A DNA stretch of 64,000 nucleotides from a virus, in IMG/VR virus record IMGVR_UViG_3300021962_000047, positions 41,972-105,971 of that record. The stretch is one strand, 5' to 3'. Of this stretch, positions 1 to 64,000 are shown one piece after another. How positions within the stretch are numbered: the first letter of the stretch is position 1; each line of letters begins with the position of its first letter. The notes under the pieces were generated by a model that had not been told where the DNA came from, did not search any database, and worked only from the letters and a program-made list of their open reading frames with translations. The translations under genes were made by a program, and so were the position numbers.

Positions 1-2702
1 GCAGTTGCGAACCATGGGAATGCGATGTTATCTGTCAATGCGATGTTTCTTACAACTTCAGATGTTGGTGGAATGTAGATTTGTGTGTTGTTAACACTAT
101 CTCTTACCAAAATCCATGGGTAATAAGTAGCTGTATAGTTTGAATCGATACCTGTTTCTTCTAAGTTGTCAACTGCCTCTTGTGGGTAGATAAAATCACC
201 TTGGAAGTTAGCGGTATTTGCTACATACATGTTGTAGTCAGGTGTTGTACAGAAGTAGATTGAATCTGCTCTTTCTGTTTCAATCATATTGATTGCTGAC
301 TCAACTAAGTTAGAGTTGTTTACATAGTCAATACCAGGTGTTACAAATACGTTGATGTTAACAGCTTCAGGGTTAGAATATGTATCTTGACCTAACAAGT
401 ATGCGTAGTAGTCAGAGTTTGCCCAGTTTACTGAGTCATCACCGACTGTGATTTGTTTGAACTGACCCCATCCTGTTGCAGTTGGGTAAGAAATTGAAGG
501 AGCTGCTCCTTTCAAATATCCTGAACCACCTAATCTGAATGTGTCTTGGTTACTTCTCCACTCTCTGTAGATATCCCAACCGTCAAAACCACCAGAAGCT
601 AAGATAGTGAACTTTCTTGCGTATGTTCTGTAGTATGGGTTAGACTGGTCTGTTGGGTCTGTTTGGAATGAAGCGTCACCACAATCAAATGCCTGTGTTC
701 CGTCTGTAATGTAACCACCTGTAATTAATACAACTGTTGCTCCTGAGTCCATGTGGAAACCTTTAGAAAGGTAAGCCCAAGGTTCAGACGTTGTTGCAGT
801 TGCTAAATTAGTTGGGTTTTGTTTTCCTTTATATGCAAAGTAATCAAAATCGATACCAACTGTATTAGAGAAACCTAAGTAAGTTCTTCTTACTTGGTCA
901 CCAGCTGCTAAAGAAGCGTTTGGTCCACCCGCCGCGTTACCGAATGGTGGGTTGTAAATTACTTGACCAGGAATGTAGTATTCTGTTTTGTAGATTGGGA
1001 AAGGTGATTTAGCACCTGAGTATTCTCTGTAAACGTAACCTTCAAATCCACAAGGTAATGCATCTACAGGAGCTTGTTCTTCCATCTCCACCATAATGAA
1101 TCTTGAATTCAATGCAAATTCACCATTTGCTGTACCCACTTTCTTAGCAACATATCCATTTTCAGTTGGGTCCATAGTACAGTTAGTGAATTTTTCAAGA
1201 ACTACTGGGTTAGAGTCAGTATCGTAGAAATCTCTCACAATAATATCAAAGGTATTATTACCAAATGACATATTAGCCAACGAAATCTTAACCAATTGGT
1301 TAGCTGCGTTACCATCAGATATTAAGATAAACTTAAATAATCTATATACGGTATTACCACGTAATTCAGAAACTACATATGGTGTTGATGGTGTTTGATA
1401 TTGTTCTAAGTACCAACCAATAGATGTGTTAGTACCAGCATCATTTCTAGCTGAAGGTAAAGAAATTAAATCACAATTTAAACCTCTAATATAACCTTTT
1501 CTATATGCCCAAGTTAATAATGAATATAAACCTTCTTCTAAGAAAATAGGTACATCAGTTCTTGGTTTACTAAAGTTAGATACTCCAAATACTTTAGGTA
1601 AGAAATTAGTATCACTTACTGTGAATGAAGTTTGGAATGAGAATGTAGCACCCGCAGATGTTACACCTGAAATTGCAAATGGTGCAAATGGGTTTTTCTG
1701 TACATTTGCATAAGTACCTGAACAATCCATAATTACATCAGTTAATCCCGTAACTGAATAAACTGGACCTCCATCTGTATTTGAATTGAGACCACGAGAA
1801 CGGAAAGTCGCTACGACAACATCATTATATTCCGTATAAGCGGTACCAACCCAGTTTAATACTGTACCTGAAATTGTTCCTGTAAATTCACCTGGTGTTC
1901 CCTCGATAAAGTCACTACCCATAACAGCGTTGAATGAAATACCTTGGTAGTTATCTCCCGCAGTAGGTTCAAACGCACCGTAGTACCAAACATCCATTGT
2001 GTCTGCAGTGTAGTTAGCTGTTGATTCAGTTAACCCACTAACTTGTAAATTATTAGTTACATCCGTAAAACCAGCACCTATGTAAGCGTTATATGTAGCA
2101 TCTTCCAACACACCCCAAATACCCTGTGTTGTTGCAGACAATGTATTGGTTTGGATAATTGAATAAATCATCTCCTCAATTTGGTCCTGCATTGTTGTTG
2201 TACTACCATTATATAATGTAATAGTATCGTTAATGTAGGTAGTTAACGGTGATGGGAATGCACTTGTAAATACAATCGATGATGAATTACCTGCAGTACC
2301 TGTAAAGGTTACAGACCAAGTTGCGTCGGTTGTTGGTGCTAATGTTGATGGATTAAGGTTAGCTTGTGTTGTAATAGACCAAGATGGTCCCGCATCGTAA
2401 CCTGACAATCCTAATACTCTTGTAACAAACAATTGGTTAGATTGTTGTAAATAAGATTTTGCGATGTAAGCCGCTTCGTATTTTGGGATTTGTGTGTTTA
2501 CGAATTTTTGCGGACTTGTACCCCCAAAGTATGAAACAAACTCATCATAATTACTGATGAAGATAGGTTCAAATGCAGGTCCTGTGAAAGTTTCACCTAC
2601 AATACCTAATGTTGTTACACCGACACTTTGAGCTACAAAACTTAAATCTCTTTCTGAGGTGTAGACACCTGGAGAAACGAAAACTTTGTTTGATGTTGCC
2701 AT
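1..2702 (-). CDS. Contractile tail sheath protein (T4 gp18-like), 3' end runs off the window
   Basis: Not in the ORF track. Manual translation from ATG at 2702: MATSNKVFVSPGVYTSERDLSFVAQSVGVTTLGIVGETFTGPAFEP...YLQQSNQLFVTRVLG, the typical sheath N-terminus (SPGVY, GP, VTRV). Toward the window edge it reads YTATYYPWILVRD...IYIPPT. Confidence 0.92.
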   Translation of the reverse strand, partial: MATSNKVFVSPGVYTSERDLSFVAQSVGVTTLGIVGETFTGPAFEPIFISNYDEFVSYFGGTSPQKFVNTQIPKYEAAYIAKSYLQQSNQLFVTRVLGLSGYDAGPSWSITTQANLNPSTLAPTTDATWSVTFTGTAGNSSSIVFTSAFPSPLTTYINDTITLYNGSTTTMQDQIEEMIYSIIQTNTLSATTQGIWGVLEDATYNAYIGAGFTDVTNNLQVSGLTESTANYTADTMDVWYYGAFEPTAGDNYQGISFNAVMGSDFIEGTPGEFTGTISGTVLNWVGTAYTEYNDVVVATFRSRGLNSNTDGGPVYSVTGLTDVIMDCSGTYANVQKNPFAPFAISGVTSAGATFSFQTSFTVSDTNFLPKVFGVSNFSKPRTDVPIFLEEGLYSLLTWAYRKGYIRGLNCDLISLPSARNDAGTNTSIGWYLEQYQTPSTPYVVSELRGNTVYRLFKFILISDGNAANQLVKISLANMSFGNNTFDIIVRDFYDTDSNPVVLEKFTNCTMDPTENGYVAKKVGTANGEFALNSRFIMVEMEEQAPVDALPCGFEGYVYREYSGAKSPFPIYKTEYYIPGQVIYNPPFGNAAGGPNASLAAGDQVRRTYLGFSNTVGIDFDYFAYKGKQNPTNLATATTSEPWAYLSKGFHMDSGATVVLITGGYITDGTQAFDCGDASFQTDPTDQSNPYYRTYARKFTILASGGFDGWDIYREWRSNQDTFRLGGSGYLKGAAPSISYPTATGWGQFKQITVGDDSVNWANSDYYAYLLGQDTYSNPEAVNINVFVTPGIDYVNNSNLVESAINMIETERADSIYFCTTPDYNMYVANTANFQGDFIYPQEAVDNLEETGIDSNYTATYYPWILVRDSVNNTQIYIPPTSEVVRNIALTDNIAFPWFAT

Positions 2703-2734
2703 TTTTTTATTTGTTAGTAAATTTATTTTTATAG

Positions 2735-2741
2735 ATAAATA
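2735..2741 (-). promoter_or_regulatory. Putative late promoter TATTTAT (tail sheath)
   Basis: Same motif recurs just upstream of 19 genes in sense orientation. Confidence 0.65.
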
Positions 2742-2776
2742 TTCATAAAAATTACAAAATACCTATACTCCAGATA

Positions 2777-2784
2777 TATATTTG
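2777..2784 (+). promoter_or_regulatory. Possible Bacteroidota-type -7 promoter element TATATTTG
   Basis: Matches TAnnTTTG, ~40 nt upstream of the small ORF at 2826; the -33 element is weak. Confidence 0.35.
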
Positions 2785-2825
2785 TTAATGAGTATGTATT
2801 TTTTCTGCCTTTTTTCTACCTACCT

Positions 2826-2975
2826 ATGAAAGAAATTAAAAACTTAAAAATATCAGTTGAAACACATAGTATCCTTAAATCATACTGTGATAGACGAGGA
2901 TTGAAGATGTATAAGTTTCTTGAGAAATTAATTGAAGATACTTGTACCGAAAAAAAAGATATATACGGGGAATAA
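2826..2975 (+). CDS. Small ribbon-helix-helix-like DNA-binding protein (49 aa)
   Basis: Manual translation: MKEIKNLKISVETHSILKSYCDRRGLKMYKFLEKLIEDTCTEKKDIYGE. Alternating beta strand, helix, G-turn, helix pattern; fills the gap exactly. Confidence 0.65.
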   Translation: MKEIKNLKISVETHSILKSYCDRRGLKMYKFLEKLIEDTCTEKKDIYGE

Positions 2976-4013
2976 TTAGATTAGGGTTGCCGTTGTAAAA
3001 ATTGTAGCATCCTTTAAATTGTCAATCTTTACCACATCTATTTTTAGAATATCATTTGTCGATATTTGTATTAGTCCGACATCATCCCCAATATAATTGT
3101 CATTTATATATACAGAATAACTGTCAACGTTTTCACTATCACCAACATTAATATCTGCGGTGTAATTAAATAATTCACTAATTGTTGTTACCGAATTTAA
3201 AAATTGTATATTCAATTCAAATTGATTACTCGGTGGCCACATTTCAGCTTTTCTAGCCTTTGTTTTAGTATCAACCTCAAACATTGTAAGTGTTCTTGAA
3301 ATTGCAGGTGTTACTTCAAATTCTTCTTCATCAATCAAAAATCCCATCATTAAGAATTCATAGTTTTGAATGTAGTATTTTCTTTTATCAACATCTAAAA
3401 CCGATTCATCAGATATATTATTTAATATAATTGGAACATAGTGTCCTTTAACAAAAGTATATGCCTGTCGAGATGTGAATTTTTGTAAAACAATTTTGTT
3501 AAACTGATTTAACTCTCTCATTCTATTACAAACAATCTTTACGTTATATGTGATATCAACAGGAACTGGTTGTGGAATTTTATAAATGTCCATTCCTTTT
3601 CTTTGTCCATCCCATGTTGGAACTTTGGCATAATAAAATTGCTTTCTATTTGGTATGGTATATTGTAATGATGGTGTTGTACCATATTTAACTTCAGGTT
3701 GTCTAACCGTAGTGATAAACGGAGGAACTGGATTACCGTTTAAATCTTCAAACTTCCAAGTTTGTGTAAATTGAGCCCAGTTCTGTGTGGTAATAATTAA
3801 ATCAATTGGTGGTACGGTTTTACCGTCAACAATTAATGTGATATCATCTTTAACAAAGTCCAACATACCTCTATCCAAATCTGCATGTAAAACAGATTTA
3901 GGAAGATAAGTTCCGTCTTCATTGATGTACTCAAGAAGCTGTTCTCTCCTCTCCCACCCAGTTTTAGGTGGAACCAATTGTAATGTCTTTTTAACTTTTT
4001 TAGGAAATGCCAT
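2976..4013 (-). CDS. Tail terminator/sheath stabiliser-like protein (T4 gp15-like)
   Basis: PQPVPVDITYNVKI...FNKIVLQKF resembles the gp15 PVP-Y motif; lies between neck and sheath genes. Confidence 0.6.
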   Translation of the reverse strand: MAFPKKVKKTLQLVPPKTGWERREQLLEYINEDGTYLPKSVLHADLDRGMLDFVKDDITLIVDGKTVPPIDLIITTQNWAQFTQTWKFEDLNGNPVPPFITTVRQPEVKYGTTPSLQYTIPNRKQFYYAKVPTWDGQRKGMDIYKIPQPVPVDITYNVKIVCNRMRELNQFNKIVLQKFTSRQAYTFVKGHYVPIILNNISDESVLDVDKRKYYIQNYEFLMMGFLIDEEEFEVTPAISRTLTMFEVDTKTKARKAEMWPPSNQFELNIQFLNSVTTISELFNYTADINVGDSENVDSYSVYINDNYIGDDVGLIQISTNDILKIDVVKIDNLKDATIFTTATLI

Positions 4014-4525
4014 TATAATCCTCTGAATTCATCTGTTGTTACAGGAGTTGCGGTATATGAATAATAGAAACTCTTATAACCACCATAAGTGTGTTTATTG
4101 TCATAGTCAGGTGTTGCAGCATCTATAACAGAATAGTAACGTATTTCATCCTCGGTAATTTGGTAACCGATGTAGTCACCCAGTTTAATTTCAATTTTTA
4201 ATTCTTCTAATTCTTTGTGGTAAACCGCAAATTCTATATTACCTGGTTCGTTTTGTAGAATACGAGAATTACCAATTGATTGTCTTGTTGGTTCTAAAAT
4301 TCTAACAAAAGCATTAAACTCAACGGGAGCTTTAAATTGAACCCCGTCAGAGGTAACTTCACCATAGACATCATCTTTGATTGTTCTTTGTTGGTCAACA
4401 GAATATAATACCATAGTAAAGTTCATGTCTCCATTGAGCCATTCTCTTCCCATCTCAATATCGAGATTATAATCCTCCTCGGCGAAGAACTTATTTAAAC
4501 GTGTAATTGGTACTCTACGTGTCAT
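4013..4525 (-). CDS. Neck/head-closure protein (gp14-like)
   Basis: DDVYGE motif, beta-rich, GDYI motif; coupled to the terminator-like gene. Confidence 0.5.
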   Translation of the reverse strand: MTRRVPITRLNKFFAEEDYNLDIEMGREWLNGDMNFTMVLYSVDQQRTIKDDVYGEVTSDGVQFKAPVEFNAFVRILEPTRQSIGNSRILQNEPGNIEFAVYHKELEELKIEIKLGDYIGYQITEDEIRYYSVIDAATPDYDNKHTYGGYKSFYYSYTATPVTTDEFRGL

Positions 4526-4573
4526 CCTTGATAAATATTACAAAAATGATTATCTTTTACTATATTTTATTGG

Positions 4574-6331
4574 ATGGAACAAAATAATCTTGTAAATAAT
4601 ATCCCTGAGATTCGTGCTCAACGTATATTGGATGTATACGATGGGTACAATAACTATATTCTGTCCATTAAGAAAAAGTCCGAAACACAAAAACATTTTA
4701 AGATGACTCGGGCTCAAGCCGACTACATTTTAGATTTTCATAAGGATGTTCCAAAGATTGCAAGAAAGTGGGTTCCATTAGATGGATACTTCTCAAAAAG
4801 AATGATGGAAGACAAATTATTAACCAAACAACCCGAACAAATTTATGTTGAGAAGATTTTGGTTGAAAAAGATAAGTCGTACCACATTTATGGGAAATTG
4901 TTTGAAAATGAACAACTACACGACTTTTGGTTACCAAAAGCAGCCATCGTCCCAAATAGAACAAGAAAGGTTGAAATTGATTATGAAAAGTATTCTCATA
5001 GACCTCCGTTATCACACCAAAAAGAAGCAATTGAAAAATTAGTGGGAAGTGATAAGTTTATCCTTGCCGATGATATGGGTCTTGGAAAGACAACATCAAC
5101 CGTAATTGCGGCATTAGAAGCCGGTGCTAAAAAAGTTTTAATCGTATGTCCAGCATCATTAAAGTTAAACTGGCAAAGAGAAATACAAAACTATACAGAC
5201 CGACCAACATTTGTTGTGGAAGGTAAGAAATGGGAACCCGCAGATTTCACAATCATCAACTACGACATCCTTAAGAATTTCCATGAACCAAAAGAGCCAA
5301 AGACATCTGATGTTTTAAATGCAGGATTTGATTTAGTGGTGGTGGATGAAGCTCACTACATTCAAAACAAACAAGCTCAAAGAACAAAGATTGTTAATGA
5401 CATTTGCAAAAAGATTGGAAAGGTTTGGTTATTAACAGGAACCCCAATGACATCACGTCCGATGAACTACTTTAATCTATTGGATTTGGTGGACTCACCA
5501 GTCGCATACAATTGGATGGCATATGTAATGAGATATTGTGAAGGATATCAATTCAGAGTAGGAAATAGAAAAGTGTGGAATGTGACTGGAGCATCCAACT
5601 TAGAAGAATTAAGGGACAGAACAAAACCTCAAGTATTAAGAAGATTAAAAGAAGAGATTTTAGATTTACCTGAAAAAATTATTACACCTGTTTACCTTCA
5701 CCTTAAATCAAAAGATTATGAAGGTTTAATGGGTGAATATTATAATTGGTATGACAATTCAACCGAGTCGTCATCACTAACCGTTCAATTCTCAAAACTG
5801 ATGAAAGTTAGAATGGTAATGGCTCAAGAGAAGGTTAAACACACAATTGAACTTGCAGAAAACATTGTAGAACAAGGAAAGAAAGTTATCATTTTCACCA
5901 ACTTTACCGACACTCTAAACCAAATCAAAGACCATTTTGGAAAGTCGGCAGTGGCTTTAGATGGTAGTATGAGCAAAGTAGCAAGACAAAATTCCGTGGA
6001 CCAATTCCAAGAAAATGACAATATTAAAGTTTTTGTGGGAAACCTTAAAGCCGCAGGTGTTGGTATCACCTTAACCGCAGCCGAAGCCGCCATAATGAAC
6101 GACCTGTCTTTCGTTCCATCAGACCACGCACAAGCAGAAGACAGAGCATATAGATACGGACAAAAATCAAACGTATCTATTTTTTACCCCCTATTCGATA
6201 ACACAATCGAGGGGATTATCTATGATATATTGACTAAAAAGAAACATATTTTCGAAACCGTTATGGGTGACAACGAAGATAAAGGAACCGTGATGGAAGA
6301 AATTTTAAACTCAATATCTCGCTTAAGGTAA
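4574..6331 (+). CDS. SNF2-family helicase (SMARCAL1/HARP-like)
   Basis: LADDMGLGKT Walker A, DEAH, LTGTP, LRRLK, AAGVGITLT and QAEDRAYRYGQ motifs. Confidence 0.93.
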   Translation: MEQNNLVNNIPEIRAQRILDVYDGYNNYILSIKKKSETQKHFKMTRAQADYILDFHKDVPKIARKWVPLDGYFSKRMMEDKLLTKQPEQIYVEKILVEKDKSYHIYGKLFENEQLHDFWLPKAAIVPNRTRKVEIDYEKYSHRPPLSHQKEAIEKLVGSDKFILADDMGLGKTTSTVIAALEAGAKKVLIVCPASLKLNWQREIQNYTDRPTFVVEGKKWEPADFTIINYDILKNFHEPKEPKTSDVLNAGFDLVVVDEAHYIQNKQAQRTKIVNDICKKIGKVWLLTGTPMTSRPMNYFNLLDLVDSPVAYNWMAYVMRYCEGYQFRVGNRKVWNVTGASNLEELRDRTKPQVLRRLKEEILDLPEKIITPVYLHLKSKDYEGLMGEYYNWYDNSTESSSLTVQFSKLMKVRMVMAQEKVKHTIELAENIVEQGKKVIIFTNFTDTLNQIKDHFGKSAVALDGSMSKVARQNSVDQFQENDNIKVFVGNLKAAGVGITLTAAEAAIMNDLSFVPSDHAQAEDRAYRYGQKSNVSIFYPLFDNTIEGIIYDILTKKKHIFETVMGDNEDKGTVMEEILNSISRLR

Positions 6332-6373
6332 TGACATTTGTCATAACCTGATTATTTATTATAAAAACATACG

Positions 6374-7924
6374 ATGAAATTCAACAAGCATAAAAAGCGA
6401 ATAGAAGAATTGGAATTACAATTAAGTGGACAAACAAAAACAGATAAATTACCACTACCAATTCAAGAACAAAAAACCGAAACTATGAAGAAAGTAAAAA
6501 TCGAAAGATTACCTTACTCTTACTCCGCCTTGTCAAGATTTATTGACCCCGAAACAATGAACGTACACTACAACAAACATTACAAAGGGTATGTAGAAAA
6601 GTTAAACAGGGAGTTAGAAAAATTAAAAGAACAGGATTTAGAATTAGAACAAATCATAAAAGGTATCTCAAGATACAACACAACCGTTAAGAATAATGCG
6701 GGGGGAGCTTACAACCACCAATTATTTTGGAAGATGTTGTCACCAAAACAACAAAGACCATCAGGACCCGTTTACGATAAGATTGTAAAAAAATATGGGG
6801 ACTATGAAAAGTTCAAACAAGAATTTTCAAGAAAGGCAAAAAACAAATTTGGAGCAGGATGGGTATGGTTGGTTCTTACAAAAAATAATGACTTAAAAAT
6901 TATTACCACCGACAATCAGGATAACCCGTTAATGAATACCATTAATTTTGGGGGATATCCTTTGTTAGGATTGGACCTTTGGGAACACGCTTACTACCTC
7001 AAATATAAAAACAGAAGAGACGATTATATCAAAAACTTCTTTAGTGTTATCAACTGGAGTTACGTGAACTACCTATTTGATAACAAAACCAAAAAGAAAA
7101 TTAACGAATCTCGTGATGTGAAAAGTATCATTGAGGAGGGAGCATCGAGAGGTTGTAGTCCCGCTCAGGTAAACACTTATAGAGAAATCTTTAACAAAAA
7201 TTCTGAAATCAAAAAAATCTTCATGTTTGCAATTATGGATATTTTAAAAGAAGTTTTCGCTGATTTTTGGTATGATAAAGGAAAATATGCTGAAGGTGAG
7301 ATGTCAGGTGTTTATGACTATGAAAAGAAAGGTCGTTCTGTGATTAACAAATTAAACACAAACTACACGGCATTTTGTACTTTGGTTAATGATATAAACG
7401 AGGTATTAAAGAAAATGGGTGTTGACCCAATTAATATGATTAACCAATCTCCTGAACAACAAGTTAGAGAAGTAAGAAGGTTAGTCAGATATATGACGGA
7501 ATTCCGTTATAGAATTTTCAATCCAGAATCGGCAACATTTAAAAAGATTATGTCAGGATTGGATACTTCAAATCGTTTTGGTGATGAAAGAGAAATCAAA
7601 GCGGTTGTAAATATGAAAAACATATTTGGAACAAAAGAAGTATTCAAAGTGGGTGACCTTGGGAATGTTGAGGATATGTTAGGTGGGGTTGATGCTACCA
7701 TTACTAAAGATGGTGAAACCAAAACAGCACAAATCAAACCGTTTTCAACATATGAAGAAGGTGAAGATGGTAAAATTACCGTCTTTAACACAGGAAACGT
7801 AAAACCATATAAAACTGATTATTTGGTGTTCCACAACGACAGAAAAGGTACTATTGTGTTTAAAAACGATAATACTGAAATTGTTGGTGGTAATTATGTT
7901 TTCCCAAAAGAAGATATGTTGTAA
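6374..7924 (+). CDS. sod: Fe/Mn superoxide dismutase fused to a C-terminal PD-(D/E)XK-like domain
   Basis: LPYSYSAL, HYNKHYKGY, NHQLFW, FGAGWVWL and DLWEHAYY SOD motifs in the first ~235 aa; the extra ~270 aa contain GVD-x10-AQIK. Confidence 0.85.
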   Translation: MKFNKHKKRIEELELQLSGQTKTDKLPLPIQEQKTETMKKVKIERLPYSYSALSRFIDPETMNVHYNKHYKGYVEKLNRELEKLKEQDLELEQIIKGISRYNTTVKNNAGGAYNHQLFWKMLSPKQQRPSGPVYDKIVKKYGDYEKFKQEFSRKAKNKFGAGWVWLVLTKNNDLKIITTDNQDNPLMNTINFGGYPLLGLDLWEHAYYLKYKNRRDDYIKNFFSVINWSYVNYLFDNKTKKKINESRDVKSIIEEGASRGCSPAQVNTYREIFNKNSEIKKIFMFAIMDILKEVFADFWYDKGKYAEGEMSGVYDYEKKGRSVINKLNTNYTAFCTLVNDINEVLKKMGVDPINMINQSPEQQVREVRRLVRYMTEFRYRIFNPESATFKKIMSGLDTSNRFGDEREIKAVVNMKNIFGTKEVFKVGDLGNVEDMLGGVDATITKDGETKTAQIKPFSTYEEGEDGKITVFNTGNVKPYKTDYLVFHNDRKGTIVFKNDNTEIVGGNYVFPKEDML

Positions 7925-7967
7925 TAACAAACCGGGGTTGAATAATATTTATTAGTAAAAGACCCTT

Positions 7968-9080
7968 ATGGCTATTATCATTGGAACCGAAAGAGAAAAA
8001 CTTTATACGAGAATTCGTCACCTTTTAGGAGCACCTCTTCGTGGTGTTGAGATTGAAGACGAAATGATGGATTCACTATTAGAATTGTCTGTTGAAGATT
8101 ATTCTCAATATGTTGATGACTGGTTGATTGAATCTCAATGGACATCTTTATATGGTATGGACATTGATACCCAATCTTTAACCAGAGCATTCACTACTCG
8201 TTCATTAGATTGGGAAACCCAATACACTTATGCATATTCTAAGATTGTAGGTTTACAAGCCGGTGGTCCTTGGGTTCTTAAAAAAGATTATTTTGATTTG
8301 GTTCCTAACCAACAGATATATGAAATTCCTGCTTGTCGTGAGATTAATGAACTTTTATGGTTCACCAGAGCTGAGTTAGATGCTGCGTTCTTTGACCCAT
8401 TTATGGGTGGTTTTGGAGGATTCGGTGGTGTAGGTTTAGGTGGTGGTGCCGGTTTCTCACAAATGGGAACAACTGGTAGTTACTTCATTACACCAGCATT
8501 TGATATCCTTTTAAGAATGCAAGACATCAATATCAAAAGAAGAATTATCGCTGGTGAACTAACATACCGTATTACAGCATTACCTGAGGGTAAAAAGGCG
8601 GTACATCTTTATAACGTACCTGGAGGTAAATTTGATTTTGGTAATATCGAAAACAATAGTTATCGTGTTTGGTATTGGTATTATGATACCTGTGATAGAG
8701 ATGATTGTTTACAAGCCAATCCTGATGTGGTTAGATTACCATCTGATGTACCAATTTCAGGTTTAAGATGGGATGAGTTAAACTCACCCGCAAAAACTTG
8801 GGTTCGTCGTTGGTTTACCGCATATGTTAAAGAAACTTTAGGTAGAGTTAGAGGAAAATATCAAGGAAACTTGAAAACTCCCGATAGTGAACTACAATTA
8901 GAATATGATTCCTTGTTAACGGAAGCTAAAGATGAAAAATCTAAATTACTTGAAGAATTGATGGCGAGGTTAGAAAGGCTTCGTCCTGATAAGATGATGG
9001 AAAGAGAGGCTAACGTTGCGGAACAATTAAACAAGTCATTGCAATATAGAGCAATGCCTCGTCAAATTTATGTAATTTAA
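7968..9080 (+). CDS. Neck/head-tail adaptor protein (T4 gp13-like)
   Basis: N-terminal LGAP..VEI.D and C-terminal WVRRWFTAYVKETLGRVRGKY resemble gp13-type neck proteins; late motif upstream. Confidence 0.7.
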   Translation: MAIIIGTEREKLYTRIRHLLGAPLRGVEIEDEMMDSLLELSVEDYSQYVDDWLIESQWTSLYGMDIDTQSLTRAFTTRSLDWETQYTYAYSKIVGLQAGGPWVLKKDYFDLVPNQQIYEIPACREINELLWFTRAELDAAFFDPFMGGFGGFGGVGLGGGAGFSQMGTTGSYFITPAFDILLRMQDINIKRRIIAGELTYRITALPEGKKAVHLYNVPGGKFDFGNIENNSYRVWYWYYDTCDRDDCLQANPDVVRLPSDVPISGLRWDELNSPAKTWVRRWFTAYVKETLGRVRGKYQGNLKTPDSELQLEYDSLLTEAKDEKSKLLEELMARLERLRPDKMMEREANVAEQLNKSLQYRAMPRQIYVI

Positions 9081-9081
9081 C

Positions 9082-9414
9082 ATGCCAGTATTCAAGTCAC
9101 AACCTGTAGACAAATATATTAACGGAACTTCAAGATTAGTTTCAGAATTTTGCGTTGTTACTGACCCTCACTACACAACCGATGGTGAAATTGCAATCGT
9201 AGTTAAAGATGTAGAAGAGTGTATTTTAACATTAAATCATGAAACAACAAAACACATTACCATTAAATCTTTAACAAATACTTTAGTTATTTCATCTGAC
9301 AATATAGATAGTGAATACACTGAAATATATTTAGGAAAAGGTGCTTGTGTCGAATTACGTTATATCATCGGTGGATGGTATATTATGTCATCAGACGGAT
9401 TAAAAACTTCTTAA
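9082..9414 (+). CDS. Hypothetical protein (beta-rich, possibly virion-associated)
   Basis: ORF directly follows the neck gene. Confidence 0.6.
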   Translation: MPVFKSQPVDKYINGTSRLVSEFCVVTDPHYTTDGEIAIVVKDVEECILTLNHETTKHITIKSLTNTLVISSDNIDSEYTEIYLGKGACVELRYIIGGWYIMSSDGLKTS

Positions 9415-12203
9415 TCCTCATCATCTTCTTCAAACACAAACACATCTTTTACTGATTGGGCTAAACCACTCATAATCATTTGGTTTTTTTCCACATATTC
9501 ACGGTCAACTAATTCAATTGTACCGTCTAAATACATATAGAATGGGTCAATACCAACACTTGACCAGAATTCAACTTCACCTTCAGAAAGAGTTAAAACT
9601 TCATCTAACGTATCTTGGTCACCTATTCTACGAGGGAATCCACGTACTAATTGACATTGTGTTTTAGTAAAGAACGGTCTATCCTTTGGGTCCTCAATTA
9701 AAATTTCATCACGGATTTCAGGTGAAAATACAACCAACAAAGGTTCAATTCTTTTATTAAATGCAGCCATATATCGAGGAACATTGTATTCACCCAACAA
9801 ATCAGGGTTATTTTCAATATCCTTTTCATTAACCATATAACAGTTAATGATTACTTCAGTACCTTTTTTCTGTACGTCACCGTGTGATTTACGAGTACCG
9901 TTATTCACATAATAAACTGTATCGCCTAAACCTGCGGGAATGTTATTTTGAAGAAGAAGTTCCATATGTGCTTGACGAGACATTAAAGAACCCGACTTTG
10001 TCTTTTTGGTGATATGTTGTTTGTAGTCCGAAATACTCTGTTTAACTCGAGCTTTGTTTGCAACCTTAGCAATTGGTATCTTTTGATTAAACACCTTATC
10101 AACATATTCATAATAGTATTCCAAGAACTCGTGACCCTTACCATCTAACAACATACGGAGACCTGAGTCCAAGAACTCGGCAACATAAGTTTGTAACTTT
10201 TTAGATTTAATACTGTTACCTGTTAGTTTTACTTTACCCTTATCGGTTAACAAAGCGTAATTCTTACGAGCTACGTTAATGGTAGCCGGCCATTGTCCGT
10301 CAGTATCCAATCCCATCTCATTTCTCATAAACAGGTCGTTATACTCGGCAACATCCGCTTCAGTACCCTCGTACTCCTTACCCTCAATAACCAATCCGTT
10401 AAGACCCTTACCGACATACTTGTAAGAATATCTACTTTCAGGTACCGCAAAGTTCACACCGTCCGTATCCATTACCAATGGTTGATATCCACGTTTCATA
10501 AACCACATAATCATCTGACGAAGATATTGTCGACCCGTACAGGTAATCTGTTCACCCATATCCATATCCCCCCACGGAAATACCTGTGGTGCGGATAACG
10601 AACCGAAGAATGCGTTAATGAAGATTTTGATAGGTAATTGCTTACGAGCGTATTGTGATGACAACTTAGGGTCGGTTTTATAGTGTTTTTCCGCCAATTT
10701 CTTATAGTTAATACGAGTATCACGGAAATACTTCAGCATACTCTTCATCGCACCCGTTACGTCACATTTAGGGAATACGTCGTGTACCAACTGAATAGAT
10801 GGGTATAGTGACGAGTAGTCAAGTTTCAATACGTTTGTAGAGTAACCTACCGCCAACAAACGGGAAAGACCACCAGTAAAGTTTCGTTTTGGACCTTTCT
10901 GTGGAATAGCAAGGTTGTTCTTATAAGACCAAGAGCTCATAATCATTTTCCACAATGTTGCAGTTCCCATTGTAGAAAGACGCTCGTATGTCGTAGGTAC
11001 TAACTTCGCAAGAAGGAAGTTTGCTTGGTTGTATTCTTCATCAACAACCATAGTTTCGTAAATATCGTCATAAAGGTATCGTTCAATCAAATATGAACCG
11101 TTAACAATCTCATAGTGACCAGGAAATCTTTCCATTAGGTTTTCAGTACCTGGCGCACCAACCTCTTTGTATCCACCTGTCTTTGGGTTGAAGTAATAAT
11201 CCTTATTATCAAAATAGATGGTACCAATCTTACCACCGTCAACATAAACTCGGTTTTCTTTTTCTGCACCAATAAACTTGGTAATATATTTAAGTCCCCA
11301 ACTCTTAATGTCAGAGTTAATTGCTTGAGCTCTACGAACTGCGTGTGCAATATCCAATACGTTATAACCCCACATCAGAATCTGAGTGTATGGTTCCATT
11401 TCGTTTGCAAGTTTCAACATACCCTCTTTTTGACGAATGGGTTGTAGGGGGTTTAAGGTTTTTGCAACTTTTCTAATATCTAACCCTAATATCTTTGCTC
11501 GTTCAATAATAAACGGAAAGTCGAAGAACGCTGAGTTATAACCACCAATAAGTGTTGGTTTTAATCTATTAATGGTATCGAAGAAGTCGACAATCATTTG
11601 TTTCTCTTCTTCACCATTAGCGGCAGACAACACCTGTTCAAACCCTTTATTGTCTTTCATTCCGATAAGGAAGATGGAATCCGTTTTTGGGTTAAGTCCT
11701 GTGGTCTCGATGTCATATACAAATCGGTGGACCTCATCGTATTCTTCAAATCCCTTAAATAGTCGTTTTCCTCTCTGTACGAGGTATTGCTCGACAGGGG
11801 GGAGTACCATGATGTCATCGGTATTATCTCTTGACCAGGGGTCTAATCCACCGTTTCTGAAAAAGTTAATAAGGTTTTGATATGTCTTGGTTGTTTTAAC
11901 CAAAAACTTTAAACCATTTTCCAATCTCTCATCACCCATTGTCTCAAGACGCTCGATGATGATACCATTTTCTGACATGGCAATCTTTTGGGCGTGTTTG
12001 TCGCCCTTATAAAAATTCTTTCCGTGAAGGTCTCCGACCCACGCGAAAGGAACAAAACTGTCAGTTTTAATTTGTTTACCCTGAATTGGGTCTTGAATAA
12101 TTTTGTAGATTTTTGAGCTGAGGTAGTCGTATTCTAACGCTACAATGTATTTCTCGGGGTCTGTCCCGAGCAAAAACTCTTCGATTTCTTGTTGTGATAC
12201 CAT
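9411..12203 (-). CDS. Family B DNA polymerase
   Basis: ExoI DIETTG, ExoII YNSAFFDFPFI, polymerase motifs DYSSLYPS, KIFINAFFG, DTDG, RKNYA. Confidence 0.95.
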   Translation of the reverse strand: MVSQQEIEEFLLGTDPEKYIVALEYDYLSSKIYKIIQDPIQGKQIKTDSFVPFAWVGDLHGKNFYKGDKHAQKIAMSENGIIIERLETMGDERLENGLKFLVKTTKTYQNLINFFRNGGLDPWSRDNTDDIMVLPPVEQYLVQRGKRLFKGFEEYDEVHRFVYDIETTGLNPKTDSIFLIGMKDNKGFEQVLSAANGEEEKQMIVDFFDTINRLKPTLIGGYNSAFFDFPFIIERAKILGLDIRKVAKTLNPLQPIRQKEGMLKLANEMEPYTQILMWGYNVLDIAHAVRRAQAINSDIKSWGLKYITKFIGAEKENRVYVDGGKIGTIYFDNKDYYFNPKTGGYKEVGAPGTENLMERFPGHYEIVNGSYLIERYLYDDIYETMVVDEEYNQANFLLAKLVPTTYERLSTMGTATLWKMIMSSWSYKNNLAIPQKGPKRNFTGGLSRLLAVGYSTNVLKLDYSSLYPSIQLVHDVFPKCDVTGAMKSMLKYFRDTRINYKKLAEKHYKTDPKLSSQYARKQLPIKIFINAFFGSLSAPQVFPWGDMDMGEQITCTGRQYLRQMIMWFMKRGYQPLVMDTDGVNFAVPESRYSYKYVGKGLNGLVIEGKEYEGTEADVAEYNDLFMRNEMGLDTDGQWPATINVARKNYALLTDKGKVKLTGNSIKSKKLQTYVAEFLDSGLRMLLDGKGHEFLEYYYEYVDKVFNQKIPIAKVANKARVKQSISDYKQHITKKTKSGSLMSRQAHMELLLQNNIPAGLGDTVYYVNNGTRKSHGDVQKKGTEVIINCYMVNEKDIENNPDLLGEYNVPRYMAAFNKRIEPLLVVFSPEIRDEILIEDPKDRPFFTKTQCQLVRGFPRRIGDQDTLDEVLTLSEGEVEFWSSVGIDPFYMYLDGTIELVDREYVEKNQMIMSGLAQSVKDVFVFEEDDED

Positions 12204-12228
12204 AATACTTTTTTTTGAGACATTATTC

Positions 12229-12245
12229 TCTCACCAATGGTGAGA
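12229..12245 (-). promoter_or_regulatory. Hairpin in the DNA polymerase leader (possible translational operator)
   Basis: Perfect inverted repeat TCTCACCA-A-TGGTGAGA, 25 nt upstream of the polymerase ATG. Confidence 0.4.
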
Positions 12246-12289
12246 TTACTCTTGTACTATGATAAGTATAATAAACTATTTGTTATTCG

Positions 12290-12643
12290 TCAAATGATAT
12301 TGATGTATAGTGTTTCCCTGATTGGGGCAATTAGTTCACCCATTGAATTGATAACCGAAAACTCTCCGATATATCTACCTTTTTTCTTTGTATCTCTACC
12401 CGTCCACTTATAATATATGTAATATTCAACGGGAGAATCAATGTTTGTGTCTGTTTTTGACACAATATATGCATTATTCATAAGAATTTTTGGAATACCA
12501 GTCGCTTCGTCTTTCATGGAAAAACGAATGGTAGCATTGTCTAAGTCCTCATCAAATAACCTCCATGCATTGGTTCTACCATCACGGACCACTTGCATTT
12601 TAAGGATTGGAAGCTCACTATTTTGTTTAATAAAGAATTCCAT
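12290..12643 (-). CDS. Stand-alone BppU-like/Ig-like attachment domain protein
   Basis: MEFFIKQNSELPILK...YYKW...GRYIGEF is paralogous to the N-terminus of the 16532-19762 protein. Confidence 0.6.
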   Translation of the reverse strand: MEFFIKQNSELPILKMQVVRDGRTNAWRLFDEDLDNATIRFSMKDEATGIPKILMNNAYIVSKTDTNIDSPVEYYIYYKWTGRDTKKKGRYIGEFSVINSMGELIAPIRETLYINII

Positions 12644-12683
12644 AAATTCTGTTTCCTAATAAATAGTTTCTTAATCTAATTTA

Positions 12684-15600
12684 TTAAGAACAGTTAGAGT
12701 AGAACGTAATATTGTTAGGTGAACAACTTGTCAAAGTATATTGACTATAGTTAGTTGCTGGAGGGTCTCCAGGGTTAGATGGTGATTGTGCATAAATGTA
12801 GTTACCTTGGACATCTGCTGCGATTTCACTATAGAAAATCGTTAATGAACACGGTGCAGGTGGGTCAACCGCACCGATTTCAACACGAACCACATCACCA
12901 ACACATGCGGATATTGTAGTTGTAGTATTCGAACCACAAGGAACACCAGTTCCAAACGAATAAACCTGAACTCCATTAACTTTAATAACTCCAAGAGTTT
13001 TAATACAACAAGTAGAACCAACAATACAGCCTTGTTTAATATGTTGAACATTTATTGTACAACATTGAGTTGTTTGAGTTGGTGTAACAGTTCTGGTTGG
13101 TGTTGGAGTCCTTGTTGGAGTTCTCGTAACTGTTTGAGTTGCAGTTTTAGTTGGCGTAGGAGTTGCAGTTCTCGTAGGTGTTGCAGTTCTCGTAGGTGTT
13201 GGAGTCGGTGTTGGTGTTGTAATAACACTCGTACATGGGTAAGATTCGGTACATGTAGCACAATCATCATAAGTAATACCACCAAATCCACCTGTAAATA
13301 CAGACCAAGTTATTGGTACATCAAGTATTTTATTTAATGTGTAACAATTATTTGAAATTCCTCCTTGTTCTGAAACATACACAATTAGACCATTATTATT
13401 ACTCACATACTCACAAATACTAGTATCTTGACTACCAAAGTAATATATTTCAAATTCACCTTCGGAACAACAATTGTCCGATAAACTAAAGTAACAATAC
13501 TCAGGACTTGTTGGAGTCGGAGTTAATGTTGGTGTTTGAGTTGGTGTAGGTGTTGGTGTCGGACACGGAGCTACATCATTACAAGCTGAACAATCGACAT
13601 ATAATGTAGTCACTTTATACTCTGCGGGTTCTGGCGTTCCCACTAAGTCATAAATTGTGTAACAAATTCCGTCAATTATAACAACATACCCTTGTAATTC
13701 ACTTCCATATGCCGTTGGAACATCAACAAATTTCACAATTTCAGTTCTTCCATCACAACATTCAATCATTGTTAATTCCCATGTAGTGTATGCAACCGTT
13801 TCGGTTGGGGTATTAGTAGGTGTATTTGTTGCGGTTAATGTAGGTGTAGCTGTTGCGGTCAACGTAGGTGTTGATGTCAACGTAGGTGTGTTTGTCGATG
13901 TTAATGTTGGAGTTGAAGTCCTTGTTGGTGTATTTGTAGCTGTTAATGTTGGAGTATTTGTCGCGGTCAACGTAGGTGTTGCCGTTGCGGTTAGTGTTGG
14001 AGTCGAAGTCCTTGTTGGAGTATTTGTGGCAGTTAACGTAGGAGTTGAAGTCCTTGTTGGTGTATTTGTTGCAGTCAACGTAGGAGTTGAAGTCCTTGTT
14101 GGGGTATTTGTTGCGGTTAATGTTGGAGTATTTGTCGCGGTTAAAGTTGGAGTATTTGTTGCGGTTAAAGTAGGAGTTGAAGTTCTTGTCGGAGTATTTG
14201 TTGCGGTTAAAGTAGGTGTTGAAGTTCTTGTCGGAGTATTTGTCGCGGTTAAAGTAGGTGTTGATGTTAATGTTGGAGTATTTGTTGCAGTCAACGTAGG
14301 TGTTGATGTTAATGTTTGGGTTGGTGTAGGAGTAACTGTTCTTGTTGCCGTTAACGTAGGAGTGTTTGTCGCTGTTAGTGTAGGTGTTGATGTTAATGTT
14401 TGAGTCGGTGTAGGAGTAACTGTTCTCGTTGCAGTTAATGTAGGTGTACTGGTTGATGTAAGTGTTTGTGTTGATGTAACTGTTTGAGTTTGTGTTGGAG
14501 TAACCGTTCTCGTTGCGGTTAATGTTGGAGTACTAGTTGAAGTCAACGTAGGTGTTGAAGTCAATGTAGGTGTGCTGGTAGATGTTTGTGTTGGAGTACT
14601 TGTTAAAGTCGGTGTGTTAGTTGCAGTTAATGTTGGAGTAGATGTTAGTGTCTGAGTATTAGTAGGTGTAACCGTTCTGGTTGATGTTAATGTCGGTGTG
14701 TTAGTTGGTGTTTGAGTTGGCTGTGCAGTCAATGTAGGTGTCGCAGTTGAAGTCAATGTAGGTGTTGAAGTCAACGTAGGTGTACTTGTTGAAGTTAAAG
14801 TTGGAGTATTAGTTGCGGTTAATGTGGGAGTATTTGTTGATGTTAAAGTAGGTGTAGATGTTAATGTTTGAGTTAAAGTTGGCGTTTGTGTTGGAGTAGA
14901 TGTAACTGTTTGTGTCGGTGTCGGAGTTGGACATGTAAATGTAGTACCCGCAACTGCATCACCATCTACATCAGTTACAATATTGATTTGTGTTGGGTCA
15001 CTTATTCTTTGAATATATAGGCTTGGACCTCCGTATAATGAAATTAATTCACTATAAATGTAAGGTGTTAGATTACCATCTGAATATAATGTTTCACCTT
15101 CAATTACAGGGTGGTCATTATCATAAATTACAATAGTTGATGGTGTACCATAACATAAATCATTTAAACTATTTGATATATAATAGTTTTCAGCATTTTG
15201 AATTTGAGTTGGTGTTGGTGTAGATGTTTGAGTGCTCGTAGGGGTTGGAGTATTTGTAGAACTCAATGTCGGAGTAGAAGTTAATGATTGAGTCGGTGTT
15301 GGTGTAACTGTTCTTGTTGAGGTTAATGTAGGAGTATTAGTTGCGGTTAAAGTAGGTGTACTAGTTAAAGTAGGTGTTGAGGTCGAAGTTAAAGTAGGTG
15401 TGTTAGTTGATGTTAATGTTGGCGTATTAGTTGAAGTTAATGTTGGCGTTTGACTCTGAGTTTGTGTATTAGTTGGAGTAACAGTTCTTGTTGATGTCAA
15501 AGTAGGTGTTGACGTACTTGTCAATGTTGGAGTACTGGTCGTTGTTGGCGTTGAAGTGCTCGTCTGAGTTGGAGTATTAGTAAGTGTTTGAGTTGGAGTT

Positions 15601-16469
15601 GCAGTTAATGTTTTAGTGGCTGTTACTGTTTGAGTATTTGTTGGTGTTAAAGTTAAAGTACTTGTTAAAGTAGGTGTTGAAGTACTTGTTAGTGTTGGCG
15701 TTTGAGTTAAAGTAGGAGTTGAAGTACTTGTTAATGTTGGAGTACTTGTTAATGTAGGTGTTGAAGTACTTGTTAGAGTTGGCGTTTGAGTTAAAGTAGG
15801 TGTTGACGTACTTGTCAATGTCGGAGTACTTGTTAGAGTTGGTGTTGACGTACTTGTCAATGTTGGAGTACTCGTTAAGGTTTGAGTATTCGTTGGGGTT
15901 AAAGTGGGTGTTTGAGTTAAAGTAGGTGTTGAAGTACTTGTTAAAGTAGGAGTTGAAGTTAATGTAGGTGTAGATGTACTAGTTAAAGTTGGTGTGCTTG
16001 TTAATGTCGGTGTTGAAGTGCTTGTTAATGTTGGTGTAGATGTACTTGTTTGAGTCGGAGTATTAGTCGGAGTATTAGTAGATGTTAATGTCGGTGTCGA
16101 AGTGCTTGTTAAAGTTGGTGTTGCGGTACTCGTTTGTGTTGGAGTGTTTGACAAAGTCGGAGTACTCGTCAATGTAGGAGTTGACGTACTAGTTTGAGTA
16201 GGAGTATTTGTGAGTGTTTGAGTTAATGTTGGGGTGCTAGTTAATGTTGCAGTTAAAGTTGGTGTTGGTGGAATAATATGAATATATGTTTTATCATAAT
16301 AAGGAACATAAATTTCATAAGTACCTGTAAAATGAGGCGCAATATAATTAAAAGGCATTGTAAGCGTACCTAAATCAGATGGGTCACCACCTTCATCAGA
16401 CAAATACGTAACCTGAACTGTAAAACCACTTAGGTTTTCACTTAAAAATCTAATACCTTCTCCCGCCAT
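12684..16469 (-). CDS. Large Thr/Pro-rich (mucin-like) fibre-like protein with Cys-rich modules
   Basis: Long ([14 protein letters not shown])n tracts separating globular and Cys-rich modules; late motif upstream. Confidence 0.8.
13800..16270 (-). repeat. Degenerate 18/24-nt coding repeats encoding TPTLTS(TS)/TPTLTATN tracts, interrupted by a globular module at ~14935-15200
   Basis: Visible gtt/gta/gga/ggt periodicity with synonymous variation. Confidence 0.9.
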
Positions 16470-16531
16470 TTTTTATTTTATAATAAATATTACCTAATCT
16501 TATAATCCCATTTTATTTTTTAGTAATTTCT

Positions 16532-19500
16532 TTATATACAATAGAACCATTTATTATTTAAGTAGTTGTGTGTTACAGATAATTCTGAAGGTGTCAATAC
16601 TCTATTCCACAATAATACCTCATATATAAATCCACCGTAGTAATATCTGAATGATGATGTCCCTGTTCTATCAACACCAATATATAGTGTATCTATGGAT
16701 GCATTTGTTGATGTACCAACATTTGATAAGAATGTTAATGATTCCTGAACTCCGTCAATATAGAATTTAAGCTTGTCAGCATTTGTAGATTGTGTACCAT
16801 CAAATACCATAGTCCACATATGTGGGTTTAAATCGGCGATTTGGGATGTCTGAGCTAAACCATTTGCAGCTCCTACAACAAATGTACCACCACTTAATCT
16901 TAAGTTAGAATTGTTAGTGGATACGTTACCGATACCAGATGTGATAAATTGTTGTGTGGTACCAGTATTTACCAATTTACCTAAAACAATTGCAGTAAAC
17001 CCTGTGATAGCCGCAATAGATGTTAATGGGTTAACACTCAAGCCATCAGATGTCCCATCAAATTTAACAGCACTTAATCCACACTGTACATTGGTCCACC
17101 ACGCAGGTCTGGTTGTGGCACCTCCGATTGGGTTGGCATTATGTGCACTTGCAGATGAGTCATACCATTGAGTAAAGGTATCACCACTCACAGGTGTTGG
17201 GTTAAAGTTAGTATCTAAACTTGCGTCATAATAAATTTGTAGAGTTGGGTCTGACGGTACAACCGCCTGTGTTGCGGTTAATGTTAAAGTTGGTGTTGGT
17301 GTAAGTGTTTGAGTAATAGTAACCGTTTGTGTTAAAGTAGGTGTTGGAGTTGGAGTTAATCCGCCAAGTGTTTGTGTTGGTGGCAATGGTGTAGAAGTTA
17401 TATCATTAGTCGGAGCCGGCGTAAATGTTAATGTTTGAGTTGGTGTTAAAGTTGGAGTTGAAGTACTTGTTAATGTCGGAGAACTTGTTAAAGTTGGGGT
17501 TGAAGTACTTGTTAATGTCGGAGAACTTGTTAAAGTTGGGGTTGAAGTACTTGTTAATGTTGGTGTAGGTGTCGGTGTAGTCACAATAAATGGACTAAAA
17601 TCTACAATAACCGGACACTCACATTCTGAGGTATCCACACTAATCACACCAAATGATTGAACACATTCACCAGGTTGTAATACACCACTTAAATTAAATG
17701 TATGTACGTGGTCATTAAATGACATAGTTTCTGAACCATAGAACACAGTTCCCATATCACCACGAGCAACACCTGAAATAACATAATCACATAGAGCATT
17801 GGCATTACTTGTAAATCCACTATCGTTATATAACTTTATTGAGAAGTTAGAACATCCTCCTAATTCAACCTGAAGATATTGTGTAGTTACCGGACAACTT
17901 GGAGTATTAGTTAACGTTGGTGTATTTGTTAAGGTTGGTGTACTGGTTGAAGTTAAAGTAGGTGTTGAAGTTAAAGTAGGTGTTGACGTACTAGTTAAAG
18001 TCGGAGTAGAAGTTAAAGTAGGTGTTGATGTGCTCGTTAGTGTTGGTGTCTGAGTTAAAGTAGGTGTTGAAGTACTTGTTAATGTAGGAGTGTTAGTTAA
18101 TGTAGGTGTATTGGTTGATGTTAAAGTAGGTGTTGACGTACTAGTTAAAGTAGGTGTAGACGTACTTGTTAGTGTCGGCGTTTGAGTTAATGTCGGAGTA
18201 TTTGTAGGTGTTGGTGTAGGAGTTGGACAAATTTGGTCCACACCACAAACCGATTCACCATCAACATTATTAACTATATTAATTGTTGAACCACCAACCT
18301 TCTTAATGTAGAACGGAGTTCCACCAGCAATACTCTCTAAATCAACATACGGATATGGTGTTAATAAACTATCTTGATATAATGTTTCACCCTCAATAAC
18401 GGGATGGTCATTATCATAAATTAAAATAGTTGGATTTTCTCCATAACATAACGAATCTAAACTATCTGAAATATAATAGAAATCAGCATTTTGTACTTCA
18501 GTCGGTGTAGGTGTTGATGTTAATGTTGGCGTGTTCGTTGCAGTCAACGTCGGAGTTTGGGTCAACGTAGGAGTTGAAGTACTTGTTAAGGTTGGTGTAC
18601 TTGTAAGTGTTGGAGTATTAGTTGACGTTAATGTCGGAGTTTGAGTCAACGTTGGTGTCGAAGTACTTGTTAATGTCGGAGTTTGAGTCAGAGTCGGAGT
18701 TGAAGTACTTGTTAAAGTTGGGGTACTTGTTAATGTCGGTGTATTAGTTGAAGTTAAAGTCGGAGTACTTGTCAACGTAGGAGTTGATGTACTTGTCAAT
18801 GTTGGAGTTTGTGTTAAAGTAGGTGTAGAAGTACTTGTCAACGTAGGAGTACTTGTCAGTGTTGGTGTGTTAGTTGAAGTTAATGTAGGAGTACTGGTTA
18901 GGGTTGGGGTATTAGTTGCGGTTAAAGTAGGGCTACTTGTTAGGGTAGGCGTGGGTGTACTTGTTAAGGTAGGACTCGGTGTAGGTGTTTGAGTTGGTAT
19001 ATTAAAGATATACCTGAAAGTATAAACATAATTGTAAATTGTACTACCTGAATTAACGATACTAACATTACTAATACCACTGGTGTAATTCAATAAAGAA
19101 TAATTTGTGGTTGCACTTAATTGAGTCCCACCTGATAATGAACCCGCACCGAGTTCGATTGTAGGTTCAAACACCAATGACGAACCATTTTGTAATCCAA
19201 GAGTATTGTTAAAATTAATAACAACTGTATTATCTACAGTTCCATCCATGGTTGCCGAATATGATGCAAATACAGAACCCGCGGTGTATGTTCCAACAAT
19301 ATCAATAGTTCTAGTATTGATTAATGTTGGAGTTGGTGTTGGCGTTCTTCTTGGAGTTTCTGTTGGTCTAACAAAAGGAGTTACACCTTTATTTGGTCTA
19401 CAACACGTATCACTATCTGCGAACGATTCAATTATATTAACATATAATACATTCCTAACAGGAACAATATATTCACCTCTTTCATTAACAATTTTAAATT

Positions 19501-19762
19501 CACCAATGTATCTACCAACTTTAGATGATGTTTTTTTGTTGAATTGATAATAAACAGAATAACCTGAACCATCTTCATTGATAGTTACACCCGCAGGAAC
19601 ATTAGCTAATCTATAAATTCCTGTATCAACATCTTTAAGTGAGAATGTAACTGTAGACGCTGACAAATATTGGTCGAGCTGATGATACCCATTTCTCGAT
19701 TCATTTATTACCTCAACCATCAATTTAGGTAATGTACTATTCTGTCTTATAAAAAACTCCAT
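16532..19762 (-). CDS. Thr/Pro-rich fibre-like protein with N-terminal BppU-like and C-terminal LamG/ConA-like domain
   Basis: TPTLTS tracts; C-terminal W.D.S...A, FDGTSD, FYIDG, LYIG and I.EVLLWNRVLTPSE are typical of LamG-like lectin folds. Confidence 0.8.
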   Translation of the reverse strand: MEFFIRQNSTLPKLMVEVINESRNGYHQLDQYLSASTVTFSLKDVDTGIYRLANVPAGVTINEDGSGYSVYYQFNKKTSSKVGRYIGEFKIVNERGEYIVPVRNVLYVNIIESFADSDTCCRPNKGVTPFVRPTETPRRTPTPTPTLINTRTIDIVGTYTAGSVFASYSATMDGTVDNTVVINFNNTLGLQNGSSLVFEPTIELGAGSLSGGTQLSATTNYSLLNYTSGISNVSIVNSGSTIYNYVYTFRYIFNIPTQTPTPSPTLTSTPTPTLTSSPTLTATNTPTLTSTPTLTSTNTPTLTSTPTLTSTSTPTLTQTPTLTSTSTPTLTSTPTLTSTNTPTLTSTPTLTSTSTPTLTQTPTLTSTSTPTLTQTPTLTSTNTPTLTSTPTLTSTSTPTLTQTPTLTATNTPTLTSTPTPTEVQNADFYYISDSLDSLCYGENPTILIYDNDHPVIEGETLYQDSLLTPYPYVDLESIAGGTPFYIKKVGGSTINIVNNVDGESVCGVDQICPTPTPTPTNTPTLTQTPTLTSTSTPTLTSTSTPTLTSTNTPTLTNTPTLTSTSTPTLTQTPTLTSTSTPTLTSTPTLTSTSTPTLTSTPTLTSTSTPTLTNTPTLTNTPSCPVTTQYLQVELGGCSNFSIKLYNDSGFTSNANALCDYVISGVARGDMGTVFYGSETMSFNDHVHTFNLSGVLQPGECVQSFGVISVDTSECECPVIVDFSPFIVTTPTPTPTLTSTSTPTLTSSPTLTSTSTPTLTSSPTLTSTSTPTLTPTQTLTFTPAPTNDITSTPLPPTQTLGGLTPTPTPTLTQTVTITQTLTPTPTLTLTATQAVVPSDPTLQIYYDASLDTNFNPTPVSGDTFTQWYDSSASAHNANPIGGATTRPAWWTNVQCGLSAVKFDGTSDGLSVNPLTSIAAITGFTAIVLGKLVNTGTTQQFITSGIGNVSTNNSNLRLSGGTFVVGAANGLAQTSQIADLNPHMWTMVFDGTQSTNADKLKFYIDGVQESLTFLSNVGTSTNASIDTLYIGVDRTGTSSFRYYYGGFIYEVLLWNRVLTPSELSVTHNYLNNKWFYCI
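17270..19000 (-). repeat. Degenerate Thr/Pro coding repeats (three tracts)
   Basis: [14 protein letters not shown] repeats at ~18500-19000, ~17900-18230 and ~17270-17585. Confidence 0.85.
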
Positions 19763-19775
19763 CTACTTACTATAA

Positions 19776-22562
19776 TTATAAACAAGGGTTATCATTTATA
19801 CAATCAGCACAATCTGTATATACTGGTGAATCAATATAAAGTACATTACTACCAGGTGATATAGGACCAATTGGTCCAAAAAGTACCGTTATATAATAAC
19901 ACTTACCTTCATATTGGATTATATCACCAACATTCAATATTGACGTACTATTAATTGAATCTAGTAATGAGTCACCATCATCACAACAACTTAATGCCGT
20001 CATATCTCCATACCCATAAACACATTCATTTTCCGATGTACATTCAACACACGTTTCATAAACGTTAATTACAGTTAAACCTAATGGAGGTCCAATTGCT
20101 GGTGTTGGAAGAGTAATAATCTCAAAACATTGGACAAACCCATCATGTTCTATAGTAACAATATCACCAAGATTTAAAGTTGTAAGGGAACTAATAATCT
20201 CAATAGGTTCTTCCCATCCATCTATACAACACGATTTTAATGTTCCAACCTCATAATTGTAATATACCGGTTGTGAAAGTGTTGGTGTAGGTACTGGTGG
20301 TGTATATGTTGGTGTTGGCACCGGAGGTGTCTGTGTCGGAACTAACGGTGTTGACGTAACATCATTTGTCGGTTGAGGTGTAAATGACAATGTAGGTGTC
20401 ATCGTAGCCGTCAACGTAGGTGTCATTGTCAACGTCGGTGTTTGAGTTTGAGTTGGATATAAGATTACATTAACATCAACCTCACAATTTTCATCCGTTA
20501 CATTAAAGTTGAAATCACAATTTGCATCAATAATATTAAATCCAAAATCACATTCGATATCATTAATTGCATAATCAAATCTACAAGTGACTGTATCAAC
20601 ATTGAAGTCGAAATAACATTGTGACAATATCTCCAAACAGTTTGGACACCAATAATCGAATAAATTAAATCGGTCCTTCAATACCCTGAAGTTGTGTTGG
20701 ATTTGAGATGAATCCAATGGTTCAACATACATTCTGAATTGAGATATACCCCCCATAAAGGTTCCACCAAAATTTTGTTCCATCAAAATATCGGTTGTCA
20801 ATCCAGATAATGAGGTACCTGACAAAGTATTGTTCGGCATCAATTCAGGGTCCTGAATATATGGACCATAACGGTCTTCACAATTTTGGAAGATTAAACT
20901 CTCACGAAGACCTTGAGTACCACCACCCCATGAAATGTTAAACGGAACTCCGATTTGTTTTTCACGTTGGGTGTTTAACTCACGAGGAATAATTTCTTCA
21001 AAATCTTCGATAACCATAAACAGGTAACCGTTAACATATAAACGAAGAACACCTCTTCTATCTTCAACTTGTCTTAACCATTTTCTGTTAAGTTCAATAA
21101 CTTCTTCAGGTAATTCTTTTTTACCACCCTCGTGTGTTTGAGGGGGTTGAATAAGGTTTACCGTGGCACCATAGGTTTCAGAAGAATATACGTATTCGCG
21201 TATGTCTCCCAATCCCCCTTTATTTAATAGGTCACATCCGTCGTACCACCTATATCGGTCAAAGACAGCTGTTAACATTACCCATCTTTCTTTTGTTCTT
21301 TCGGCTTCAGAAACAGGATAACCACAAACATCATAGATACCACGAGATGAACATATCTCATTAATTGTATATCCCGAACAATATGTCAACCCAGTTGTTT
21401 CACATGTTCCCGTTGTGACGCAATCACCCGTTAACTTAATGTATTTAACACATAATCGTGGGTTTTTAGGGTCACCACTCAAACGAATAGACATTGCATT
21501 TGAGAATACATCCATCGCTGGGTCAACAGGTGGTTCAGGAACCTCTGTATTGTATGAACAAAACGGACCAATATTGTGTTGAACAGTTGTTGCGGTTTGA
21601 GGGTAAACCAACAAACAATGAGATAATGTATTTGCGGTGTCGGCACATCCGCATGTTTTAATACAATCAGTTAAACCTGATGTAACTCTTTGGTATTCCC
21701 ATTGTGTTCCACCCGACGTATCAAAATCAAAATCACATTTGAAATTCTCAGGAGTTTGAGTTAAACCAGAGGCTGGATGATAAAATTTATTTTCAGCACG
21801 AGTACCAAAGAAAAAGAATGTTCCCGCATTTTCAGGGTAAACTGTGTTTAGATATGTCTGGTGTTGTTCACGGATATGGTATTCATCTACCTGACGTGGT
21901 TTGATAACCGTCTCCATTGTCCACCCCTTATTAACCCTTTCAGGGAAAACTTCATAATCGTAACCATGTAATTTGTAGAAACCCTGAAAAAATCCACCAT
22001 ATAATTCTTGGTAATAACCAACTTGGCTATCCTCCTTACTCATTATATTATAAATGGTTTCTTTTGGGTTACCTGAAAATCTAACATTTGGGGGGTTGGT
22101 GTAATCATACACCTGTCTCATCTTAAATCTTCGGTCGTAATAATGGGGGTTATAAGTCATAAACTCATCAATACCCATCGTATAATATAGTGTTTGACCT
22201 GTCATGTATTGATACATTCCTGTATCAATCATTGTGAGACCCGCATCACATAATCCAGTATATCCTTTATAACAATTTAAATCTTCATTGTTTGGATTAT
22301 AATAGTTTTTAGATGTGGCAGTATTTCCTGAATTAAAATTACCCCAATAAAGATAATCTTTTGGGTTTGACGCAGCGGAATTTAAGTCAATATTGATTGG
22401 TAAAATGTTACCATTCGTTTCGGCAATTAGATAATTTGAAAATACTACTTCCTCGTCGTAATTTTTTTCATCCGACGCTAAAGTTAAGTCAAAGTATTCA
22501 CTATTATCTAACTTTATATCAAATCTATTAAAGTTAAAATTGTTAATGTTTTGAGTTGCCAT
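19776..22562 (-). CDS. Large virion structural protein, LamG-like core with Thr/Pro linker and C-terminal Cys-rich modules
   Basis: WTMETVIKP, LRLYVNG and FMGGISQFRMYVEPL LamG-like motifs; two CC...CxxC modules at the C-terminus. Confidence 0.7.
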   Translation of the reverse strand: MATQNINNFNFNRFDIKLDNSEYFDLTLASDEKNYDEEVVFSNYLIAETNGNILPINIDLNSAASNPKDYLYWGNFNSGNTATSKNYYNPNNEDLNCYKGYTGLCDAGLTMIDTGMYQYMTGQTLYYTMGIDEFMTYNPHYYDRRFKMRQVYDYTNPPNVRFSGNPKETIYNIMSKEDSQVGYYQELYGGFFQGFYKLHGYDYEVFPERVNKGWTMETVIKPRQVDEYHIREQHQTYLNTVYPENAGTFFFFGTRAENKFYHPASGLTQTPENFKCDFDFDTSGGTQWEYQRVTSGLTDCIKTCGCADTANTLSHCLLVYPQTATTVQHNIGPFCSYNTEVPEPPVDPAMDVFSNAMSIRLSGDPKNPRLCVKYIKLTGDCVTTGTCETTGLTYCSGYTINEICSSRGIYDVCGYPVSEAERTKERWVMLTAVFDRYRWYDGCDLLNKGGLGDIREYVYSSETYGATVNLIQPPQTHEGGKKELPEEVIELNRKWLRQVEDRRGVLRLYVNGYLFMVIEDFEEIIPRELNTQREKQIGVPFNISWGGGTQGLRESLIFQNCEDRYGPYIQDPELMPNNTLSGTSLSGLTTDILMEQNFGGTFMGGISQFRMYVEPLDSSQIQHNFRVLKDRFNLFDYWCPNCLEILSQCYFDFNVDTVTCRFDYAINDIECDFGFNIIDANCDFNFNVTDENCEVDVNVILYPTQTQTPTLTMTPTLTATMTPTLSFTPQPTNDVTSTPLVPTQTPPVPTPTYTPPVPTPTLSQPVYYNYEVGTLKSCCIDGWEEPIEIISSLTTLNLGDIVTIEHDGFVQCFEIITLPTPAIGPPLGLTVINVYETCVECTSENECVYGYGDMTALSCCDDGDSLLDSINSTSILNVGDIIQYEGKCYYITVLFGPIGPISPGSNVLYIDSPVYTDCADCINDNPCL

Positions 22563-22576
22563 TCAGGTTTTTAACT

Positions 22577-22602
22577 ATAAATACTTTCTTTGTTATATTT
22601 AT
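22577..22602. promoter_or_regulatory. Back-to-back divergent TATTTAT late motifs
   Basis: ATAAATA at 22577-22583 (minus-strand gene) and TATTTAT at 22596-22602 (plus-strand gene). Confidence 0.6.
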
Positions 22603-22610
22603 ATGAAAAA

Positions 22611-23351
22611 ATGAGTATGGTAAAACATAACATATTTCGAAAACAATCTGCAGCTGAAAAGAAAGCGAAAGAATTAGGATGTAAGGGAACCCACAAGCAT
22701 GACGGTGGTTTTATGCCTTGCTCATCACATAAAGAATGGGAAAAGGTTACATCAAAAGATAAAGTTGAAGGAGAAATTGAGGAACTTGTTGACTTTGATG
22801 GTACAATGTTAAGTTCAAAAATTCCTATTTTAGACCCTAAGGTAACTAATAAAGGTACCGACACAACTGATAAGACAGTTGCAACGTCTCGTATTACTCA
22901 AGACCCATTACATAGAGGTTATAGATTATACTATGGTGAGTCAGTAGTAAAAGAAGTGAATATGGAAGATGCTTTTGGTTATGAGGAAACCAAAGATATG
23001 GATGCCGAAGAAACAATTAAATTTTTAGAAAAAGAATTTGGTTTTGATGAAGATAAGGCTGAAGAAAGAGCTGAAGAAATGGGTAAAACACTAGAGCTTG
23101 ATGATAAAAAATCTGACGGTGCATTTACAAGACAAAGATTACAAGAAAAAGAAAAAGTTTTTACAAAAGAAGAAATATTAAAAATGAAAGAAGATATTTT
23201 GGTAGACAAATCTGAAGATTCAGGTATTAAACCAGTATCAAAAGACATATCAAAAATTTTAATTAGAAACGTAAAAGCTTTAAAAACTTTAGCTAAAAAA
23301 GAAGGTGTATCAATTCAACAATTATTGAAGTACTTAAAAGATGAACAGTAA
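22611..23351 (+). CDS. Hypothetical protein with N-terminal GCxGxHxH...MPCxxH metal-binding motif
   Basis: ORF track 22590-23351; first ATG downstream of the late motif is at 22611. Confidence 0.7.
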   Translation: MSMVKHNIFRKQSAAEKKAKELGCKGTHKHDGGFMPCSSHKEWEKVTSKDKVEGEIEELVDFDGTMLSSKIPILDPKVTNKGTDTTDKTVATSRITQDPLHRGYRLYYGESVVKEVNMEDAFGYEETKDMDAEETIKFLEKEFGFDEDKAEERAEEMGKTLELDDKKSDGAFTRQRLQEKEKVFTKEEILKMKEDILVDKSEDSGIKPVSKDISKILIRNVKALKTLAKKEGVSIQQLLKYLKDEQ

Positions 23352-23811
23352 ACTATACGATAGAAAAGCAAAGTTACCTGAATCTTTAATCGGGCATTTA
23401 GAAAATGCATTTAATTCTATTGAAGCCGATGCAAATACTGAAGGTTTTAATAGAAACCAAGAAATTAGAAAAAATGGTATGATTAATTACCAACAATTAA
23501 AAAGAATTAAAAATTGGTTTGATTCATATCAAGGAAATAAAGAAGACGCACCTTTTATATTAAATGGTGGTGACAGAATGAATACTTGGTGTAATCATGT
23601 TTTGGACCATTGGAGAAACACTTTGGAAGGTGGTAATCAAGTTAAATCGGACACCGGAATGCAAAACCAATTTATCGATTCACATGAAAAAGACGGAACT
23701 TCAGTCAATCCTCATGATAGACATGAAAAAGGTATAAACAAATTCGACACTGCAATCAGTGAAGATATAAAAAGAATGAAAAAAATAATAACCCATGGCA
23801 ACACAAAATGA
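23341..23811 (+). CDS. Hypothetical phage protein (KRIKNWF...LNGG...W domain)
   Basis: Overlapping operon ORF. Confidence 0.7.
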   Translation: MNSKLYDRKAKLPESLIGHLENAFNSIEADANTEGFNRNQEIRKNGMINYQQLKRIKNWFDSYQGNKEDAPFILNGGDRMNTWCNHVLDHWRNTLEGGNQVKSDTGMQNQFIDSHEKDGTSVNPHDRHEKGINKFDTAISEDIKRMKKIITHGNTK

Positions 23812-24091
23812 CAAATTAGATTTTACCCAGCCAGCAAACAAGTTATCTGAGATTGCTGAACAAGAAAGAGGTAAATTATTCCCACGTAATGATTATTCTC
23901 CTGAATCACAACAGTATTCTGCAGGACACCCTGACGCATTGGCCGACGGTGATACTGAAGGTAGAGGTACTGGTAAATTTTTAGATATACATAACCAAAG
24001 TGCGGGAACTAGTGTTGATGTAAGCGAAAGAAAAGAAGACATCAAAATTAACAGATATAACCAAGACAAACCTTATTACGTACCAGCATAA
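23795..24091 (+). CDS. Hypothetical protein
   Basis: Operon ORF with HPDALADGD..GRGTG. Confidence 0.7.
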   Translation: MATQNDKLDFTQPANKLSEIAEQERGKLFPRNDYSPESQQYSAGHPDALADGDTEGRGTGKFLDIHNQSAGTSVDVSERKEDIKINRYNQDKPYYVPA

Positions 24092-24486
24092 TGAAACTTC
24101 TCAATAGTTTTAAATCCCTAATCACAGAAATTGCGTCCTTGAATGATATTCAAAATTCAATCAAGAACAAAACCGTCATGACCATATTTTACGATGGTGA
24201 CGAACCAGGTGGTAGAGGATTAAGAACTATTGAACCTGTTTGTATTGGGTATAGTAAAGCAGGAAACTTAGTTTTAAGAGCTTGGGATTTGACGGGAGCA
24301 TCTCACACAGCATATCTCGGCTCTCAGCCATTACCATCGTGGAGATTATTTAGGGTAGATAAAATCTTTACTTATAAACCAACTGGTGATAAGTTTTATT
24401 CACCAAGACCGGGGTATAACCCAAATGGAGATAAAAGTATGTCAAGAGTAATACTTAACGCAAATTTTAATACAGAAAATGAGTGA
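24091..24486 (+). CDS. Stand-alone WYL-domain protein
   Basis: IFYDG...RTIEPVCIG...LRAW...WRLFRVDKI matches the WYL signature. Confidence 0.8.
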   Translation: MKLLNSFKSLITEIASLNDIQNSIKNKTVMTIFYDGDEPGGRGLRTIEPVCIGYSKAGNLVLRAWDLTGASHTAYLGSQPLPSWRLFRVDKIFTYKPTGDKFYSPRPGYNPNGDKSMSRVILNANFNTENE

Positions 24487-25045
24487 TTTAATGCAAAAAC
24501 TAGCATTATCTAAAAAGATAATGGAAGCACAAGATAGAATTCCAAGAGGTCAGTCCGCAGGATTACCTATGAATGAAAATAATGCCAATTATAATATTCC
24601 ATCAGAATATATGGAATCTCAAACAACTACACCTGTTCAACAGAATGTACAACCAATTACCGAAGATAAAATTAATAACTCTAAATTACCTGACCACATT
24701 AAAAAATTAATGTTAGAAAATCCTATTCAACAACCAAACGTTATGGGATTTGGTGGAGGTTCGGTTCTTTCAGATGATATCATTGAAGGTGCCTCAAGAT
24801 TGATGAATACAGAAAAAAAATCTTCTCCTCAAAGACAACCTCAATCACAATCTGTAGTTGAGAATTCTGAATTAAAGCAAATGATTAGAGATGTTGTCCG
24901 TGATACTGTTAGAGATGTAGTTAAAGAAGAGTTACAAAAGGCTGGAATGATATCTGAAGGTGAAAAATCAGACGAATTATTACAGCTAAAAGTTGGTAGT
25001 CACATTTTTGAAGGTAGAATTACCAAAATCAAAAAACTAAAGTAA
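24479..25045 (+). CDS. Hypothetical protein
   Basis: Operon ORF with SKLPDHIKKLMLENPI. Confidence 0.7.
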   Translation: MSDLMQKLALSKKIMEAQDRIPRGQSAGLPMNENNANYNIPSEYMESQTTTPVQQNVQPITEDKINNSKLPDHIKKLMLENPIQQPNVMGFGGGSVLSDDIIEGASRLMNTEKKSSPQRQPQSQSVVENSELKQMIRDVVRDTVRDVVKEELQKAGMISEGEKSDELLQLKVGSHIFEGRITKIKKLK

Positions 25046-25097
25046 AACCCTTTTTTTATTAGTTTTTTTTGGTTATACTTAAGTTAAAACTTATAGT

Positions 25098-26306
25098 ATG
25101 TCCAAAATAAAAGTATTAGTATTACCATCCGATAAAACAGGAGTTGGTAAATTTCGTTCACTCGACCCACACATTTTTTTACAAACAAAATATCCTGAAG
25201 ATTTTCACGTTGATATCGATTATGAACCTCGGGTTAATGATATCAATTATTGGAAACAATATCATATTGTACATTTTCACAGAACCATCTTTCCTGATTA
25301 CGATGCCAGTGCTAAAATAATTAGAAACCTTAATCAAATGGGTATCGTCACTATTATGGATATTGACGACTATTGGATGCCAACAAAGGAGCATCCTGTT
25401 TATCATTTAGTAAACGAATCTAAATTGAATTTAAAGATTGTTGAGAATATAAAGGCAGCTCAATACGTTACAACTACTACTGAAATTTTTGCTCAAGAAA
25501 TTAAAAAACATAATAAAAATGTTTTCGTATTACCAAACGCAATAAATCCTGACGAACCTCAGTTTAAAGAACCAACACAACCTTCAGATAAAGTACGTTT
25601 TGGTTGGTTAGGTGGTTCATCTCACTTACATGACTTAATGTTAATGAATGGTTCATTTAACAGATTAGAACCCCTTAAAGATAAATTTGAAGTTTATTTA
25701 TGTGGTTTTGATATTAGAGGCACTGTTACGGAAATTAATCAACAAACAGGTGAAAAAAGACAAAGACCAATTCAACCAAACGAAACCGTATGGCATCAAT
25801 ATGAACAGATATTCACAGCAAATGGTTTGTTAATAACACCTGAACACCAAGAATTTTTATCTAAATTTAAAGATGAAGAGTGGAATGGTGAATCTGTATA
25901 TCATAGAGTTTGGACAAAACCTGTAACCTCTTACGCTAAAAACTATTCAAAATTTGATGTATCATTAGCACCAATTAAAGACCATATTTTTAATAGAGCT
26001 AAATCACAACTTAAAGTTATTGAGGCTGGGTTTTATAAGAAAGCAATAATAGCATCTAATATTGGTCCTTACACAATTGACTTGAAACATTCATTAGAAA
26101 ATGGTAACTTTGTTGATGGAAACGCATTGTTAGTTGATGAACGTAGAAATCATAGTGATTGGTCTAAGTTTATGAAAAAATTAATCGACAACCCATCTTG
26201 GGTTGAAGATTTAGGAAATAGATTATACGAAACAGTAAAACCAAAGTATGATTTAAATGTAGTCACAGAAACAAGAGCTCAACTTTACAAACACTTAGCA
26301 AAATGA
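25098..26306 (+). CDS. GT-B fold glycosyltransferase (GT4-like)
   Basis: DIDDYW, VLPNAI, GWLGGSSHLHDL, DVSLAPI and FNRAKSQLKVIEAG motifs. Confidence 0.85.
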   Translation: MSKIKVLVLPSDKTGVGKFRSLDPHIFLQTKYPEDFHVDIDYEPRVNDINYWKQYHIVHFHRTIFPDYDASAKIIRNLNQMGIVTIMDIDDYWMPTKEHPVYHLVNESKLNLKIVENIKAAQYVTTTTEIFAQEIKKHNKNVFVLPNAINPDEPQFKEPTQPSDKVRFGWLGGSSHLHDLMLMNGSFNRLEPLKDKFEVYLCGFDIRGTVTEINQQTGEKRQRPIQPNETVWHQYEQIFTANGLLITPEHQEFLSKFKDEEWNGESVYHRVWTKPVTSYAKNYSKFDVSLAPIKDHIFNRAKSQLKVIEAGFYKKAIIASNIGPYTIDLKHSLENGNFVDGNALLVDERRNHSDWSKFMKKLIDNPSWVEDLGNRLYETVKPKYDLNVVTETRAQLYKHLAK

Positions 26307-27004
26307 TTAATATACCTATTACAAAAATTTTATTTATTGACATCGAAACTGTAGGTGCCGCACCTGATTTTGATGGGTTGGAAAAAGTTTATCCCGAATT
26401 GTCTTATCAGTTTAAAAATTATCTCGATTGGTTTGAAAAGAGATTTCCTGAACATGCAGGAAAGGGTCCTAATGAGATGTTTTACAACAAAGCAGCATTA
26501 GTATCTGAATTCTTAAAAATTGTATGTGTCAGTGTTGGTTTCGTAGACCCAACAGGAGAAATAAAGATGCAAAGTTTTTATGGTGATGACGAAAAACAAA
26601 TTTTAAAAGAAACTCAAAATTTATTAAAAAGAATTGGTAAACTCGGATTTCACCTTTGTGGTCACAACGTTAAAGGATTTGATATTCCCGTATTGGCAAA
26701 ACGAATGGTTATCAACGGAATCAAACCACCTGAAATTCTTCCAAATCACGATACTAAACCATGGGAAATTAAAGCTCTCGATACCAAAGAACTTTGGCAG
26801 TTTGGAAGCTTCTCAACTATCGGTTCGTTAGAATTGATGTGTATTTGTATGGGTGTTGAATCATCAAAAAATATGGAAGTGGTTGGTAACAAAGTTCACG
26901 AAGCATATTGGATTGATGGTAAATTGGAACAAATTAAAGATTATTGTGAAAAGGATGTTGAAGTCCTTATAAATGTTGTACGTAAATTTTATGAATTGTC
27001 ATGA
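26303..27004 (+). CDS. Stand-alone DEDD 3'-5' exonuclease (PolB-exo-like)
   Basis: FIDIET, GHNVKGFDIP and YCEKDV (ExoI-III). Confidence 0.88.
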   Translation: MINIPITKILFIDIETVGAAPDFDGLEKVYPELSYQFKNYLDWFEKRFPEHAGKGPNEMFYNKAALVSEFLKIVCVSVGFVDPTGEIKMQSFYGDDEKQILKETQNLLKRIGKLGFHLCGHNVKGFDIPVLAKRMVINGIKPPEILPNHDTKPWEIKALDTKELWQFGSFSTIGSLELMCICMGVESSKNMEVVGNKVHEAYWIDGKLEQIKDYCEKDVEVLINVVRKFYELS

Positions 27005-27597
27005 TTAACAAAATAAAAGGAATTAAAGATAGTATTAAAATGTTGACGGAATTACAAGAAAATTCCGCAAACATGGATTTAAATAAAATGATGTCAAATA
27101 TGGGTATCGATATGGAAACCCTTAATAAAGAATTTGAAAAATCTTTTGAGTTTGATAAAACAATAGATTTAGAATATACATTCAAATCGGTAAACCCTGA
27201 ACCATCATACGCATATCCAACAGATTCTGGTTTTGATTTAAGAGCCAATGAGAATGTAAAATTTTCGGGTTTTGAAAGAAAATTAGTATCAACGGGTTTG
27301 TTTGTTAATATCCCAGAAGGGTATGAAATTCAAGTAAGACCAAAAAGTGGTTTAGCACTAAATAAAGGTTTGTCAGTTTTAAATACCCCAGGTACGGTAG
27401 ACCAAGGTTATACTGGCGAAATTAAAGTAATTGTAATCAATATGTCTAATCTACCACAGGAGATTAAGATTGGAGATAAAATTGGTCAAGCAGTTTTATG
27501 TCCTGTAGTTGCGGGTAAATTCGTTAATCTAAAACGAGTTTTAAATGTAGAGGAAAAAGACAGAGGAGATAATGGATTCGGCTCAACTGGAAATTAA
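27001..27597 (+). CDS. dut: dUTPase (trimeric) with N-terminal extension
   Basis: SGFDL, RPKSGLA, GTVDQGYTGEI, IGQ and RGDNGFGSTG motifs. Confidence 0.93.
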   Translation: MINKIKGIKDSIKMLTELQENSANMDLNKMMSNMGIDMETLNKEFEKSFEFDKTIDLEYTFKSVNPEPSYAYPTDSGFDLRANENVKFSGFERKLVSTGLFVNIPEGYEIQVRPKSGLALNKGLSVLNTPGTVDQGYTGEIKVIVINMSNLPQEIKIGDKIGQAVLCPVVAGKFVNLKRVLNVEEKDRGDNGFGSTGN

Positions 27598-27598
27598 T

Positions 27599-27985
27599 AT
27601 GGAAAATATTAGCCCTGTACTACCTGAAGGTATTAAAAATTACCTTATTGATATTGACGGAACAATTACCGATGATATCCCAAATGAAGAACCATGGAGA
27701 ATGCTCGACTCATTACCATATGAAGGGTGTGTTGACATTATTAATCAATGGTACCAAGAAGGACACATAATTACATTTTTTACATCAAGAACTGAAGAAC
27801 ATAGAGCGGTTACTGATACGTGGTTACAAAAAAATGGATTTCAGTTCCATCATCTTTTAATGAATAAACCTCGTGGCGGTAACTATCATTGGATTGATAA
27901 CCATATTGTGAGAGCAACTCGATATAATGGCAAATGGACACCAATGACTACCGTAACCACGGACATACAAGTTTTTGGAGAATGA
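27599..27985 (+). CDS. Small HAD-superfamily phosphatase
   Basis: DIDGT, FFTSR, KP and WIDN motifs; ATG at 27599. Confidence 0.8.
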   Translation: MENISPVLPEGIKNYLIDIDGTITDDIPNEEPWRMLDSLPYEGCVDIINQWYQEGHIITFFTSRTEEHRAVTDTWLQKNGFQFHHLLMNKPRGGNYHWIDNHIVRATRYNGKWTPMTTVTTDIQVFGE

Positions 27986-29361
27986 TTACAATTGGGTATA
28001 GTACAAAAAAAATTGACCCGTCGTTTAAGGAATATATTACAAAATCAGTTGGGTTACCAAATGTGGAAGTTATTCCATTTGAAAATCCGGGAACACACTC
28101 ATTAACTGAAGCTTATAATATTATTTTAGAACAATCATCAAATGATATCGTGGTATTGTGTCACGATGACATTTATTTTGAGAATAACAACTGGGGTAAT
28201 AAAGTATTAAAACACTTTAAACGCAATCCTGAATATGGAATTATCGGTGTTGCCGGTTCTAAATATATGCCTCCATCAGGTAGATGGTGGGAAGTACAAA
28301 CAGAAATGTTTGGTATTGTAAATCACGAACACGAAGGTAGAAAATGGACATCAAAATATAGTGAAACTAAAAATAGTAAATTAGATGACACTATCATTGT
28401 TGATGGACTTTTTATGGTCTTAAACAAAAAGAACATTAAAACAAAATTTAATGAAGAGGTAAAAGGATTTCATTTTTATGAAATAGATTTTTGTTATAGA
28501 AACTTTTTAAATGGTGTTAAAATTGGTGTTTTTTATGATGTTAGAATTACTCATAAATCAATTGGTATGACCAATGAACAATGGGAAAATAATAGACAAC
28601 AATTCACCGAAACATTTAAAAATGATTTACCTAAAATCATTCCAACAGAATTTGATAAAAAACAAATTAAAAAGAATGAACCACTGGTTACTATTGCAAT
28701 GCCAATTTATAACTACGCAAAAAGATTGAACCATACGTTATTATCTATTTTTAATCAGGATTACACCAACTTTGAAATTATCATAGTCAACGACGGGTCA
28801 ACCGATGAGTATTGTTTAATGAAATTAAAAACATTAGAAGGTCAAGAAGGTATTAAGATAATTCATAAAGATAATGGTGGAGTATCATCAACAAGAAACC
28901 GTGCCGTTAGAGAAGGTAATGGTGAATATGTACTACCATTAGATGCTGATGATATGATATTACCAGGATACATAAAAACGGGTGTTGCGATACTAAAAAA
29001 TAATCCTAAAATAAGTCCCGTTTATTGTGATACCATCCATGTTGGTGAGATGCAAGGTTTAGAAAAAAGACCTGAATGGAGCAATGAACGACTTTTACAA
29101 GGACCATTTATCGTAAATAGCTCTTTATACACAAGAGATGCTTACAACGAGGTTGGGGGTTATGATGAAGAATTACAGGGTTGGGAAGATTATCACTTTT
29201 GGTTGAAAATGATGAAAAAAGGATATGTCGGAAAACGTATCCCTAAAGGTTTATTTATTTATTTTCATCACGAAAAAGATGGTTCAGTTTCTACGGAAGC
29301 GAATACTAATCAACAAATGTTGTATAATAAAATAATGGATAAATTATCAACATATGAATAA
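27982..29361 (+). CDS. Two-domain GT-A (GT2-like) glycosyltransferase
   Basis: N-domain has YN, CHDD, DG.F and FHFYEID; C-domain has PIYN, VNDGSTD, LDADD, GGYDE and WEDY. Confidence 0.88.
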   Translation: MITIGYSTKKIDPSFKEYITKSVGLPNVEVIPFENPGTHSLTEAYNIILEQSSNDIVVLCHDDIYFENNNWGNKVLKHFKRNPEYGIIGVAGSKYMPPSGRWWEVQTEMFGIVNHEHEGRKWTSKYSETKNSKLDDTIIVDGLFMVLNKKNIKTKFNEEVKGFHFYEIDFCYRNFLNGVKIGVFYDVRITHKSIGMTNEQWENNRQQFTETFKNDLPKIIPTEFDKKQIKKNEPLVTIAMPIYNYAKRLNHTLLSIFNQDYTNFEIIIVNDGSTDEYCLMKLKTLEGQEGIKIIHKDNGGVSSTRNRAVREGNGEYVLPLDADDMILPGYIKTGVAILKNNPKISPVYCDTIHVGEMQGLEKRPEWSNERLLQGPFIVNSSLYTRDAYNEVGGYDEELQGWEDYHFWLKMMKKGYVGKRIPKGLFIYFHHEKDGSVSTEANTNQQMLYNKIMDKLSTYE

Positions 29362-29968
29362 TATGCAAAATTATAAAATACTTGGAGTAGGACACCCTAG
29401 AACAGGAACGGGTTATACATCAAAATTATTATCTAGTTTTGGATTCTCTGTTGGTCATGAAACATTGCAAAATGATGGGATTGTGGCATGGCAAGTTATG
29501 TTATCATCTAAAGATTTTAAAAATGGAATACCGTGGGTATATCCAAAAATTGATTACGACAAAATTAATTTTGAAACTATAATATATAACACTCGAAATC
29601 CACTAAACAGTATACCATCTATTGTTTATACTGAAAATCCATCTTTGAGTGATAGAAAAACCATTGTGGATTTTTCAGAGGCATCAAACCCAGTCGAGAT
29701 GGCAATAATTTCAATTTGTACTTTTGATACTTTAATCAAAAATAAGTATAAAAACCTTATTCAATATCGTGTTGAAGACGAACAAGAAAAATTGTTCAAT
29801 TTACTGTCAAAAAAATATGAAATAAATCCCAATTATAATCTACCACCATCGAGTTATAATTCAAGAAAAAATAGAATAGGAAAAATCGATTATTCGGTAG
29901 TTAGACCAAAATTTCAAGAAATGATTAATAATTATTGTTTGGAATATGGATACCCAAAAATCTTTTAA
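29354..29968 (+). CDS. Sulfotransferase-like protein
   Basis: 5'-PSB-like loop GHPRTGT and 3'-PB-like RNPLNSIPS. Confidence 0.65.
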   Translation: MNNMQNYKILGVGHPRTGTGYTSKLLSSFGFSVGHETLQNDGIVAWQVMLSSKDFKNGIPWVYPKIDYDKINFETIIYNTRNPLNSIPSIVYTENPSLSDRKTIVDFSEASNPVEMAIISICTFDTLIKNKYKNLIQYRVEDEQEKLFNLLSKKYEINPNYNLPPSSYNSRKNRIGKIDYSVVRPKFQEMINNYCLEYGYPKIF

Positions 29969-29970
29969 TT

Positions 29971-30612
29971 ATGTTAGTTTCACACAGATATAAATTTATT
30001 TATTTAAAACCAAGAAAAGTTGCTGGGACATCTGTAGAATCATTTTTGGAAAGGTATTGTGTTAGCCCAGAATTAGAATCAACATATAAAATTAATGAAG
30101 ATACCAATTTTAAATCAGACGAGTACGGTATTATTGGTGGAAGAATGAAAGGTAAAGTTAGCGCAAAATGGTTAAACCATAAAAGTGTTCCTGAAATGAA
30201 AAGAGATTTGCCAAGTAATATATGGAATGAATATACAAAAATTTGTAATATTCGTAATCCATATGATATGACAGTTTCTTGGTTTCATTATAACCGACCT
30301 GGAAATGCGGTGAATAAAGAAATCTTTAAAAATTTTATTTTAAAAACAAATAATTTAACCACTCTCAGGTTTAATAAAAATATATGGTCAGATGGTGGCA
30401 AATTTAATTTTGAATATATTAAATTTGAAAATCTTGAGGAGGATTTAGATAATATAATGACTAAACTAAATTTACCAAAATACAACTTTGACCTACCCAA
30501 ATATAAGATTAGTCGTAGAGGTGAATGGCCACAATACTACGATACCCGTTCAAAAGACATCGTAACATCAATGTTTGAGGATGAAATTAACTTCTTTAAT
30601 TACAAATTTTAA
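29971..30612 (+). CDS. Sulfotransferase (Sulfotransfer_2 / carbohydrate sulfotransferase-like)
   Basis: FIYLKPRKVAGTS, IRNPYDMTVSWF, IKFENLEED and YY...V...F..D.F.Y.F ending. Confidence 0.82.
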   Translation: MLVSHRYKFIYLKPRKVAGTSVESFLERYCVSPELESTYKINEDTNFKSDEYGIIGGRMKGKVSAKWLNHKSVPEMKRDLPSNIWNEYTKICNIRNPYDMTVSWFHYNRPGNAVNKEIFKNFILKTNNLTTLRFNKNIWSDGGKFNFEYIKFENLEEDLDNIMTKLNLPKYNFDLPKYKISRRGEWPQYYDTRSKDIVTSMFEDEINFFNYKF

Positions 30613-30687
30613 GAAGTTAAAACATATACATTAAATCTTTAATATTCTTAAGGTTTAAACTATTATTACTATGATAATTTAAGCTTT

Positions 30688-31851
30688 ATGAAAAAACTAG
30701 GTGTAATCGGTATCGGCAAATTAGGTTTATCTTTTGCATTGTTAGCCGAAAATAAAGGATATATAGTATGGGGTTCTGATGTCGATAAAGAATATATAAA
30801 TTCTTTAAAAAATAAGACATTTAAAACTAATGAACCACATATTACCGAGTATTTAAAAAACTCAAAAAATTTTAATCCCACAATAGAGAATATAGATGTA
30901 ATTGGTAATTGTGATTTAATCTTCACATTTGTACCAACTAATTCATTACCTAACGGTGAATATGACCACAAATACATTGAAGAGGTTGTGGATGCCTTCG
31001 AGGCAATGCATTACACGGGTTGTGACATATTAGGTAAAACTTTAGTAATCGGATGTACAACCAGTCCTGGTTATGTTGATACAATTCAAGAAAGATTAGA
31101 AGAATATGGAGTAAATGTTTGTTATAACCCTGAATTCATCGCTCAAGGAGATATAATAAATGGATTAGTCAATTCTGATTTTGTCTTAATCGGAACAAAC
31201 ACCCCCAACGAAATTAAGGATTTAACCGAGGTTTATTACACAATAATGAACGATGAACCCGTCTTTAAGATAATGTCAAATACCGCAGCGGAGATTACAA
31301 AAATTGCAGTTAATTGTTATCTAACAACAAAAATATCTTTTGCCAACATGATTGGTGAAATTTGTCACAATACAGGTATCGGTGATGAGGTTGATACAGT
31401 TTTATCCGCCATCGGTACTGATAAGAGAATCGGCAATAGATACCTCAAATATGGGTTTGGATTTGGTGGTCCGTGTTTACCTCGTGATAATAGAGCCCTC
31501 GGAGCTCACGCGGAAAAAGTTGGACTTGAAGTCAATCTACCGTTATCTGTAGATAAGTTTAACTTCGAACATCACAAGTATTTGGTAAATAAATTTGTTA
31601 CCGAATATCCCGACAGAAACACAACATTTGTTTTTGACTCTATTAGTTATAAAAAAGGAGTCGATATATTAGAAGATTCACAACAACTAACACTTCTATT
31701 AACACTCCTATCTGAAGGGTATAATTGTGTGGTCTTAGAAATGGATAGTATCATAGAAAAGATTGAGACACCTCTTAAAAATGTGTGGGGAGATAGAATC
31801 ACTATGTTACCATTAAACTCTGAAGTTGAAGGTGTTAAAATAAATTTATGA
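30688..31851 (+). CDS. ugd: UDP-glucose/GDP-mannose 6-dehydrogenase
   Basis: GIGKLG Rossmann motif, YNPEFIAQG, AEITKIAVN, KISFAN and GFGGPCLPRD. Confidence 0.9.
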   Translation: MKKLGVIGIGKLGLSFALLAENKGYIVWGSDVDKEYINSLKNKTFKTNEPHITEYLKNSKNFNPTIENIDVIGNCDLIFTFVPTNSLPNGEYDHKYIEEVVDAFEAMHYTGCDILGKTLVIGCTTSPGYVDTIQERLEEYGVNVCYNPEFIAQGDIINGLVNSDFVLIGTNTPNEIKDLTEVYYTIMNDEPVFKIMSNTAAEITKIAVNCYLTTKISFANMIGEICHNTGIGDEVDTVLSAIGTDKRIGNRYLKYGFGFGGPCLPRDNRALGAHAEKVGLEVNLPLSVDKFNFEHHKYLVNKFVTEYPDRNTTFVFDSISYKKGVDILEDSQQLTLLLTLLSEGYNCVVLEMDSIIEKIETPLKNVWGDRITMLPLNSEVEGVKINL

Positions 31852-32933
31852 AAAAAGTCATAGTACTTGGTGGGGGTGGATTCATTGGTGGTCACCTAGC
31901 GAAAAGATTAAAAGATGAAGGACATGAAGTCACAATCTGTGATATCAAACCTCATGACTATTGGAATCACGAAGACATCTGTGATGAATTTATTTTTGGG
32001 GATTTAAGACACCCCGGAGTTGTTGCGGATGTTATTGATGAAAACATAGATGAGGTATATCAATTAGCCGCGGATATGGGTGGTGCTGCGTACATCTTTA
32101 CTGGTGAAAATGATGCTGATGTAATGCATAATTCAGCAATGATAAACCTAAATGTTGCTAAAGAATGTGTTAAGAAAAAAGTTAAAAAAGTATTTTATTC
32201 TTCTTCGGCCTGTATGTATCCTGAATACAATCAGATGGACCCTGATAATCCAAATTGTGAAGAATCGTCAGCTTATCCTGCAAACCCCGATTCAGAATAC
32301 GGATGGGAAAAATTATTCTCAGAGAGAATGTTTTTATCCTTCTACCGTAATTACGGTTTGGATGTAAGAATTGCACGATTTCATAACATCTTCGGTCCTA
32401 TGGGTACTTGGAAGGGTGGAAAGGAAAAAGCACCTGCAGCTATGTGTAGAAAAGTCGCCGAATCTGAATCTGAAATTGAGGTGTGGGGTGATGGTCAACA
32501 AACCAGGTCATTCCTTTATATTGACGAATGTGTGGATGCCGTTCTAAAATTTATGGATTCAGATTTTACAGGTCCTGTTAATATTGGTTCCGAAGAAATG
32601 GTAACAATAAATCAGTTAGCTCAGATGTGTATTGATATTTCAAAAAAAGACATTAAAATTAATAATATAAATGGACAAGAATTTATTGAAAAATATGGAT
32701 TTAAATGTCCGATTGGAGTCAGGGGTAGAAACTCTGACAATAAACTTTACAAAGATAAAATAGGTTGGGTAGTATCTCAGCCGCTAATTGTTGGTATGGA
32801 AAAAACATATGAATGGATAGAAAATCAAGTAAACGAAGAAAAGAAAACCTACATTTATGAAAGTCCTGATGGAGGTAAGACAGTTTACAGAAGAGAGTTT
32901 GGACAACCTCACGAAACTAGAGAATTGATTTAA
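31848..32933 (+). CDS. NAD-dependent epimerase, GDP-mannose 3,5-epimerase-like
   Basis: GGGGFIG, LAADMGG, SSACMYP, YGWEK, RFHNIFGP and EKAPAAMCRK. Confidence 0.88.
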   Translation: MKKVIVLGGGGFIGGHLAKRLKDEGHEVTICDIKPHDYWNHEDICDEFIFGDLRHPGVVADVIDENIDEVYQLAADMGGAAYIFTGENDADVMHNSAMINLNVAKECVKKKVKKVFYSSSACMYPEYNQMDPDNPNCEESSAYPANPDSEYGWEKLFSERMFLSFYRNYGLDVRIARFHNIFGPMGTWKGGKEKAPAAMCRKVAESESEIEVWGDGQQTRSFLYIDECVDAVLKFMDSDFTGPVNIGSEEMVTINQLAQMCIDISKKDIKINNINGQEFIEKYGFKCPIGVRGRNSDNKLYKDKIGWVVSQPLIVGMEKTYEWIENQVNEEKKTYIYESPDGGKTVYRREFGQPHETRELI

Positions 32934-32955
32934 AATAAACAATAACAAAATATAC

Positions 32956-33681
32956 ATGGCAAATACAAGAAGAAAACCTGAGTCAACATCAACACCACTA
33001 CCGAAAATGACTCGGAAAGACCTAATTCAAAGTGTTATCGGTAAAACACCAAGAAAGAAATTCTTATCTGAAGGACAAAGACACTACTTTGAATTATTAG
33101 AAAATAAAGAAATAACAATTTGTACAGGACCTGCAGGGGTTGGTAAATCATACATCGCAATGAATGCGGCGGTACAATTATTATTAGACCCAAATAACTC
33201 ATATGAAAAAATTATAATTGTTAGACCTGCGGTTGAAGCTGAAGAAAAACTCGGAGCATTACCAGGAAACGTTGAAGAGAAATTGGACCCTTATATTTTC
33301 CCATCATATTATCTTTTAAATAAAATAATAGGTAAAGATGCTAGAGAAAAATTAAAAGAATATGATATTATTGAAGTTTTCGCATTGGCATACATGAGAG
33401 GTATGAATATCGATAATTCAATTCTAATTTTTGAAGAAGCACAAAACTGTACACCTAAACAAATGAAACTTTTATTAACTCGAATTGGTTTTAATAGTAA
33501 GTTTTTTATCTCAGGAGACCTTGAGCAAACTGACCGTTACAAAGATAAAACACATTCAGGTTTATGGGATGCGATTGAACGATTAAAAGATTTAGATAAT
33601 ATCGGTATTTACCAATTTGATAATAAAGATATTATTAGAAATCCAATCATAACTAAAATCTTAGATAGATACGAAGAATGA
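32956..33681 (+). CDS. phoH: PhoH-like ATPase
   Basis: GPAGVGKS, RPAVE, LGALPG, YMRG, EEAQN, TRIG, GDLEQ.D and IIRN. Confidence 0.93.
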   Translation: MANTRRKPESTSTPLPKMTRKDLIQSVIGKTPRKKFLSEGQRHYFELLENKEITICTGPAGVGKSYIAMNAAVQLLLDPNNSYEKIIIVRPAVEAEEKLGALPGNVEEKLDPYIFPSYYLLNKIIGKDAREKLKEYDIIEVFALAYMRGMNIDNSILIFEEAQNCTPKQMKLLLTRIGFNSKFFISGDLEQTDRYKDKTHSGLWDAIERLKDLDNIGIYQFDNKDIIRNPIITKILDRYEE

Positions 33682-34289
33682 AAATAGCATTTGATGTAAA
33701 TGGAGTATTAAGAGACACTTTTGGTAAGGCCGAACAGGTTTACCAAAAGTTTTATATTGATGACTACATAAAAGAAGAAGGTGAAGATGATTTTGAATTT
33801 AAATTAAATTTACCAATGACTTCTTATACCCTTTCGGACCATTTTATTTTCCCAAAGGAAGAAGATTTATATGATTTTCTATATGTAGAATACCCAATGC
33901 AGATTTTTGGTCATGCTCCATCACCAAGTGGTAATACATTTAACGTACTAAACGAAATATATGAAGAATTAAGAGATGACCACGAGATAATTGTTGTGTC
34001 TGATGAAATACAAAAATCAAAACCGGCAACATTATTTTTCTTATCAAAGTATGGATGTTTAATTGAGAAGATACTTTTTTATTCTAAAATAACTGAAAAT
34101 AATATGTGGTCAGAATGTGACATTTTAATAACCGCTAATCCAAATTTATTAATGGAATATCCGGTGGATAAAATTTTAGTGAAGTTTGAAACCGAATATA
34201 ATCAAGGTATTGATTGTGATTATACCATCAAAAATCTCGAAGAGTTTAAATCTCTTTATGAACAACTTAAATTAAAAGAAAATGATTAA
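33678..34289 (+). CDS. HAD-family 5'(3')-nucleotidase-like protein
   Basis: IAFDVNGVLRD N-terminal HAD motif; C-terminal YN motif. Confidence 0.65.
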   Translation: MKIAFDVNGVLRDTFGKAEQVYQKFYIDDYIKEEGEDDFEFKLNLPMTSYTLSDHFIFPKEEDLYDFLYVEYPMQIFGHAPSPSGNTFNVLNEIYEELRDDHEIIVVSDEIQKSKPATLFFLSKYGCLIEKILFYSKITENNMWSECDILITANPNLLMEYPVDKILVKFETEYNQGIDCDYTIKNLEEFKSLYEQLKLKEND

Positions 34290-34548
34290 TATTTTTGGAA
34301 AAAATTACTTTATTGATATGAATGCTCTTGAAGAGTTTATTCAAATAAATAAAGTAACAACTACGGGTGATACTGAAAGTTTTTCGGTTATCAAGTTTGA
34401 AATGGCTAAAACCTTTATTGAGGTAATATTAACAGAAAGGGAAGAAATTGATGAAAATTTAGGCACATATAGTGTTAAAAATTTAAGTATTCCCTTTAAA
34501 ATCGCATTTAATACTTTATTAGTATATAATATTTTAAAAGAAATTTAA
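34282..34548 (+). CDS. Hypothetical protein
   Basis: Operon ORF. Confidence 0.65.
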   Translation: MINIFGKNYFIDMNALEEFIQINKVTTTGDTESFSVIKFEMAKTFIEVILTEREEIDENLGTYSVKNLSIPFKIAFNTLLVYNILKEI

Positions 34549-34550
34549 AA

Positions 34551-35615
34551 ATGGACCAAGAAACAATTAAAAAAATAGAGAAATCTATTGAAAATTTAGC
34601 TGAGAAAAAATCGAGAATCTTATTCTTAACTCAAGACACTAAAGGTAATGCCAAAGCTTCTATTAGACACATTTATGAAATGGCATTAACTTTAAAAAAC
34701 AATGGGTTTAATCCAATTATCCTTCACGAATCAAATGACTACAAAGGTGTTGCCGGATGGTTAGGCGAAGAATATATGGAAATTCCACATCAATCAATCG
34801 AATCACAAAATTTACAAATTTCACCAGAAGATTTTATTGTAGTTCCTGAATTATACGGTCACGTATTAGAACAATTATCAAATATTACTACAGGTAAAAT
34901 TATTCTTTGTCAAGCATATGACCATATGTTAGAGACATTACAGCCAGGTGCAACTTGGAGTCAATATGGTTTTGTTAAATGTATTACAACAACTGAATTA
35001 CAAAAAGAGTATGTTTCAGAAATTATGAAATCGGTTTCTTTTGATGTTATTAAACCAACAATTGCAGATGTTTTTACTAAAAAAGAAAAACCGGCAAAAC
35101 CATTTATCGCGGTACACACAAGAGACCAAAGAGATACAATGAAATTGATTAAAACTTTTTATCTAAAATTCCCACAATTTAGATGGGTTACATTTAGAGA
35201 TATGAGAGGATTAAATCAAAACGAATTCGCAGAAGCATTAAAAGAAAGTTTCGTTTCAATATGGGTAGACGATACTTCAGGTTTTGGTACATATCCATTA
35301 GAGAGTATGGCATGTGGTACACCAGTAATCGGTAAAGTACCAAACATGAAACCAGAATGGATGAATGAGAAAAACGGTATTTGGACGTATGATTTAAATG
35401 CGTTAGTAAATATTGTAGCAGAATTTACACAAAATTGGTTAGAAGATAACATCGCAGACCAATTGTATGAATCAGGATATGAAACTGCAAAAACATATCA
35501 GAATATGGAATCATTTGAAAAAGACGTTGTCTTAAAATTCACAGAATATTTGGGAATTAGACATGATAATTTCAAAGCACAATTAGATAAACTTAAATTA
35601 GAAGAGGTAAATTAA
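34551..35615 (+). CDS. GT-B fold glycosyltransferase (GT4-like)
   Basis: VVPE, LCQ and SGFGTYPLESMACGTPVIG donor-binding motif. Confidence 0.82.
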   Translation: MDQETIKKIEKSIENLAEKKSRILFLTQDTKGNAKASIRHIYEMALTLKNNGFNPIILHESNDYKGVAGWLGEEYMEIPHQSIESQNLQISPEDFIVVPELYGHVLEQLSNITTGKIILCQAYDHMLETLQPGATWSQYGFVKCITTTELQKEYVSEIMKSVSFDVIKPTIADVFTKKEKPAKPFIAVHTRDQRDTMKLIKTFYLKFPQFRWVTFRDMRGLNQNEFAEALKESFVSIWVDDTSGFGTYPLESMACGTPVIGKVPNMKPEWMNEKNGIWTYDLNALVNIVAEFTQNWLEDNIADQLYESGYETAKTYQNMESFEKDVVLKFTEYLGIRHDNFKAQLDKLKLEEVN

Positions 35616-35616
35616 A

Positions 35617-36420
35617 ATGGAAAAGTTAGACGTATCAGTAATTTTACCAGTAGAATCATCAAAACATAAAGATTTTACTGAATACTTAACAAAGGCAATA
35701 ATGTCTATAAACAATCAATCAGTTCCTGTAAACGAATTAGTATTGGTTCACTCAGGTGAAGAATCTTTACAGACCATTGTTGATGGTTTTGATTACAGTG
35801 GATTAACTATTAATATCGTAAAAAATGATGGGAAAACTGATTTTCCATCTCAAATTAATTTAGGAGTTAAAAACGCAAAATCAAAATGGATTTCTATTTT
35901 GGAATTTGATGATGAATACGCTTCTATTTGGTTTAAGAACGTTAAAGAATATATGGAATCTTATCCTGATTTTGATGGGTTCTTACCATTAGTTGTTGAT
36001 GTAGACAGTACAGGTATGTTTGTTGGTTTTACAAACGAAGCAACATTCGCAGCAAGTATGAATATGGAAATTGGTATTCTTACTAATGAACTATTATTAA
36101 ACTACCAAAACTTCCAAACCAGTGGATTGGTTGTTAAAAAATCAATTTTTGAAGATTTTGGAGGATTTAAATCATCATTTAAGTTAACTTTTGTTTATGA
36201 ATTCTTATTGAGAATGACGTACAACGCGGCTAAATTAATGACAATACCAAAGATTGGTTATAAACATATAAACCTAAGGGAGGGTTCAATTTTTTGGAAC
36301 TATAAAAACGGCTCAAACCGAATTTCTGAAGATGAAGTAAGTTTTTGGATTGAATCTGCAAAGAAAGAACATTTCTTTGCCGATGATAGGGGCATAAAAT
36401 ATGAACCAACAAATGTTTAA
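35617..36420 (+). CDS. GT-A (GT2-like) glycosyltransferase
   Basis: VSVILPV, NLGV, ILEFDD and GGFK motifs. Confidence 0.8.
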   Translation: MEKLDVSVILPVESSKHKDFTEYLTKAIMSINNQSVPVNELVLVHSGEESLQTIVDGFDYSGLTINIVKNDGKTDFPSQINLGVKNAKSKWISILEFDDEYASIWFKNVKEYMESYPDFDGFLPLVVDVDSTGMFVGFTNEATFAASMNMEIGILTNELLLNYQNFQTSGLVVKKSIFEDFGGFKSSFKLTFVYEFLLRMTYNAAKLMTIPKIGYKHINLREGSIFWNYKNGSNRISEDEVSFWIESAKKEHFFADDRGIKYEPTNV

Positions 36421-37172
36421 TGTTTTTATCTGAATTATCGGGTACATCTGCAGAATCAATACTAAAGAAAAGAGGTAGAAAACCCAAAAACACTAACTAT
36501 TTCGATGTAAGAGAAGAGACGGCAGTCAGGATGTTCTTGACTGCCACTACTTACAACGAGCGTAACCAGATATACAATGATTATCTGAGAGCGCCAGTAG
36601 ATAAGATGATTGAATCAATCATACGACGTTATAAACTATACCGTAAAGATATGGATTTTATTGAAATCCATAATGATACTCATTCATTTTTGGTTACAAA
36701 AATAGAAAAGTTTAAACCAGATAAAAATAAAAAAGCATATTCTTATTTTGGTACAATTTGTAAAAACTATTTGATGGGTCAAATCATCAAAGACCAAAAA
36801 GACCAAAATAGAAAAATATCATACGAAGACATTTCAGCATCGTTAGAAAATAGACCTGATTTAATTTATCACTTAGAACATGATGTTATCGAACCTTCAC
36901 AGGTTATTGAAGAGTTTTTAAAGAAGTTAAAAGAATATGTTTTAGATGAGAGTATGAGTCAAAACGAAGTTAAACTTGGTTATGCTCTTATCGAATTATT
37001 TGAAAATTATGATAATATTTTTATTGGAAATGATAACAATAAATTTAATAAAAATATTATTTTACTTTCATTACGAGAAATGACAAACCTATCAACTAAA
37101 GAAATTAGAACATCTATGAAAAAATATCGTAAGTTCTATTATGAGTTGATGAAAACATTAAATGAACTTTAA
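36420..37172 (+). CDS. Late-transcription sigma factor (T4 gp55-like)
   Basis: NYF near N-terminus and KFKPDKNKKAYSYFGTICKNYL resemble sigma region 2 of gp55-type factors. Confidence 0.7.
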   Translation: MFLSELSGTSAESILKKRGRKPKNTNYFDVREETAVRMFLTATTYNERNQIYNDYLRAPVDKMIESIIRRYKLYRKDMDFIEIHNDTHSFLVTKIEKFKPDKNKKAYSYFGTICKNYLMGQIIKDQKDQNRKISYEDISASLENRPDLIYHLEHDVIEPSQVIEEFLKKLKEYVLDESMSQNEVKLGYALIELFENYDNIFIGNDNNKFNKNIILLSLREMTNLSTKEIRTSMKKYRKFYYELMKTLNEL

Positions 37173-37201
37173 AAATATTACAGCTAACTATTTATAGTAT
37201 T

Positions 37202-37576
37202 ATGTCTAGACCAAAAAAGAAAGATATTGTCCTAACCAAAGACTCGGTACTTAGTCTGATGCAGGAAATCTACAATGAACTTGTAGAACAAAGAACTACT
37301 GCAATAAGAATACAAAATAAAATGTTAGCCATGTTGAAAGACCCCGAAGACATGACTGTAATCGGACCTGTAATTAAAGAACAACAGAAAATCATAAACG
37401 ACACCATCGAAAAAAAATTGAGCCTCTCAAAACTACAATCAGGCATTTGGGAAAAATCTCAAAATAACAATGATGAGTCATTTAACTTATCTGAGATGGA
37501 TGATGATGTTCTTAAAGCTTTAATCAACAAAGATTTAGATAACGAAGAAAAAGGGGGGTATAACTTAGGTAAATAA
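37202..37576 (+). CDS. Hypothetical helical protein
   Basis: ORF with late motif at 37189-37195. Confidence 0.7.
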   Translation: MSRPKKKDIVLTKDSVLSLMQEIYNELVEQRTTAIRIQNKMLAMLKDPEDMTVIGPVIKEQQKIINDTIEKKLSLSKLQSGIWEKSQNNNDESFNLSEMDDDVLKALINKDLDNEEKGGYNLGK

Positions 37577-37584
37577 CCCTCAAG

Positions 37585-39582
37585 ATGGCAGACATTAAAA
37601 ATCAATACAAAGAATTTACTAACAAAACAGAATCTCTTTATACTGTTAATAAAGCTAAGACAGATAAAAAGAGAATCGAAAAAGAAAAATCTCAAAATAA
37701 TTTTGAGGAGGTTAAAAAAGATGCATTTAGTAATCTAAATGAGTGGGGTAATACTGCAAATGGAATCGATAATGATTTCAAAAAACAAATGCAGGCATTT
37801 AAAGAAAATCAATTAGATTCTTTAACAAAATTATTCTTAATTACAGATTCAAAGGCAATTAACCAAGATAGTAAAACAAACTCTACTGCCAACAAAAAAC
37901 CACAATACGGTAAAAAAACAAAAGACACTCTAATCAGTTGTTATAATGACGCAATTTTAGCTACAAAATCTAGAATACCTGAAATCTTTATACAAGAAGT
38001 CATTTCAACTTTAGGTTGTTCTGAAGAACAAACATATGAATTAGCACCAGTATATGTTAGAGTCGAATCTATAGATTTATTTAAGACACTTAAAGAAGAC
38101 CCATCATCTACACCGGGTAATCTTTATTATGAAGCAAATACAACACCAAACGGTACTGTTCCATATAGTATGGACCTCGAATTATATAATCGTCTAAATA
38201 AATTTGGACAATCATTTAGTACCGAATATGGTTCAGATTATATTGGAGCGTCATCAAATCAATTGATGAATTTTGAATATGTCGACCAAGATGGTAATGG
38301 TAACTTTGGTAACTTTTATAAAGTAACATTAAATTCAAGACCTGATAATGTTAATAAGGTTACGGATTTTTTAATGGATTATTATTCATCTATTGAAATT
38401 TTAAATTTAGACCAATTTGCAACAAATGTGTTAAATCTTTTAATGGGGGCTTTTTCATTTAAAATGAATGTATCTGTAGACCAATTAAGAGACCAGACAA
38501 AATTTGAAAAGATATTACAAAGAGTTTTAGGTTTATGTTTTGACGCGGCTGAAGAAATTGATGTTAGCGGTAATGCTAAGTTATCTGTGTTAGATTTAGT
38601 TGATGAAAGTTTTTTTGAACTTAATTCAACAGAGTTAAAAGAAATTGATGAAAGAATCAATGATATCAAAAGAGGTGTTGTTGAATTTACTGATTGTAAC
38701 AATGTTAAAGTTCCTTTTGATTATGACGCAATTAATGGTTATGCACAAGATGTTATGTCTAAAACTAACGATACGGATAAACTAAACGCATTGGGAGATG
38801 CAATAGACACTATGTCACAAAATGAAAATTGGAAATTGTTATTACCTAATGTAGATATTGAGGCATCCGTAAAATTTGATTTTTTAAGACAAATACCAAA
38901 AGCATTAATGATGACAGTTTTATCTCCAAAAGTATTATTTGGGTTATTAATTTTAGTTAAAGCGTTAAAAAATACTATTGCCGACTTAGTTGAGGATTTG
39001 AATTCATTTCTTCAAGCATTTAAAGATTTAATTATTGAAGTTATGTCTAAAATAGGTGCTATTTTTGTTGAGGAGTTAGTGAAACAAATTAAAAAGAATA
39101 TAAAAAGATTAGTACAAAACATCGCATTAGATATTATCAAAGAATCTAAAGATGCGAGAATTAAAATTATCACATCACTAATAGCATCGGCACTTACTGT
39201 TGCACAATTAGTGAGAGATTATCGTAGATGTAAATCAGTGATTGATGAATTAATATATCTACTACGAATAGTCGCGGCCAATTTCGGTCAGAATAAATTA
39301 CCTTCATTCGCAGTTGCCCTTTCGGCGACTCGTTCAGGGATGTCACAAACAAGAGCGTTGTCAAACATTATTGATGAAATGCAAAAAATAGGATTACCTA
39401 CTGGAGATTTACCGGATGGTTCACCTAATATGATGATACAATCAAAACTAGCGGACCTTAATGGATTCTTTACTGAAATGCAACAAAATGGTAAAGTCCA
39501 AGGATTTTCACCACCGGTACCTGTTGGAGGTATTGGAGCTGGTGTAACCGCACCAATTAACATAGATGGATTATTTTTTTAA
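37585..39582 (+). CDS. Large hypothetical protein, probable baseplate/tail component
   Basis: 665-aa ORF in a late operon upstream of the gp5-like gene. Confidence 0.55.
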   Translation: MADIKNQYKEFTNKTESLYTVNKAKTDKKRIEKEKSQNNFEEVKKDAFSNLNEWGNTANGIDNDFKKQMQAFKENQLDSLTKLFLITDSKAINQDSKTNSTANKKPQYGKKTKDTLISCYNDAILATKSRIPEIFIQEVISTLGCSEEQTYELAPVYVRVESIDLFKTLKEDPSSTPGNLYYEANTTPNGTVPYSMDLELYNRLNKFGQSFSTEYGSDYIGASSNQLMNFEYVDQDGNGNFGNFYKVTLNSRPDNVNKVTDFLMDYYSSIEILNLDQFATNVLNLLMGAFSFKMNVSVDQLRDQTKFEKILQRVLGLCFDAAEEIDVSGNAKLSVLDLVDESFFELNSTELKEIDERINDIKRGVVEFTDCNNVKVPFDYDAINGYAQDVMSKTNDTDKLNALGDAIDTMSQNENWKLLLPNVDIEASVKFDFLRQIPKALMMTVLSPKVLFGLLILVKALKNTIADLVEDLNSFLQAFKDLIIEVMSKIGAIFVEELVKQIKKNIKRLVQNIALDIIKESKDARIKIITSLIASALTVAQLVRDYRRCKSVIDELIYLLRIVAANFGQNKLPSFAVALSATRSGMSQTRALSNIIDEMQKIGLPTGDLPDGSPNMMIQSKLADLNGFFTEMQQNGKVQGFSPPVPVGGIGAGVTAPINIDGLFF

Positions 39583-39584
39583 AT

Positions 39585-39791
39585 ATGGAAAACGTAGAAA
39601 AGTTAAAATCGGTCTTAACAGAATATAAAAGCAAATCGAATAATGATTTAAGATTTGCCATGGATGAGATATCTAAAGATTTTGAAGATACAAAAGAATT
39701 AGTTATTAAATTAACTCATCATTTAGATGCCTTGGAGCACAATTACAATAGATTATTAGAAGAGTATAAATCTAGAAATATTAAAGAATAA
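39585..39791 (+). CDS. Small coiled-coil hypothetical protein
   Basis: Operon ORF. Confidence 0.6.
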   Translation: MENVEKLKSVLTEYKSKSNNDLRFAMDEISKDFEDTKELVIKLTHHLDALEHNYNRLLEEYKSRNIKE

Positions 39792-41320
39792 TGAATGATG
39801 TAGTTTCAAAAAGGTTAAGACAGATAATTTTTCCAGGTAAATGTGTGGACAATGATGACCCGCAAATGCTTGGGAGAATTCGTGTTTACCCTGAACAAGA
39901 AAATGTTATAGATAGAAAAGCATCTGTTTATGAATTTAATGAAGAAAGAGATAAGTGGACTGAAAAAGACCCATTTATATTTTTACCATTATTACCTTAT
40001 TTTTTATACCAAGTACCAAAAGTTGATGAATATGTTCAGATTCTTTATGCAAATCCCGGTGATACCTCGGCAAATAATAAATTTTACGTACAAGGTCCAT
40101 TTTCATCACCTACCACAACGCCAGCTGAAAACTTCAACTCAGCCAAAACATATTTAAATGCGGGTTCAAGAAATAAAAGATACAAATCATTAAAGAACAA
40201 CAAGGGTGAGTATTTGAATTTAAATACTACTGGTATATATCCCGAACCTGGTGACAATGCTTTGTTGGGTCGAGGTTCTGCGGACATAATCATCAAAGAA
40301 GATGAGGTATTAATAAGAGCGGGAAAATATAAACCATATAAAAATGGTCAAATACCAAACAAAAATGAAGAAAGAGCATTTATTGATTTGGTAAAATATA
40401 CAACGACGGAACAATACGCACCGACAAAAAAAGAAATTAGATTTATATCTCAAGATAAAGATATTACAAAACTTATTGAGTATACTATTTTTAATCCTGA
40501 AAACACTATGAGTGCATTTACGGGTCAAGTTATTTTATATAACATAACTCCCGATACATCTAATAGTGGTAATACGAAATCAAATAACATATCACCAAAT
40601 TCAGATTTAAACAATTATAAATCGGTCCAATATATTTCACAATTTAGTTCATTAAATTTATTACAAGTTGCCAATTTTATTAACAACTTTATTTTAAGTG
40701 TGATGAAAGGAGTTTTTGAAGATGGAAGACCGGTATTAAATCAATACCCATTATATTACCGTCCTGCAGAAAATCTTTACAATATTGTTAATTCAAACCC
40801 TGATACTGTTGATGAAAATGCTTGGTTCAATGTATTAGCATTATTACCACTAATTAAACCAACAAAATTTAGTCCATCATTTGGTGGTAATGGTTTGGTA
40901 TATGATAAAACAGGAACCCCATACGCACCAAAGATACCTCAGATTGAAAAGTTCCAACCTAAACGAGTTATCCAACAAGAAAATACGGTAGCATATATCG
41001 GAGCGAAACAGGTATATCTATTATCACAAGAATCCACACACCCAATCAAGGGTAAAATAGATTTTACAGATACTTTGTATGGAATTAGTCAGACAAAATT
41101 ATTGGATGAGATTCAACCGAAAACCTCATCACTTGTTAGAGGTGAAGAATTATTAGAACTATTAAATCTAATGGTTAGATATATAACAACTCACGTTCAC
41201 CCCTATCCTGGATTACCACCAGTAGGTGTTACAACAGATGGAACAAACGTACAAGATTTGTTAAAAGAACTTTTAGATGCCAACGAAAAAATATTAAACA
41301 AAAATATTCGACTTAACTAA
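39791..41320 (+). CDS. Baseplate hub/central spike protein (gp5/VgrG/gpV-like)
   Basis: N-terminal OB-fold motif DNDDPQMLGRIRV...P.VDEYV; C-terminal LVRGEEL...THVHP (HxH spike tip). Confidence 0.75.
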   Translation: MNDVVSKRLRQIIFPGKCVDNDDPQMLGRIRVYPEQENVIDRKASVYEFNEERDKWTEKDPFIFLPLLPYFLYQVPKVDEYVQILYANPGDTSANNKFYVQGPFSSPTTTPAENFNSAKTYLNAGSRNKRYKSLKNNKGEYLNLNTTGIYPEPGDNALLGRGSADIIIKEDEVLIRAGKYKPYKNGQIPNKNEERAFIDLVKYTTTEQYAPTKKEIRFISQDKDITKLIEYTIFNPENTMSAFTGQVILYNITPDTSNSGNTKSNNISPNSDLNNYKSVQYISQFSSLNLLQVANFINNFILSVMKGVFEDGRPVLNQYPLYYRPAENLYNIVNSNPDTVDENAWFNVLALLPLIKPTKFSPSFGGNGLVYDKTGTPYAPKIPQIEKFQPKRVIQQENTVAYIGAKQVYLLSQESTHPIKGKIDFTDTLYGISQTKLLDEIQPKTSSLVRGEELLELLNLMVRYITTHVHPYPGLPPVGVTTDGTNVQDLLKELLDANEKILNKNIRLN

Positions 41321-41342
41321 GTATTTATAGTAAAAATAGATA

Positions 41343-42854
41343 ATGTCAGCGTTAAAGTCATATTTCAAAAAAAACGATACGATAATTTATAATTCCTACA
41401 CAAATACAGGTAGAAATCCTGTTGTAGAATTATTTTTTGGTAGAGTAGACAATGTTATTGGACCAATCGGGTTTTCTCGATTTATTTTTGATTTGGATTT
41501 AACCCAACTACAACAAAATTTTAATGACGGTGTTATATCATTAGATTGTTCAGGTAGTACTATGACACATACTTTAAGAATGACAAACACATCGTCATTT
41601 GATGAGGAACTATTAAACACAACTTGGTCAAACGGAAGAAGAAGAGCGACATCATTTGATTTGATTCTTTTTAGAATACCAAAAGTATCGGGAACAACAG
41701 GAGACCCACAAACATGGGATGAAGGTGTTGGTTATGACTATTACTACTCATCAACCCCCCTTAATAGTTCAAGTAGCATGAGTATCTCCAATCAGATATT
41801 AACAGACAAAGCATTTTCAGACCGTCCTGTTAACTGGTTCCAAAGAGAGACAATATCTAATTGGTCTTATCCAGGTATCTACGACAATACAAATTCACAA
41901 ACCGGTGGTATGGCAGGATTAAACTACAATGCATTGACCATTATCGATAGACAACATTTTGAGTTTGGAAATGAGGACATCGAATTTGATATGACAAATG
42001 AAATTAACGACATCTTAACGGGGGCAACAACAGGTTCCACAGGATGGGGGATTGCATTTGTACCACAGGTAGAGAACATTACAGGAATGACCGAGAGTTA
42101 CGCAGTTGGTTTCTTCTCTCGTCACACACAGACATTTTATGAGCCATATCTTGAAACAAATTATGATGATTTGATTCAGGATGATAGAAATACATTCTAC
42201 GAGGGGAAAGAAAACAACTTATATCTATATGCATATACGGCAGGTAACCCAATTAATTTTGACGTTAATCCTACTGTAGATATTTTAGATGAAAGTGATG
42301 GTTCAGTATTTGCCTCGTTACCCACTTGTTTGATAACAAAGGGGGTTTACAAAGTAGAGGTTCCACCAATTACAGCCGACACCGTTCCATGTATGTATTA
42401 TGACGTATGGAAAGGATTATCAATTAATGGTAAATCATTATCTAATGTTGAAAACGATATCGTGTTAAAACCAAGTGATGAATATTATTCAATAGGAACA
42501 ACAACCAAAGACCCTGAAATTTATGGGTTTGATTATTATGGTATTAAACAGAACGAAAAGATATTAAGTTCTGATGTCAGAAAAGTTAGTGTTATCATCA
42601 AAAAGGCATATACGACAAATGTTGTATTAAATCAAGTTGATGTTTCATATAGAGTTTACGTTAGAGAGGGAACAACTGAAGTTATGGTTCAGGATTGGAC
42701 CCAAGTTAACAGAACACCTGACGGGTACTATTTTGTATTCGATACGAGAGATAAAATACCTAATGAATATTTTATAGATATCCAAGTTAATACAGACCAA
42801 AATGTTGATACTTATAAAAGACAGATTCAATTTCAAATAGTAAACAACAAATGA
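41343..42854 (+). CDS. Virion structural protein (beta-rich)
   Basis: SRFIFDL, WDEGVG and FFSRHT..FYEPYLE; late motif at 41322-41328. Confidence 0.6.
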   Translation: MSALKSYFKKNDTIIYNSYTNTGRNPVVELFFGRVDNVIGPIGFSRFIFDLDLTQLQQNFNDGVISLDCSGSTMTHTLRMTNTSSFDEELLNTTWSNGRRRATSFDLILFRIPKVSGTTGDPQTWDEGVGYDYYYSSTPLNSSSSMSISNQILTDKAFSDRPVNWFQRETISNWSYPGIYDNTNSQTGGMAGLNYNALTIIDRQHFEFGNEDIEFDMTNEINDILTGATTGSTGWGIAFVPQVENITGMTESYAVGFFSRHTQTFYEPYLETNYDDLIQDDRNTFYEGKENNLYLYAYTAGNPINFDVNPTVDILDESDGSVFASLPTCLITKGVYKVEVPPITADTVPCMYYDVWKGLSINGKSLSNVENDIVLKPSDEYYSIGTTTKDPEIYGFDYYGIKQNEKILSSDVRKVSVIIKKAYTTNVVLNQVDVSYRVYVREGTTEVMVQDWTQVNRTPDGYYFVFDTRDKIPNEYFIDIQVNTDQNVDTYKRQIQFQIVNNK

Positions 42855-43099
42855 AAACGATAACCATAACTGAAGAAATGATTGAACAAATCATTCGTAG
42901 AGTAATCCACGAAAAGAAAAAGAGTAAGAAGAAGAAAGACACTACTCTTTGTGCTAGAGGTAAGTCGGCGGCTAAAGCTAAATTTGATGTATATCCATCA
43001 GCATATGCTAATGGTTATGCTGTTCAGGTTTGTAAAGGTTCAATGCCGGGTTTGGATGGGAAGAAAAGATGTTCAGGAAAATATTGTTCAGGTAAATAA
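42851..43099 (+). CDS. Small basic Cys-containing protein (YPSAYA motif) with putative propeptide
   Basis: MKTITITEEMIEQIIRRVIHE leader followed by CARG...KFDVYPSAYANG..C. Confidence 0.7.
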   Translation: MKTITITEEMIEQIIRRVIHEKKKSKKKKDTTLCARGKSAAKAKFDVYPSAYANGYAVQVCKGSMPGLDGKKRCSGKYCSGK

Positions 43100-43114
43100 T
43101 TTTTACTATCTTTG
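43084..43114 (+). promoter_or_regulatory. Bacteroidota-type sigma70 promoter (-33 TTG / -7 TATCTTTG)
   Basis: TTG at 43084-43086, 20-nt spacer, TAnnTTTG at 43107-43114, 21 nt before the ATG at 43136. Confidence 0.6.
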
Positions 43115-43135
43115 CCATCTAATACCAAAAATAAA

Positions 43136-43330
43136 ATGAGTCACAAAACATACATCCTTAAAAAGAACGATACGTTAGTTATGGAAACCCAAGCGGTAAC
43201 TGTTGACCGAGCTCTTGATTATTTTATTGAATCTGACCCTGATATTTACAACAACTTTTCTCAGTATTCTATTGGTATTAAACCAACACCAGCACCTAAT
43301 TACGAACTTTTGGTTAAAGGGTTAGAGTAA
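43136..43330 (+). CDS. Small hypothetical protein (likely early/host-RNAP expressed)
   Basis: ORF track 43112-43330; ATG at 43136 after an A-rich leader. Confidence 0.6.
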   Translation: MSHKTYILKKNDTLVMETQAVTVDRALDYFIESDPDIYNNFSQYSIGIKPTPAPNYELLVKGLE

Positions 43331-43879
43331 TCTTCTACACTCTTTAACTACCCACTTATAACCTATTTCACCACCCCTTAATAATGACATTACATAGTCA
43401 TTGTCTTCGTGTGGTCTACCCTTAAACCCTTCTTTTAAAAGAGGGGTATTTTTTTGTGAATCAAAATACTTTTTGATTGTTTGTATATCTTCTACTGTGA
43501 TATTCTTGCCTTCTAATAGTTTTTCCGCAAACATATCTTTTTTACCTTGTTTTCTTAAGTAAAAAATACCTCTTTTTACGTTTTCTTTTACAACCTTAGG
43601 TACACGTACAGTTCTAGTATCTTCTTTTACCTCAATTATAAGGTCACCAGTACCTTTAATTACTCTATGGTAGGTCTCCTTAGGTATAAAGTATTTTTGT
43701 CCTTCTAATAAAGGTTTTGGTAGTTCATTTTCAATCTGTAACATCCATCCATTAGACGATTCAATAAAAACCTCTCGGTCTCGTCTATCACGATGCCAAA
43801 CCAACTCTTCAGAATCTACATTTTCTGAAAATGTTCTTCTGAATTTTCCCGTACTAATATCTTCTTGTTTGTATACCAT
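43322..43879 (-). CDS. Cupin-like domain fused to a helical phage domain
   Basis: ELVWHRD...YFIPKETYHRVIKG cupin-like motifs; C-terminal IKKYFD...LLRGG..GYKW. Confidence 0.65.
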   Translation of the reverse strand: MVYKQEDISTGKFRRTFSENVDSEELVWHRDRRDREVFIESSNGWMLQIENELPKPLLEGQKYFIPKETYHRVIKGTGDLIIEVKEDTRTVRVPKVVKENVKRGIFYLRKQGKKDMFAEKLLEGKNITVEDIQTIKKYFDSQKNTPLLKEGFKGRPHEDNDYVMSLLRGGEIGYKWVVKECRRLL

Positions 43880-46800
43880 TACCAATATCTTCCTGGAACG
43901 TTATTACCAAAATCTTTGTGTGCTCTACAAGCCCAATATCCTGCTTTGGTTCTATCTTTTTTCTTTTCACACTGATGTCTTGCCGCAAACGATGCTCTAG
44001 CCCCTGAGTCATTCCATTTAGCTGTCATAACAGGTGAACCGTAAGAAACTTTAACAATCTTTCCTGTTTTAGGATTTCTAACATATACATACCATTTTTT
44101 AGAACCACCCTTTTTAGGTTTTCCTAATTCTACATTCTTACCTTTATACTCCGCCTCCGATAAACCAAATATTTTTTTAGCCATAGGATTTAAGTCTGAT
44201 GGTTTAATAAGTTTAGCAGGTATGGTTTTTGATTTAGACCTTAATGCTTTTTGAGCTCTGTGGTTACCATCAAGTATCCATTGTATTTTATTTTGCTCAT
44301 CCACCATTACTAAAATGGGGTATTGAGTTGAAATTTCTACTTGAGATATTCGTTCAATTTCTTCAGGATTATCATCCCAATTTAAAACTATTGGAGCTAA
44401 TTTTTCTGTAGGTAAGTTTACAATTTTAATATTTTTAGTTAATTCTAAAATATCTTGTAATGTAATAGTTTCATTATCAGCACCTGTCCAAGATGTATCT
44501 TCCCCTTGCTCATTAACCATTGGGAAATCTAATGGTAACCTTTCACCCTCATAGATAAAGAATTTACCTAAATCTGTATTTAATAAATCTTCATCCTCTT
44601 CATTAATATAAAAACCTTTTTGTTTTAACTCTCGAGCTTCATTAATAATCTCAAAATATTTATCACTACCATGTCTGAATACATTTTCTGAAACGGGTAT
44701 TTTATTATCAATATGATATTGTAACTCTTCAGAAATTTGAGGTTTTGTTTTTATTTTATTTAATTCATTTTGAATCGATTCTTTAATTCCGAATCCTTTT
44801 CCTTTGTGTTGAGATGGATTATCCATATATTCGTAATAGTTGTTAAAAATTTTCATTATTTTATGGTAATCACTATCTATTCTAAATTTTTCAAATTCGT
44901 TAGATAACCATTGTTCACCATTAAGGTGTTCGTTATTTAATTCATCGTAAACCAATAATCTACCAGGACCTTCACCCCACCCACGGTATAATCCGTATTT
45001 TGTATTATTTAGTTTATCGGCAATTTCTTTGTTTTTAATTATCAAATAAATTAATGTACCTCCGATAATATGTTCATCAAACATCTCATCATTATCCTTG
45101 TTAGTTGTACACCACTTTGTATTTGCACCATATTTACAAGAAGCATTATGTGTTAACGGTACTACCAATAGATAATCTTCGGTGTCGTATAATTTTTCAT
45201 ATTCTTTAGGTTCTACCTTAAATTTTTCCGTAACTAAAGTATCCGATTCTTCACCATCAATTTGTGGTTCAATATCTTTTGGTTGTAATGGTGGATTTAA
45301 TAAGAATCTTTGGTTGACCCAATTTCTTAATTCATTTTCTACAAAATATTCTGGTACCACTTCATCATCTGGTTTTGATGATGCAACTTCAGATATATAA
45401 TAAGCAAACTTTAATTTAGCTTCTTCATTCATTAAATTCATCAAACCATCACTAACAAAGAAGATTTTACTAAATGGGTCCGTTGGATTTATATCACCTT
45501 CGGCAACGGTAAACAATCTAAGTATTGTTTTAGCCCACCAAGACTTATAAGATTTTGTTTCTTTCAATGTTGGAGATAATATCTTATTGGCGGCTCTCAT
45601 TGCTGAACCAATAAACCCAGCAACTGCAACTTGAGGTAAGAACCACGGTAATAAACGAATAATTGCCTTTACACCTCCCTCACCAACGTGTAAGGCTAAA
45701 CGTTTACTCATTGCAGCATCTACAATGCTCTTTAATTGACCAAATGTGATTGGTCCTTGAGATGAGCAAAACTTTTGTGAATCACAAATACTTTTAACAA
45801 CTTGTTTAGATGGATTTACAGTTTGAATTTCTTCTTCCTGTTCATTTAAATTTTCACTCTTAAGTGCTGTTGAAGTTTCAATACCAACAATTCCATCAAT
45901 CATATTAAGTTTTCTATCTTTTTGGAATTTTTTAATTTGAGATGCGGTATTAAAATCGTACACACCATTAATATCATCAGCACTTAAGTTATCAAAGTAA
46001 TTCAAATCTTTTAATATTTTTTGAATCATTTCAACACCCTTACCTTCAGACCCAATAGATAATAGTTCAGAATTGTCCCCATTTTCTATAATATCATCTA
46101 TGGTTAAATCATTTTTAACAATTTCACCATCAATTTTATCAACAACATCACTAGGTTCAATAATAGTCATTTCACCATTTAAACTATCTTTTAAATTATC
46201 CCACGGATTTATATTACCATTTGTATAACCTTTATCCGCATAATACATAGAAAAATGCAAGTGAGGGTGTGTATTAGAGGCATTTCCTGTATTACCAACG
46301 GTACCTATAAAATCTCCTTTATAAATTTTATCACCTTTTTTTAATTGGTCTGAAATCTGATTTAAGTGGGCGTAATAATAAACTATACCGTCTTTTAAAA
46401 TACTAACGGTATTACCACCTATTCCTAAATTTCTACCAATTTTATATATAGTACCATCAACACACGCAACTAGTGGTGTTCCTTTTGGTGCAAAAATATC
46501 GATACCGCTATGACCTCCGTGAGCTTGGTGTCGAGCATCACCACCACCATAATCACTATTATGTACTGCCCTATCTTTATCTAATATTTTTTTAGATGAA
46601 CCTAATCCTTCAGTATCATAACCAATATTAAATTGATTGTTACCTATCGGAAATAGAAATGAAGAACTCTCCTTAATTAATAAAGATGATTCATTATTTT
46701 CTTGTTCCGATAATCTTTTTATTACCAAGTTGGTTAATCTTTCCAAAGATTCGTTTTTCTTATCTTTTGGTTTATATGAAGTCATAATTGGCGTTTGTCC

Positions 46801-47073
46801 TTTTCCTGTTTGTGTATCCTTTTTTTCCGCAGAACGTTTTTGTCTGCAAGCCGCCTTTTTTTCCGCATCCGTCATTTTACCCGCAACACCAGCTGCTCTA
46901 CATTTTGGGTACGCACCCTTATCTGCAGTTTTTCTACCACAGGGAGGGTGTTTTCCATCCTTATCTTTACTACATATGTTAACCCACGGCCCTTTAGGTT
47001 GCTTACTACCCTTTGGTTTTTTCTTCTTACCAAACCAAACAGCTAAATCTTCACTTAAAATATATTCAGACAT
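43879..47073 (-). CDS. Multi-domain protein: Cys motif domain, M23 peptidase, peptidoglycan-binding domain, unknown domains, ParB-like domain, basic C-terminal domain
   Basis: HSGIDIFA, YYYAHL and HPHLHF (M23); IQKIL...IKKFQ...DGIVG (PG-binding); PILV...ILDGNHRAQKA (ParB/Srx). Likely ATG at 47073. Confidence 0.8.
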   Translation of the reverse strand: MSEYILSEDLAVWFGKKKKPKGSKQPKGPWVNICSKDKDGKHPPCGRKTADKGAYPKCRAAGVAGKMTDAEKKAACRQKRSAEKKDTQTGKGQTPIMTSYKPKDKKNESLERLTNLVIKRLSEQENNESSLLIKESSSFLFPIGNNQFNIGYDTEGLGSSKKILDKDRAVHNSDYGGGDARHQAHGGHSGIDIFAPKGTPLVACVDGTIYKIGRNLGIGGNTVSILKDGIVYYYAHLNQISDQLKKGDKIYKGDFIGTVGNTGNASNTHPHLHFSMYYADKGYTNGNINPWDNLKDSLNGEMTIIEPSDVVDKIDGEIVKNDLTIDDIIENGDNSELLSIGSEGKGVEMIQKILKDLNYFDNLSADDINGVYDFNTASQIKKFQKDRKLNMIDGIVGIETSTALKSENLNEQEEEIQTVNPSKQVVKSICDSQKFCSSQGPITFGQLKSIVDAAMSKRLALHVGEGGVKAIIRLLPWFLPQVAVAGFIGSAMRAANKILSPTLKETKSYKSWWAKTILRLFTVAEGDINPTDPFSKIFFVSDGLMNLMNEEAKLKFAYYISEVASSKPDDEVVPEYFVENELRNWVNQRFLLNPPLQPKDIEPQIDGEESDTLVTEKFKVEPKEYEKLYDTEDYLLVVPLTHNASCKYGANTKWCTTNKDNDEMFDEHIIGGTLIYLIIKNKEIADKLNNTKYGLYRGWGEGPGRLLVYDELNNEHLNGEQWLSNEFEKFRIDSDYHKIMKIFNNYYEYMDNPSQHKGKGFGIKESIQNELNKIKTKPQISEELQYHIDNKIPVSENVFRHGSDKYFEIINEARELKQKGFYINEEDEDLLNTDLGKFFIYEGERLPLDFPMVNEQGEDTSWTGADNETITLQDILELTKNIKIVNLPTEKLAPIVLNWDDNPEEIERISQVEISTQYPILVMVDEQNKIQWILDGNHRAQKALRSKSKTIPAKLIKPSDLNPMAKKIFGLSEAEYKGKNVELGKPKKGGSKKWYVYVRNPKTGKIVKVSYGSPVMTAKWNDSGARASFAARHQCEKKKDRTKAGYWACRAHKDFGNNVPGRYW

Positions 47074-47122
47074 ACTTGAATTTTTTATATCTTTTCTTAT
47101 ATATATTATAAATATCAAATAA

Positions 47123-47380
47123 ATGAGTAATACAAAGCCATTCGGAACCTTATTTGACCAAATTAATTACAACAGTAGTGAAGATTTGGACCGATTCCTC
47201 GAAAAGATGACCCCCGACCAAGCACTTTATTGTATCCTACAAGCTGTTCGTTCAGCTCATTACAGAAATGCTTTTAGTATGGAAGAATCTGAAGTGGTGT
47301 CAAAATCAGTTAGGTTAATAACAAAAGATAATCCGACAGCCAATGGGAGTCCCAATCCCGAGGTCTATAAATCAGAGTAA
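47123..47380 (+). CDS. Hypothetical protein
   Basis: ORF followed by a terminator. Confidence 0.65.
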   Translation: MSNTKPFGTLFDQINYNSSEDLDRFLEKMTPDQALYCILQAVRSAHYRNAFSMEESEVVSKSVRLITKDNPTANGSPNPEVYKSE

Positions 47381-47387
47381 TTTTATT

Positions 47388-47414
47388 AAAGAGGACTATT
47401 AGTCCTCTTTTTTT
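47388..47414 (+). terminator. Rho-independent terminator
   Basis: AAAGAGGACT-ATT-AGTCCTCTTT followed by a T run. Confidence 0.75.
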
Positions 47415-47462
47415 TGCCCTATAAAAACTAAATAAACCAAATAAAAACAAAAAACAAACAAA

Positions 47463-48293
47463 ATGAAAAACACAAAAACCTACAATGAATTAGTTCAAAA
47501 AATGAGACACTTCTTTTTAAATAAAGGATTTAAAGAAGTACCTACACAAAGTCGATTATCAATCTTAGCTGCATGTGAAAACCCACATTCAATTACAACA
47601 TTTACCTATAACGGTGAAATTTGGCCTCTACCACAAACAGGTCAAATGTGGTTGGAATATGAATTACTTAAAAACCCTGAGTGGGAAGGAGTATTCTGTA
47701 TCTCCACATCGTACCGTCAAGAAAAAAGTCCAATTCCAGGTAGACACGAACTTATCTTCCCTATGTTCGAATTTGAATCAAAAGGTGAAATGAAAGATAT
47801 GTTAAAACTAGAATCTGAATTATTAGAATGGTTAGGTTTTGATTCTCCAGTAGAAGTTAATTACAACGATGTATGTGAAGAATACGGCGGAGTTGAAATC
47901 TTAGAAGATGAACACGAAACAAGAATGTGGAAAGAAAAAGGTTCGGTAGTATCTCTTCAGAATTTTCCATTAAGGACTAACCCATTTTGGAACATGAGAC
48001 ATAAAGAGAATAATATCTTTAACAAAGTTGATGTTATCCTTTATGGTCAAGAAACAATCGGAAGTGCTGAAAGAAGTTGTAATGTTGAAGAAATGAAACA
48101 TAATTTCTACACTATCGAAAATGGTGGTTATTCCGCCAAGTTGTTCGAATTGTTCGGTAAAGAACGTGTAGAAAAAGAATTAGAAGAATTTTTATCTTTT
48201 GATTTCTTCCCTCGATTTGGTGGAGGTATAGGTATGACTCGATTAGCTAGAGCATACGAACTAATGTTAGAAGAAGAATTAGCAGTAGTATAA
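47463..48293 (+). CDS. Class II aaRS catalytic-domain paralog (AsnRS/AspRS-like, no anticodon domain)
   Basis: Motif 1 RHFFLNKGFKEVPT, motif 2 YRQE...RHELIFPMFEFE, motif 3 GGGIGMTRL; only 276 aa. Confidence 0.85.
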   Translation: MKNTKTYNELVQKMRHFFLNKGFKEVPTQSRLSILAACENPHSITTFTYNGEIWPLPQTGQMWLEYELLKNPEWEGVFCISTSYRQEKSPIPGRHELIFPMFEFESKGEMKDMLKLESELLEWLGFDSPVEVNYNDVCEEYGGVEILEDEHETRMWKEKGSVVSLQNFPLRTNPFWNMRHKENNIFNKVDVILYGQETIGSAERSCNVEEMKHNFYTIENGGYSAKLFELFGKERVEKELEEFLSFDFFPRFGGGIGMTRLARAYELMLEEELAVV

Positions 48294-48294
48294 A

Positions 48295-48324
48295 ATAAAA
48301 AAAGGGGACCCATTGGGTCCCCTT
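48295..48324 (-). terminator. Rho-independent terminator of the capsid operon
   Basis: AAGGGGACCCA-T-TGGGTCCCCTT with an A run on + (U tract on -). Confidence 0.8.
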
Positions 48325-48345
48325 CCTATTTAGTGTTTAAGATGA

Positions 48346-50175
48346 TTATCTTAATTCTCTCAAGTCGAATGTTCTAACACCATCAACTGTGATTCTACCA
48401 TAGAAACGGTTGTTAACCATTTTCTTAGCGTATCTTGTCATGATACCCTTGATAGGTGTGAAGTTGAATGGGTTGTACATAGTTGGAGTCAACTGAAGAG
48501 GTACATATGGTGCGTAAACGTAACCTGTGTCTAACAAAGATGAACCTTTGTGACCCAACAATACTTGGTTTGCTGGGAAGTAAGGGTCACGATATACTTG
48601 ATATCTACCTGCTAATGTACCAACTCTCTCGATACCCATGTTGTACTGGTCCTGCTCAGGAGATGCATTTGAAACGTGGAAGTACTCCAAGTCATCAAAG
48701 ATAGCAGAAACTTCTGAAGAAACAACAATCCAGTTAGCTCCACCTCTCAACGTAGATTTGTGAATCTGTGCTGATAATTGGTTGATAGCTGTGATTAATG
48801 TTTGGTTCCAGTCTTTCTGAGTGTATTGAGTTAATGGATTAGCTGCAGTTCCTCTCTTCCATCCGTTGTAGTCCCAACGTAAGTTCCAAGCCGCACCTTT
48901 TCTCAAGTCTCTTAAGATTTCACGGTCGATTTCAGCAGCCACTTGCTCAGACAATAAAGCTGTTAATTCAGCTTCAGCGTCGATGTTGTGGAATGCAGAA
49001 ACGTCTTGTGCCAATTCAGGAGACCATTGTGCTCTTAATTTTCTTTCTGTTACAGAAACAGTAACTGACTCAAGGTCGAAAGAAACTTCACCGATTTCAT
49101 CTTCGAATTCCAAGTTCTTGTAAACTCTATATGTTGCAGTGAATTGAGTGTTAGCAACAGTTGTACCGTCAACAGCTGTAGTTAAACCTGAGTATCCGTC
49201 GATAGAATTTGGACCGATAGTACATGGTACTTGTAAGTCAACTTCTAAGTAGATAACACCGTCAGCGTCACAAAGTTGTTGGAATGAACCACTGTTACCT
49301 CTATCAGCACCTGAGTAGAAATCAGTTTGTGTTTGGTTACCGTATTGTACAATACCCTTACCATACTTCTGTGTTACAACTCTAAATAACAAGTTACCTG
49401 AACCTGCTCCTGAGAATGCTCCTGAAGCGTTTGCGTTGATTGTCAAGTCAGACAAGAATGATTCGTTATCCATTTCGTTACCGTCAGGACCGATGATTTT
49501 ACCAGCTCCTGCAGGTGCGAAACCTTCCATAGCAAGAATTACCTTTCTCCAAGGACCATCAGCCGCTAAGTAAGCAGTTGGTACTAATTCATTGTTTGAA
49601 TTCCAGTTTACAGTAACTACCTGAGTAATTGGTGCAGTAACTGCTGACCACTGACCTTTAGAGTAGTCAAATAACCCTGGAGGGTCTAATGCTGCTTCGT
49701 TACCTTCGTAGAACAAGTCATACAAGTTCTTTTGGTATGCGTTAGCATTTGGTGGATAACCTGCTCCTTGTGCAGCTGGACCGTTTGGTGCTCCCAATGG
49801 TGCGTAGTGCGTGTTAGGATTTGGTGCAGTGTTATCGTAACCCTGAATTCTAGGTACGAAGTAGAATAATTTACCGATAGGTAAGTTCATAGCTTGTACA
49901 GACACGATGTCGTTAGCTAATAATTTAGAGAATACTCTTCTCACGATAGGGAAAACTACAGTTTCAAATGAACCTGAACTGTCTGAAGACGATGCTTCAT
50001 TGATTAAGTGAGATGCTTGGTTTTCATATAACTGTGCAATGTTCTCTCTTAAGTGACCTTTCAAACCCTCTAAGAATCCTAATTTGTCCCATTTGTTGAT
50101 TGTGTCTTCTTTGATAACTTTCAAGTGCTTCATGCCGATGTTACCAACTAGACCGCTTTCTAATAATGCTCCCAT
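48346..50175 (-). CDS. Major capsid protein (T4 gp23-like)
   Basis: VRRVF, VSVQAM, RKLRAQWSPELAQD, AEIDREI, YAPYVPL and MTRYA. Confidence 0.96.
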   Translation of the reverse strand: MGALLESGLVGNIGMKHLKVIKEDTINKWDKLGFLEGLKGHLRENIAQLYENQASHLINEASSSDSSGSFETVVFPIVRRVFSKLLANDIVSVQAMNLPIGKLFYFVPRIQGYDNTAPNPNTHYAPLGAPNGPAAQGAGYPPNANAYQKNLYDLFYEGNEAALDPPGLFDYSKGQWSAVTAPITQVVTVNWNSNNELVPTAYLAADGPWRKVILAMEGFAPAGAGKIIGPDGNEMDNESFLSDLTINANASGAFSGAGSGNLLFRVVTQKYGKGIVQYGNQTQTDFYSGADRGNSGSFQQLCDADGVIYLEVDLQVPCTIGPNSIDGYSGLTTAVDGTTVANTQFTATYRVYKNLEFEDEIGEVSFDLESVTVSVTERKLRAQWSPELAQDVSAFHNIDAEAELTALLSEQVAAEIDREILRDLRKGAAWNLRWDYNGWKRGTAANPLTQYTQKDWNQTLITAINQLSAQIHKSTLRGGANWIVVSSEVSAIFDDLEYFHVSNASPEQDQYNMGIERVGTLAGRYQVYRDPYFPANQVLLGHKGSSLLDTGYVYAPYVPLQLTPTMYNPFNFTPIKGIMTRYAKKMVNNRFYGRITVDGVRTFDLRELR

Positions 50176-50199
50176 TTTAGTTTTTATTTAGTTTTTAGT

Positions 50200-51459
50200 T
50201 TATTTTAATTTATTCATCAAATCCTTCATTCTTAAGAATTGTGGATTCTCATAAGTTTTTGACTCGATAAGATTTGTAGAAGCTCCTCTCGATGGAGTTT
50301 TAGCAACTTTAGATTCAACACTTTCGTTGATTGAAGTTGACTCCTTAGATTCGAATTCTTCTTTCAAGTTCTTATACAAAGTCTTTGATTCCTTCAATGT
50401 TTCAACAGAATCGAAACGTCTTAGGATGTTTATTTTTTCTTGTTTAGTAGTAGTGTGCTCTGTAAACAAACGAGTTGCGTAAGCCAAGTTTGAATTAAAT
50501 ACAGCAACTTCATTTAACTTCTCTCTAAAGATGTTTAATGCTTTTCTGTACTCTTCATTTTTAGCTCTTAAAGATTCAACTTCAGATTTCAATTCACTTT
50601 CATTAGTTTTAACTTTCATTTTAGGTAATGACTTTTTCTTTGAGTCATTTCTTGAACCGTTTCCTAATGTGTGAGCCGCTTCTTCCATTTCACCTTCATT
50701 TTCATAATCCTTGTAATGTCCGTCTACATCACCAGTCTTATGACCTTTTTCACGCTTAAATTCGTGCTTTTTAGAACCCCACTCTTCTTCAACTTCTTCT
50801 TTCCACTCTTCGTCGATTTCCATTTCAGTTTCGTCTTCTACTTCTTCCATGTCGTCGTCCTCTTCTTCAGAGATTTCGATTTCGTAAACTACTTCATCCT
50901 CTTCAGCTTCGTCTTCGCTTTCAGTATGGATTTCGTATTCTACGCCAGCCTCATCATCCTTAAGTGAAATGCCATCTTCGTCTTTTGTTACGATGATACC
51001 ATCTTCTTCACCCATAGCCTTGAATACTTTCAAGATTTCTTCGTCTGATGCACCTGTTAAATCAAGTGGTAATAGAACTTCTTCTTCGTCGTCAACTTCA
51101 AGTTCATCACCAGGTAAGTCCATCATTAACATTTCTTCACCTTCGTCTTCACTATCCATGTCCAACATTTCTTCATCATCTTCCGACTCTTCGTCTTCAG
51201 AATCTACATCAATGTCAAGTTCCATTTCTTCTTGTTCAGCCATTTCTGACTCTTTTTCCATTTCTGAACTTTCTTCCATTGACACCATTTCGTCTTCAAC
51301 CTCATCTTCTTGTTCAGATAGAGATTCTTTTACCAATTCGCTGATTTCTTCCTTCATTGTAGAAGCAAGTATTCCTTTTGCGTTTTGAGTAACGGCTTCC
51401 TCCAAATTTTTCATTTGTAGTAACGCCTCTTCAACTAGAGATTTTTTTGTGTCTGCCAT
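50200..51459 (-). CDS. Prohead core scaffolding protein (gp22-like)
   Basis: Very acidic, coiled-coil, immediately upstream of MCP, many [LI]xE sites. Confidence 0.75.
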   Translation of the reverse strand: MADTKKSLVEEALLQMKNLEEAVTQNAKGILASTMKEEISELVKESLSEQEDEVEDEMVSMEESSEMEKESEMAEQEEMELDIDVDSEDEESEDDEEMLDMDSEDEGEEMLMMDLPGDELEVDDEEEVLLPLDLTGASDEEILKVFKAMGEEDGIIVTKDEDGISLKDDEAGVEYEIHTESEDEAEEDEVVYEIEISEEEDDDMEEVEDETEMEIDEEWKEEVEEEWGSKKHEFKREKGHKTGDVDGHYKDYENEGEMEEAAHTLGNGSRNDSKKKSLPKMKVKTNESELKSEVESLRAKNEEYRKALNIFREKLNEVAVFNSNLAYATRLFTEHTTTKQEKINILRRFDSVETLKESKTLYKNLKEEFESKESTSINESVESKVAKTPSRGASTNLIESKTYENPQFLRMKDLMNKLK

Positions 51460-51540
51460 TTTTTTAATTGCAAGAGTTTATTGTTTCAACTTATAAATAT
51501 CTCTATTTTTAAAAAAATTCATTTTGTACATAAAAGAGCA

Positions 51541-51567
51541 AAAAAAAATCAGGGTTTCCCCTGATTT
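51541..51567 (-). terminator. Rho-independent terminator
   Basis: A run followed by AAATCAGGG-TTTC-CCCTGATTT. Confidence 0.7.
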
Positions 51568-51594
51568 AAAAAGTTTTTAATTTGTTATTTTTAG

Positions 51595-51804
51595 TTATTC
51601 GTAAACCTCATCAATCTTACTTTCAGCACATGCTGTAATTCTCCAATCGTGTGGGAACCCTGTAAATTTAGAAGTTACTTTAGCTTCAACGTCAGTAACG
51701 TTAAAACCTTTAACTAATTTTTCTTCTCTGATTTTTTTAATTTTACCTGAGTTCTCATCTGGCAAATCATACTGAATTTTTGCAACGAAATATTTTTCTT
51801 CCAT
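51595..51804 (-). CDS. Small protein resembling Bacteroidota DUF4494
   Basis: YFVAKIQY...GKIKKIREEKLVKG...TDVEAKV pattern. Confidence 0.55.
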   Translation of the reverse strand: MEEKYFVAKIQYDLPDENSGKIKKIREEKLVKGFNVTDVEAKVTSKFTGFPHDWRITACAESKIDEVYE

Positions 51805-51817
51805 GGTTATAATTTTT

Positions 51818-52540
51818 TTAATAACCTAAATAATCGGAAAGTCTTTTCATTAAGTCAAGTGATTTGTTGTTAGAACCTCCACTAATAGGGTTAGAAAGTT
51901 TCATATTTCTTTCTTCTTCTAAATTTTCGTCATACTGACTTCTATCATCTTTGTTTAAAAACAAGTACGCTCCTGGTGTTGATGGTGATGATACTAAGTC
52001 AAAACAAATCAATTCAAAATCATCTTGTACTTCATTTTGTTCACCCTTTTTAGCTAATGAACCAACACCACGAGAAGATACACCCATAGTAACACCTTGT
52101 CTCATTAAATTAGCTGCAATATCACCAGGTGAAGATACAATACCTCTTTCGTGGAATCCAGGTGTTGTTAATAGTTTAATCTTACCCATTAAAACATTAC
52201 CTTCCCACCATACATCAGTAATTAAGTGCGATACTCTTTCTAAATCTATTAAAGAAGATTCAGGGTGATTTAATTCTGAAATTGATAAACCTTTTTCGAT
52301 TGCCTTCTTATAATTTTCAGCTTCTCTTTTTAATATTCTTTCAGGGTATACTCTACCATTTCTATTTGGTACACCATATTTTTGTAAAACGGCATAAAAT
52401 ACAAATGGTTTAGAATGTTCTAATTGACCATATGATTCTCTTATTACTTGAGCGTTTCTTTCTTCAGTTGGTGATACGAAACCCGCATCCCACTCAACTA
52501 ATATTCCTTTTCCTGTATCGCTAGGACCTAATACTTTCAT
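51818..52540 (-). CDS. Prohead core protease (T4 gp21-like)
   Basis: NRNGRVYP, ELNHP, VSSRGVGS and FDLVSSPSTPGA. Confidence 0.93.
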   Translation of the reverse strand: MKVLGPSDTGKGILVEWDAGFVSPTEERNAQVIRESYGQLEHSKPFVFYAVLQKYGVPNRNGRVYPERILKREAENYKKAIEKGLSISELNHPESSLIDLERVSHLITDVWWEGNVLMGKIKLLTTPGFHERGIVSSPGDIAANLMRQGVTMGVSSRGVGSLAKKGEQNEVQDDFELICFDLVSSPSTPGAYLFLNKDDRSQYDENLEEERNMKLSNPISGGSNNKSLDLMKRLSDYLGY

Positions 52541-52568
52541 GATATATTTTTACTATAAATATACCTGT

Positions 52569-53006
52569 TTATTCCTTTTTTGTTTTTGACTTACTTAAAT
52601 CAAAATATTCGGACTTTAATAATTCTTCAGAATATACGGATTTAGCGATTTGTTTAACACGGTCCTTTAATGTTGTTGATTTAAAATCTATTGGATTTTT
52701 AATAAAAAAAGTAATCTCTAAATTCATAAAACTCTTTTTATTTAATTGAATTCCACTTGAACGTAAATCTAAATCCACAATAAAATTATTATCAAAAATA
52801 GTATTATCTACAACTTCTAATAATGTATGTTTAATTTGTCTGTTCAAATTCCCTGTAACTCTATCCCAATTTGTTACTTCTTTTTTGGGTTCTACCCACG
52901 ATTGAATGTTTAAGTATAATGATTTAAAATTTATTGAATCTACCGTACCATATACACATTTAGCATTTTCAAAAATTGAAAGCTTAGATGTCTTCCCTTT
53001 TTTCAT
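52569..53006 (-). CDS. Hypothetical protein
   Basis: ORF divergent from bS21. Confidence 0.7.
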   Translation of the reverse strand: MKKGKTSKLSIFENAKCVYGTVDSINFKSLYLNIQSWVEPKKEVTNWDRVTGNLNRQIKHTLLEVVDNTIFDNNFIVDLDLRSSGIQLNKKSFMNLEITFFIKNPIDFKSTTLKDRVKQIAKSVYSEELLKSEYFDLSKSKTKKE

Positions 53007-53117
53007 ATAAAATATTTCATATTTTTTCTTCGTTTATTTTAATAAAATATAATAAAAATATTTGTATTAGTCAAAACTTGTCAAAAGAGTTTATATTTAT
53101 TATCATTAAATCAACGT

Positions 53118-53309
53118 ATGATAGTAATTCAATTAAAAAAAGGTGAGAGTATCGAAAAAGCTTTAAAACGATACAAGTATAAAGTTATTAAAACCCGTCA
53201 AATTGAAAAATTAAGGGAAAAACAAGAGTTTGTCAAAAAATCAGTTAAAAAACGAGAACAAAAGATGAAAGCCATATACAAACAATCATTATCCGATAAT
53301 GATGAATAA
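53118..53309 (+). CDS. rpsU: Ribosomal protein bS21
   Basis: GESIEKALKRYK.KV......LRE.QEFVKKSVKKR pattern; 63 aa, basic. Confidence 0.9.
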   Translation: MIVIQLKKGESIEKALKRYKYKVIKTRQIEKLREKQEFVKKSVKKREQKMKAIYKQSLSDNDE

Positions 53310-53338
53310 AAAAAGGTCCAATTAATTGGACCTTTTTT
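53308..53338. terminator. Bidirectional terminator
   Basis: AAAAAAGGTCCAATT/AATTGGACCTTTTTT between convergent genes. Confidence 0.8.
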
Positions 53339-53362
53339 ATTTTTAAGTAATTTTAAAATTTA

Positions 53363-53647
53363 TTATTGTTCATCAGTTTCCTGATTCATTTGTTTTTCTT
53401 TTTGTATTTGGTTTAACATATATCCACTAATAGCAAACTCAACACCAGCCCATAGTACAATATCTGAAGTACTCATAGTCGATAGATTTTGTAATAAGAA
53501 ATATATCATACCCCATTGTCCAACTGCAAATGCAATTCCAGACTCAACTCGTTTTTTAGAAAAATAAGAATCTTTACTCGTATAAAGATTACCAATTTCT
53601 TTAATTAACCATTTAATGTTGTTCCAACCAAAAAATAAATTCTTCAT
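53363..53647 (-). CDS. Small membrane protein (holin-like candidate)
   Basis: SKKR followed by two hydrophobic segments. Confidence 0.55.
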   Translation of the reverse strand: MKNLFFGWNNIKWLIKEIGNLYTSKDSYFSKKRVESGIAFAVGQWGMIYFLLQNLSTMSTSDIVLWAGVEFAISGYMLNQIQKEKQMNQETDEQ

Positions 53648-53808
53648 TATTTCTTACTTAATACTGACCATACACCACCAACTAAGGTGATTAATGCACC
53701 GCTTAATTCTAAAAACTGCGTCTCATCAATTAAGCCTTTAGCCATTAAAATACCACCAATAAATGTAAGTGAGTGTCTTAATACACCTAATACTTGTTCT
53801 TTGTTCAT
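53647..53808 (-). CDS. Small two-TM putative holin (53 aa)
   Basis: Manual translation: MNKEQVLGVLRHSLTFIGGILMAKGLIDETQFLELSGALITLVGGVWSVLSKK; overlaps both neighbours' start/stop codons. Confidence 0.7.
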   Translation of the reverse strand: MNKEQVLGVLRHSLTFIGGILMAKGLIDETQFLELSGALITLVGGVWSVLSKK

Positions 53809-54536
53809 AATCCTTGTTCTAATTGTTTTAGTTTATACAATGAAACCAAATCAGGTTTACTTTCATTGATTTTATTTATCGTCTGTGAAACTTTAGATGA
53901 CAATTCATTATCATCAGATTCACTACGAGTCATTTCCAATTTCGAAACGACTGACTCCTTTAATTCAATAAATTGTTTTTCAATTTCCTTTTTGTTCAAA
54001 GAAAGTAGAGATTTTAACTCTGTTTTTTCTTCTTCTGAAATTGTAGAGAATTCATTATTAAACGTAGAAGTTGCAATTTTTAACATAGATGATAATGGAA
54101 TATTAACACTCTCAGTTAAAGATTTTTCTTCTTTTGTTACAATTAAATTTTTAAGACGTGTTTTAGATTCTAAAACTTTTTCCAAGTTTGTAATTTTGTT
54201 TTCATAAACCACAAAATCAATATCTGAATATTGATTTCCATCAACATCTTTAATCAAAGTATCTACCCAATCACTTAATTCTTGGATTTTGCTTTTGTTT
54301 TTATCAATTAAGGAAACTAATTTTTCCAAAGATTCATTAACATATTCTGATGCGATATCTTTATTTATACCTTTTTTAGATGATAAATCATCATAGATAT
54401 AATAAATTTCAGAGATGTTTTTATTAGATAAAACTCTTTTTTTAAATTCTTTAATATGATTCTTGAATGAATCTTTACCGTAAGAATTGGCTAGAAGATT
54501 TTCGATATTTGATTTTATTTGACCGAATTTTTTCAT
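53805..54536 (-). CDS. Hypothetical head-module protein
   Basis: ORF downstream of portal with late motif at 54550-54556. Confidence 0.7.
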   Translation of the reverse strand: MKKFGQIKSNIENLLANSYGKDSFKNHIKEFKKRVLSNKNISEIYYIYDDLSSKKGINKDIASEYVNESLEKLVSLIDKNKSKIQELSDWVDTLIKDVDGNQYSDIDFVVYENKITNLEKVLESKTRLKNLIVTKEEKSLTESVNIPLSSMLKIATSTFNNEFSTISEEEKTELKSLLSLNKKEIEKQFIELKESVVSKLEMTRSESDDNELSSKVSQTINKINESKPDLVSLYKLKQLEQGL

Positions 54537-54556
54537 GATATTTTATTTTATAAATA

Positions 54557-56428
54557 TCACTTGTTTAATAACTGGTCCAATTTACTTTCAATTTCACCTA
54601 ATGATTTTCTACCTTTTGACAAATCTATGGTGTCAATTACATTACCCTTCAATAAATTACCTTCCTCAACTATAAGGTTCATATCCCTTTCTTTTACAGA
54701 TTCAGGAGTAACTTCAGATTCAGGTGATGCCTCGGCTCCACCCACTTCAGGTGCTCCACCCACTTCAGGTGCTCCTCCAAAATCGGCACCTAAGTCACCA
54801 AAACCAGTATCTGCAGGTTCTGTTATTTCACTATCACCACCCGGCTCAGGGGATTCACTACCACCCTCTCCAGGTCTATTACCATATAACTTATCCAAGT
54901 TATCAAAAATACCTGTCTTAGTGATAACCTCAGGAGTTTTTTCCAATTCAGACGCAACAGCCTTTTCAATACGTTGTTGTTGGATATCCAATTTAATTTC
55001 TTCATCAGAGAAACCAAGGATGTGTTTCTTAGCCCAAGAAGAAGAAACGGGTTGAATACCATTACCTGGGTCAGCAACAGCATCTTTGTACAATTGTATT
55101 TTTTGTTGCCAGTTCTCAACCTTTAATAAATCAGCTTGAGTAGATGGGTTAGTTAAACCTAATGTGAAGTTATTTAATTCATCTTCAAATCCTAAAACGT
55201 AAAGGTGAATGATTGCAATTTTGTTTAACTCCTGAATCATAGATTTTTGAATTCTATTGATTGTACGAGCGAAACGAATATCCTGTAACGCCAAATTCTT
55301 ACCATCACCAACAACTTCTTCAAAACCTAAGAACGCTTTAGGAACACGAAGTGCCGTTAACAATTTCTTTTGGATATACTCAATATCAGCAATCTCAGAT
55401 AAGTTCTGAGCTCCTGGTAATGTATCAATTGGGTTTGGTGCGTTAGGGTCACGAACAGGAATAAAATAATCCTGGTCAACCGCCATCTGATTGTATCTTA
55501 AATCTACGTTACCTGTAGCTGAATCCACAACTTGGTCACGCTTGAATTTGTTGGCAACTCTTTGTACATAAGGCTCAACGTCCTTATCATCCATATTACC
55601 CACGAATACCTTAAACACCCTTCTTTCAGGTGCTCTTGATGTTCTATAGATTAACATAGCATCTTCAGACAAAATAAGTTGTTTCCAAATCCTTCTGGCT
55701 TTTTCCAACATAGAAGTACCGTATGGTAATTTTCTATCATCACCCAATAATCTAAAGTGAGCAATTTCCCATGTGTTGAATTCCAAGTCCTTTTCTTTCC
55801 ACGTAAACTTCAACATATCGTTTTCAGTTTCGGTTTGATATCTACCGGGACTTGATTTCATCCCCCTTTCTAAACGTTCGATTTGAATGTTTGGAAGCTG
55901 TTGAGCTCCCATAATACCTTTTTCGGAGTCAAGTTTTAAAAAGACAAAATTGTCCCCATACTTACAAGTATTTCTTGTCCACATAGGTAGATTAGTATTA
56001 ATATCAAGTCGATTGTTGAATAAGTCAGCAAGTACTGATTTAATACGTTTACTTTCGGAATAAATTTGTAGAATGTATCCATCTTCATTTGTTGTTGTTG
56101 ATTCTTCTGAATAAATATCCAACGCGGCGGAGATTTCAGGAGTATATTCCATACTCTCATAATCATAAAAGGCTGCTAATCTTGTTGGAGTATAATAAAC
56201 GGCTTGAGTATATAAGTTACTTTCAACCTTGGTCCATTGTTGACCCAAATACAAAGATTGTTGAGCTTCTAATTTCTCTCTTTCGTATTCGTTTTTATCG
56301 GTAGTTTTTAATAACTCCTTTTTGTCAAATTTATAAACCGGCGCTTGCTGGTCTAACGTAGAGTCAGGACCAAACACTTTGGTTAATCTCTGCCAAATTG
56401 TTAAGTTATTTAAATTGTTATCTGCCAT
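54557..56428 (-). CDS. Portal protein (T4 gp20-like)
   Basis: PEISAALDI, PYGTSMLE, EDAMLIYR..RAPERRVF, DYFIPVR, IDTLPG and ALRVPK. Confidence 0.95.
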   Translation of the reverse strand: MADNNLNNLTIWQRLTKVFGPDSTLDQQAPVYKFDKKELLKTTDKNEYEREKLEAQQSLYLGQQWTKVESNLYTQAVYYTPTRLAAFYDYESMEYTPEISAALDIYSEESTTTNEDGYILQIYSESKRIKSVLADLFNNRLDINTNLPMWTRNTCKYGDNFVFLKLDSEKGIMGAQQLPNIQIERLERGMKSSPGRYQTETENDMLKFTWKEKDLEFNTWEIAHFRLLGDDRKLPYGTSMLEKARRIWKQLILSEDAMLIYRTSRAPERRVFKVFVGNMDDKDVEPYVQRVANKFKRDQVVDSATGNVDLRYNQMAVDQDYFIPVRDPNAPNPIDTLPGAQNLSEIADIEYIQKKLLTALRVPKAFLGFEEVVGDGKNLALQDIRFARTINRIQKSMIQELNKIAIIHLYVLGFEDELNNFTLGLTNPSTQADLLKVENWQQKIQLYKDAVADPGNGIQPVSSSWAKKHILGFSDEEIKLDIQQQRIEKAVASELEKTPEVITKTGIFDNLDKLYGNRPGEGGSESPEPGGDSEITEPADTGFGDLGADFGGAPEVGGAPEVGGAEASPESEVTPESVKERDMNLIVEEGNLLKGNVIDTIDLSKGRKSLGEIESKLDQLLNK

Positions 56429-56504
56429 TATATATTTTTACATAAATAGTAGGATTCTTTACAAGAAATTAAATATCAACTTTACTTTCGTTTAAATAAT
56501 CCGT

Positions 56505-58286
56505 TTATTTTGACTTTCCGAATAACCATAAATAGTTTTGATAGTCATTTTTAGTTGCACCCCCTCCTCTACTTCCACCACCAATACCAAACGGGTCAGC
56601 ACCCATAGGAGTAGATGGACTGAAGTCATCAATAGGGTTTCTAACAGCCGATTCCTGAACGGTCCAACTATCAACCATAGCCTTTGTCTGTTCCGTAACC
56701 TTCTCCAATAAGGTAAATGATGTTTCACCCACATAGATAGCCATGGCACAAGCCATAATCAAATCGTCGTGTTGACCTTTAATATGGTCAGGTCTTCCGT
56801 TAACATATACAAACGTATTCAACTCATTTAATAAACGTGATGAACGAATATCAAAACCATGTCTTAATGCCTCTTCAAATGCAGCAACAATCTGAACCCT
56901 TTTTGAGTTAAAGTTAATACCTGGTATCTTCTCATCTGCCTTGGGGTTATACTTCCACTTATCGGCTAAATTAATACCATCAATATATAGATTTTTATAC
57001 CCCAATTCTTGCATTTTTCTTGAGGTAGAAACACCCATACCACCCGTTATATCAATCACCACAAAGGCTGAATACATCGTAGCCCATTTCAGTGCAATAT
57101 CGGCAGCCACATCAGGTGGTATCTTACCCAAATATTCTACAACCTGTTCACGAGTGTCAAAATCAAGAATACAAAAAGTCGTGAAGTCCTCAGAATCACC
57201 ACGAGAAACGTCAATACCCATAATGTATTTGTGACCCATCTGAGCTTCTTTCCATTGCCACAATGCTCCACCCATAAATTTATTAATCGGCTGACGAATA
57301 GAATTTTCTTTAATCTTTTCTATTGTTTCGGGGGGAATAACACTATCACCTGAACCTAAGAAATTACACTCCAATTCCTGTGCAATCTTTCTTCTGTCAA
57401 ATTTAAGTTTTTTGGCCATCGCTTCAAACCAAGATGAATATGGTTTATATCCGTCTAATATTTTTTTCTTAATATCTTCGAAATCCCTATCTCTTGGGTC
57501 TACGGTACTGTAATCAATTACAACATCCTCATCTTTATAATCTTCACGATTTAACATATAGTGAATCACATCTTTAACCTTAAGAAGTTTTAAATCTCGG
57601 GTATATCGTGGGTCTCTATACCAATACATTTCCGTGATTTTAAAGTCATTCATACCACGGAGAGCTTGGTCGTATATTGAATAGTAGATTTGGTCAAAAC
57701 CGTTTGGTGTTGAGATAACTATCACTTTACCACCTGTAGAAAGTGACGCCATACAAGCTGACCAGAAGTCGTCATCAGCTTCAATAAACGCAGCCTCGTC
57801 AAATATAAGAATAGTGGGGGTATAACCACGGAGTGCGTCTTTGGATGTTGCTACGGACTTTACTTCACACCCATTAGATAGTTTAAAGTGACGAGCTGCG
57901 TTTTTTTCGGTAGAGAATGTTACCCCCAACCAAGATGGCCATTGGTCGACAAACGACCTTACTTTGTTTGCAAATTCAACTGACGTATCAAGTTTGTTTG
58001 CAATAATAAGAATTTTTTCAGGTTTTGTTTTAGATGCAAAAACTAATCTTTTTGATACCCACGCCGAGGTAACTGTCGATACTCCAGCTTGACGATATTT
58101 TAACGCAATATTTTCCTCGTAGTTATCATAATCATTTACCAACTGTTCTTGGTCGGCAAATAAATCTAATGGTACATACTTGGATTGTGTGTTATCGTAG
58201 GTTTGTAAATATGTTTTAAGTGCGTAAGGTGTGTTTCTTACGCACTTAGCATATTCTAAGATTGCTTGTTCTTTGGATAAAGCCAT
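56505..58286 (-). CDS. Terminase large subunit (gp17-like)
   Basis: KYRQAGVST, DEAAF, ISTPNG, QELECNF, GIDVSRG and HDDLIMA. Confidence 0.95.
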   Translation of the reverse strand: MALSKEQAILEYAKCVRNTPYALKTYLQTYDNTQSKYVPLDLFADQEQLVNDYDNYEENIALKYRQAGVSTVTSAWVSKRLVFASKTKPEKILIIANKLDTSVEFANKVRSFVDQWPSWLGVTFSTEKNAARHFKLSNGCEVKSVATSKDALRGYTPTILIFDEAAFIEADDDFWSACMASLSTGGKVIVISTPNGFDQIYYSIYDQALRGMNDFKITEMYWYRDPRYTRDLKLLKVKDVIHYMLNREDYKDEDVVIDYSTVDPRDRDFEDIKKKILDGYKPYSSWFEAMAKKLKFDRRKIAQELECNFLGSGDSVIPPETIEKIKENSIRQPINKFMGGALWQWKEAQMGHKYIMGIDVSRGDSEDFTTFCILDFDTREQVVEYLGKIPPDVAADIALKWATMYSAFVVIDITGGMGVSTSRKMQELGYKNLYIDGINLADKWKYNPKADEKIPGINFNSKRVQIVAAFEEALRHGFDIRSSRLLNELNTFVYVNGRPDHIKGQHDDLIMACAMAIYVGETSFTLLEKVTEQTKAMVDSWTVQESAVRNPIDDFSPSTPMGADPFGIGGGSRGGGATKNDYQNYLWLFGKSK

Positions 58287-58300
58287 TTTTCATATCTAAC

Positions 58301-59593
58301 TTATGAAAGGTCTATACCGAGTCCACCCAAAAAGTTTCTGAAATCATCATCGTCGTCGTCTTCTTCATCATCTTCAGAACCTAACGCATCTTCTAAGTCA
58401 TAACGCTTAAGTTCATCGATAATTTCATCAACCATTTTCTTAACGATTTTCTTTCCTGTGTCACTACCTGATAAAATTTCTCTTGCTACCTCAAAAAATT
58501 CTTCTGTTGATAGTGATGAAAAACGAGAGAATAAATAATTCTGAATCTCTCTCATATCATCTTCAAATAATTCATCAGGATATGATTGTAAAAACTTTTC
58601 CCAAATTACGGGACCCATACGTAAATCCCATATCTCATATGGCATTGTGTCTTGAGACTGCATCACCATTTCAGCAGCTCTTGGGTCATCAGGTAAACCT
58701 TGTGTACCCAAAACCTCATAAACACCTTTCAAAAGTTCATGAATAAGAATTGGGAAGAATAAACCTTTTGCCTTAATTGTTGGTGGGTCAGTAGTTTCAT
58801 CTACTTCTTCAGTTCCCTCTACCCCTTGTCCTGATGCTGCCATCATTTGTGTGGCTTCATCTGGCATAATCCAATAAACCAAATCGTTGATTGACATAAT
58901 CACACCATAAAGGTTCAACAATCTTGGATTAATACGATTTAACTCATCTTCAACTAAAGAGAACATATAATGTCCTTTTTTAGATGCTCCTTGGATTAAT
59001 GAGTTAATAAATCTACGCTTAGCTTTTTCCATATCAAACTTTTCAAAAGCTTTCATAAAATCTTCTAAGTCATCTTCAGCTTCTTCAGATGATACACCAA
59101 ATTGTTGTAACACCTCTTCTTCTTCAGGTTCTTGAGATTGCTTTTGTAGTTTGCTTCTATCAATTTGATTCATACCTGTGGTCAACTCAACGTCGAATTG
59201 AAATGCTTCATCTGGTAAAGACATTTCTTTCTTAACTAAATCTACGGCTAAGTTTTCAAGATATTCTTTGTTATCGTTTTCGATAGTTTTAACTTCTTGT
59301 ACTGCCTGCATCAACATCATTTGAAGTTGCATAAACGCACTTTGTGTTGAAACTGTTTGTAGACCTGTATATCTTTTTACCTTATCTACTACGTCTTTAA
59401 ATCTTTTAGACGCAACCAATTCTTCAAATGTTGAGATAACACCATCACCGTCAATGTCAATATCCAATGCAGGATTGTCAGACAAAGGAGTTTCTCTGTC
59501 CTCAATCTTCTTTTGAATATCCGGCGCCATTCTTTCAGGACGGTCACCATAGTCAATAGGTGCTTCCTTAATTGTTATCTTCTGCCTTTTCAT
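58301..59593 (-). CDS. Hypothetical protein with EF-hand-like loop
   Basis: 430-aa ORF upstream of terminase; DIDGDGVISTFE. Confidence 0.7.
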   Translation of the reverse strand: MKRQKITIKEAPIDYGDRPERMAPDIQKKIEDRETPLSDNPALDIDIDGDGVISTFEELVASKRFKDVVDKVKRYTGLQTVSTQSAFMQLQMMLMQAVQEVKTIENDNKEYLENLAVDLVKKEMSLPDEAFQFDVELTTGMNQIDRSKLQKQSQEPEEEEVLQQFGVSSEEAEDDLEDFMKAFEKFDMEKAKRRFINSLIQGASKKGHYMFSLVEDELNRINPRLLNLYGVIMSINDLVYWIMPDEATQMMAASGQGVEGTEEVDETTDPPTIKAKGLFFPILIHELLKGVYEVLGTQGLPDDPRAAEMVMQSQDTMPYEIWDLRMGPVIWEKFLQSYPDELFEDDMREIQNYLFSRFSSLSTEEFFEVAREILSGSDTGKKIVKKMVDEIIDELKRYDLEDALGSEDDEEDDDDDDFRNFLGGLGIDLS

Positions 59594-60257
59594 CTCTAAA
59601 TTGTATATTAAGGTTATTAAAATTTAAAAAACTTGGTAATTCTACCGAACTACGATTTTTTTCTTTTTCAGCCTTTGGGGCTGGCTTGTGTTTTGGTTTG
59701 TAAGGAGTTTTTCTGTCAGGTTTTGAAGGTGTCTTCACTGGAGTTTTTGTAGGAGCCTCCTTGGTTCCCTGTTCAACTAAACCAATTAAATCTTTCTTTG
59801 TCATAGTATTCGGAATGTGTTTACGAATCAAATTTACTAAAGATTCTTCAATTTGTCTAATTGTTTTTTCGTTTTCCTTAATTTGAGCATCACTCATCAT
59901 AGGACGGTTGTTATCTGAATCATCATCCATTCCGTCAGGTGCCATATCATCAGCATCATGTGGAGTTTCCTGTCCTGTATTTGCCTGTAGTGCATCTGCA
60001 CCTAATGCATTACTGTCATCAATATTCTCATTTTCAACATCATCTTGTTCAGATGCAATTTTTTTAGCAATACTGTCTACAGTTTTATTTAAACCAACCA
60101 ATTCTTCTTTAGCTTTTTTAGTTGCATCGGATATACTGGTTCCCTGTTCTAAGATAACCTTACCATATAAGGTGTTAATTTGAGATTCGTTTAACATTTT
60201 TAATGTTTCAAATCTAAAACCTTCTTGTAACAATCTAACGACTTTATGATTTTTCAT
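59568..60257 (-). CDS. Hypothetical low-complexity head-associated protein
   Basis: Multiple [LI]xE sites; P/K-rich segment. Confidence 0.65.
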   Translation of the reverse strand: MKNHKVVRLLQEGFRFETLKMLNESQINTLYGKVILEQGTSISDATKKAKEELVGLNKTVDSIAKKIASEQDDVENENIDDSNALGADALQANTGQETPHDADDMAPDGMDDDSDNNRPMMSDAQIKENEKTIRQIEESLVNLIRKHIPNTMTKKDLIGLVEQGTKEAPTKTPVKTPSKPDRKTPYKPKHKPAPKAEKEKNRSSVELPSFLNFNNLNIQFRDEKAEDNN

Positions 60258-60658
60258 GATTCTATTAATGATTTTTCAAATGACAATACTATGTCTCTTT
60301 CATATAATTTATCAGATACTTGTTTTTCATTATCTCCGTAATGAAATACGAGTCTCTTATATCCTTTGTCTGTTATTTCTTCTGTGTCAGCGTCTTCCCA
60401 AGCCAATGCTATAACCCCTTCAACAGAATCATAAACTGAAAAAAAGTCCGAGTTTTGAATTAAATTAAGTTGTACACCCGAATTTTTCAAAACACCTACC
60501 TTCTTTATAAAATTAATTTGGGGTGGAGATGGTTTACCCGAAGCTGGCTCGGAATCCCATTCATCACCCCAAACATTATCTTCGTCTGAGAAGATAAACT
60601 CGTAAATGTTGTCGCCCTTATAGTTAGGTCCTAATTCATTTACATATACAAGGTTCAT
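60254..60658 (-). CDS. Hypothetical protein
   Basis: Operon ORF. Confidence 0.7.
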   Translation of the reverse strand: MNLVYVNELGPNYKGDNIYEFIFSDEDNVWGDEWDSEPASGKPSPPQINFIKKVGVLKNSGVQLNLIQNSDFFSVYDSVEGVIALAWEDADTEEITDKGYKRLVFHYGDNEKQVSDKLYERDIVLSFEKSLIES

Positions 60659-61887
60659 AACAATTCACCTTTAGGAGAAACTTTTATCTGTTGACCTTCG
60701 TTTTCAAAAACAAGATTTCCCTTATTAGTTTTTCCTAAAAATTTGATTGTTTCGTTTTCGCCTAACAAAAAGTCAGCTGTCATTTCTTGCTCGATTGTTT
60801 CAGAAAGAGTTTTGATTTGGTCTTTTACTAATACTCTGTTTTTAACTTCAGAAATATATCTTTTAACCTTTTTTTCTTTTAACTCAGTTTCTTCAGATTC
60901 AGTAATTACAAAATATTTTGATAATACTTTATCTATTTTAGATTCTGAAAAAATCTCATCCATTATTTTACTACCGAATTCTGATTCAGCAGCTTCACCA
61001 GCTGGTACTTCCATATCTAAACCTAAATCAAGTTCGTCACCTCCTAAGTCTAGTTCATCACCAGCATCAACATTCAAATCAGATTCATCATCAACACCGT
61101 AGTCAATACCCTCTTCATCCTCAAAATTAGAAAGGATATCATCATAATCTTCTTCACTAAGTTTTGTTAAATCCACGGCAGATAATATGGAATTAATAAC
61201 ATACTTAATGTTTTCAGATGTAAGACCTTGTGTTTCGTCTAATGTTCTTAATTTTTGACCTAATTTTCCTGTTAACTTTTGAACGTATTTAAATGTAGTT
61301 TCTTCGTCACCTTCAGCAGGTACTTCTGCATCTAAACCTAAATCTAATTCCTCTTCACCACCATCAGCAGGTACTTCAGCATCTAAACCTAAATCTAAGT
61401 TAAAATCTTCACCACCATCGGCAGCAGGTGCTTCAGTATCTAAACCTAAATCTAATTCAGCATCAACTTCAGGAGCCGGTGCCGCATCAACTTCAGGTGA
61501 TGGTTCTGGTTTAGGTGTTTTTAAAACAAATTTCTTTTGTTCTCCAAATAATTCAACACCTTCTTCGTTTTCGAATAAACGGTTAATTTCTTTTGCCTTT
61601 AAATTCAAAGATTTTAAAGCTGCTGAATAAGATTTATAATATTTTCTATTTTGGATTGGCTCAATGTAGTCCAATTCCGATTCGTTTATTGAACTTTTGA
61701 TGATATATCCATTTTTTTCATTAACGATAGAATAATCTTTACCATCAGCTAACGAAATCGAATACTCTACAGTTGATTCTGTGATTTCACTTTTCTCAAC
61801 TTCACCATAACGAGCAATTTCCATGATACGGTTTATCTTATCCATACCTTGTAATTTCTCACTTCCTAGAGGTCTTAAATCTGCCAT
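60655..61887 (-). CDS. Acidic hypothetical protein with LDLGLD repeats (possible prohead core component)
   Basis: Acidic linkers and repeated ELDLGLDAEVPA units. Confidence 0.7.
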   Translation of the reverse strand: MADLRPLGSEKLQGMDKINRIMEIARYGEVEKSEITESTVEYSISLADGKDYSIVNEKNGYIIKSSINESELDYIEPIQNRKYYKSYSAALKSLNLKAKEINRLFENEEGVELFGEQKKFVLKTPKPEPSPEVDAAPAPEVDAELDLGLDTEAPAADGGEDFNLDLGLDAEVPADGGEEELDLGLDAEVPAEGDEETTFKYVQKLTGKLGQKLRTLDETQGLTSENIKYVINSILSAVDLTKLSEEDYDDILSNFEDEEGIDYGVDDESDLNVDAGDELDLGGDELDLGLDMEVPAGEAAESEFGSKIMDEIFSESKIDKVLSKYFVITESEETELKEKKVKRYISEVKNRVLVKDQIKTLSETIEQEMTADFLLGENETIKFLGKTNKGNLVFENEGQQIKVSPKGELL

Positions 61888-61902
61888 TTTATTTTTTTTA
61901 TT

Positions 61903-62067
61903 TTAATTATTTAATCCATTAATACCGCCAAGAGCAACAGCATTTAACTGAACAACTGTATTACCTGATAAATCAGAATATTGAGGATAGGGTGGTATTG
62001 CAGTCTCTCCTTTGCCATTCCATGGTTCAAAGTATTGATAGTATGTGTTTGCACTATAGGTCGCCAT
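61903..62067 (-). CDS. Small hypothetical protein (54 aa)
   Basis: Manual translation: MATYSANTYYQYFEPWNGKGETAIPPYPQYSDLSGNTVVQLNAVALGGINGLNN; late motif at 62084-62090. Confidence 0.65.
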   Translation of the reverse strand: MATYSANTYYQYFEPWNGKGETAIPPYPQYSDLSGNTVVQLNAVALGGINGLNN

Positions 62068-62135
62068 AATAGTTTTTTACTTAATAAATATATTGATTAT
62101 TGTGATTTTTCAAAATTTGACGGATAATTATGCAG

Positions 62136-62888
62136 TTATTCAGAAATTTCTTGTTCTAAAGACAATCTTTTATCCATAAGTTCGTTGGTGAAATCAAATA
62201 ATTTTTGAATATATCCGTTTCTTCTTAAAAATTTAAACACTAAATTTTCATACGAATATTCACCTTCTTTTTCTAATCCAGCTGAACGGTATGTTTTTAA
62301 CTTATCTTTTATTTTCTCAATCTCAACCAACGCATCATCTAACTCATCATCTTCAACATTATCTATTGTTGTATCAATAATGTCCATCCATTGGTCTACT
62401 TTCTGTTTGATTTTATTCTCATCAATAGTAACATCTTCAGGTGATGGTTCGGCAATCCACTTATCATATAGTACCGAATATACTCCAGTAGAAAAATGAG
62501 ATTCTTCAGTATCTTGTACATATAATTCCACATCATATCCCTTAACCGTAATATCGTGTGTAGAATTAAATAAGGTTTTCTTTAATTTAAATAATTCTTG
62601 ATATATCTCTTTAAACTCACCCGCCTCGTCAAAATTATACATAACATGTAAATCAACATCAGAAAATTCTGACCAGTTATAATTTGCCAATGAGCCGGTC
62701 ATAGTTATATCTGAAATAAAAATTTCAATACCTAAAAAATCAATAAATTCATTGGCGATTCGTAATAGAGAGTTTCTAACCTCATCTTGCATTTTGGCTT
62801 TAGATGGATTGTCAGGATTTGTCCATATAGTTGGATTAAGTTCATCCTGAATATTAAAGCTTGATATAATTTTGTTAAAGTTTTCCAT
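62136..62888 (-). CDS. Pol-beta-superfamily nucleotidyltransferase
   Basis: TGSLANYNWSEFSDVDLH (GS...DxD) and third acidic residue in VELYVQD. Confidence 0.8.
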   Translation of the reverse strand: MENFNKIISSFNIQDELNPTIWTNPDNPSKAKMQDEVRNSLLRIANEFIDFLGIEIFISDITMTGSLANYNWSEFSDVDLHVMYNFDEAGEFKEIYQELFKLKKTLFNSTHDITVKGYDVELYVQDTEESHFSTGVYSVLYDKWIAEPSPEDVTIDENKIKQKVDQWMDIIDTTIDNVEDDELDDALVEIEKIKDKLKTYRSAGLEKEGEYSYENLVFKFLRRNGYIQKLFDFTNELMDKRLSLEQEISE

Positions 62889-63018
62889 CTTAAATAAATA
62901 TTACGTATTACAATACCAAACTTCAAGGTCATATGATTGTAGATATAAGTCAAAAAACTTATTATTCGCAGCTTCTTTTAATTGGTTGTCAGTCATTAAA
63001 AACGTTTAGTAATAAATA

Positions 63019-63270
63019 TCACTCTTGCGATACTTTTGAAAAAACGTATTTTTTTGAGATTTCTTTGTTAAAGAATGACCCTTGGGATTCCGCCATTCTA
63101 AATTTTGTATATGCTTGGTGAGGAACACCTTCATATTCGTATTGTGTCCCATTTTTAAAAGTCACCAAAAGTTTTTTAGTTGCAGTATCGTAAATGGAAT
63201 AAATAACATTTGACGATTCAACTTCATTGATGATTTTTGTACCTTCTATTTTTTCACTTTTAATTGACAT
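63019..63270 (-). CDS. KTSC-domain protein
   Basis: SSNV..YD...L.VTFKNG..YEY.GVP...Y..F..AESQGSFFN. Confidence 0.9.
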   Translation of the reverse strand: MSIKSEKIEGTKIINEVESSNVIYSIYDTATKKLLVTFKNGTQYEYEGVPHQAYTKFRMAESQGSFFNKEISKKYVFSKVSQE

Positions 63271-63274
63271 AGTG

Positions 63275-63577
63275 TTAATCTTTTAATGGTGTTTCTAAAT
63301 CTATTTTATATAATTCTTGCATTAAGTAATCAGTAAAATCTTTTTGATTTTCAATTAGACCATACTTTTTTAAATTTACATTAATATGATTTATATAATT
63401 TAAAAGTTTGTCCCTCATACGGTATCCTTCGGGGGATATATTCTCACCCTTTTCAAGGTCACTTTTTTTAACATTATTTTTTTGGAACAATATTCTCATT
63501 TCGTAATATGTTCTGAGTAGATTCTCAAAATCATCTTTCAAAACTGTGTCTAAGAATTTTTTCCAAGGTCTTTCCAT
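63275..63577 (-). CDS. Hypothetical protein
   Basis: ORF with late motif at 63582-63588. Confidence 0.6.
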   Translation of the reverse strand: MERPWKKFLDTVLKDDFENLLRTYYEMRILFQKNNVKKSDLEKGENISPEGYRMRDKLLNYINHINVNLKKYGLIENQKDFTDYLMQELYKIDLETPLKD

Positions 63578-63591
63578 AATAATAAATACAA

Positions 63592-63618
63592 GAAACCCCC
63601 ACTTTTGGTGGGGGCTCT
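63592..63618 (-). terminator. Probable terminator hairpin
   Basis: CCCCCAC-TTTTG-GTGGGGG immediately after the UVR-domain gene. Confidence 0.55.
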
Positions 63619-63620
63619 AA

Positions 63621-64000
63621 TTAACCCTGATACTTTTTTAGTTGTTCTCTGATTTCGATTGCTAGTTCGAAATCTTGTTTTTCGATACAATCTTTGAGTT
63701 TAGCCTCAAGTTCCGCAATTAGGTCCTTATTATCTTCAAGGTCTTTAATCATATCACGAATCTTGATTGCCAGTAGAAAATCCTCGTTTTCGACTGCTCG
63801 GTCTAATTCTTTTTTTAGATTTTCAACATTTGCGGTTTCTTTCTTTTTAGTGTTAAATGGTTTCATACCTTCGGAACCGTAAGTTCTTACAATACTTGTA
63901 ATTTGGTATGAACCATCTTTTGATGTGAAGGTTTCTTTTGTCCAATCACCATTTTCATCAGTTCCTTTTTCTGTTGATGATTTACCAACAATATAACCAC
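63621..64000 (-). CDS. Protein with tandem UVR (UvrB/UvrC) coiled-coil motifs, 5' end outside the window
   Basis: LDRAVENEDFLLAIKIRD and LKDCIEKQDFELAIEIRE; the frame stays open to the window edge. Confidence 0.8.
   Translation of the reverse strand, partial: GYIVGKSSTEKGTDENGDWTKETFTSKDGSYQITSIVRTYGSEGMKPFNTKKKETANVENLKKELDRAVENEDFLLAIKIRDMIKDLEDNKDLIAELEAKLKDCIEKQDFELAIEIREQLKKYQG

Follow-up and report, generated by a model that had tools for sequence, protein, structure and literature searches.

Threonine-repeat fibre genes and a hypervariable glycan island in an aquatic jumbo phage: a candidate phage-encoded fibre glycosylation pathway

Gram-positive serine-rich-repeat and SD-repeat adhesins carry long, low-complexity hydroxy-amino-acid repeats that are glycosylated in the cytoplasm by dedicated enzymes of the GT-B and GT-A types (GtfA/B, GalT1, and SdgA/B). 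In protists such as Dictyostelium and Trypanosoma cruzi, GT60 enzymes (PF11397) are polypeptide alpha-GlcNAc-transferases, and PF11397 also covers Gnt1, the Skp1 hydroxyproline GlcNAc-transferase. The Megavirinae (Mimivirus, Moumouvirus, and Megavirus) and the chloroviruses encode their own sugar-nucleotide pathways and glycosyltransferases, and in the Megavirinae there are gene clusters for fibril glycosylation. Among phages, virion O-glycosylation has been described for the mycobacteriophages Che8, Corndog, and Myrna (Freeman et al. 2023, Cell Host Microbe 31:1216; as cited in PMC12619734). There, C-terminal extensions of the capsid and tail-tube subunits are reported to carry demonstrated glycans, and the proposed mechanism is that soluble enzymes encoded by the phage modify its own structural proteins within the cytoplasm, as we propose here for another family.

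The stretch of DNA analyzed (the window; 64,000 nucleotides) comes from a 106-kb contig that is 34% complete, or about a third of an uncultured ~300-kb jumbo phage with a T4-like capsid, and it was compared with more than 200 related loci from what is an abundant aquatic phage family. The family is probably that of the “moraphages,” an assignment made by matching traits rather than by sequence alignment to the known lineage. Moraphages are aquatic jumbo phages with predicted Bacteroidota hosts and genomes of 200 to 307 kb; four of their core orthogroups carry a glycosyltransferase annotation without an assigned role (Perez-Hernandez et al. 2025, PMC12619734). They share with the window family the aquatic habitat, a family B polymerase, and kinship to the huge phages of Al-Shayeb et al.; in agreement with this, the window family includes a 297-kb relative, has four core glycosyltransferases, and finds its best capsid and GT-B matches in huge phages (LR7565xx). 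Thr-repeat fibres, GT60, and the variable islands do not feature in the moraphage paper.

Unlike the mycobacteriophages, the window family has giant (Thr-x)n stalks as candidate acceptors and a GT60-like candidate initiator, along with two hypervariable tailoring islands and sulfotransferases. The phage GT60-like gene adjoins genes for Thr/Pro-repeat proteins, which recalls the acceptors of the protist enzymes, but it is bacteriophage encoded and is found in relatives rather than on the window contig. As in the Megavirinae, gene content differs between clades and surface fibrils are the proposed target, although those are giant viruses of eukaryotes; here the system belongs to a jumbo phage, and the variation is that of a compact island between conserved flanks. 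Links to the adhesin systems consist of a match between a bi-domain GT-A and GalT1 (1.5e-16) and a weak match between a GT-B enzyme (GT-B 2) and SdgA (2.6e-4), both reflecting generic GT2/GT4 likeness far under family cut-offs; unlike the adhesins, the window proteins are viral and have no accessory Sec export system.

Fibre-type genes with (Thr-x)n tracts

The fibre locus of the window contains the following genes.
12290-12643, minus strand: orf117, the adaptor domain found at the N terminus of protein 2, here as a separate gene
12684-16469, minus strand: fibre-type protein 1, 1261 aa
16532-19762, minus strand: fibre-type protein 2, 1076 aa
19776-22562, minus strand: fibre-type protein 3, 928 aa

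The preliminary description had recognized three fibre-like genes with late motifs, and this holds: the three are co-oriented, genes 1 and 3 are each preceded by the late-type motif TATTTAT at a distance of ~20 nt (at -20 for protein 1), and gene 2 starts 13 nt past gene 3. The motif precedes 16 of 52 genes, including many structural genes and orf117 (at -22), which is kept beside PolB across the family, and it does not occur anywhere in the 22590-37172 block. The three genes are predicted to encode late, modular fibre-type proteins that would be part of the virion.

Protein 1 has a 63-aa N terminus followed by giant (Thr-x)n tracts at residues 64-424 and 505-897, separated by an 80-aa module common to proteins 1 and 2, and ends with 6-Cys beads and a Cys-rich C terminus. 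Protein 2 consists of an orf117-like N-terminal adaptor (a likeness read by eye), (Thr-x)n tracts, small globular beads, and a C-terminal head (residues 835-1076) that resembles Laminin_G_3 (ESM Atlas feature scores of 0.97-0.98 against Laminin_G_3 clusters) and may be lectin-like; it has 29.5% identity to a Gordonia phage minor tail protein. Protein 3, for which the AlphaFold2 model has a pLDDT of 30, combines an N-terminal domain of 640-700 aa that is core to the family (38 related loci) with a 67-aa Thr/Pro linker and two 6-Cys beads. Homologous Thr-x giants adjoin the tail module in two relatives (G003 and G004). Collagen-like Gly-x-y giants serve relatives as fibres, and the fibre module is variable across the family in general.

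The Thr/Pro tracts total 848, 437, and 67 residues in proteins 1, 2, and 3, respectively, and no other ORF of the 106-kb contig has tracts of this kind. The long Thr/Pro/Ser repeats and the shorter linker of protein 3 had been noted before; what that reading missed is that the long tracts are a strict (Thr-x)n alternation, beyond mere richness in Thr, Pro, and Ser. In protein 1, unbroken (Thr-x)n runs hold 784 residues, the longest run being 308, and 340 of the 361 residues at 64-424 fall within such runs, whereas in composition-preserving shuffles the figure averages 52 and reaches 132 at most.

Classical mucin domains are irregular in composition and differ in this from the strict dipeptide period seen here, in which Leu recurs every 6-8 residues. 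Such a period would fit tracts that are unglycosylated and act as structural spacers or as beta-structured or trimeric shaft repeats, exchangeable with the collagen-like shafts of relatives, in which case GT60 (see below) would lie nearby merely because both belong to one plastic fibre module; the Gly-x-y giants and the general variability of the module point the same way. The gene neighborhoods described next argue against this, and we consider it improbable.

A GT60-like enzyme behind the fibre genes of relatives

Relatives of the window phage carry a soluble GT60-like polypeptide GlcNAc-transferase (PF11397, 4e-68; 231 bits, cut-off 21). The protein is near full length for PF11397 and has a DxH-type motif (IDSH), and sequence comparison with solved structures gave no matches. 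The gene is present in all three genomes of the sublineage that are at least 60% complete and has 531 relatives in viral contigs. On the window contig, tblastn and Pfam searches for it were both negative, and the window's fibre locus is without the GT60 cassette. The corresponding locus in one sublineage, from the TP3-like gene to PolB, is orthologous to the window fibre locus at 9411-22562, and the gene order TP3-like, Thr-x fibre, GT60, tailoring genes, orf117, PolB is found in 47-51 of 80 loci.

Of 49 distinct cases, 31 have a Thr-x-rich gene directly upstream of GT60 and on its strand, with a gap of 40-130 nt between the two genes; among the remaining ORFs of these loci, 57 of 490 are Thr-x-rich (12%; odds ratio, 13). 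Paralogues of window protein 3 occupy the position directly upstream of GT60 in six distinct loci. Both this adjacency and the known acceptors of GT60 enzymes, which modify Thr within Thr-rich repeats or the hydroxyproline of Skp1, speak against unmodified tracts. In 23 other viral loci with (Thr-x)16 genes, glycosyltransferase content is modest and GT60 accounts for 2 of 150 neighboring ORFs, which counts against fibre glycosylation.

The genes behind GT60 are variable and encode GT25, GT10, GT11, a PLOD-type glycosyltransferase, FkbM and CmcI methyltransferases, and a carbamoyltransferase. In one case (L319), a homologue of window sulfotransferase 1 lies 2.8 kb behind GT60.

A second glycan locus with a hypervariable island

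The plus-strand cluster of the window contains the following genes.
25098-26306, plus strand: GT-B glycosyltransferase 1 (phrog_7162, 4e-47; Pfam weak, below gathering score)
27572-27985, plus strand: small HAD-superfamily phosphatase (LNS2/HAD IIIB/PNKP-HAD matches, best 2.5e-8)
27934-29361, plus strand: bi-domain GT-A (Glyco_tranf_2_5 + GT2), core, left border of the variable island
29354-32933, plus strand: variable glycan island, this phage's allele, between the bi-domain GT-A and PhoH
29354-29968, plus strand: sulfotransferase-fold protein 1, 204 aa (ESM Atlas feature scores of 0.93-0.98)
29971-30612, plus strand: sulfotransferase 2 (Sulfotransfer_1 and Sulfotransfer_2, 23.3 bits; cut-off 22)
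30688-31851, plus strand: NDP-sugar 6-dehydrogenase, UDP-glucose-dehydrogenase-like (TIGR03026, 215.7 bits against 189.8)
31848-32933, plus strand: GDP-mannose 3,5-epimerase homologue (Arabidopsis GME, PDB 2c59, 7e-95, residues 3-333)
34551-35615, plus strand: GT-B glycosyltransferase 2 (GT1 Pfam weak, below gathering score; PDB 8xsg, 8e-7)
35617-36420, plus strand: GT2 (GT-A) glycosyltransferase (Glycos_transf_2, 6e-8)

The preliminary description had presented this region as a co-oriented glycosylation and sulfation cluster. Its four glycosyltransferases (two GT-B and two GT-A, one bi-domain), its epimerase-like enzyme, and its two sulfotransferases were recovered. The supposed UDP-glucose dehydrogenase is of that type (best PDB matches are UDP-glucose dehydrogenases at 1e-34 to 1e-28, with GDP-mannose dehydrogenase at 1e-21), but the family match does not fix its substrate; of the HAD phosphatases, one has family support, and it occurs in some relatives only. 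The region is not purely a glycan operon, since a PolB-exo-like exonuclease, a dUTPase, and PhoH are interleaved with the glycan genes.

The exonuclease, dUTPase, and HAD phosphatase flank GT-B 1, which, with PhoH also in the cluster, could suggest that the glycosyltransferases hypermodify the phage's DNA, adding sugars to modified bases as happens in T4, RB69/DLP3, and TET-associated systems, with the island supplying diverse nucleotide sugars. Known clusters for DNA arabinosylation likewise pair GT-B enzymes with a HAD phosphatase and sugar-nucleotide genes (PMC13326640), and one of the genes behind GT60 has a weak TAGT-family match (3e-5). However, there is no ThyA homologue, dCTPase, or nucleotide kinase beside the glycosyltransferases. 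A 99%-complete relative (G003) has a single, canonical-looking thymidylate-synthase homologue (Asn in PFNIASY; PF00303, 4e-97), and it showed no route to glycosylated DNA by way of hydroxymethyl- or hydroxy-pyrimidines. Five genomes gave zero Tet/JBP matches in a search whose control was uninformative, and enzymes of the sulfotransferase, fucosyltransferase, and GT25 families are not known to act on DNA. Such a role is thus very unlikely in our judgment.

The four glycosyltransferases are core genes of the family, with or without Thr/Pro giants at the adjacent locus. GT-B 1, which has more than 8000 metagenomic homologues, is found in nearly all related loci, and GT-B 2 and the adjoining GT2 are conserved in all PhoH-side loci. 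Homologues of GT-B 1 also occur in Phapecoctavirus, Campylobacter, and Streptomyces phages, which indicates that these enzymes are not specific to Thr-x fibres. The sulfotransferases of the window, by contrast, are absent from every other sampled island.

The island between these core genes measures 0.1-9 kb in relatives, and across 28 islands the sugar-nucleotide and tailoring enzymes fall into 93 protein clusters, with O-antigen-like content (DegT, GDP-mannose dehydratase, RmlD, FkbM, acetyltransferases, and GT11). The sulfotransferase-dehydrogenase-epimerase block is one allele of it. Sulfotransferase 1 has no Pfam match but a structural TM of 0.70-0.76 to sulfotransferase clusters (ESM Atlas) and, by eye, a PSB-loop-like HPRTGTG and an RNPxxS motif. 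Sulfotransferase 2, for which no relatives were found in viral contigs, has the motifs PRKVAGTS and RNPYD; its ORF opens at TTG 29935, and ATG 29971 is the likelier start. No PAPS-synthesis gene is present on the contig, a point against the pathway proposed below. The epimerase homologue would be expected to yield GDP-L-galactose or GDP-L-gulose.

This O-antigen-like content could also mean that the cluster does not act on the fibres. During infection it would instead alter a glycan of the host envelope (LPS, capsule, or EPS) or build a sulfated polymer of its own that resembles a glycosaminoglycan, feeding host lipid-carrier and export machinery, much as in cyanomyovirus LPS-gene clusters or chlorovirus hyaluronan synthesis; any fibre glycosylation would then be due to the separate GT60 cassette alone. 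The best solved relative of the bi-domain GT-A is the A2 domain of the chondroitin polymerase K4CP (2e-24), ahead of GalT1, and it also matches heparosan synthase; a hexose 6-dehydrogenase and sulfotransferases adjoin it. The core status of the glycosyltransferases and the position of the cluster, without the late motif and among early-type genes that include nucleotide-metabolism genes, fit as well and count against a role in fibre modification. On the other hand, the glycan machinery is entirely soluble: neither the cluster nor 191 island ORFs include multi-pass membrane proteins, a flippase, a polymerase, an initiating phosphoglycosyl transferase, or an ABC exporter, and export or lipid-carrier genes were not found. 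Furthermore, the bi-domain GT-A is kept in relatives without the dehydrogenase, and FkbM, GT11, carbamoyl/acetyl transferases, and the single sulfotransferase 1 homologue occur in the GT60 cassette as well. These common tailoring families suggest one shared glycan economy, and we regard action on a host or separate glycan as rather unlikely.

A proposed pathway for fibre glycosylation

The position of GT60 directly behind Thr-x fibre genes in relatives suggests that the phage probably sugar-coats its own fibres. The (Thr-x)n stalks would be the likely acceptors of a phage-encoded, wholly cytoplasmic O-glycosylation pathway, in which the soluble GT60-like enzyme seen in relatives may start the glycan and further transferases may then extend and tailor it. 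That the phage glycosylates its Thr-repeat fibres, as proposed in the preliminary description, is thus supported in part, by the GT60 genes of relatives and the soluble machinery, although the contig itself has no GT60; that description was likewise confirmed in part where it reported what the sequence contains. Its further suggestion, adsorption through mimicry of the glycans that SusC/D-type systems bind, is a speculative one.

The plus-strand cluster would be the family's second glycan locus, with four core soluble glycosyltransferases around an island for sugar supply and tailoring. Because these glycosyltransferases are core regardless of Thr/Pro giants, we infer rather than observe their link to the fibres: the cluster may act on the same acceptors as GT60, with Thr as the presumed glycosylated residue. 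The allele in this phage would contribute two sulfotransferases that depend on PAPS, together with an NDP-hexuronate and either GDP-L-galactose or GDP-L-gulose, and, as read from these enzyme families, the product could be a sulfated, uronic-acid-containing O-glycan. We give an even chance to this explanation as a whole, that is, fibre stalks sugar-coated by a soluble phage-encoded pathway with the window cluster as a second glycan locus, whose island is hypervariable in the manner of a surface-glycan locus.

Fibre-type proteins with alternating threonine tracts

Three neighboring ORFs are the only ones on the window's contig with Thr/Pro tracts, and each carries the long, tandem, Thr/Ser/Pro-rich stretch that characterizes a mucin-like domain. 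They adjoin a small ORF, orf117:

12290-12643, minus strand: orf117, a separate copy of the first ~112 residues of protein 2
12684-16469, minus strand: protein 1, fibre-type, tract of 848 residues
16532-19762, minus strand: protein 2, fibre-type, tract of 437 residues
19776-22562, minus strand: protein 3, fibre-type, tract of 67 residues

In contrast to classical mucins, the tracts strictly alternate as (Thr-x)n, with Thr at every second residue; in protein 1, x is Pro (29%), Leu (19%), or Ser (19%). Unbroken runs reach 308 residues, far above composition-preserving shuffles. The tracts are more regular than the preliminary description had reported. The N terminus of protein 2 resembles the free-standing orf117 domain (compared by eye), which is kept beside PolB in nearly all relatives and may serve fibres as a borrowed adaptor or attachment domain. 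The C-terminal head of protein 2 groups with phage Laminin_G_3 lectin-type domains (ESM Atlas features, 0.97-0.98), has 29.5% identity to a Gordonia phage minor tail protein, and had only one homologue among the family loci searched. The AlphaFold2 model of protein 3, built from a 20-sequence alignment, has a pLDDT of 30, and its N-domain gave no tblastn match among GenBank phages.

The motif TATTTAT lies ~20 nt upstream of 16 of the 52 window genes, including those for proteins 1 and 3, orf117, and many structural proteins, and precedes none of the 20 genes in 22590-37172. Half of the window's copies of TATTTAT(A/T), the reverse complement of the T4 late box TATAAATA, sit at this fixed distance (for example, at 12664, 22583, 52561, and 54556), making the motif a candidate for the family's late promoter. 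Given its position ahead of these genes, the earlier wording "late-motif fibre-like genes" is fair, with membership in the virion as a prediction.

The window covers bases 41972-105971 of its contig, an IMG/VR virus record of 105,971 bp that is 34% complete (CheckV). The major capsid protein is T4-type, and the nearest capsids are those of Microcystis phage Mel-JY01, Flavobacterium phage immuto, and huge uncultured phages. It is encoded at 48346-50175 (minus strand; 609 amino acids [aa]) and matches Gp23 in two pieces (profile positions 3-60 and 98-356, the second at residues 330-594), which implies that ~270 residues are inserted close to the N-terminal part; the insertion may be a surface or decoration domain. 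A 1,079-aa protein with M23 peptidase and PG_binding_1 domains (43879-47118, minus strand) is probably a virion-borne cell-wall hydrolase; the best-matching ORF in G003, a 99%-complete relative of 297 kb, has only 546 aa. The fibre module of G003 includes a protein (84884-86269, minus strand; L129:4884-6269) with a SprB repeat (3.5e-11). This domain is found in gliding-motility adhesins of Bacteroidota, and its presence is consistent with a Bacteroidota host.

GenBank phages gave no nucleotide match, and megablast of the glycan gene cluster was likewise negative. Protein 3's N-domain was found in 38 related loci and the window's PhoH in >600, and the first GT-B glycosyltransferase of the cluster (GT-B 1) has >8,000 metagenomic homologues, on contigs of up to ~305 kb. 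Compared by description, this profile fits that of the moraphages, aquatic phages of 200 to 307 kb with predicted Bacteroidota hosts, in which four core orthogroups are glycosyltransferases with no role given (PMC12619734).

A GT60-type gene behind Thr-x fibre genes

Viral contigs were scanned for DNA encoding (Thr-x)16, and 150 neighboring ORFs were tallied at 23 loci judged to be extra-family, defined as those with fewer than three family protein matches whose contig was not already known to belong to the family. There was no broad enrichment of glycosyltransferases around these genes at the 23 loci. The top Pfam family among the 150 ORFs was PF11397 ("GlcNAc"), the polypeptide GlcNAc-transferases of GT60, which attach GlcNAc to Thr or hydroxyproline of a polypeptide. 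A PF11397 gene is present in G002, G003, and G004, which are all of the window-sublineage genomes at least 60% complete; the match (about 1e-57; on protein, 4e-68 and 231 bits versus 21) covers profile positions 2-43 and 96-350 of 352. Pfam searches did not find it in the two smaller fragments, including the window's contig, where tblastn also gave no GT60 match at E<=1. An IDSH (DxH-type) motif is present in the GT60-like protein, which is soluble.

G003 and G004 share a minus-strand arrangement: GT60 (102103-103371 in G003), a carbamoyltransferase, a 292-aa gene, an FkbM/HtrL protein, and a Thr-x giant of 2,499 or 3,120 aa. In G002, the GT60-like gene is flanked by a collagen-like fibre gene and one for a Thr/Pro-plus-Cys protein. 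Viral contigs contain 531 relatives of the gene. Of 49 distinct cases among the best 80 of these loci, 31 have a Thr-x-rich same-strand gene ending 40 to 130 nt upstream of GT60, against 57 of 490 other ORFs in the same loci and 1 to 3% genome-wide (odds ratio of 13, Fisher 3e-15, with kinship ignored). Six of the upstream genes in these 80 loci are protein 3 paralogues (42 to 49% identity over ~640 aa). Furthermore, orf117 and PolB homologues follow 3 to 7 kb downstream of GT60 in 47 to 51 of the 80, indicating that in that sublineage the cassette occupies the locus orthologous to window positions 9411-22562. Between GT60 and orf117 lies a second hypervariable tailoring island (island B), which contains GT25 (15/107), FkbM (9), HtrL_YibB (8), GT10 (7), and CmcI-type O-methyltransferase (5) genes, along with GT11, a PLOD-type glycosyltransferase, and a carbamoyltransferase.

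A six-cysteine module of ~75 aa (CC...C...CxxC...C) recurs in proteins 1 and 3 (window areas 13000-16000 and 17400-19000 and the protein C termini), in a truncated ORF in the first 1.3 kb of the contig, and in many of the proteins encoded upstream of GT60. It usually adjoins Thr/Pro linkers. Such disulfide-rich beads suggest exposure outside the cell.

Genes for 2OG-Fe(II) oxygenases (PF13640) were found in three relatives: G001 (32114-32395), G003 (26916-27191, 79570-79788, and 272129-272440), and G004 (47588-47803). None adjoins GT60, and so they are uninformative about it. If any of them is a prolyl hydroxylase, Pro rather than Thr of the tracts could carry the glycan; in the Skp1 pathway, the glycan is attached via hydroxylated Pro.

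The glycan gene cluster and its variable island

The plus-strand cluster was annotated by Pfam, PHROG, NCBIfam, PDB-sequence, and ESM Atlas searches. The inventory in the preliminary description stands for four glycosyltransferases, a dehydrogenase, an epimerase, and two sulfotransferase-fold proteins; of its HAD phosphatases, only one is supported. Both GT-B genes are weak in Pfam, and an exonuclease, a dUTPase, and PhoH are also within the cluster. No cluster protein has a membrane-spanning segment in a hydropathy scan, which makes the four glycosyltransferases soluble, phage-encoded enzymes, as in virion glycosylation systems of the mycobacteriophage type. The features with coordinates in and next to the cluster are as follows:

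22590-23351, plus strand: 253-aa protein with an N-terminal DUF3721 (1.3e-11)
29354-29968, plus strand: sulfotransferase 1 (lead); no Pfam match; TM 0.70-0.76 to Sulfotransfer_3 and Sulfotransfer_1 clusters (ESM Atlas)
29971-30612, plus strand: putative sulfotransferase 2; Sulfotransfer_1 and Sulfotransfer_2, 23.3 bits versus 22; PRKVAGTS and RNPYD motifs
33678-34289, plus strand: core 203-aa protein adjoining PhoH

The profile match of sulfotransferase 2, with its 5'-PSB and 3'-PB motifs, predicts a member of the PAPS-dependent family; sulfotransferase 1 falls short of full membership and is a lead. The latter has one homologue (1.6e-28) among island B genes, and no relatives of the former were found in viral contigs. 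No gene for PAPS synthesis (APS kinase) was found on the window's contig. Judged by its sequence, the epimerase is a clear GDP-mannose 3,5-epimerase homologue over its full length (7e-95 to 2c59, residues 3-333; next family, 1e-25). The dehydrogenase belongs to the NDP-sugar dehydrogenase subfamily (TIGR03026, 215.7 versus a cutoff of 189.8), and equivalog models are far under their cutoffs. UDP-glucose dehydrogenases are its best PDB matches, GDP-mannose dehydrogenase also matches at 1e-21, and its C-terminal domain has no Pfam match.

The bi-domain GT-A protein has two GT-A domains and matches K4CP, a class II (K4CP/PmHAS-type) glycosaminoglycan synthase, at 2e-24, with the best stretch on the A2 domain; in this class, the two domains add hexuronate and hexosamine by turns. 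The solved K4CP chains have 624 to 625 aa, versus 475 aa here, and the gene is kept in relatives without the dehydrogenase; a K4CP-like synthase is a possible reading. In G003, its homologue (190136-192610; L134) has 824 aa and is fused to extra sequence. The 203-aa protein beside PhoH had no Pfam or PHROG match and begins MKIAFDVNGVL, which resembles HAD motif I with Asn replacing the second Asp; it may be the second "HAD" of the preliminary description or a degenerate HAD.

The family has a conserved gene order: PolB, orf117, zero to two Thr/Pro giants, a protein 3 homologue, and, further on, GT-B 1, the exonuclease, the dUTPase, (HAD), the bi-domain GT-A, a variable island of 0.1 to 9 kb (island A), PhoH, two small genes, GT-B 2, and GT2. 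All four of the window's glycosyltransferases are core in the family. Island A is hypervariable, with 191 ORFs in 93 clusters across 28 islands. Its Pfam families (GT2, DegT aminotransferases, GDP-mannose dehydratase, RmlD, GT11, UDP-GlcNAc 2-epimerase, FkbM and TylF methyltransferases, and hexapeptide and GNAT acetyltransferases) are those of surface-glycan loci. Identity as an O-antigen or capsule (Wzx/Wzy or ABC) locus is not supported: the hydropathy scan found no multi-pass membrane proteins in the window's cluster or among the 191 island ORFs; flippases, polymerases, exporters, and initiating phosphoglycosyl transferases are also absent from the 25 most frequent of 67 island Pfam families. 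The window's own allele consists of sulfotransferases 1 and 2, the dehydrogenase, and the epimerase. The last two recur in a subset of relatives, and none of the other islands sampled contains the sulfotransferases.

Thr/Pro giants are an accessory feature of the PolB locus. Islands are found both with and without them, and one giant-bearing contig (L016/L100) has no island. Whole-genome scans showed that genomes "negative" at this locus carry Thr-x or collagen-like fibres elsewhere; in three relatives, Thr-x and/or collagen-like giants lie away from PolB, and G003 encodes six Thr-x proteins at three loci, one of them (2,499 aa) beside the tail module. Because giants occur elsewhere in such genomes, the co-occurrence of T/P-rich fibres with island content, which had been proposed as a check, does not discriminate at the level of the PolB locus.

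The collagen-like Gly-x-y giants give the family a second type of repetitive fibre rich in Thr/Ser (G003, 30629-43677; G002, 28662-38252 and 169108-172569; loci L126-L127, L150, and L157). Three in G003 have 1,300 to 1,600 aa, and one in G002 has 3,196 aa, of which 2,820 are in GTS/GSS/GTN triplets.

Proposed acceptors of the glycan and a possible glycocalyx

Overall, the linkage of GT60 to Thr-x genes and the family synteny make fibre glycosylation the best-supported explanation for this phage family, and we consider it probable. That the window's plus-strand cluster works on the same acceptors is a weaker claim, possible but slightly short of even. The machinery is soluble, the hypervariability of the island suggests an exposed glycan, and tailoring families are common to islands A and B. 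Against this, the cluster has an early-type gene context, its genes are core whatever fibres adjoin, GT-B 1 has homologues in unrelated phages, and the contig lacks the initiating gene.

The glycosyltransferases could instead modify phage DNA bases, as do systems of the T4 or RB69/DLP3 type. In known DNA-arabinosylation clusters, a ThyA homologue, a dCTPase, and a kinase adjoin glycosyltransferases (PMC13326640). In G003, the 99%-complete relative of the incomplete window contig, no such set with an hm-/ho-pyrimidine ThyA homologue accompanies them: the single thymidylate synthase looks canonical and is far from the glycosyltransferases, and there is no Tet/JBP match, in a search whose control was uninformative. 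The window's dUTPase belongs to the trimeric dUTPase family PF00692 and not to a recognized dCTPase family. DNA modification is therefore unlikely.

The finding would belong to a known kind, virus-encoded virion glycosylation, for which experimental proof is, to our knowledge, confined to a few mycobacteriophages and to giant viruses of eukaryotes. A literature search returned no paper linking GT60 or mucin-like fibres with phages. The fullest reading, which is tentative and on balance rather unlikely, is a true viral glycocalyx of abundant aquatic jumbo phages. Giant (Thr-x)n fibres, of up to 3,120 aa in relatives, would be O-glycosylated in the cytoplasm; a GT60-type initiator would start the glycan, and enzymes of the two hypervariable, O-antigen-like islands would elaborate it into a lineage-specific glycan serotype. 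From the enzyme families, we infer that the glycan might be sulfated and contain uronic acid or L-sugars; in the window phage, it would carry sulfate, L-galactose or L-gulose, and uronic acid. Adsorption or protection would then be set by the glycan coat and not by protein tips alone. The earlier proposal of SusC/D glycan mimicry is pure speculation.

If the fibres are glycosylated, very abundant freshwater and estuarine phages would have mucin-like, serotype-variable glycan coats, and a protist-type mucin initiator (GT60) would be placed in bacteriophages. Such coats would matter for adsorption, for resistance to proteases and grazing, and for the interpretation of "auxiliary" phage sugar genes in metagenomes.
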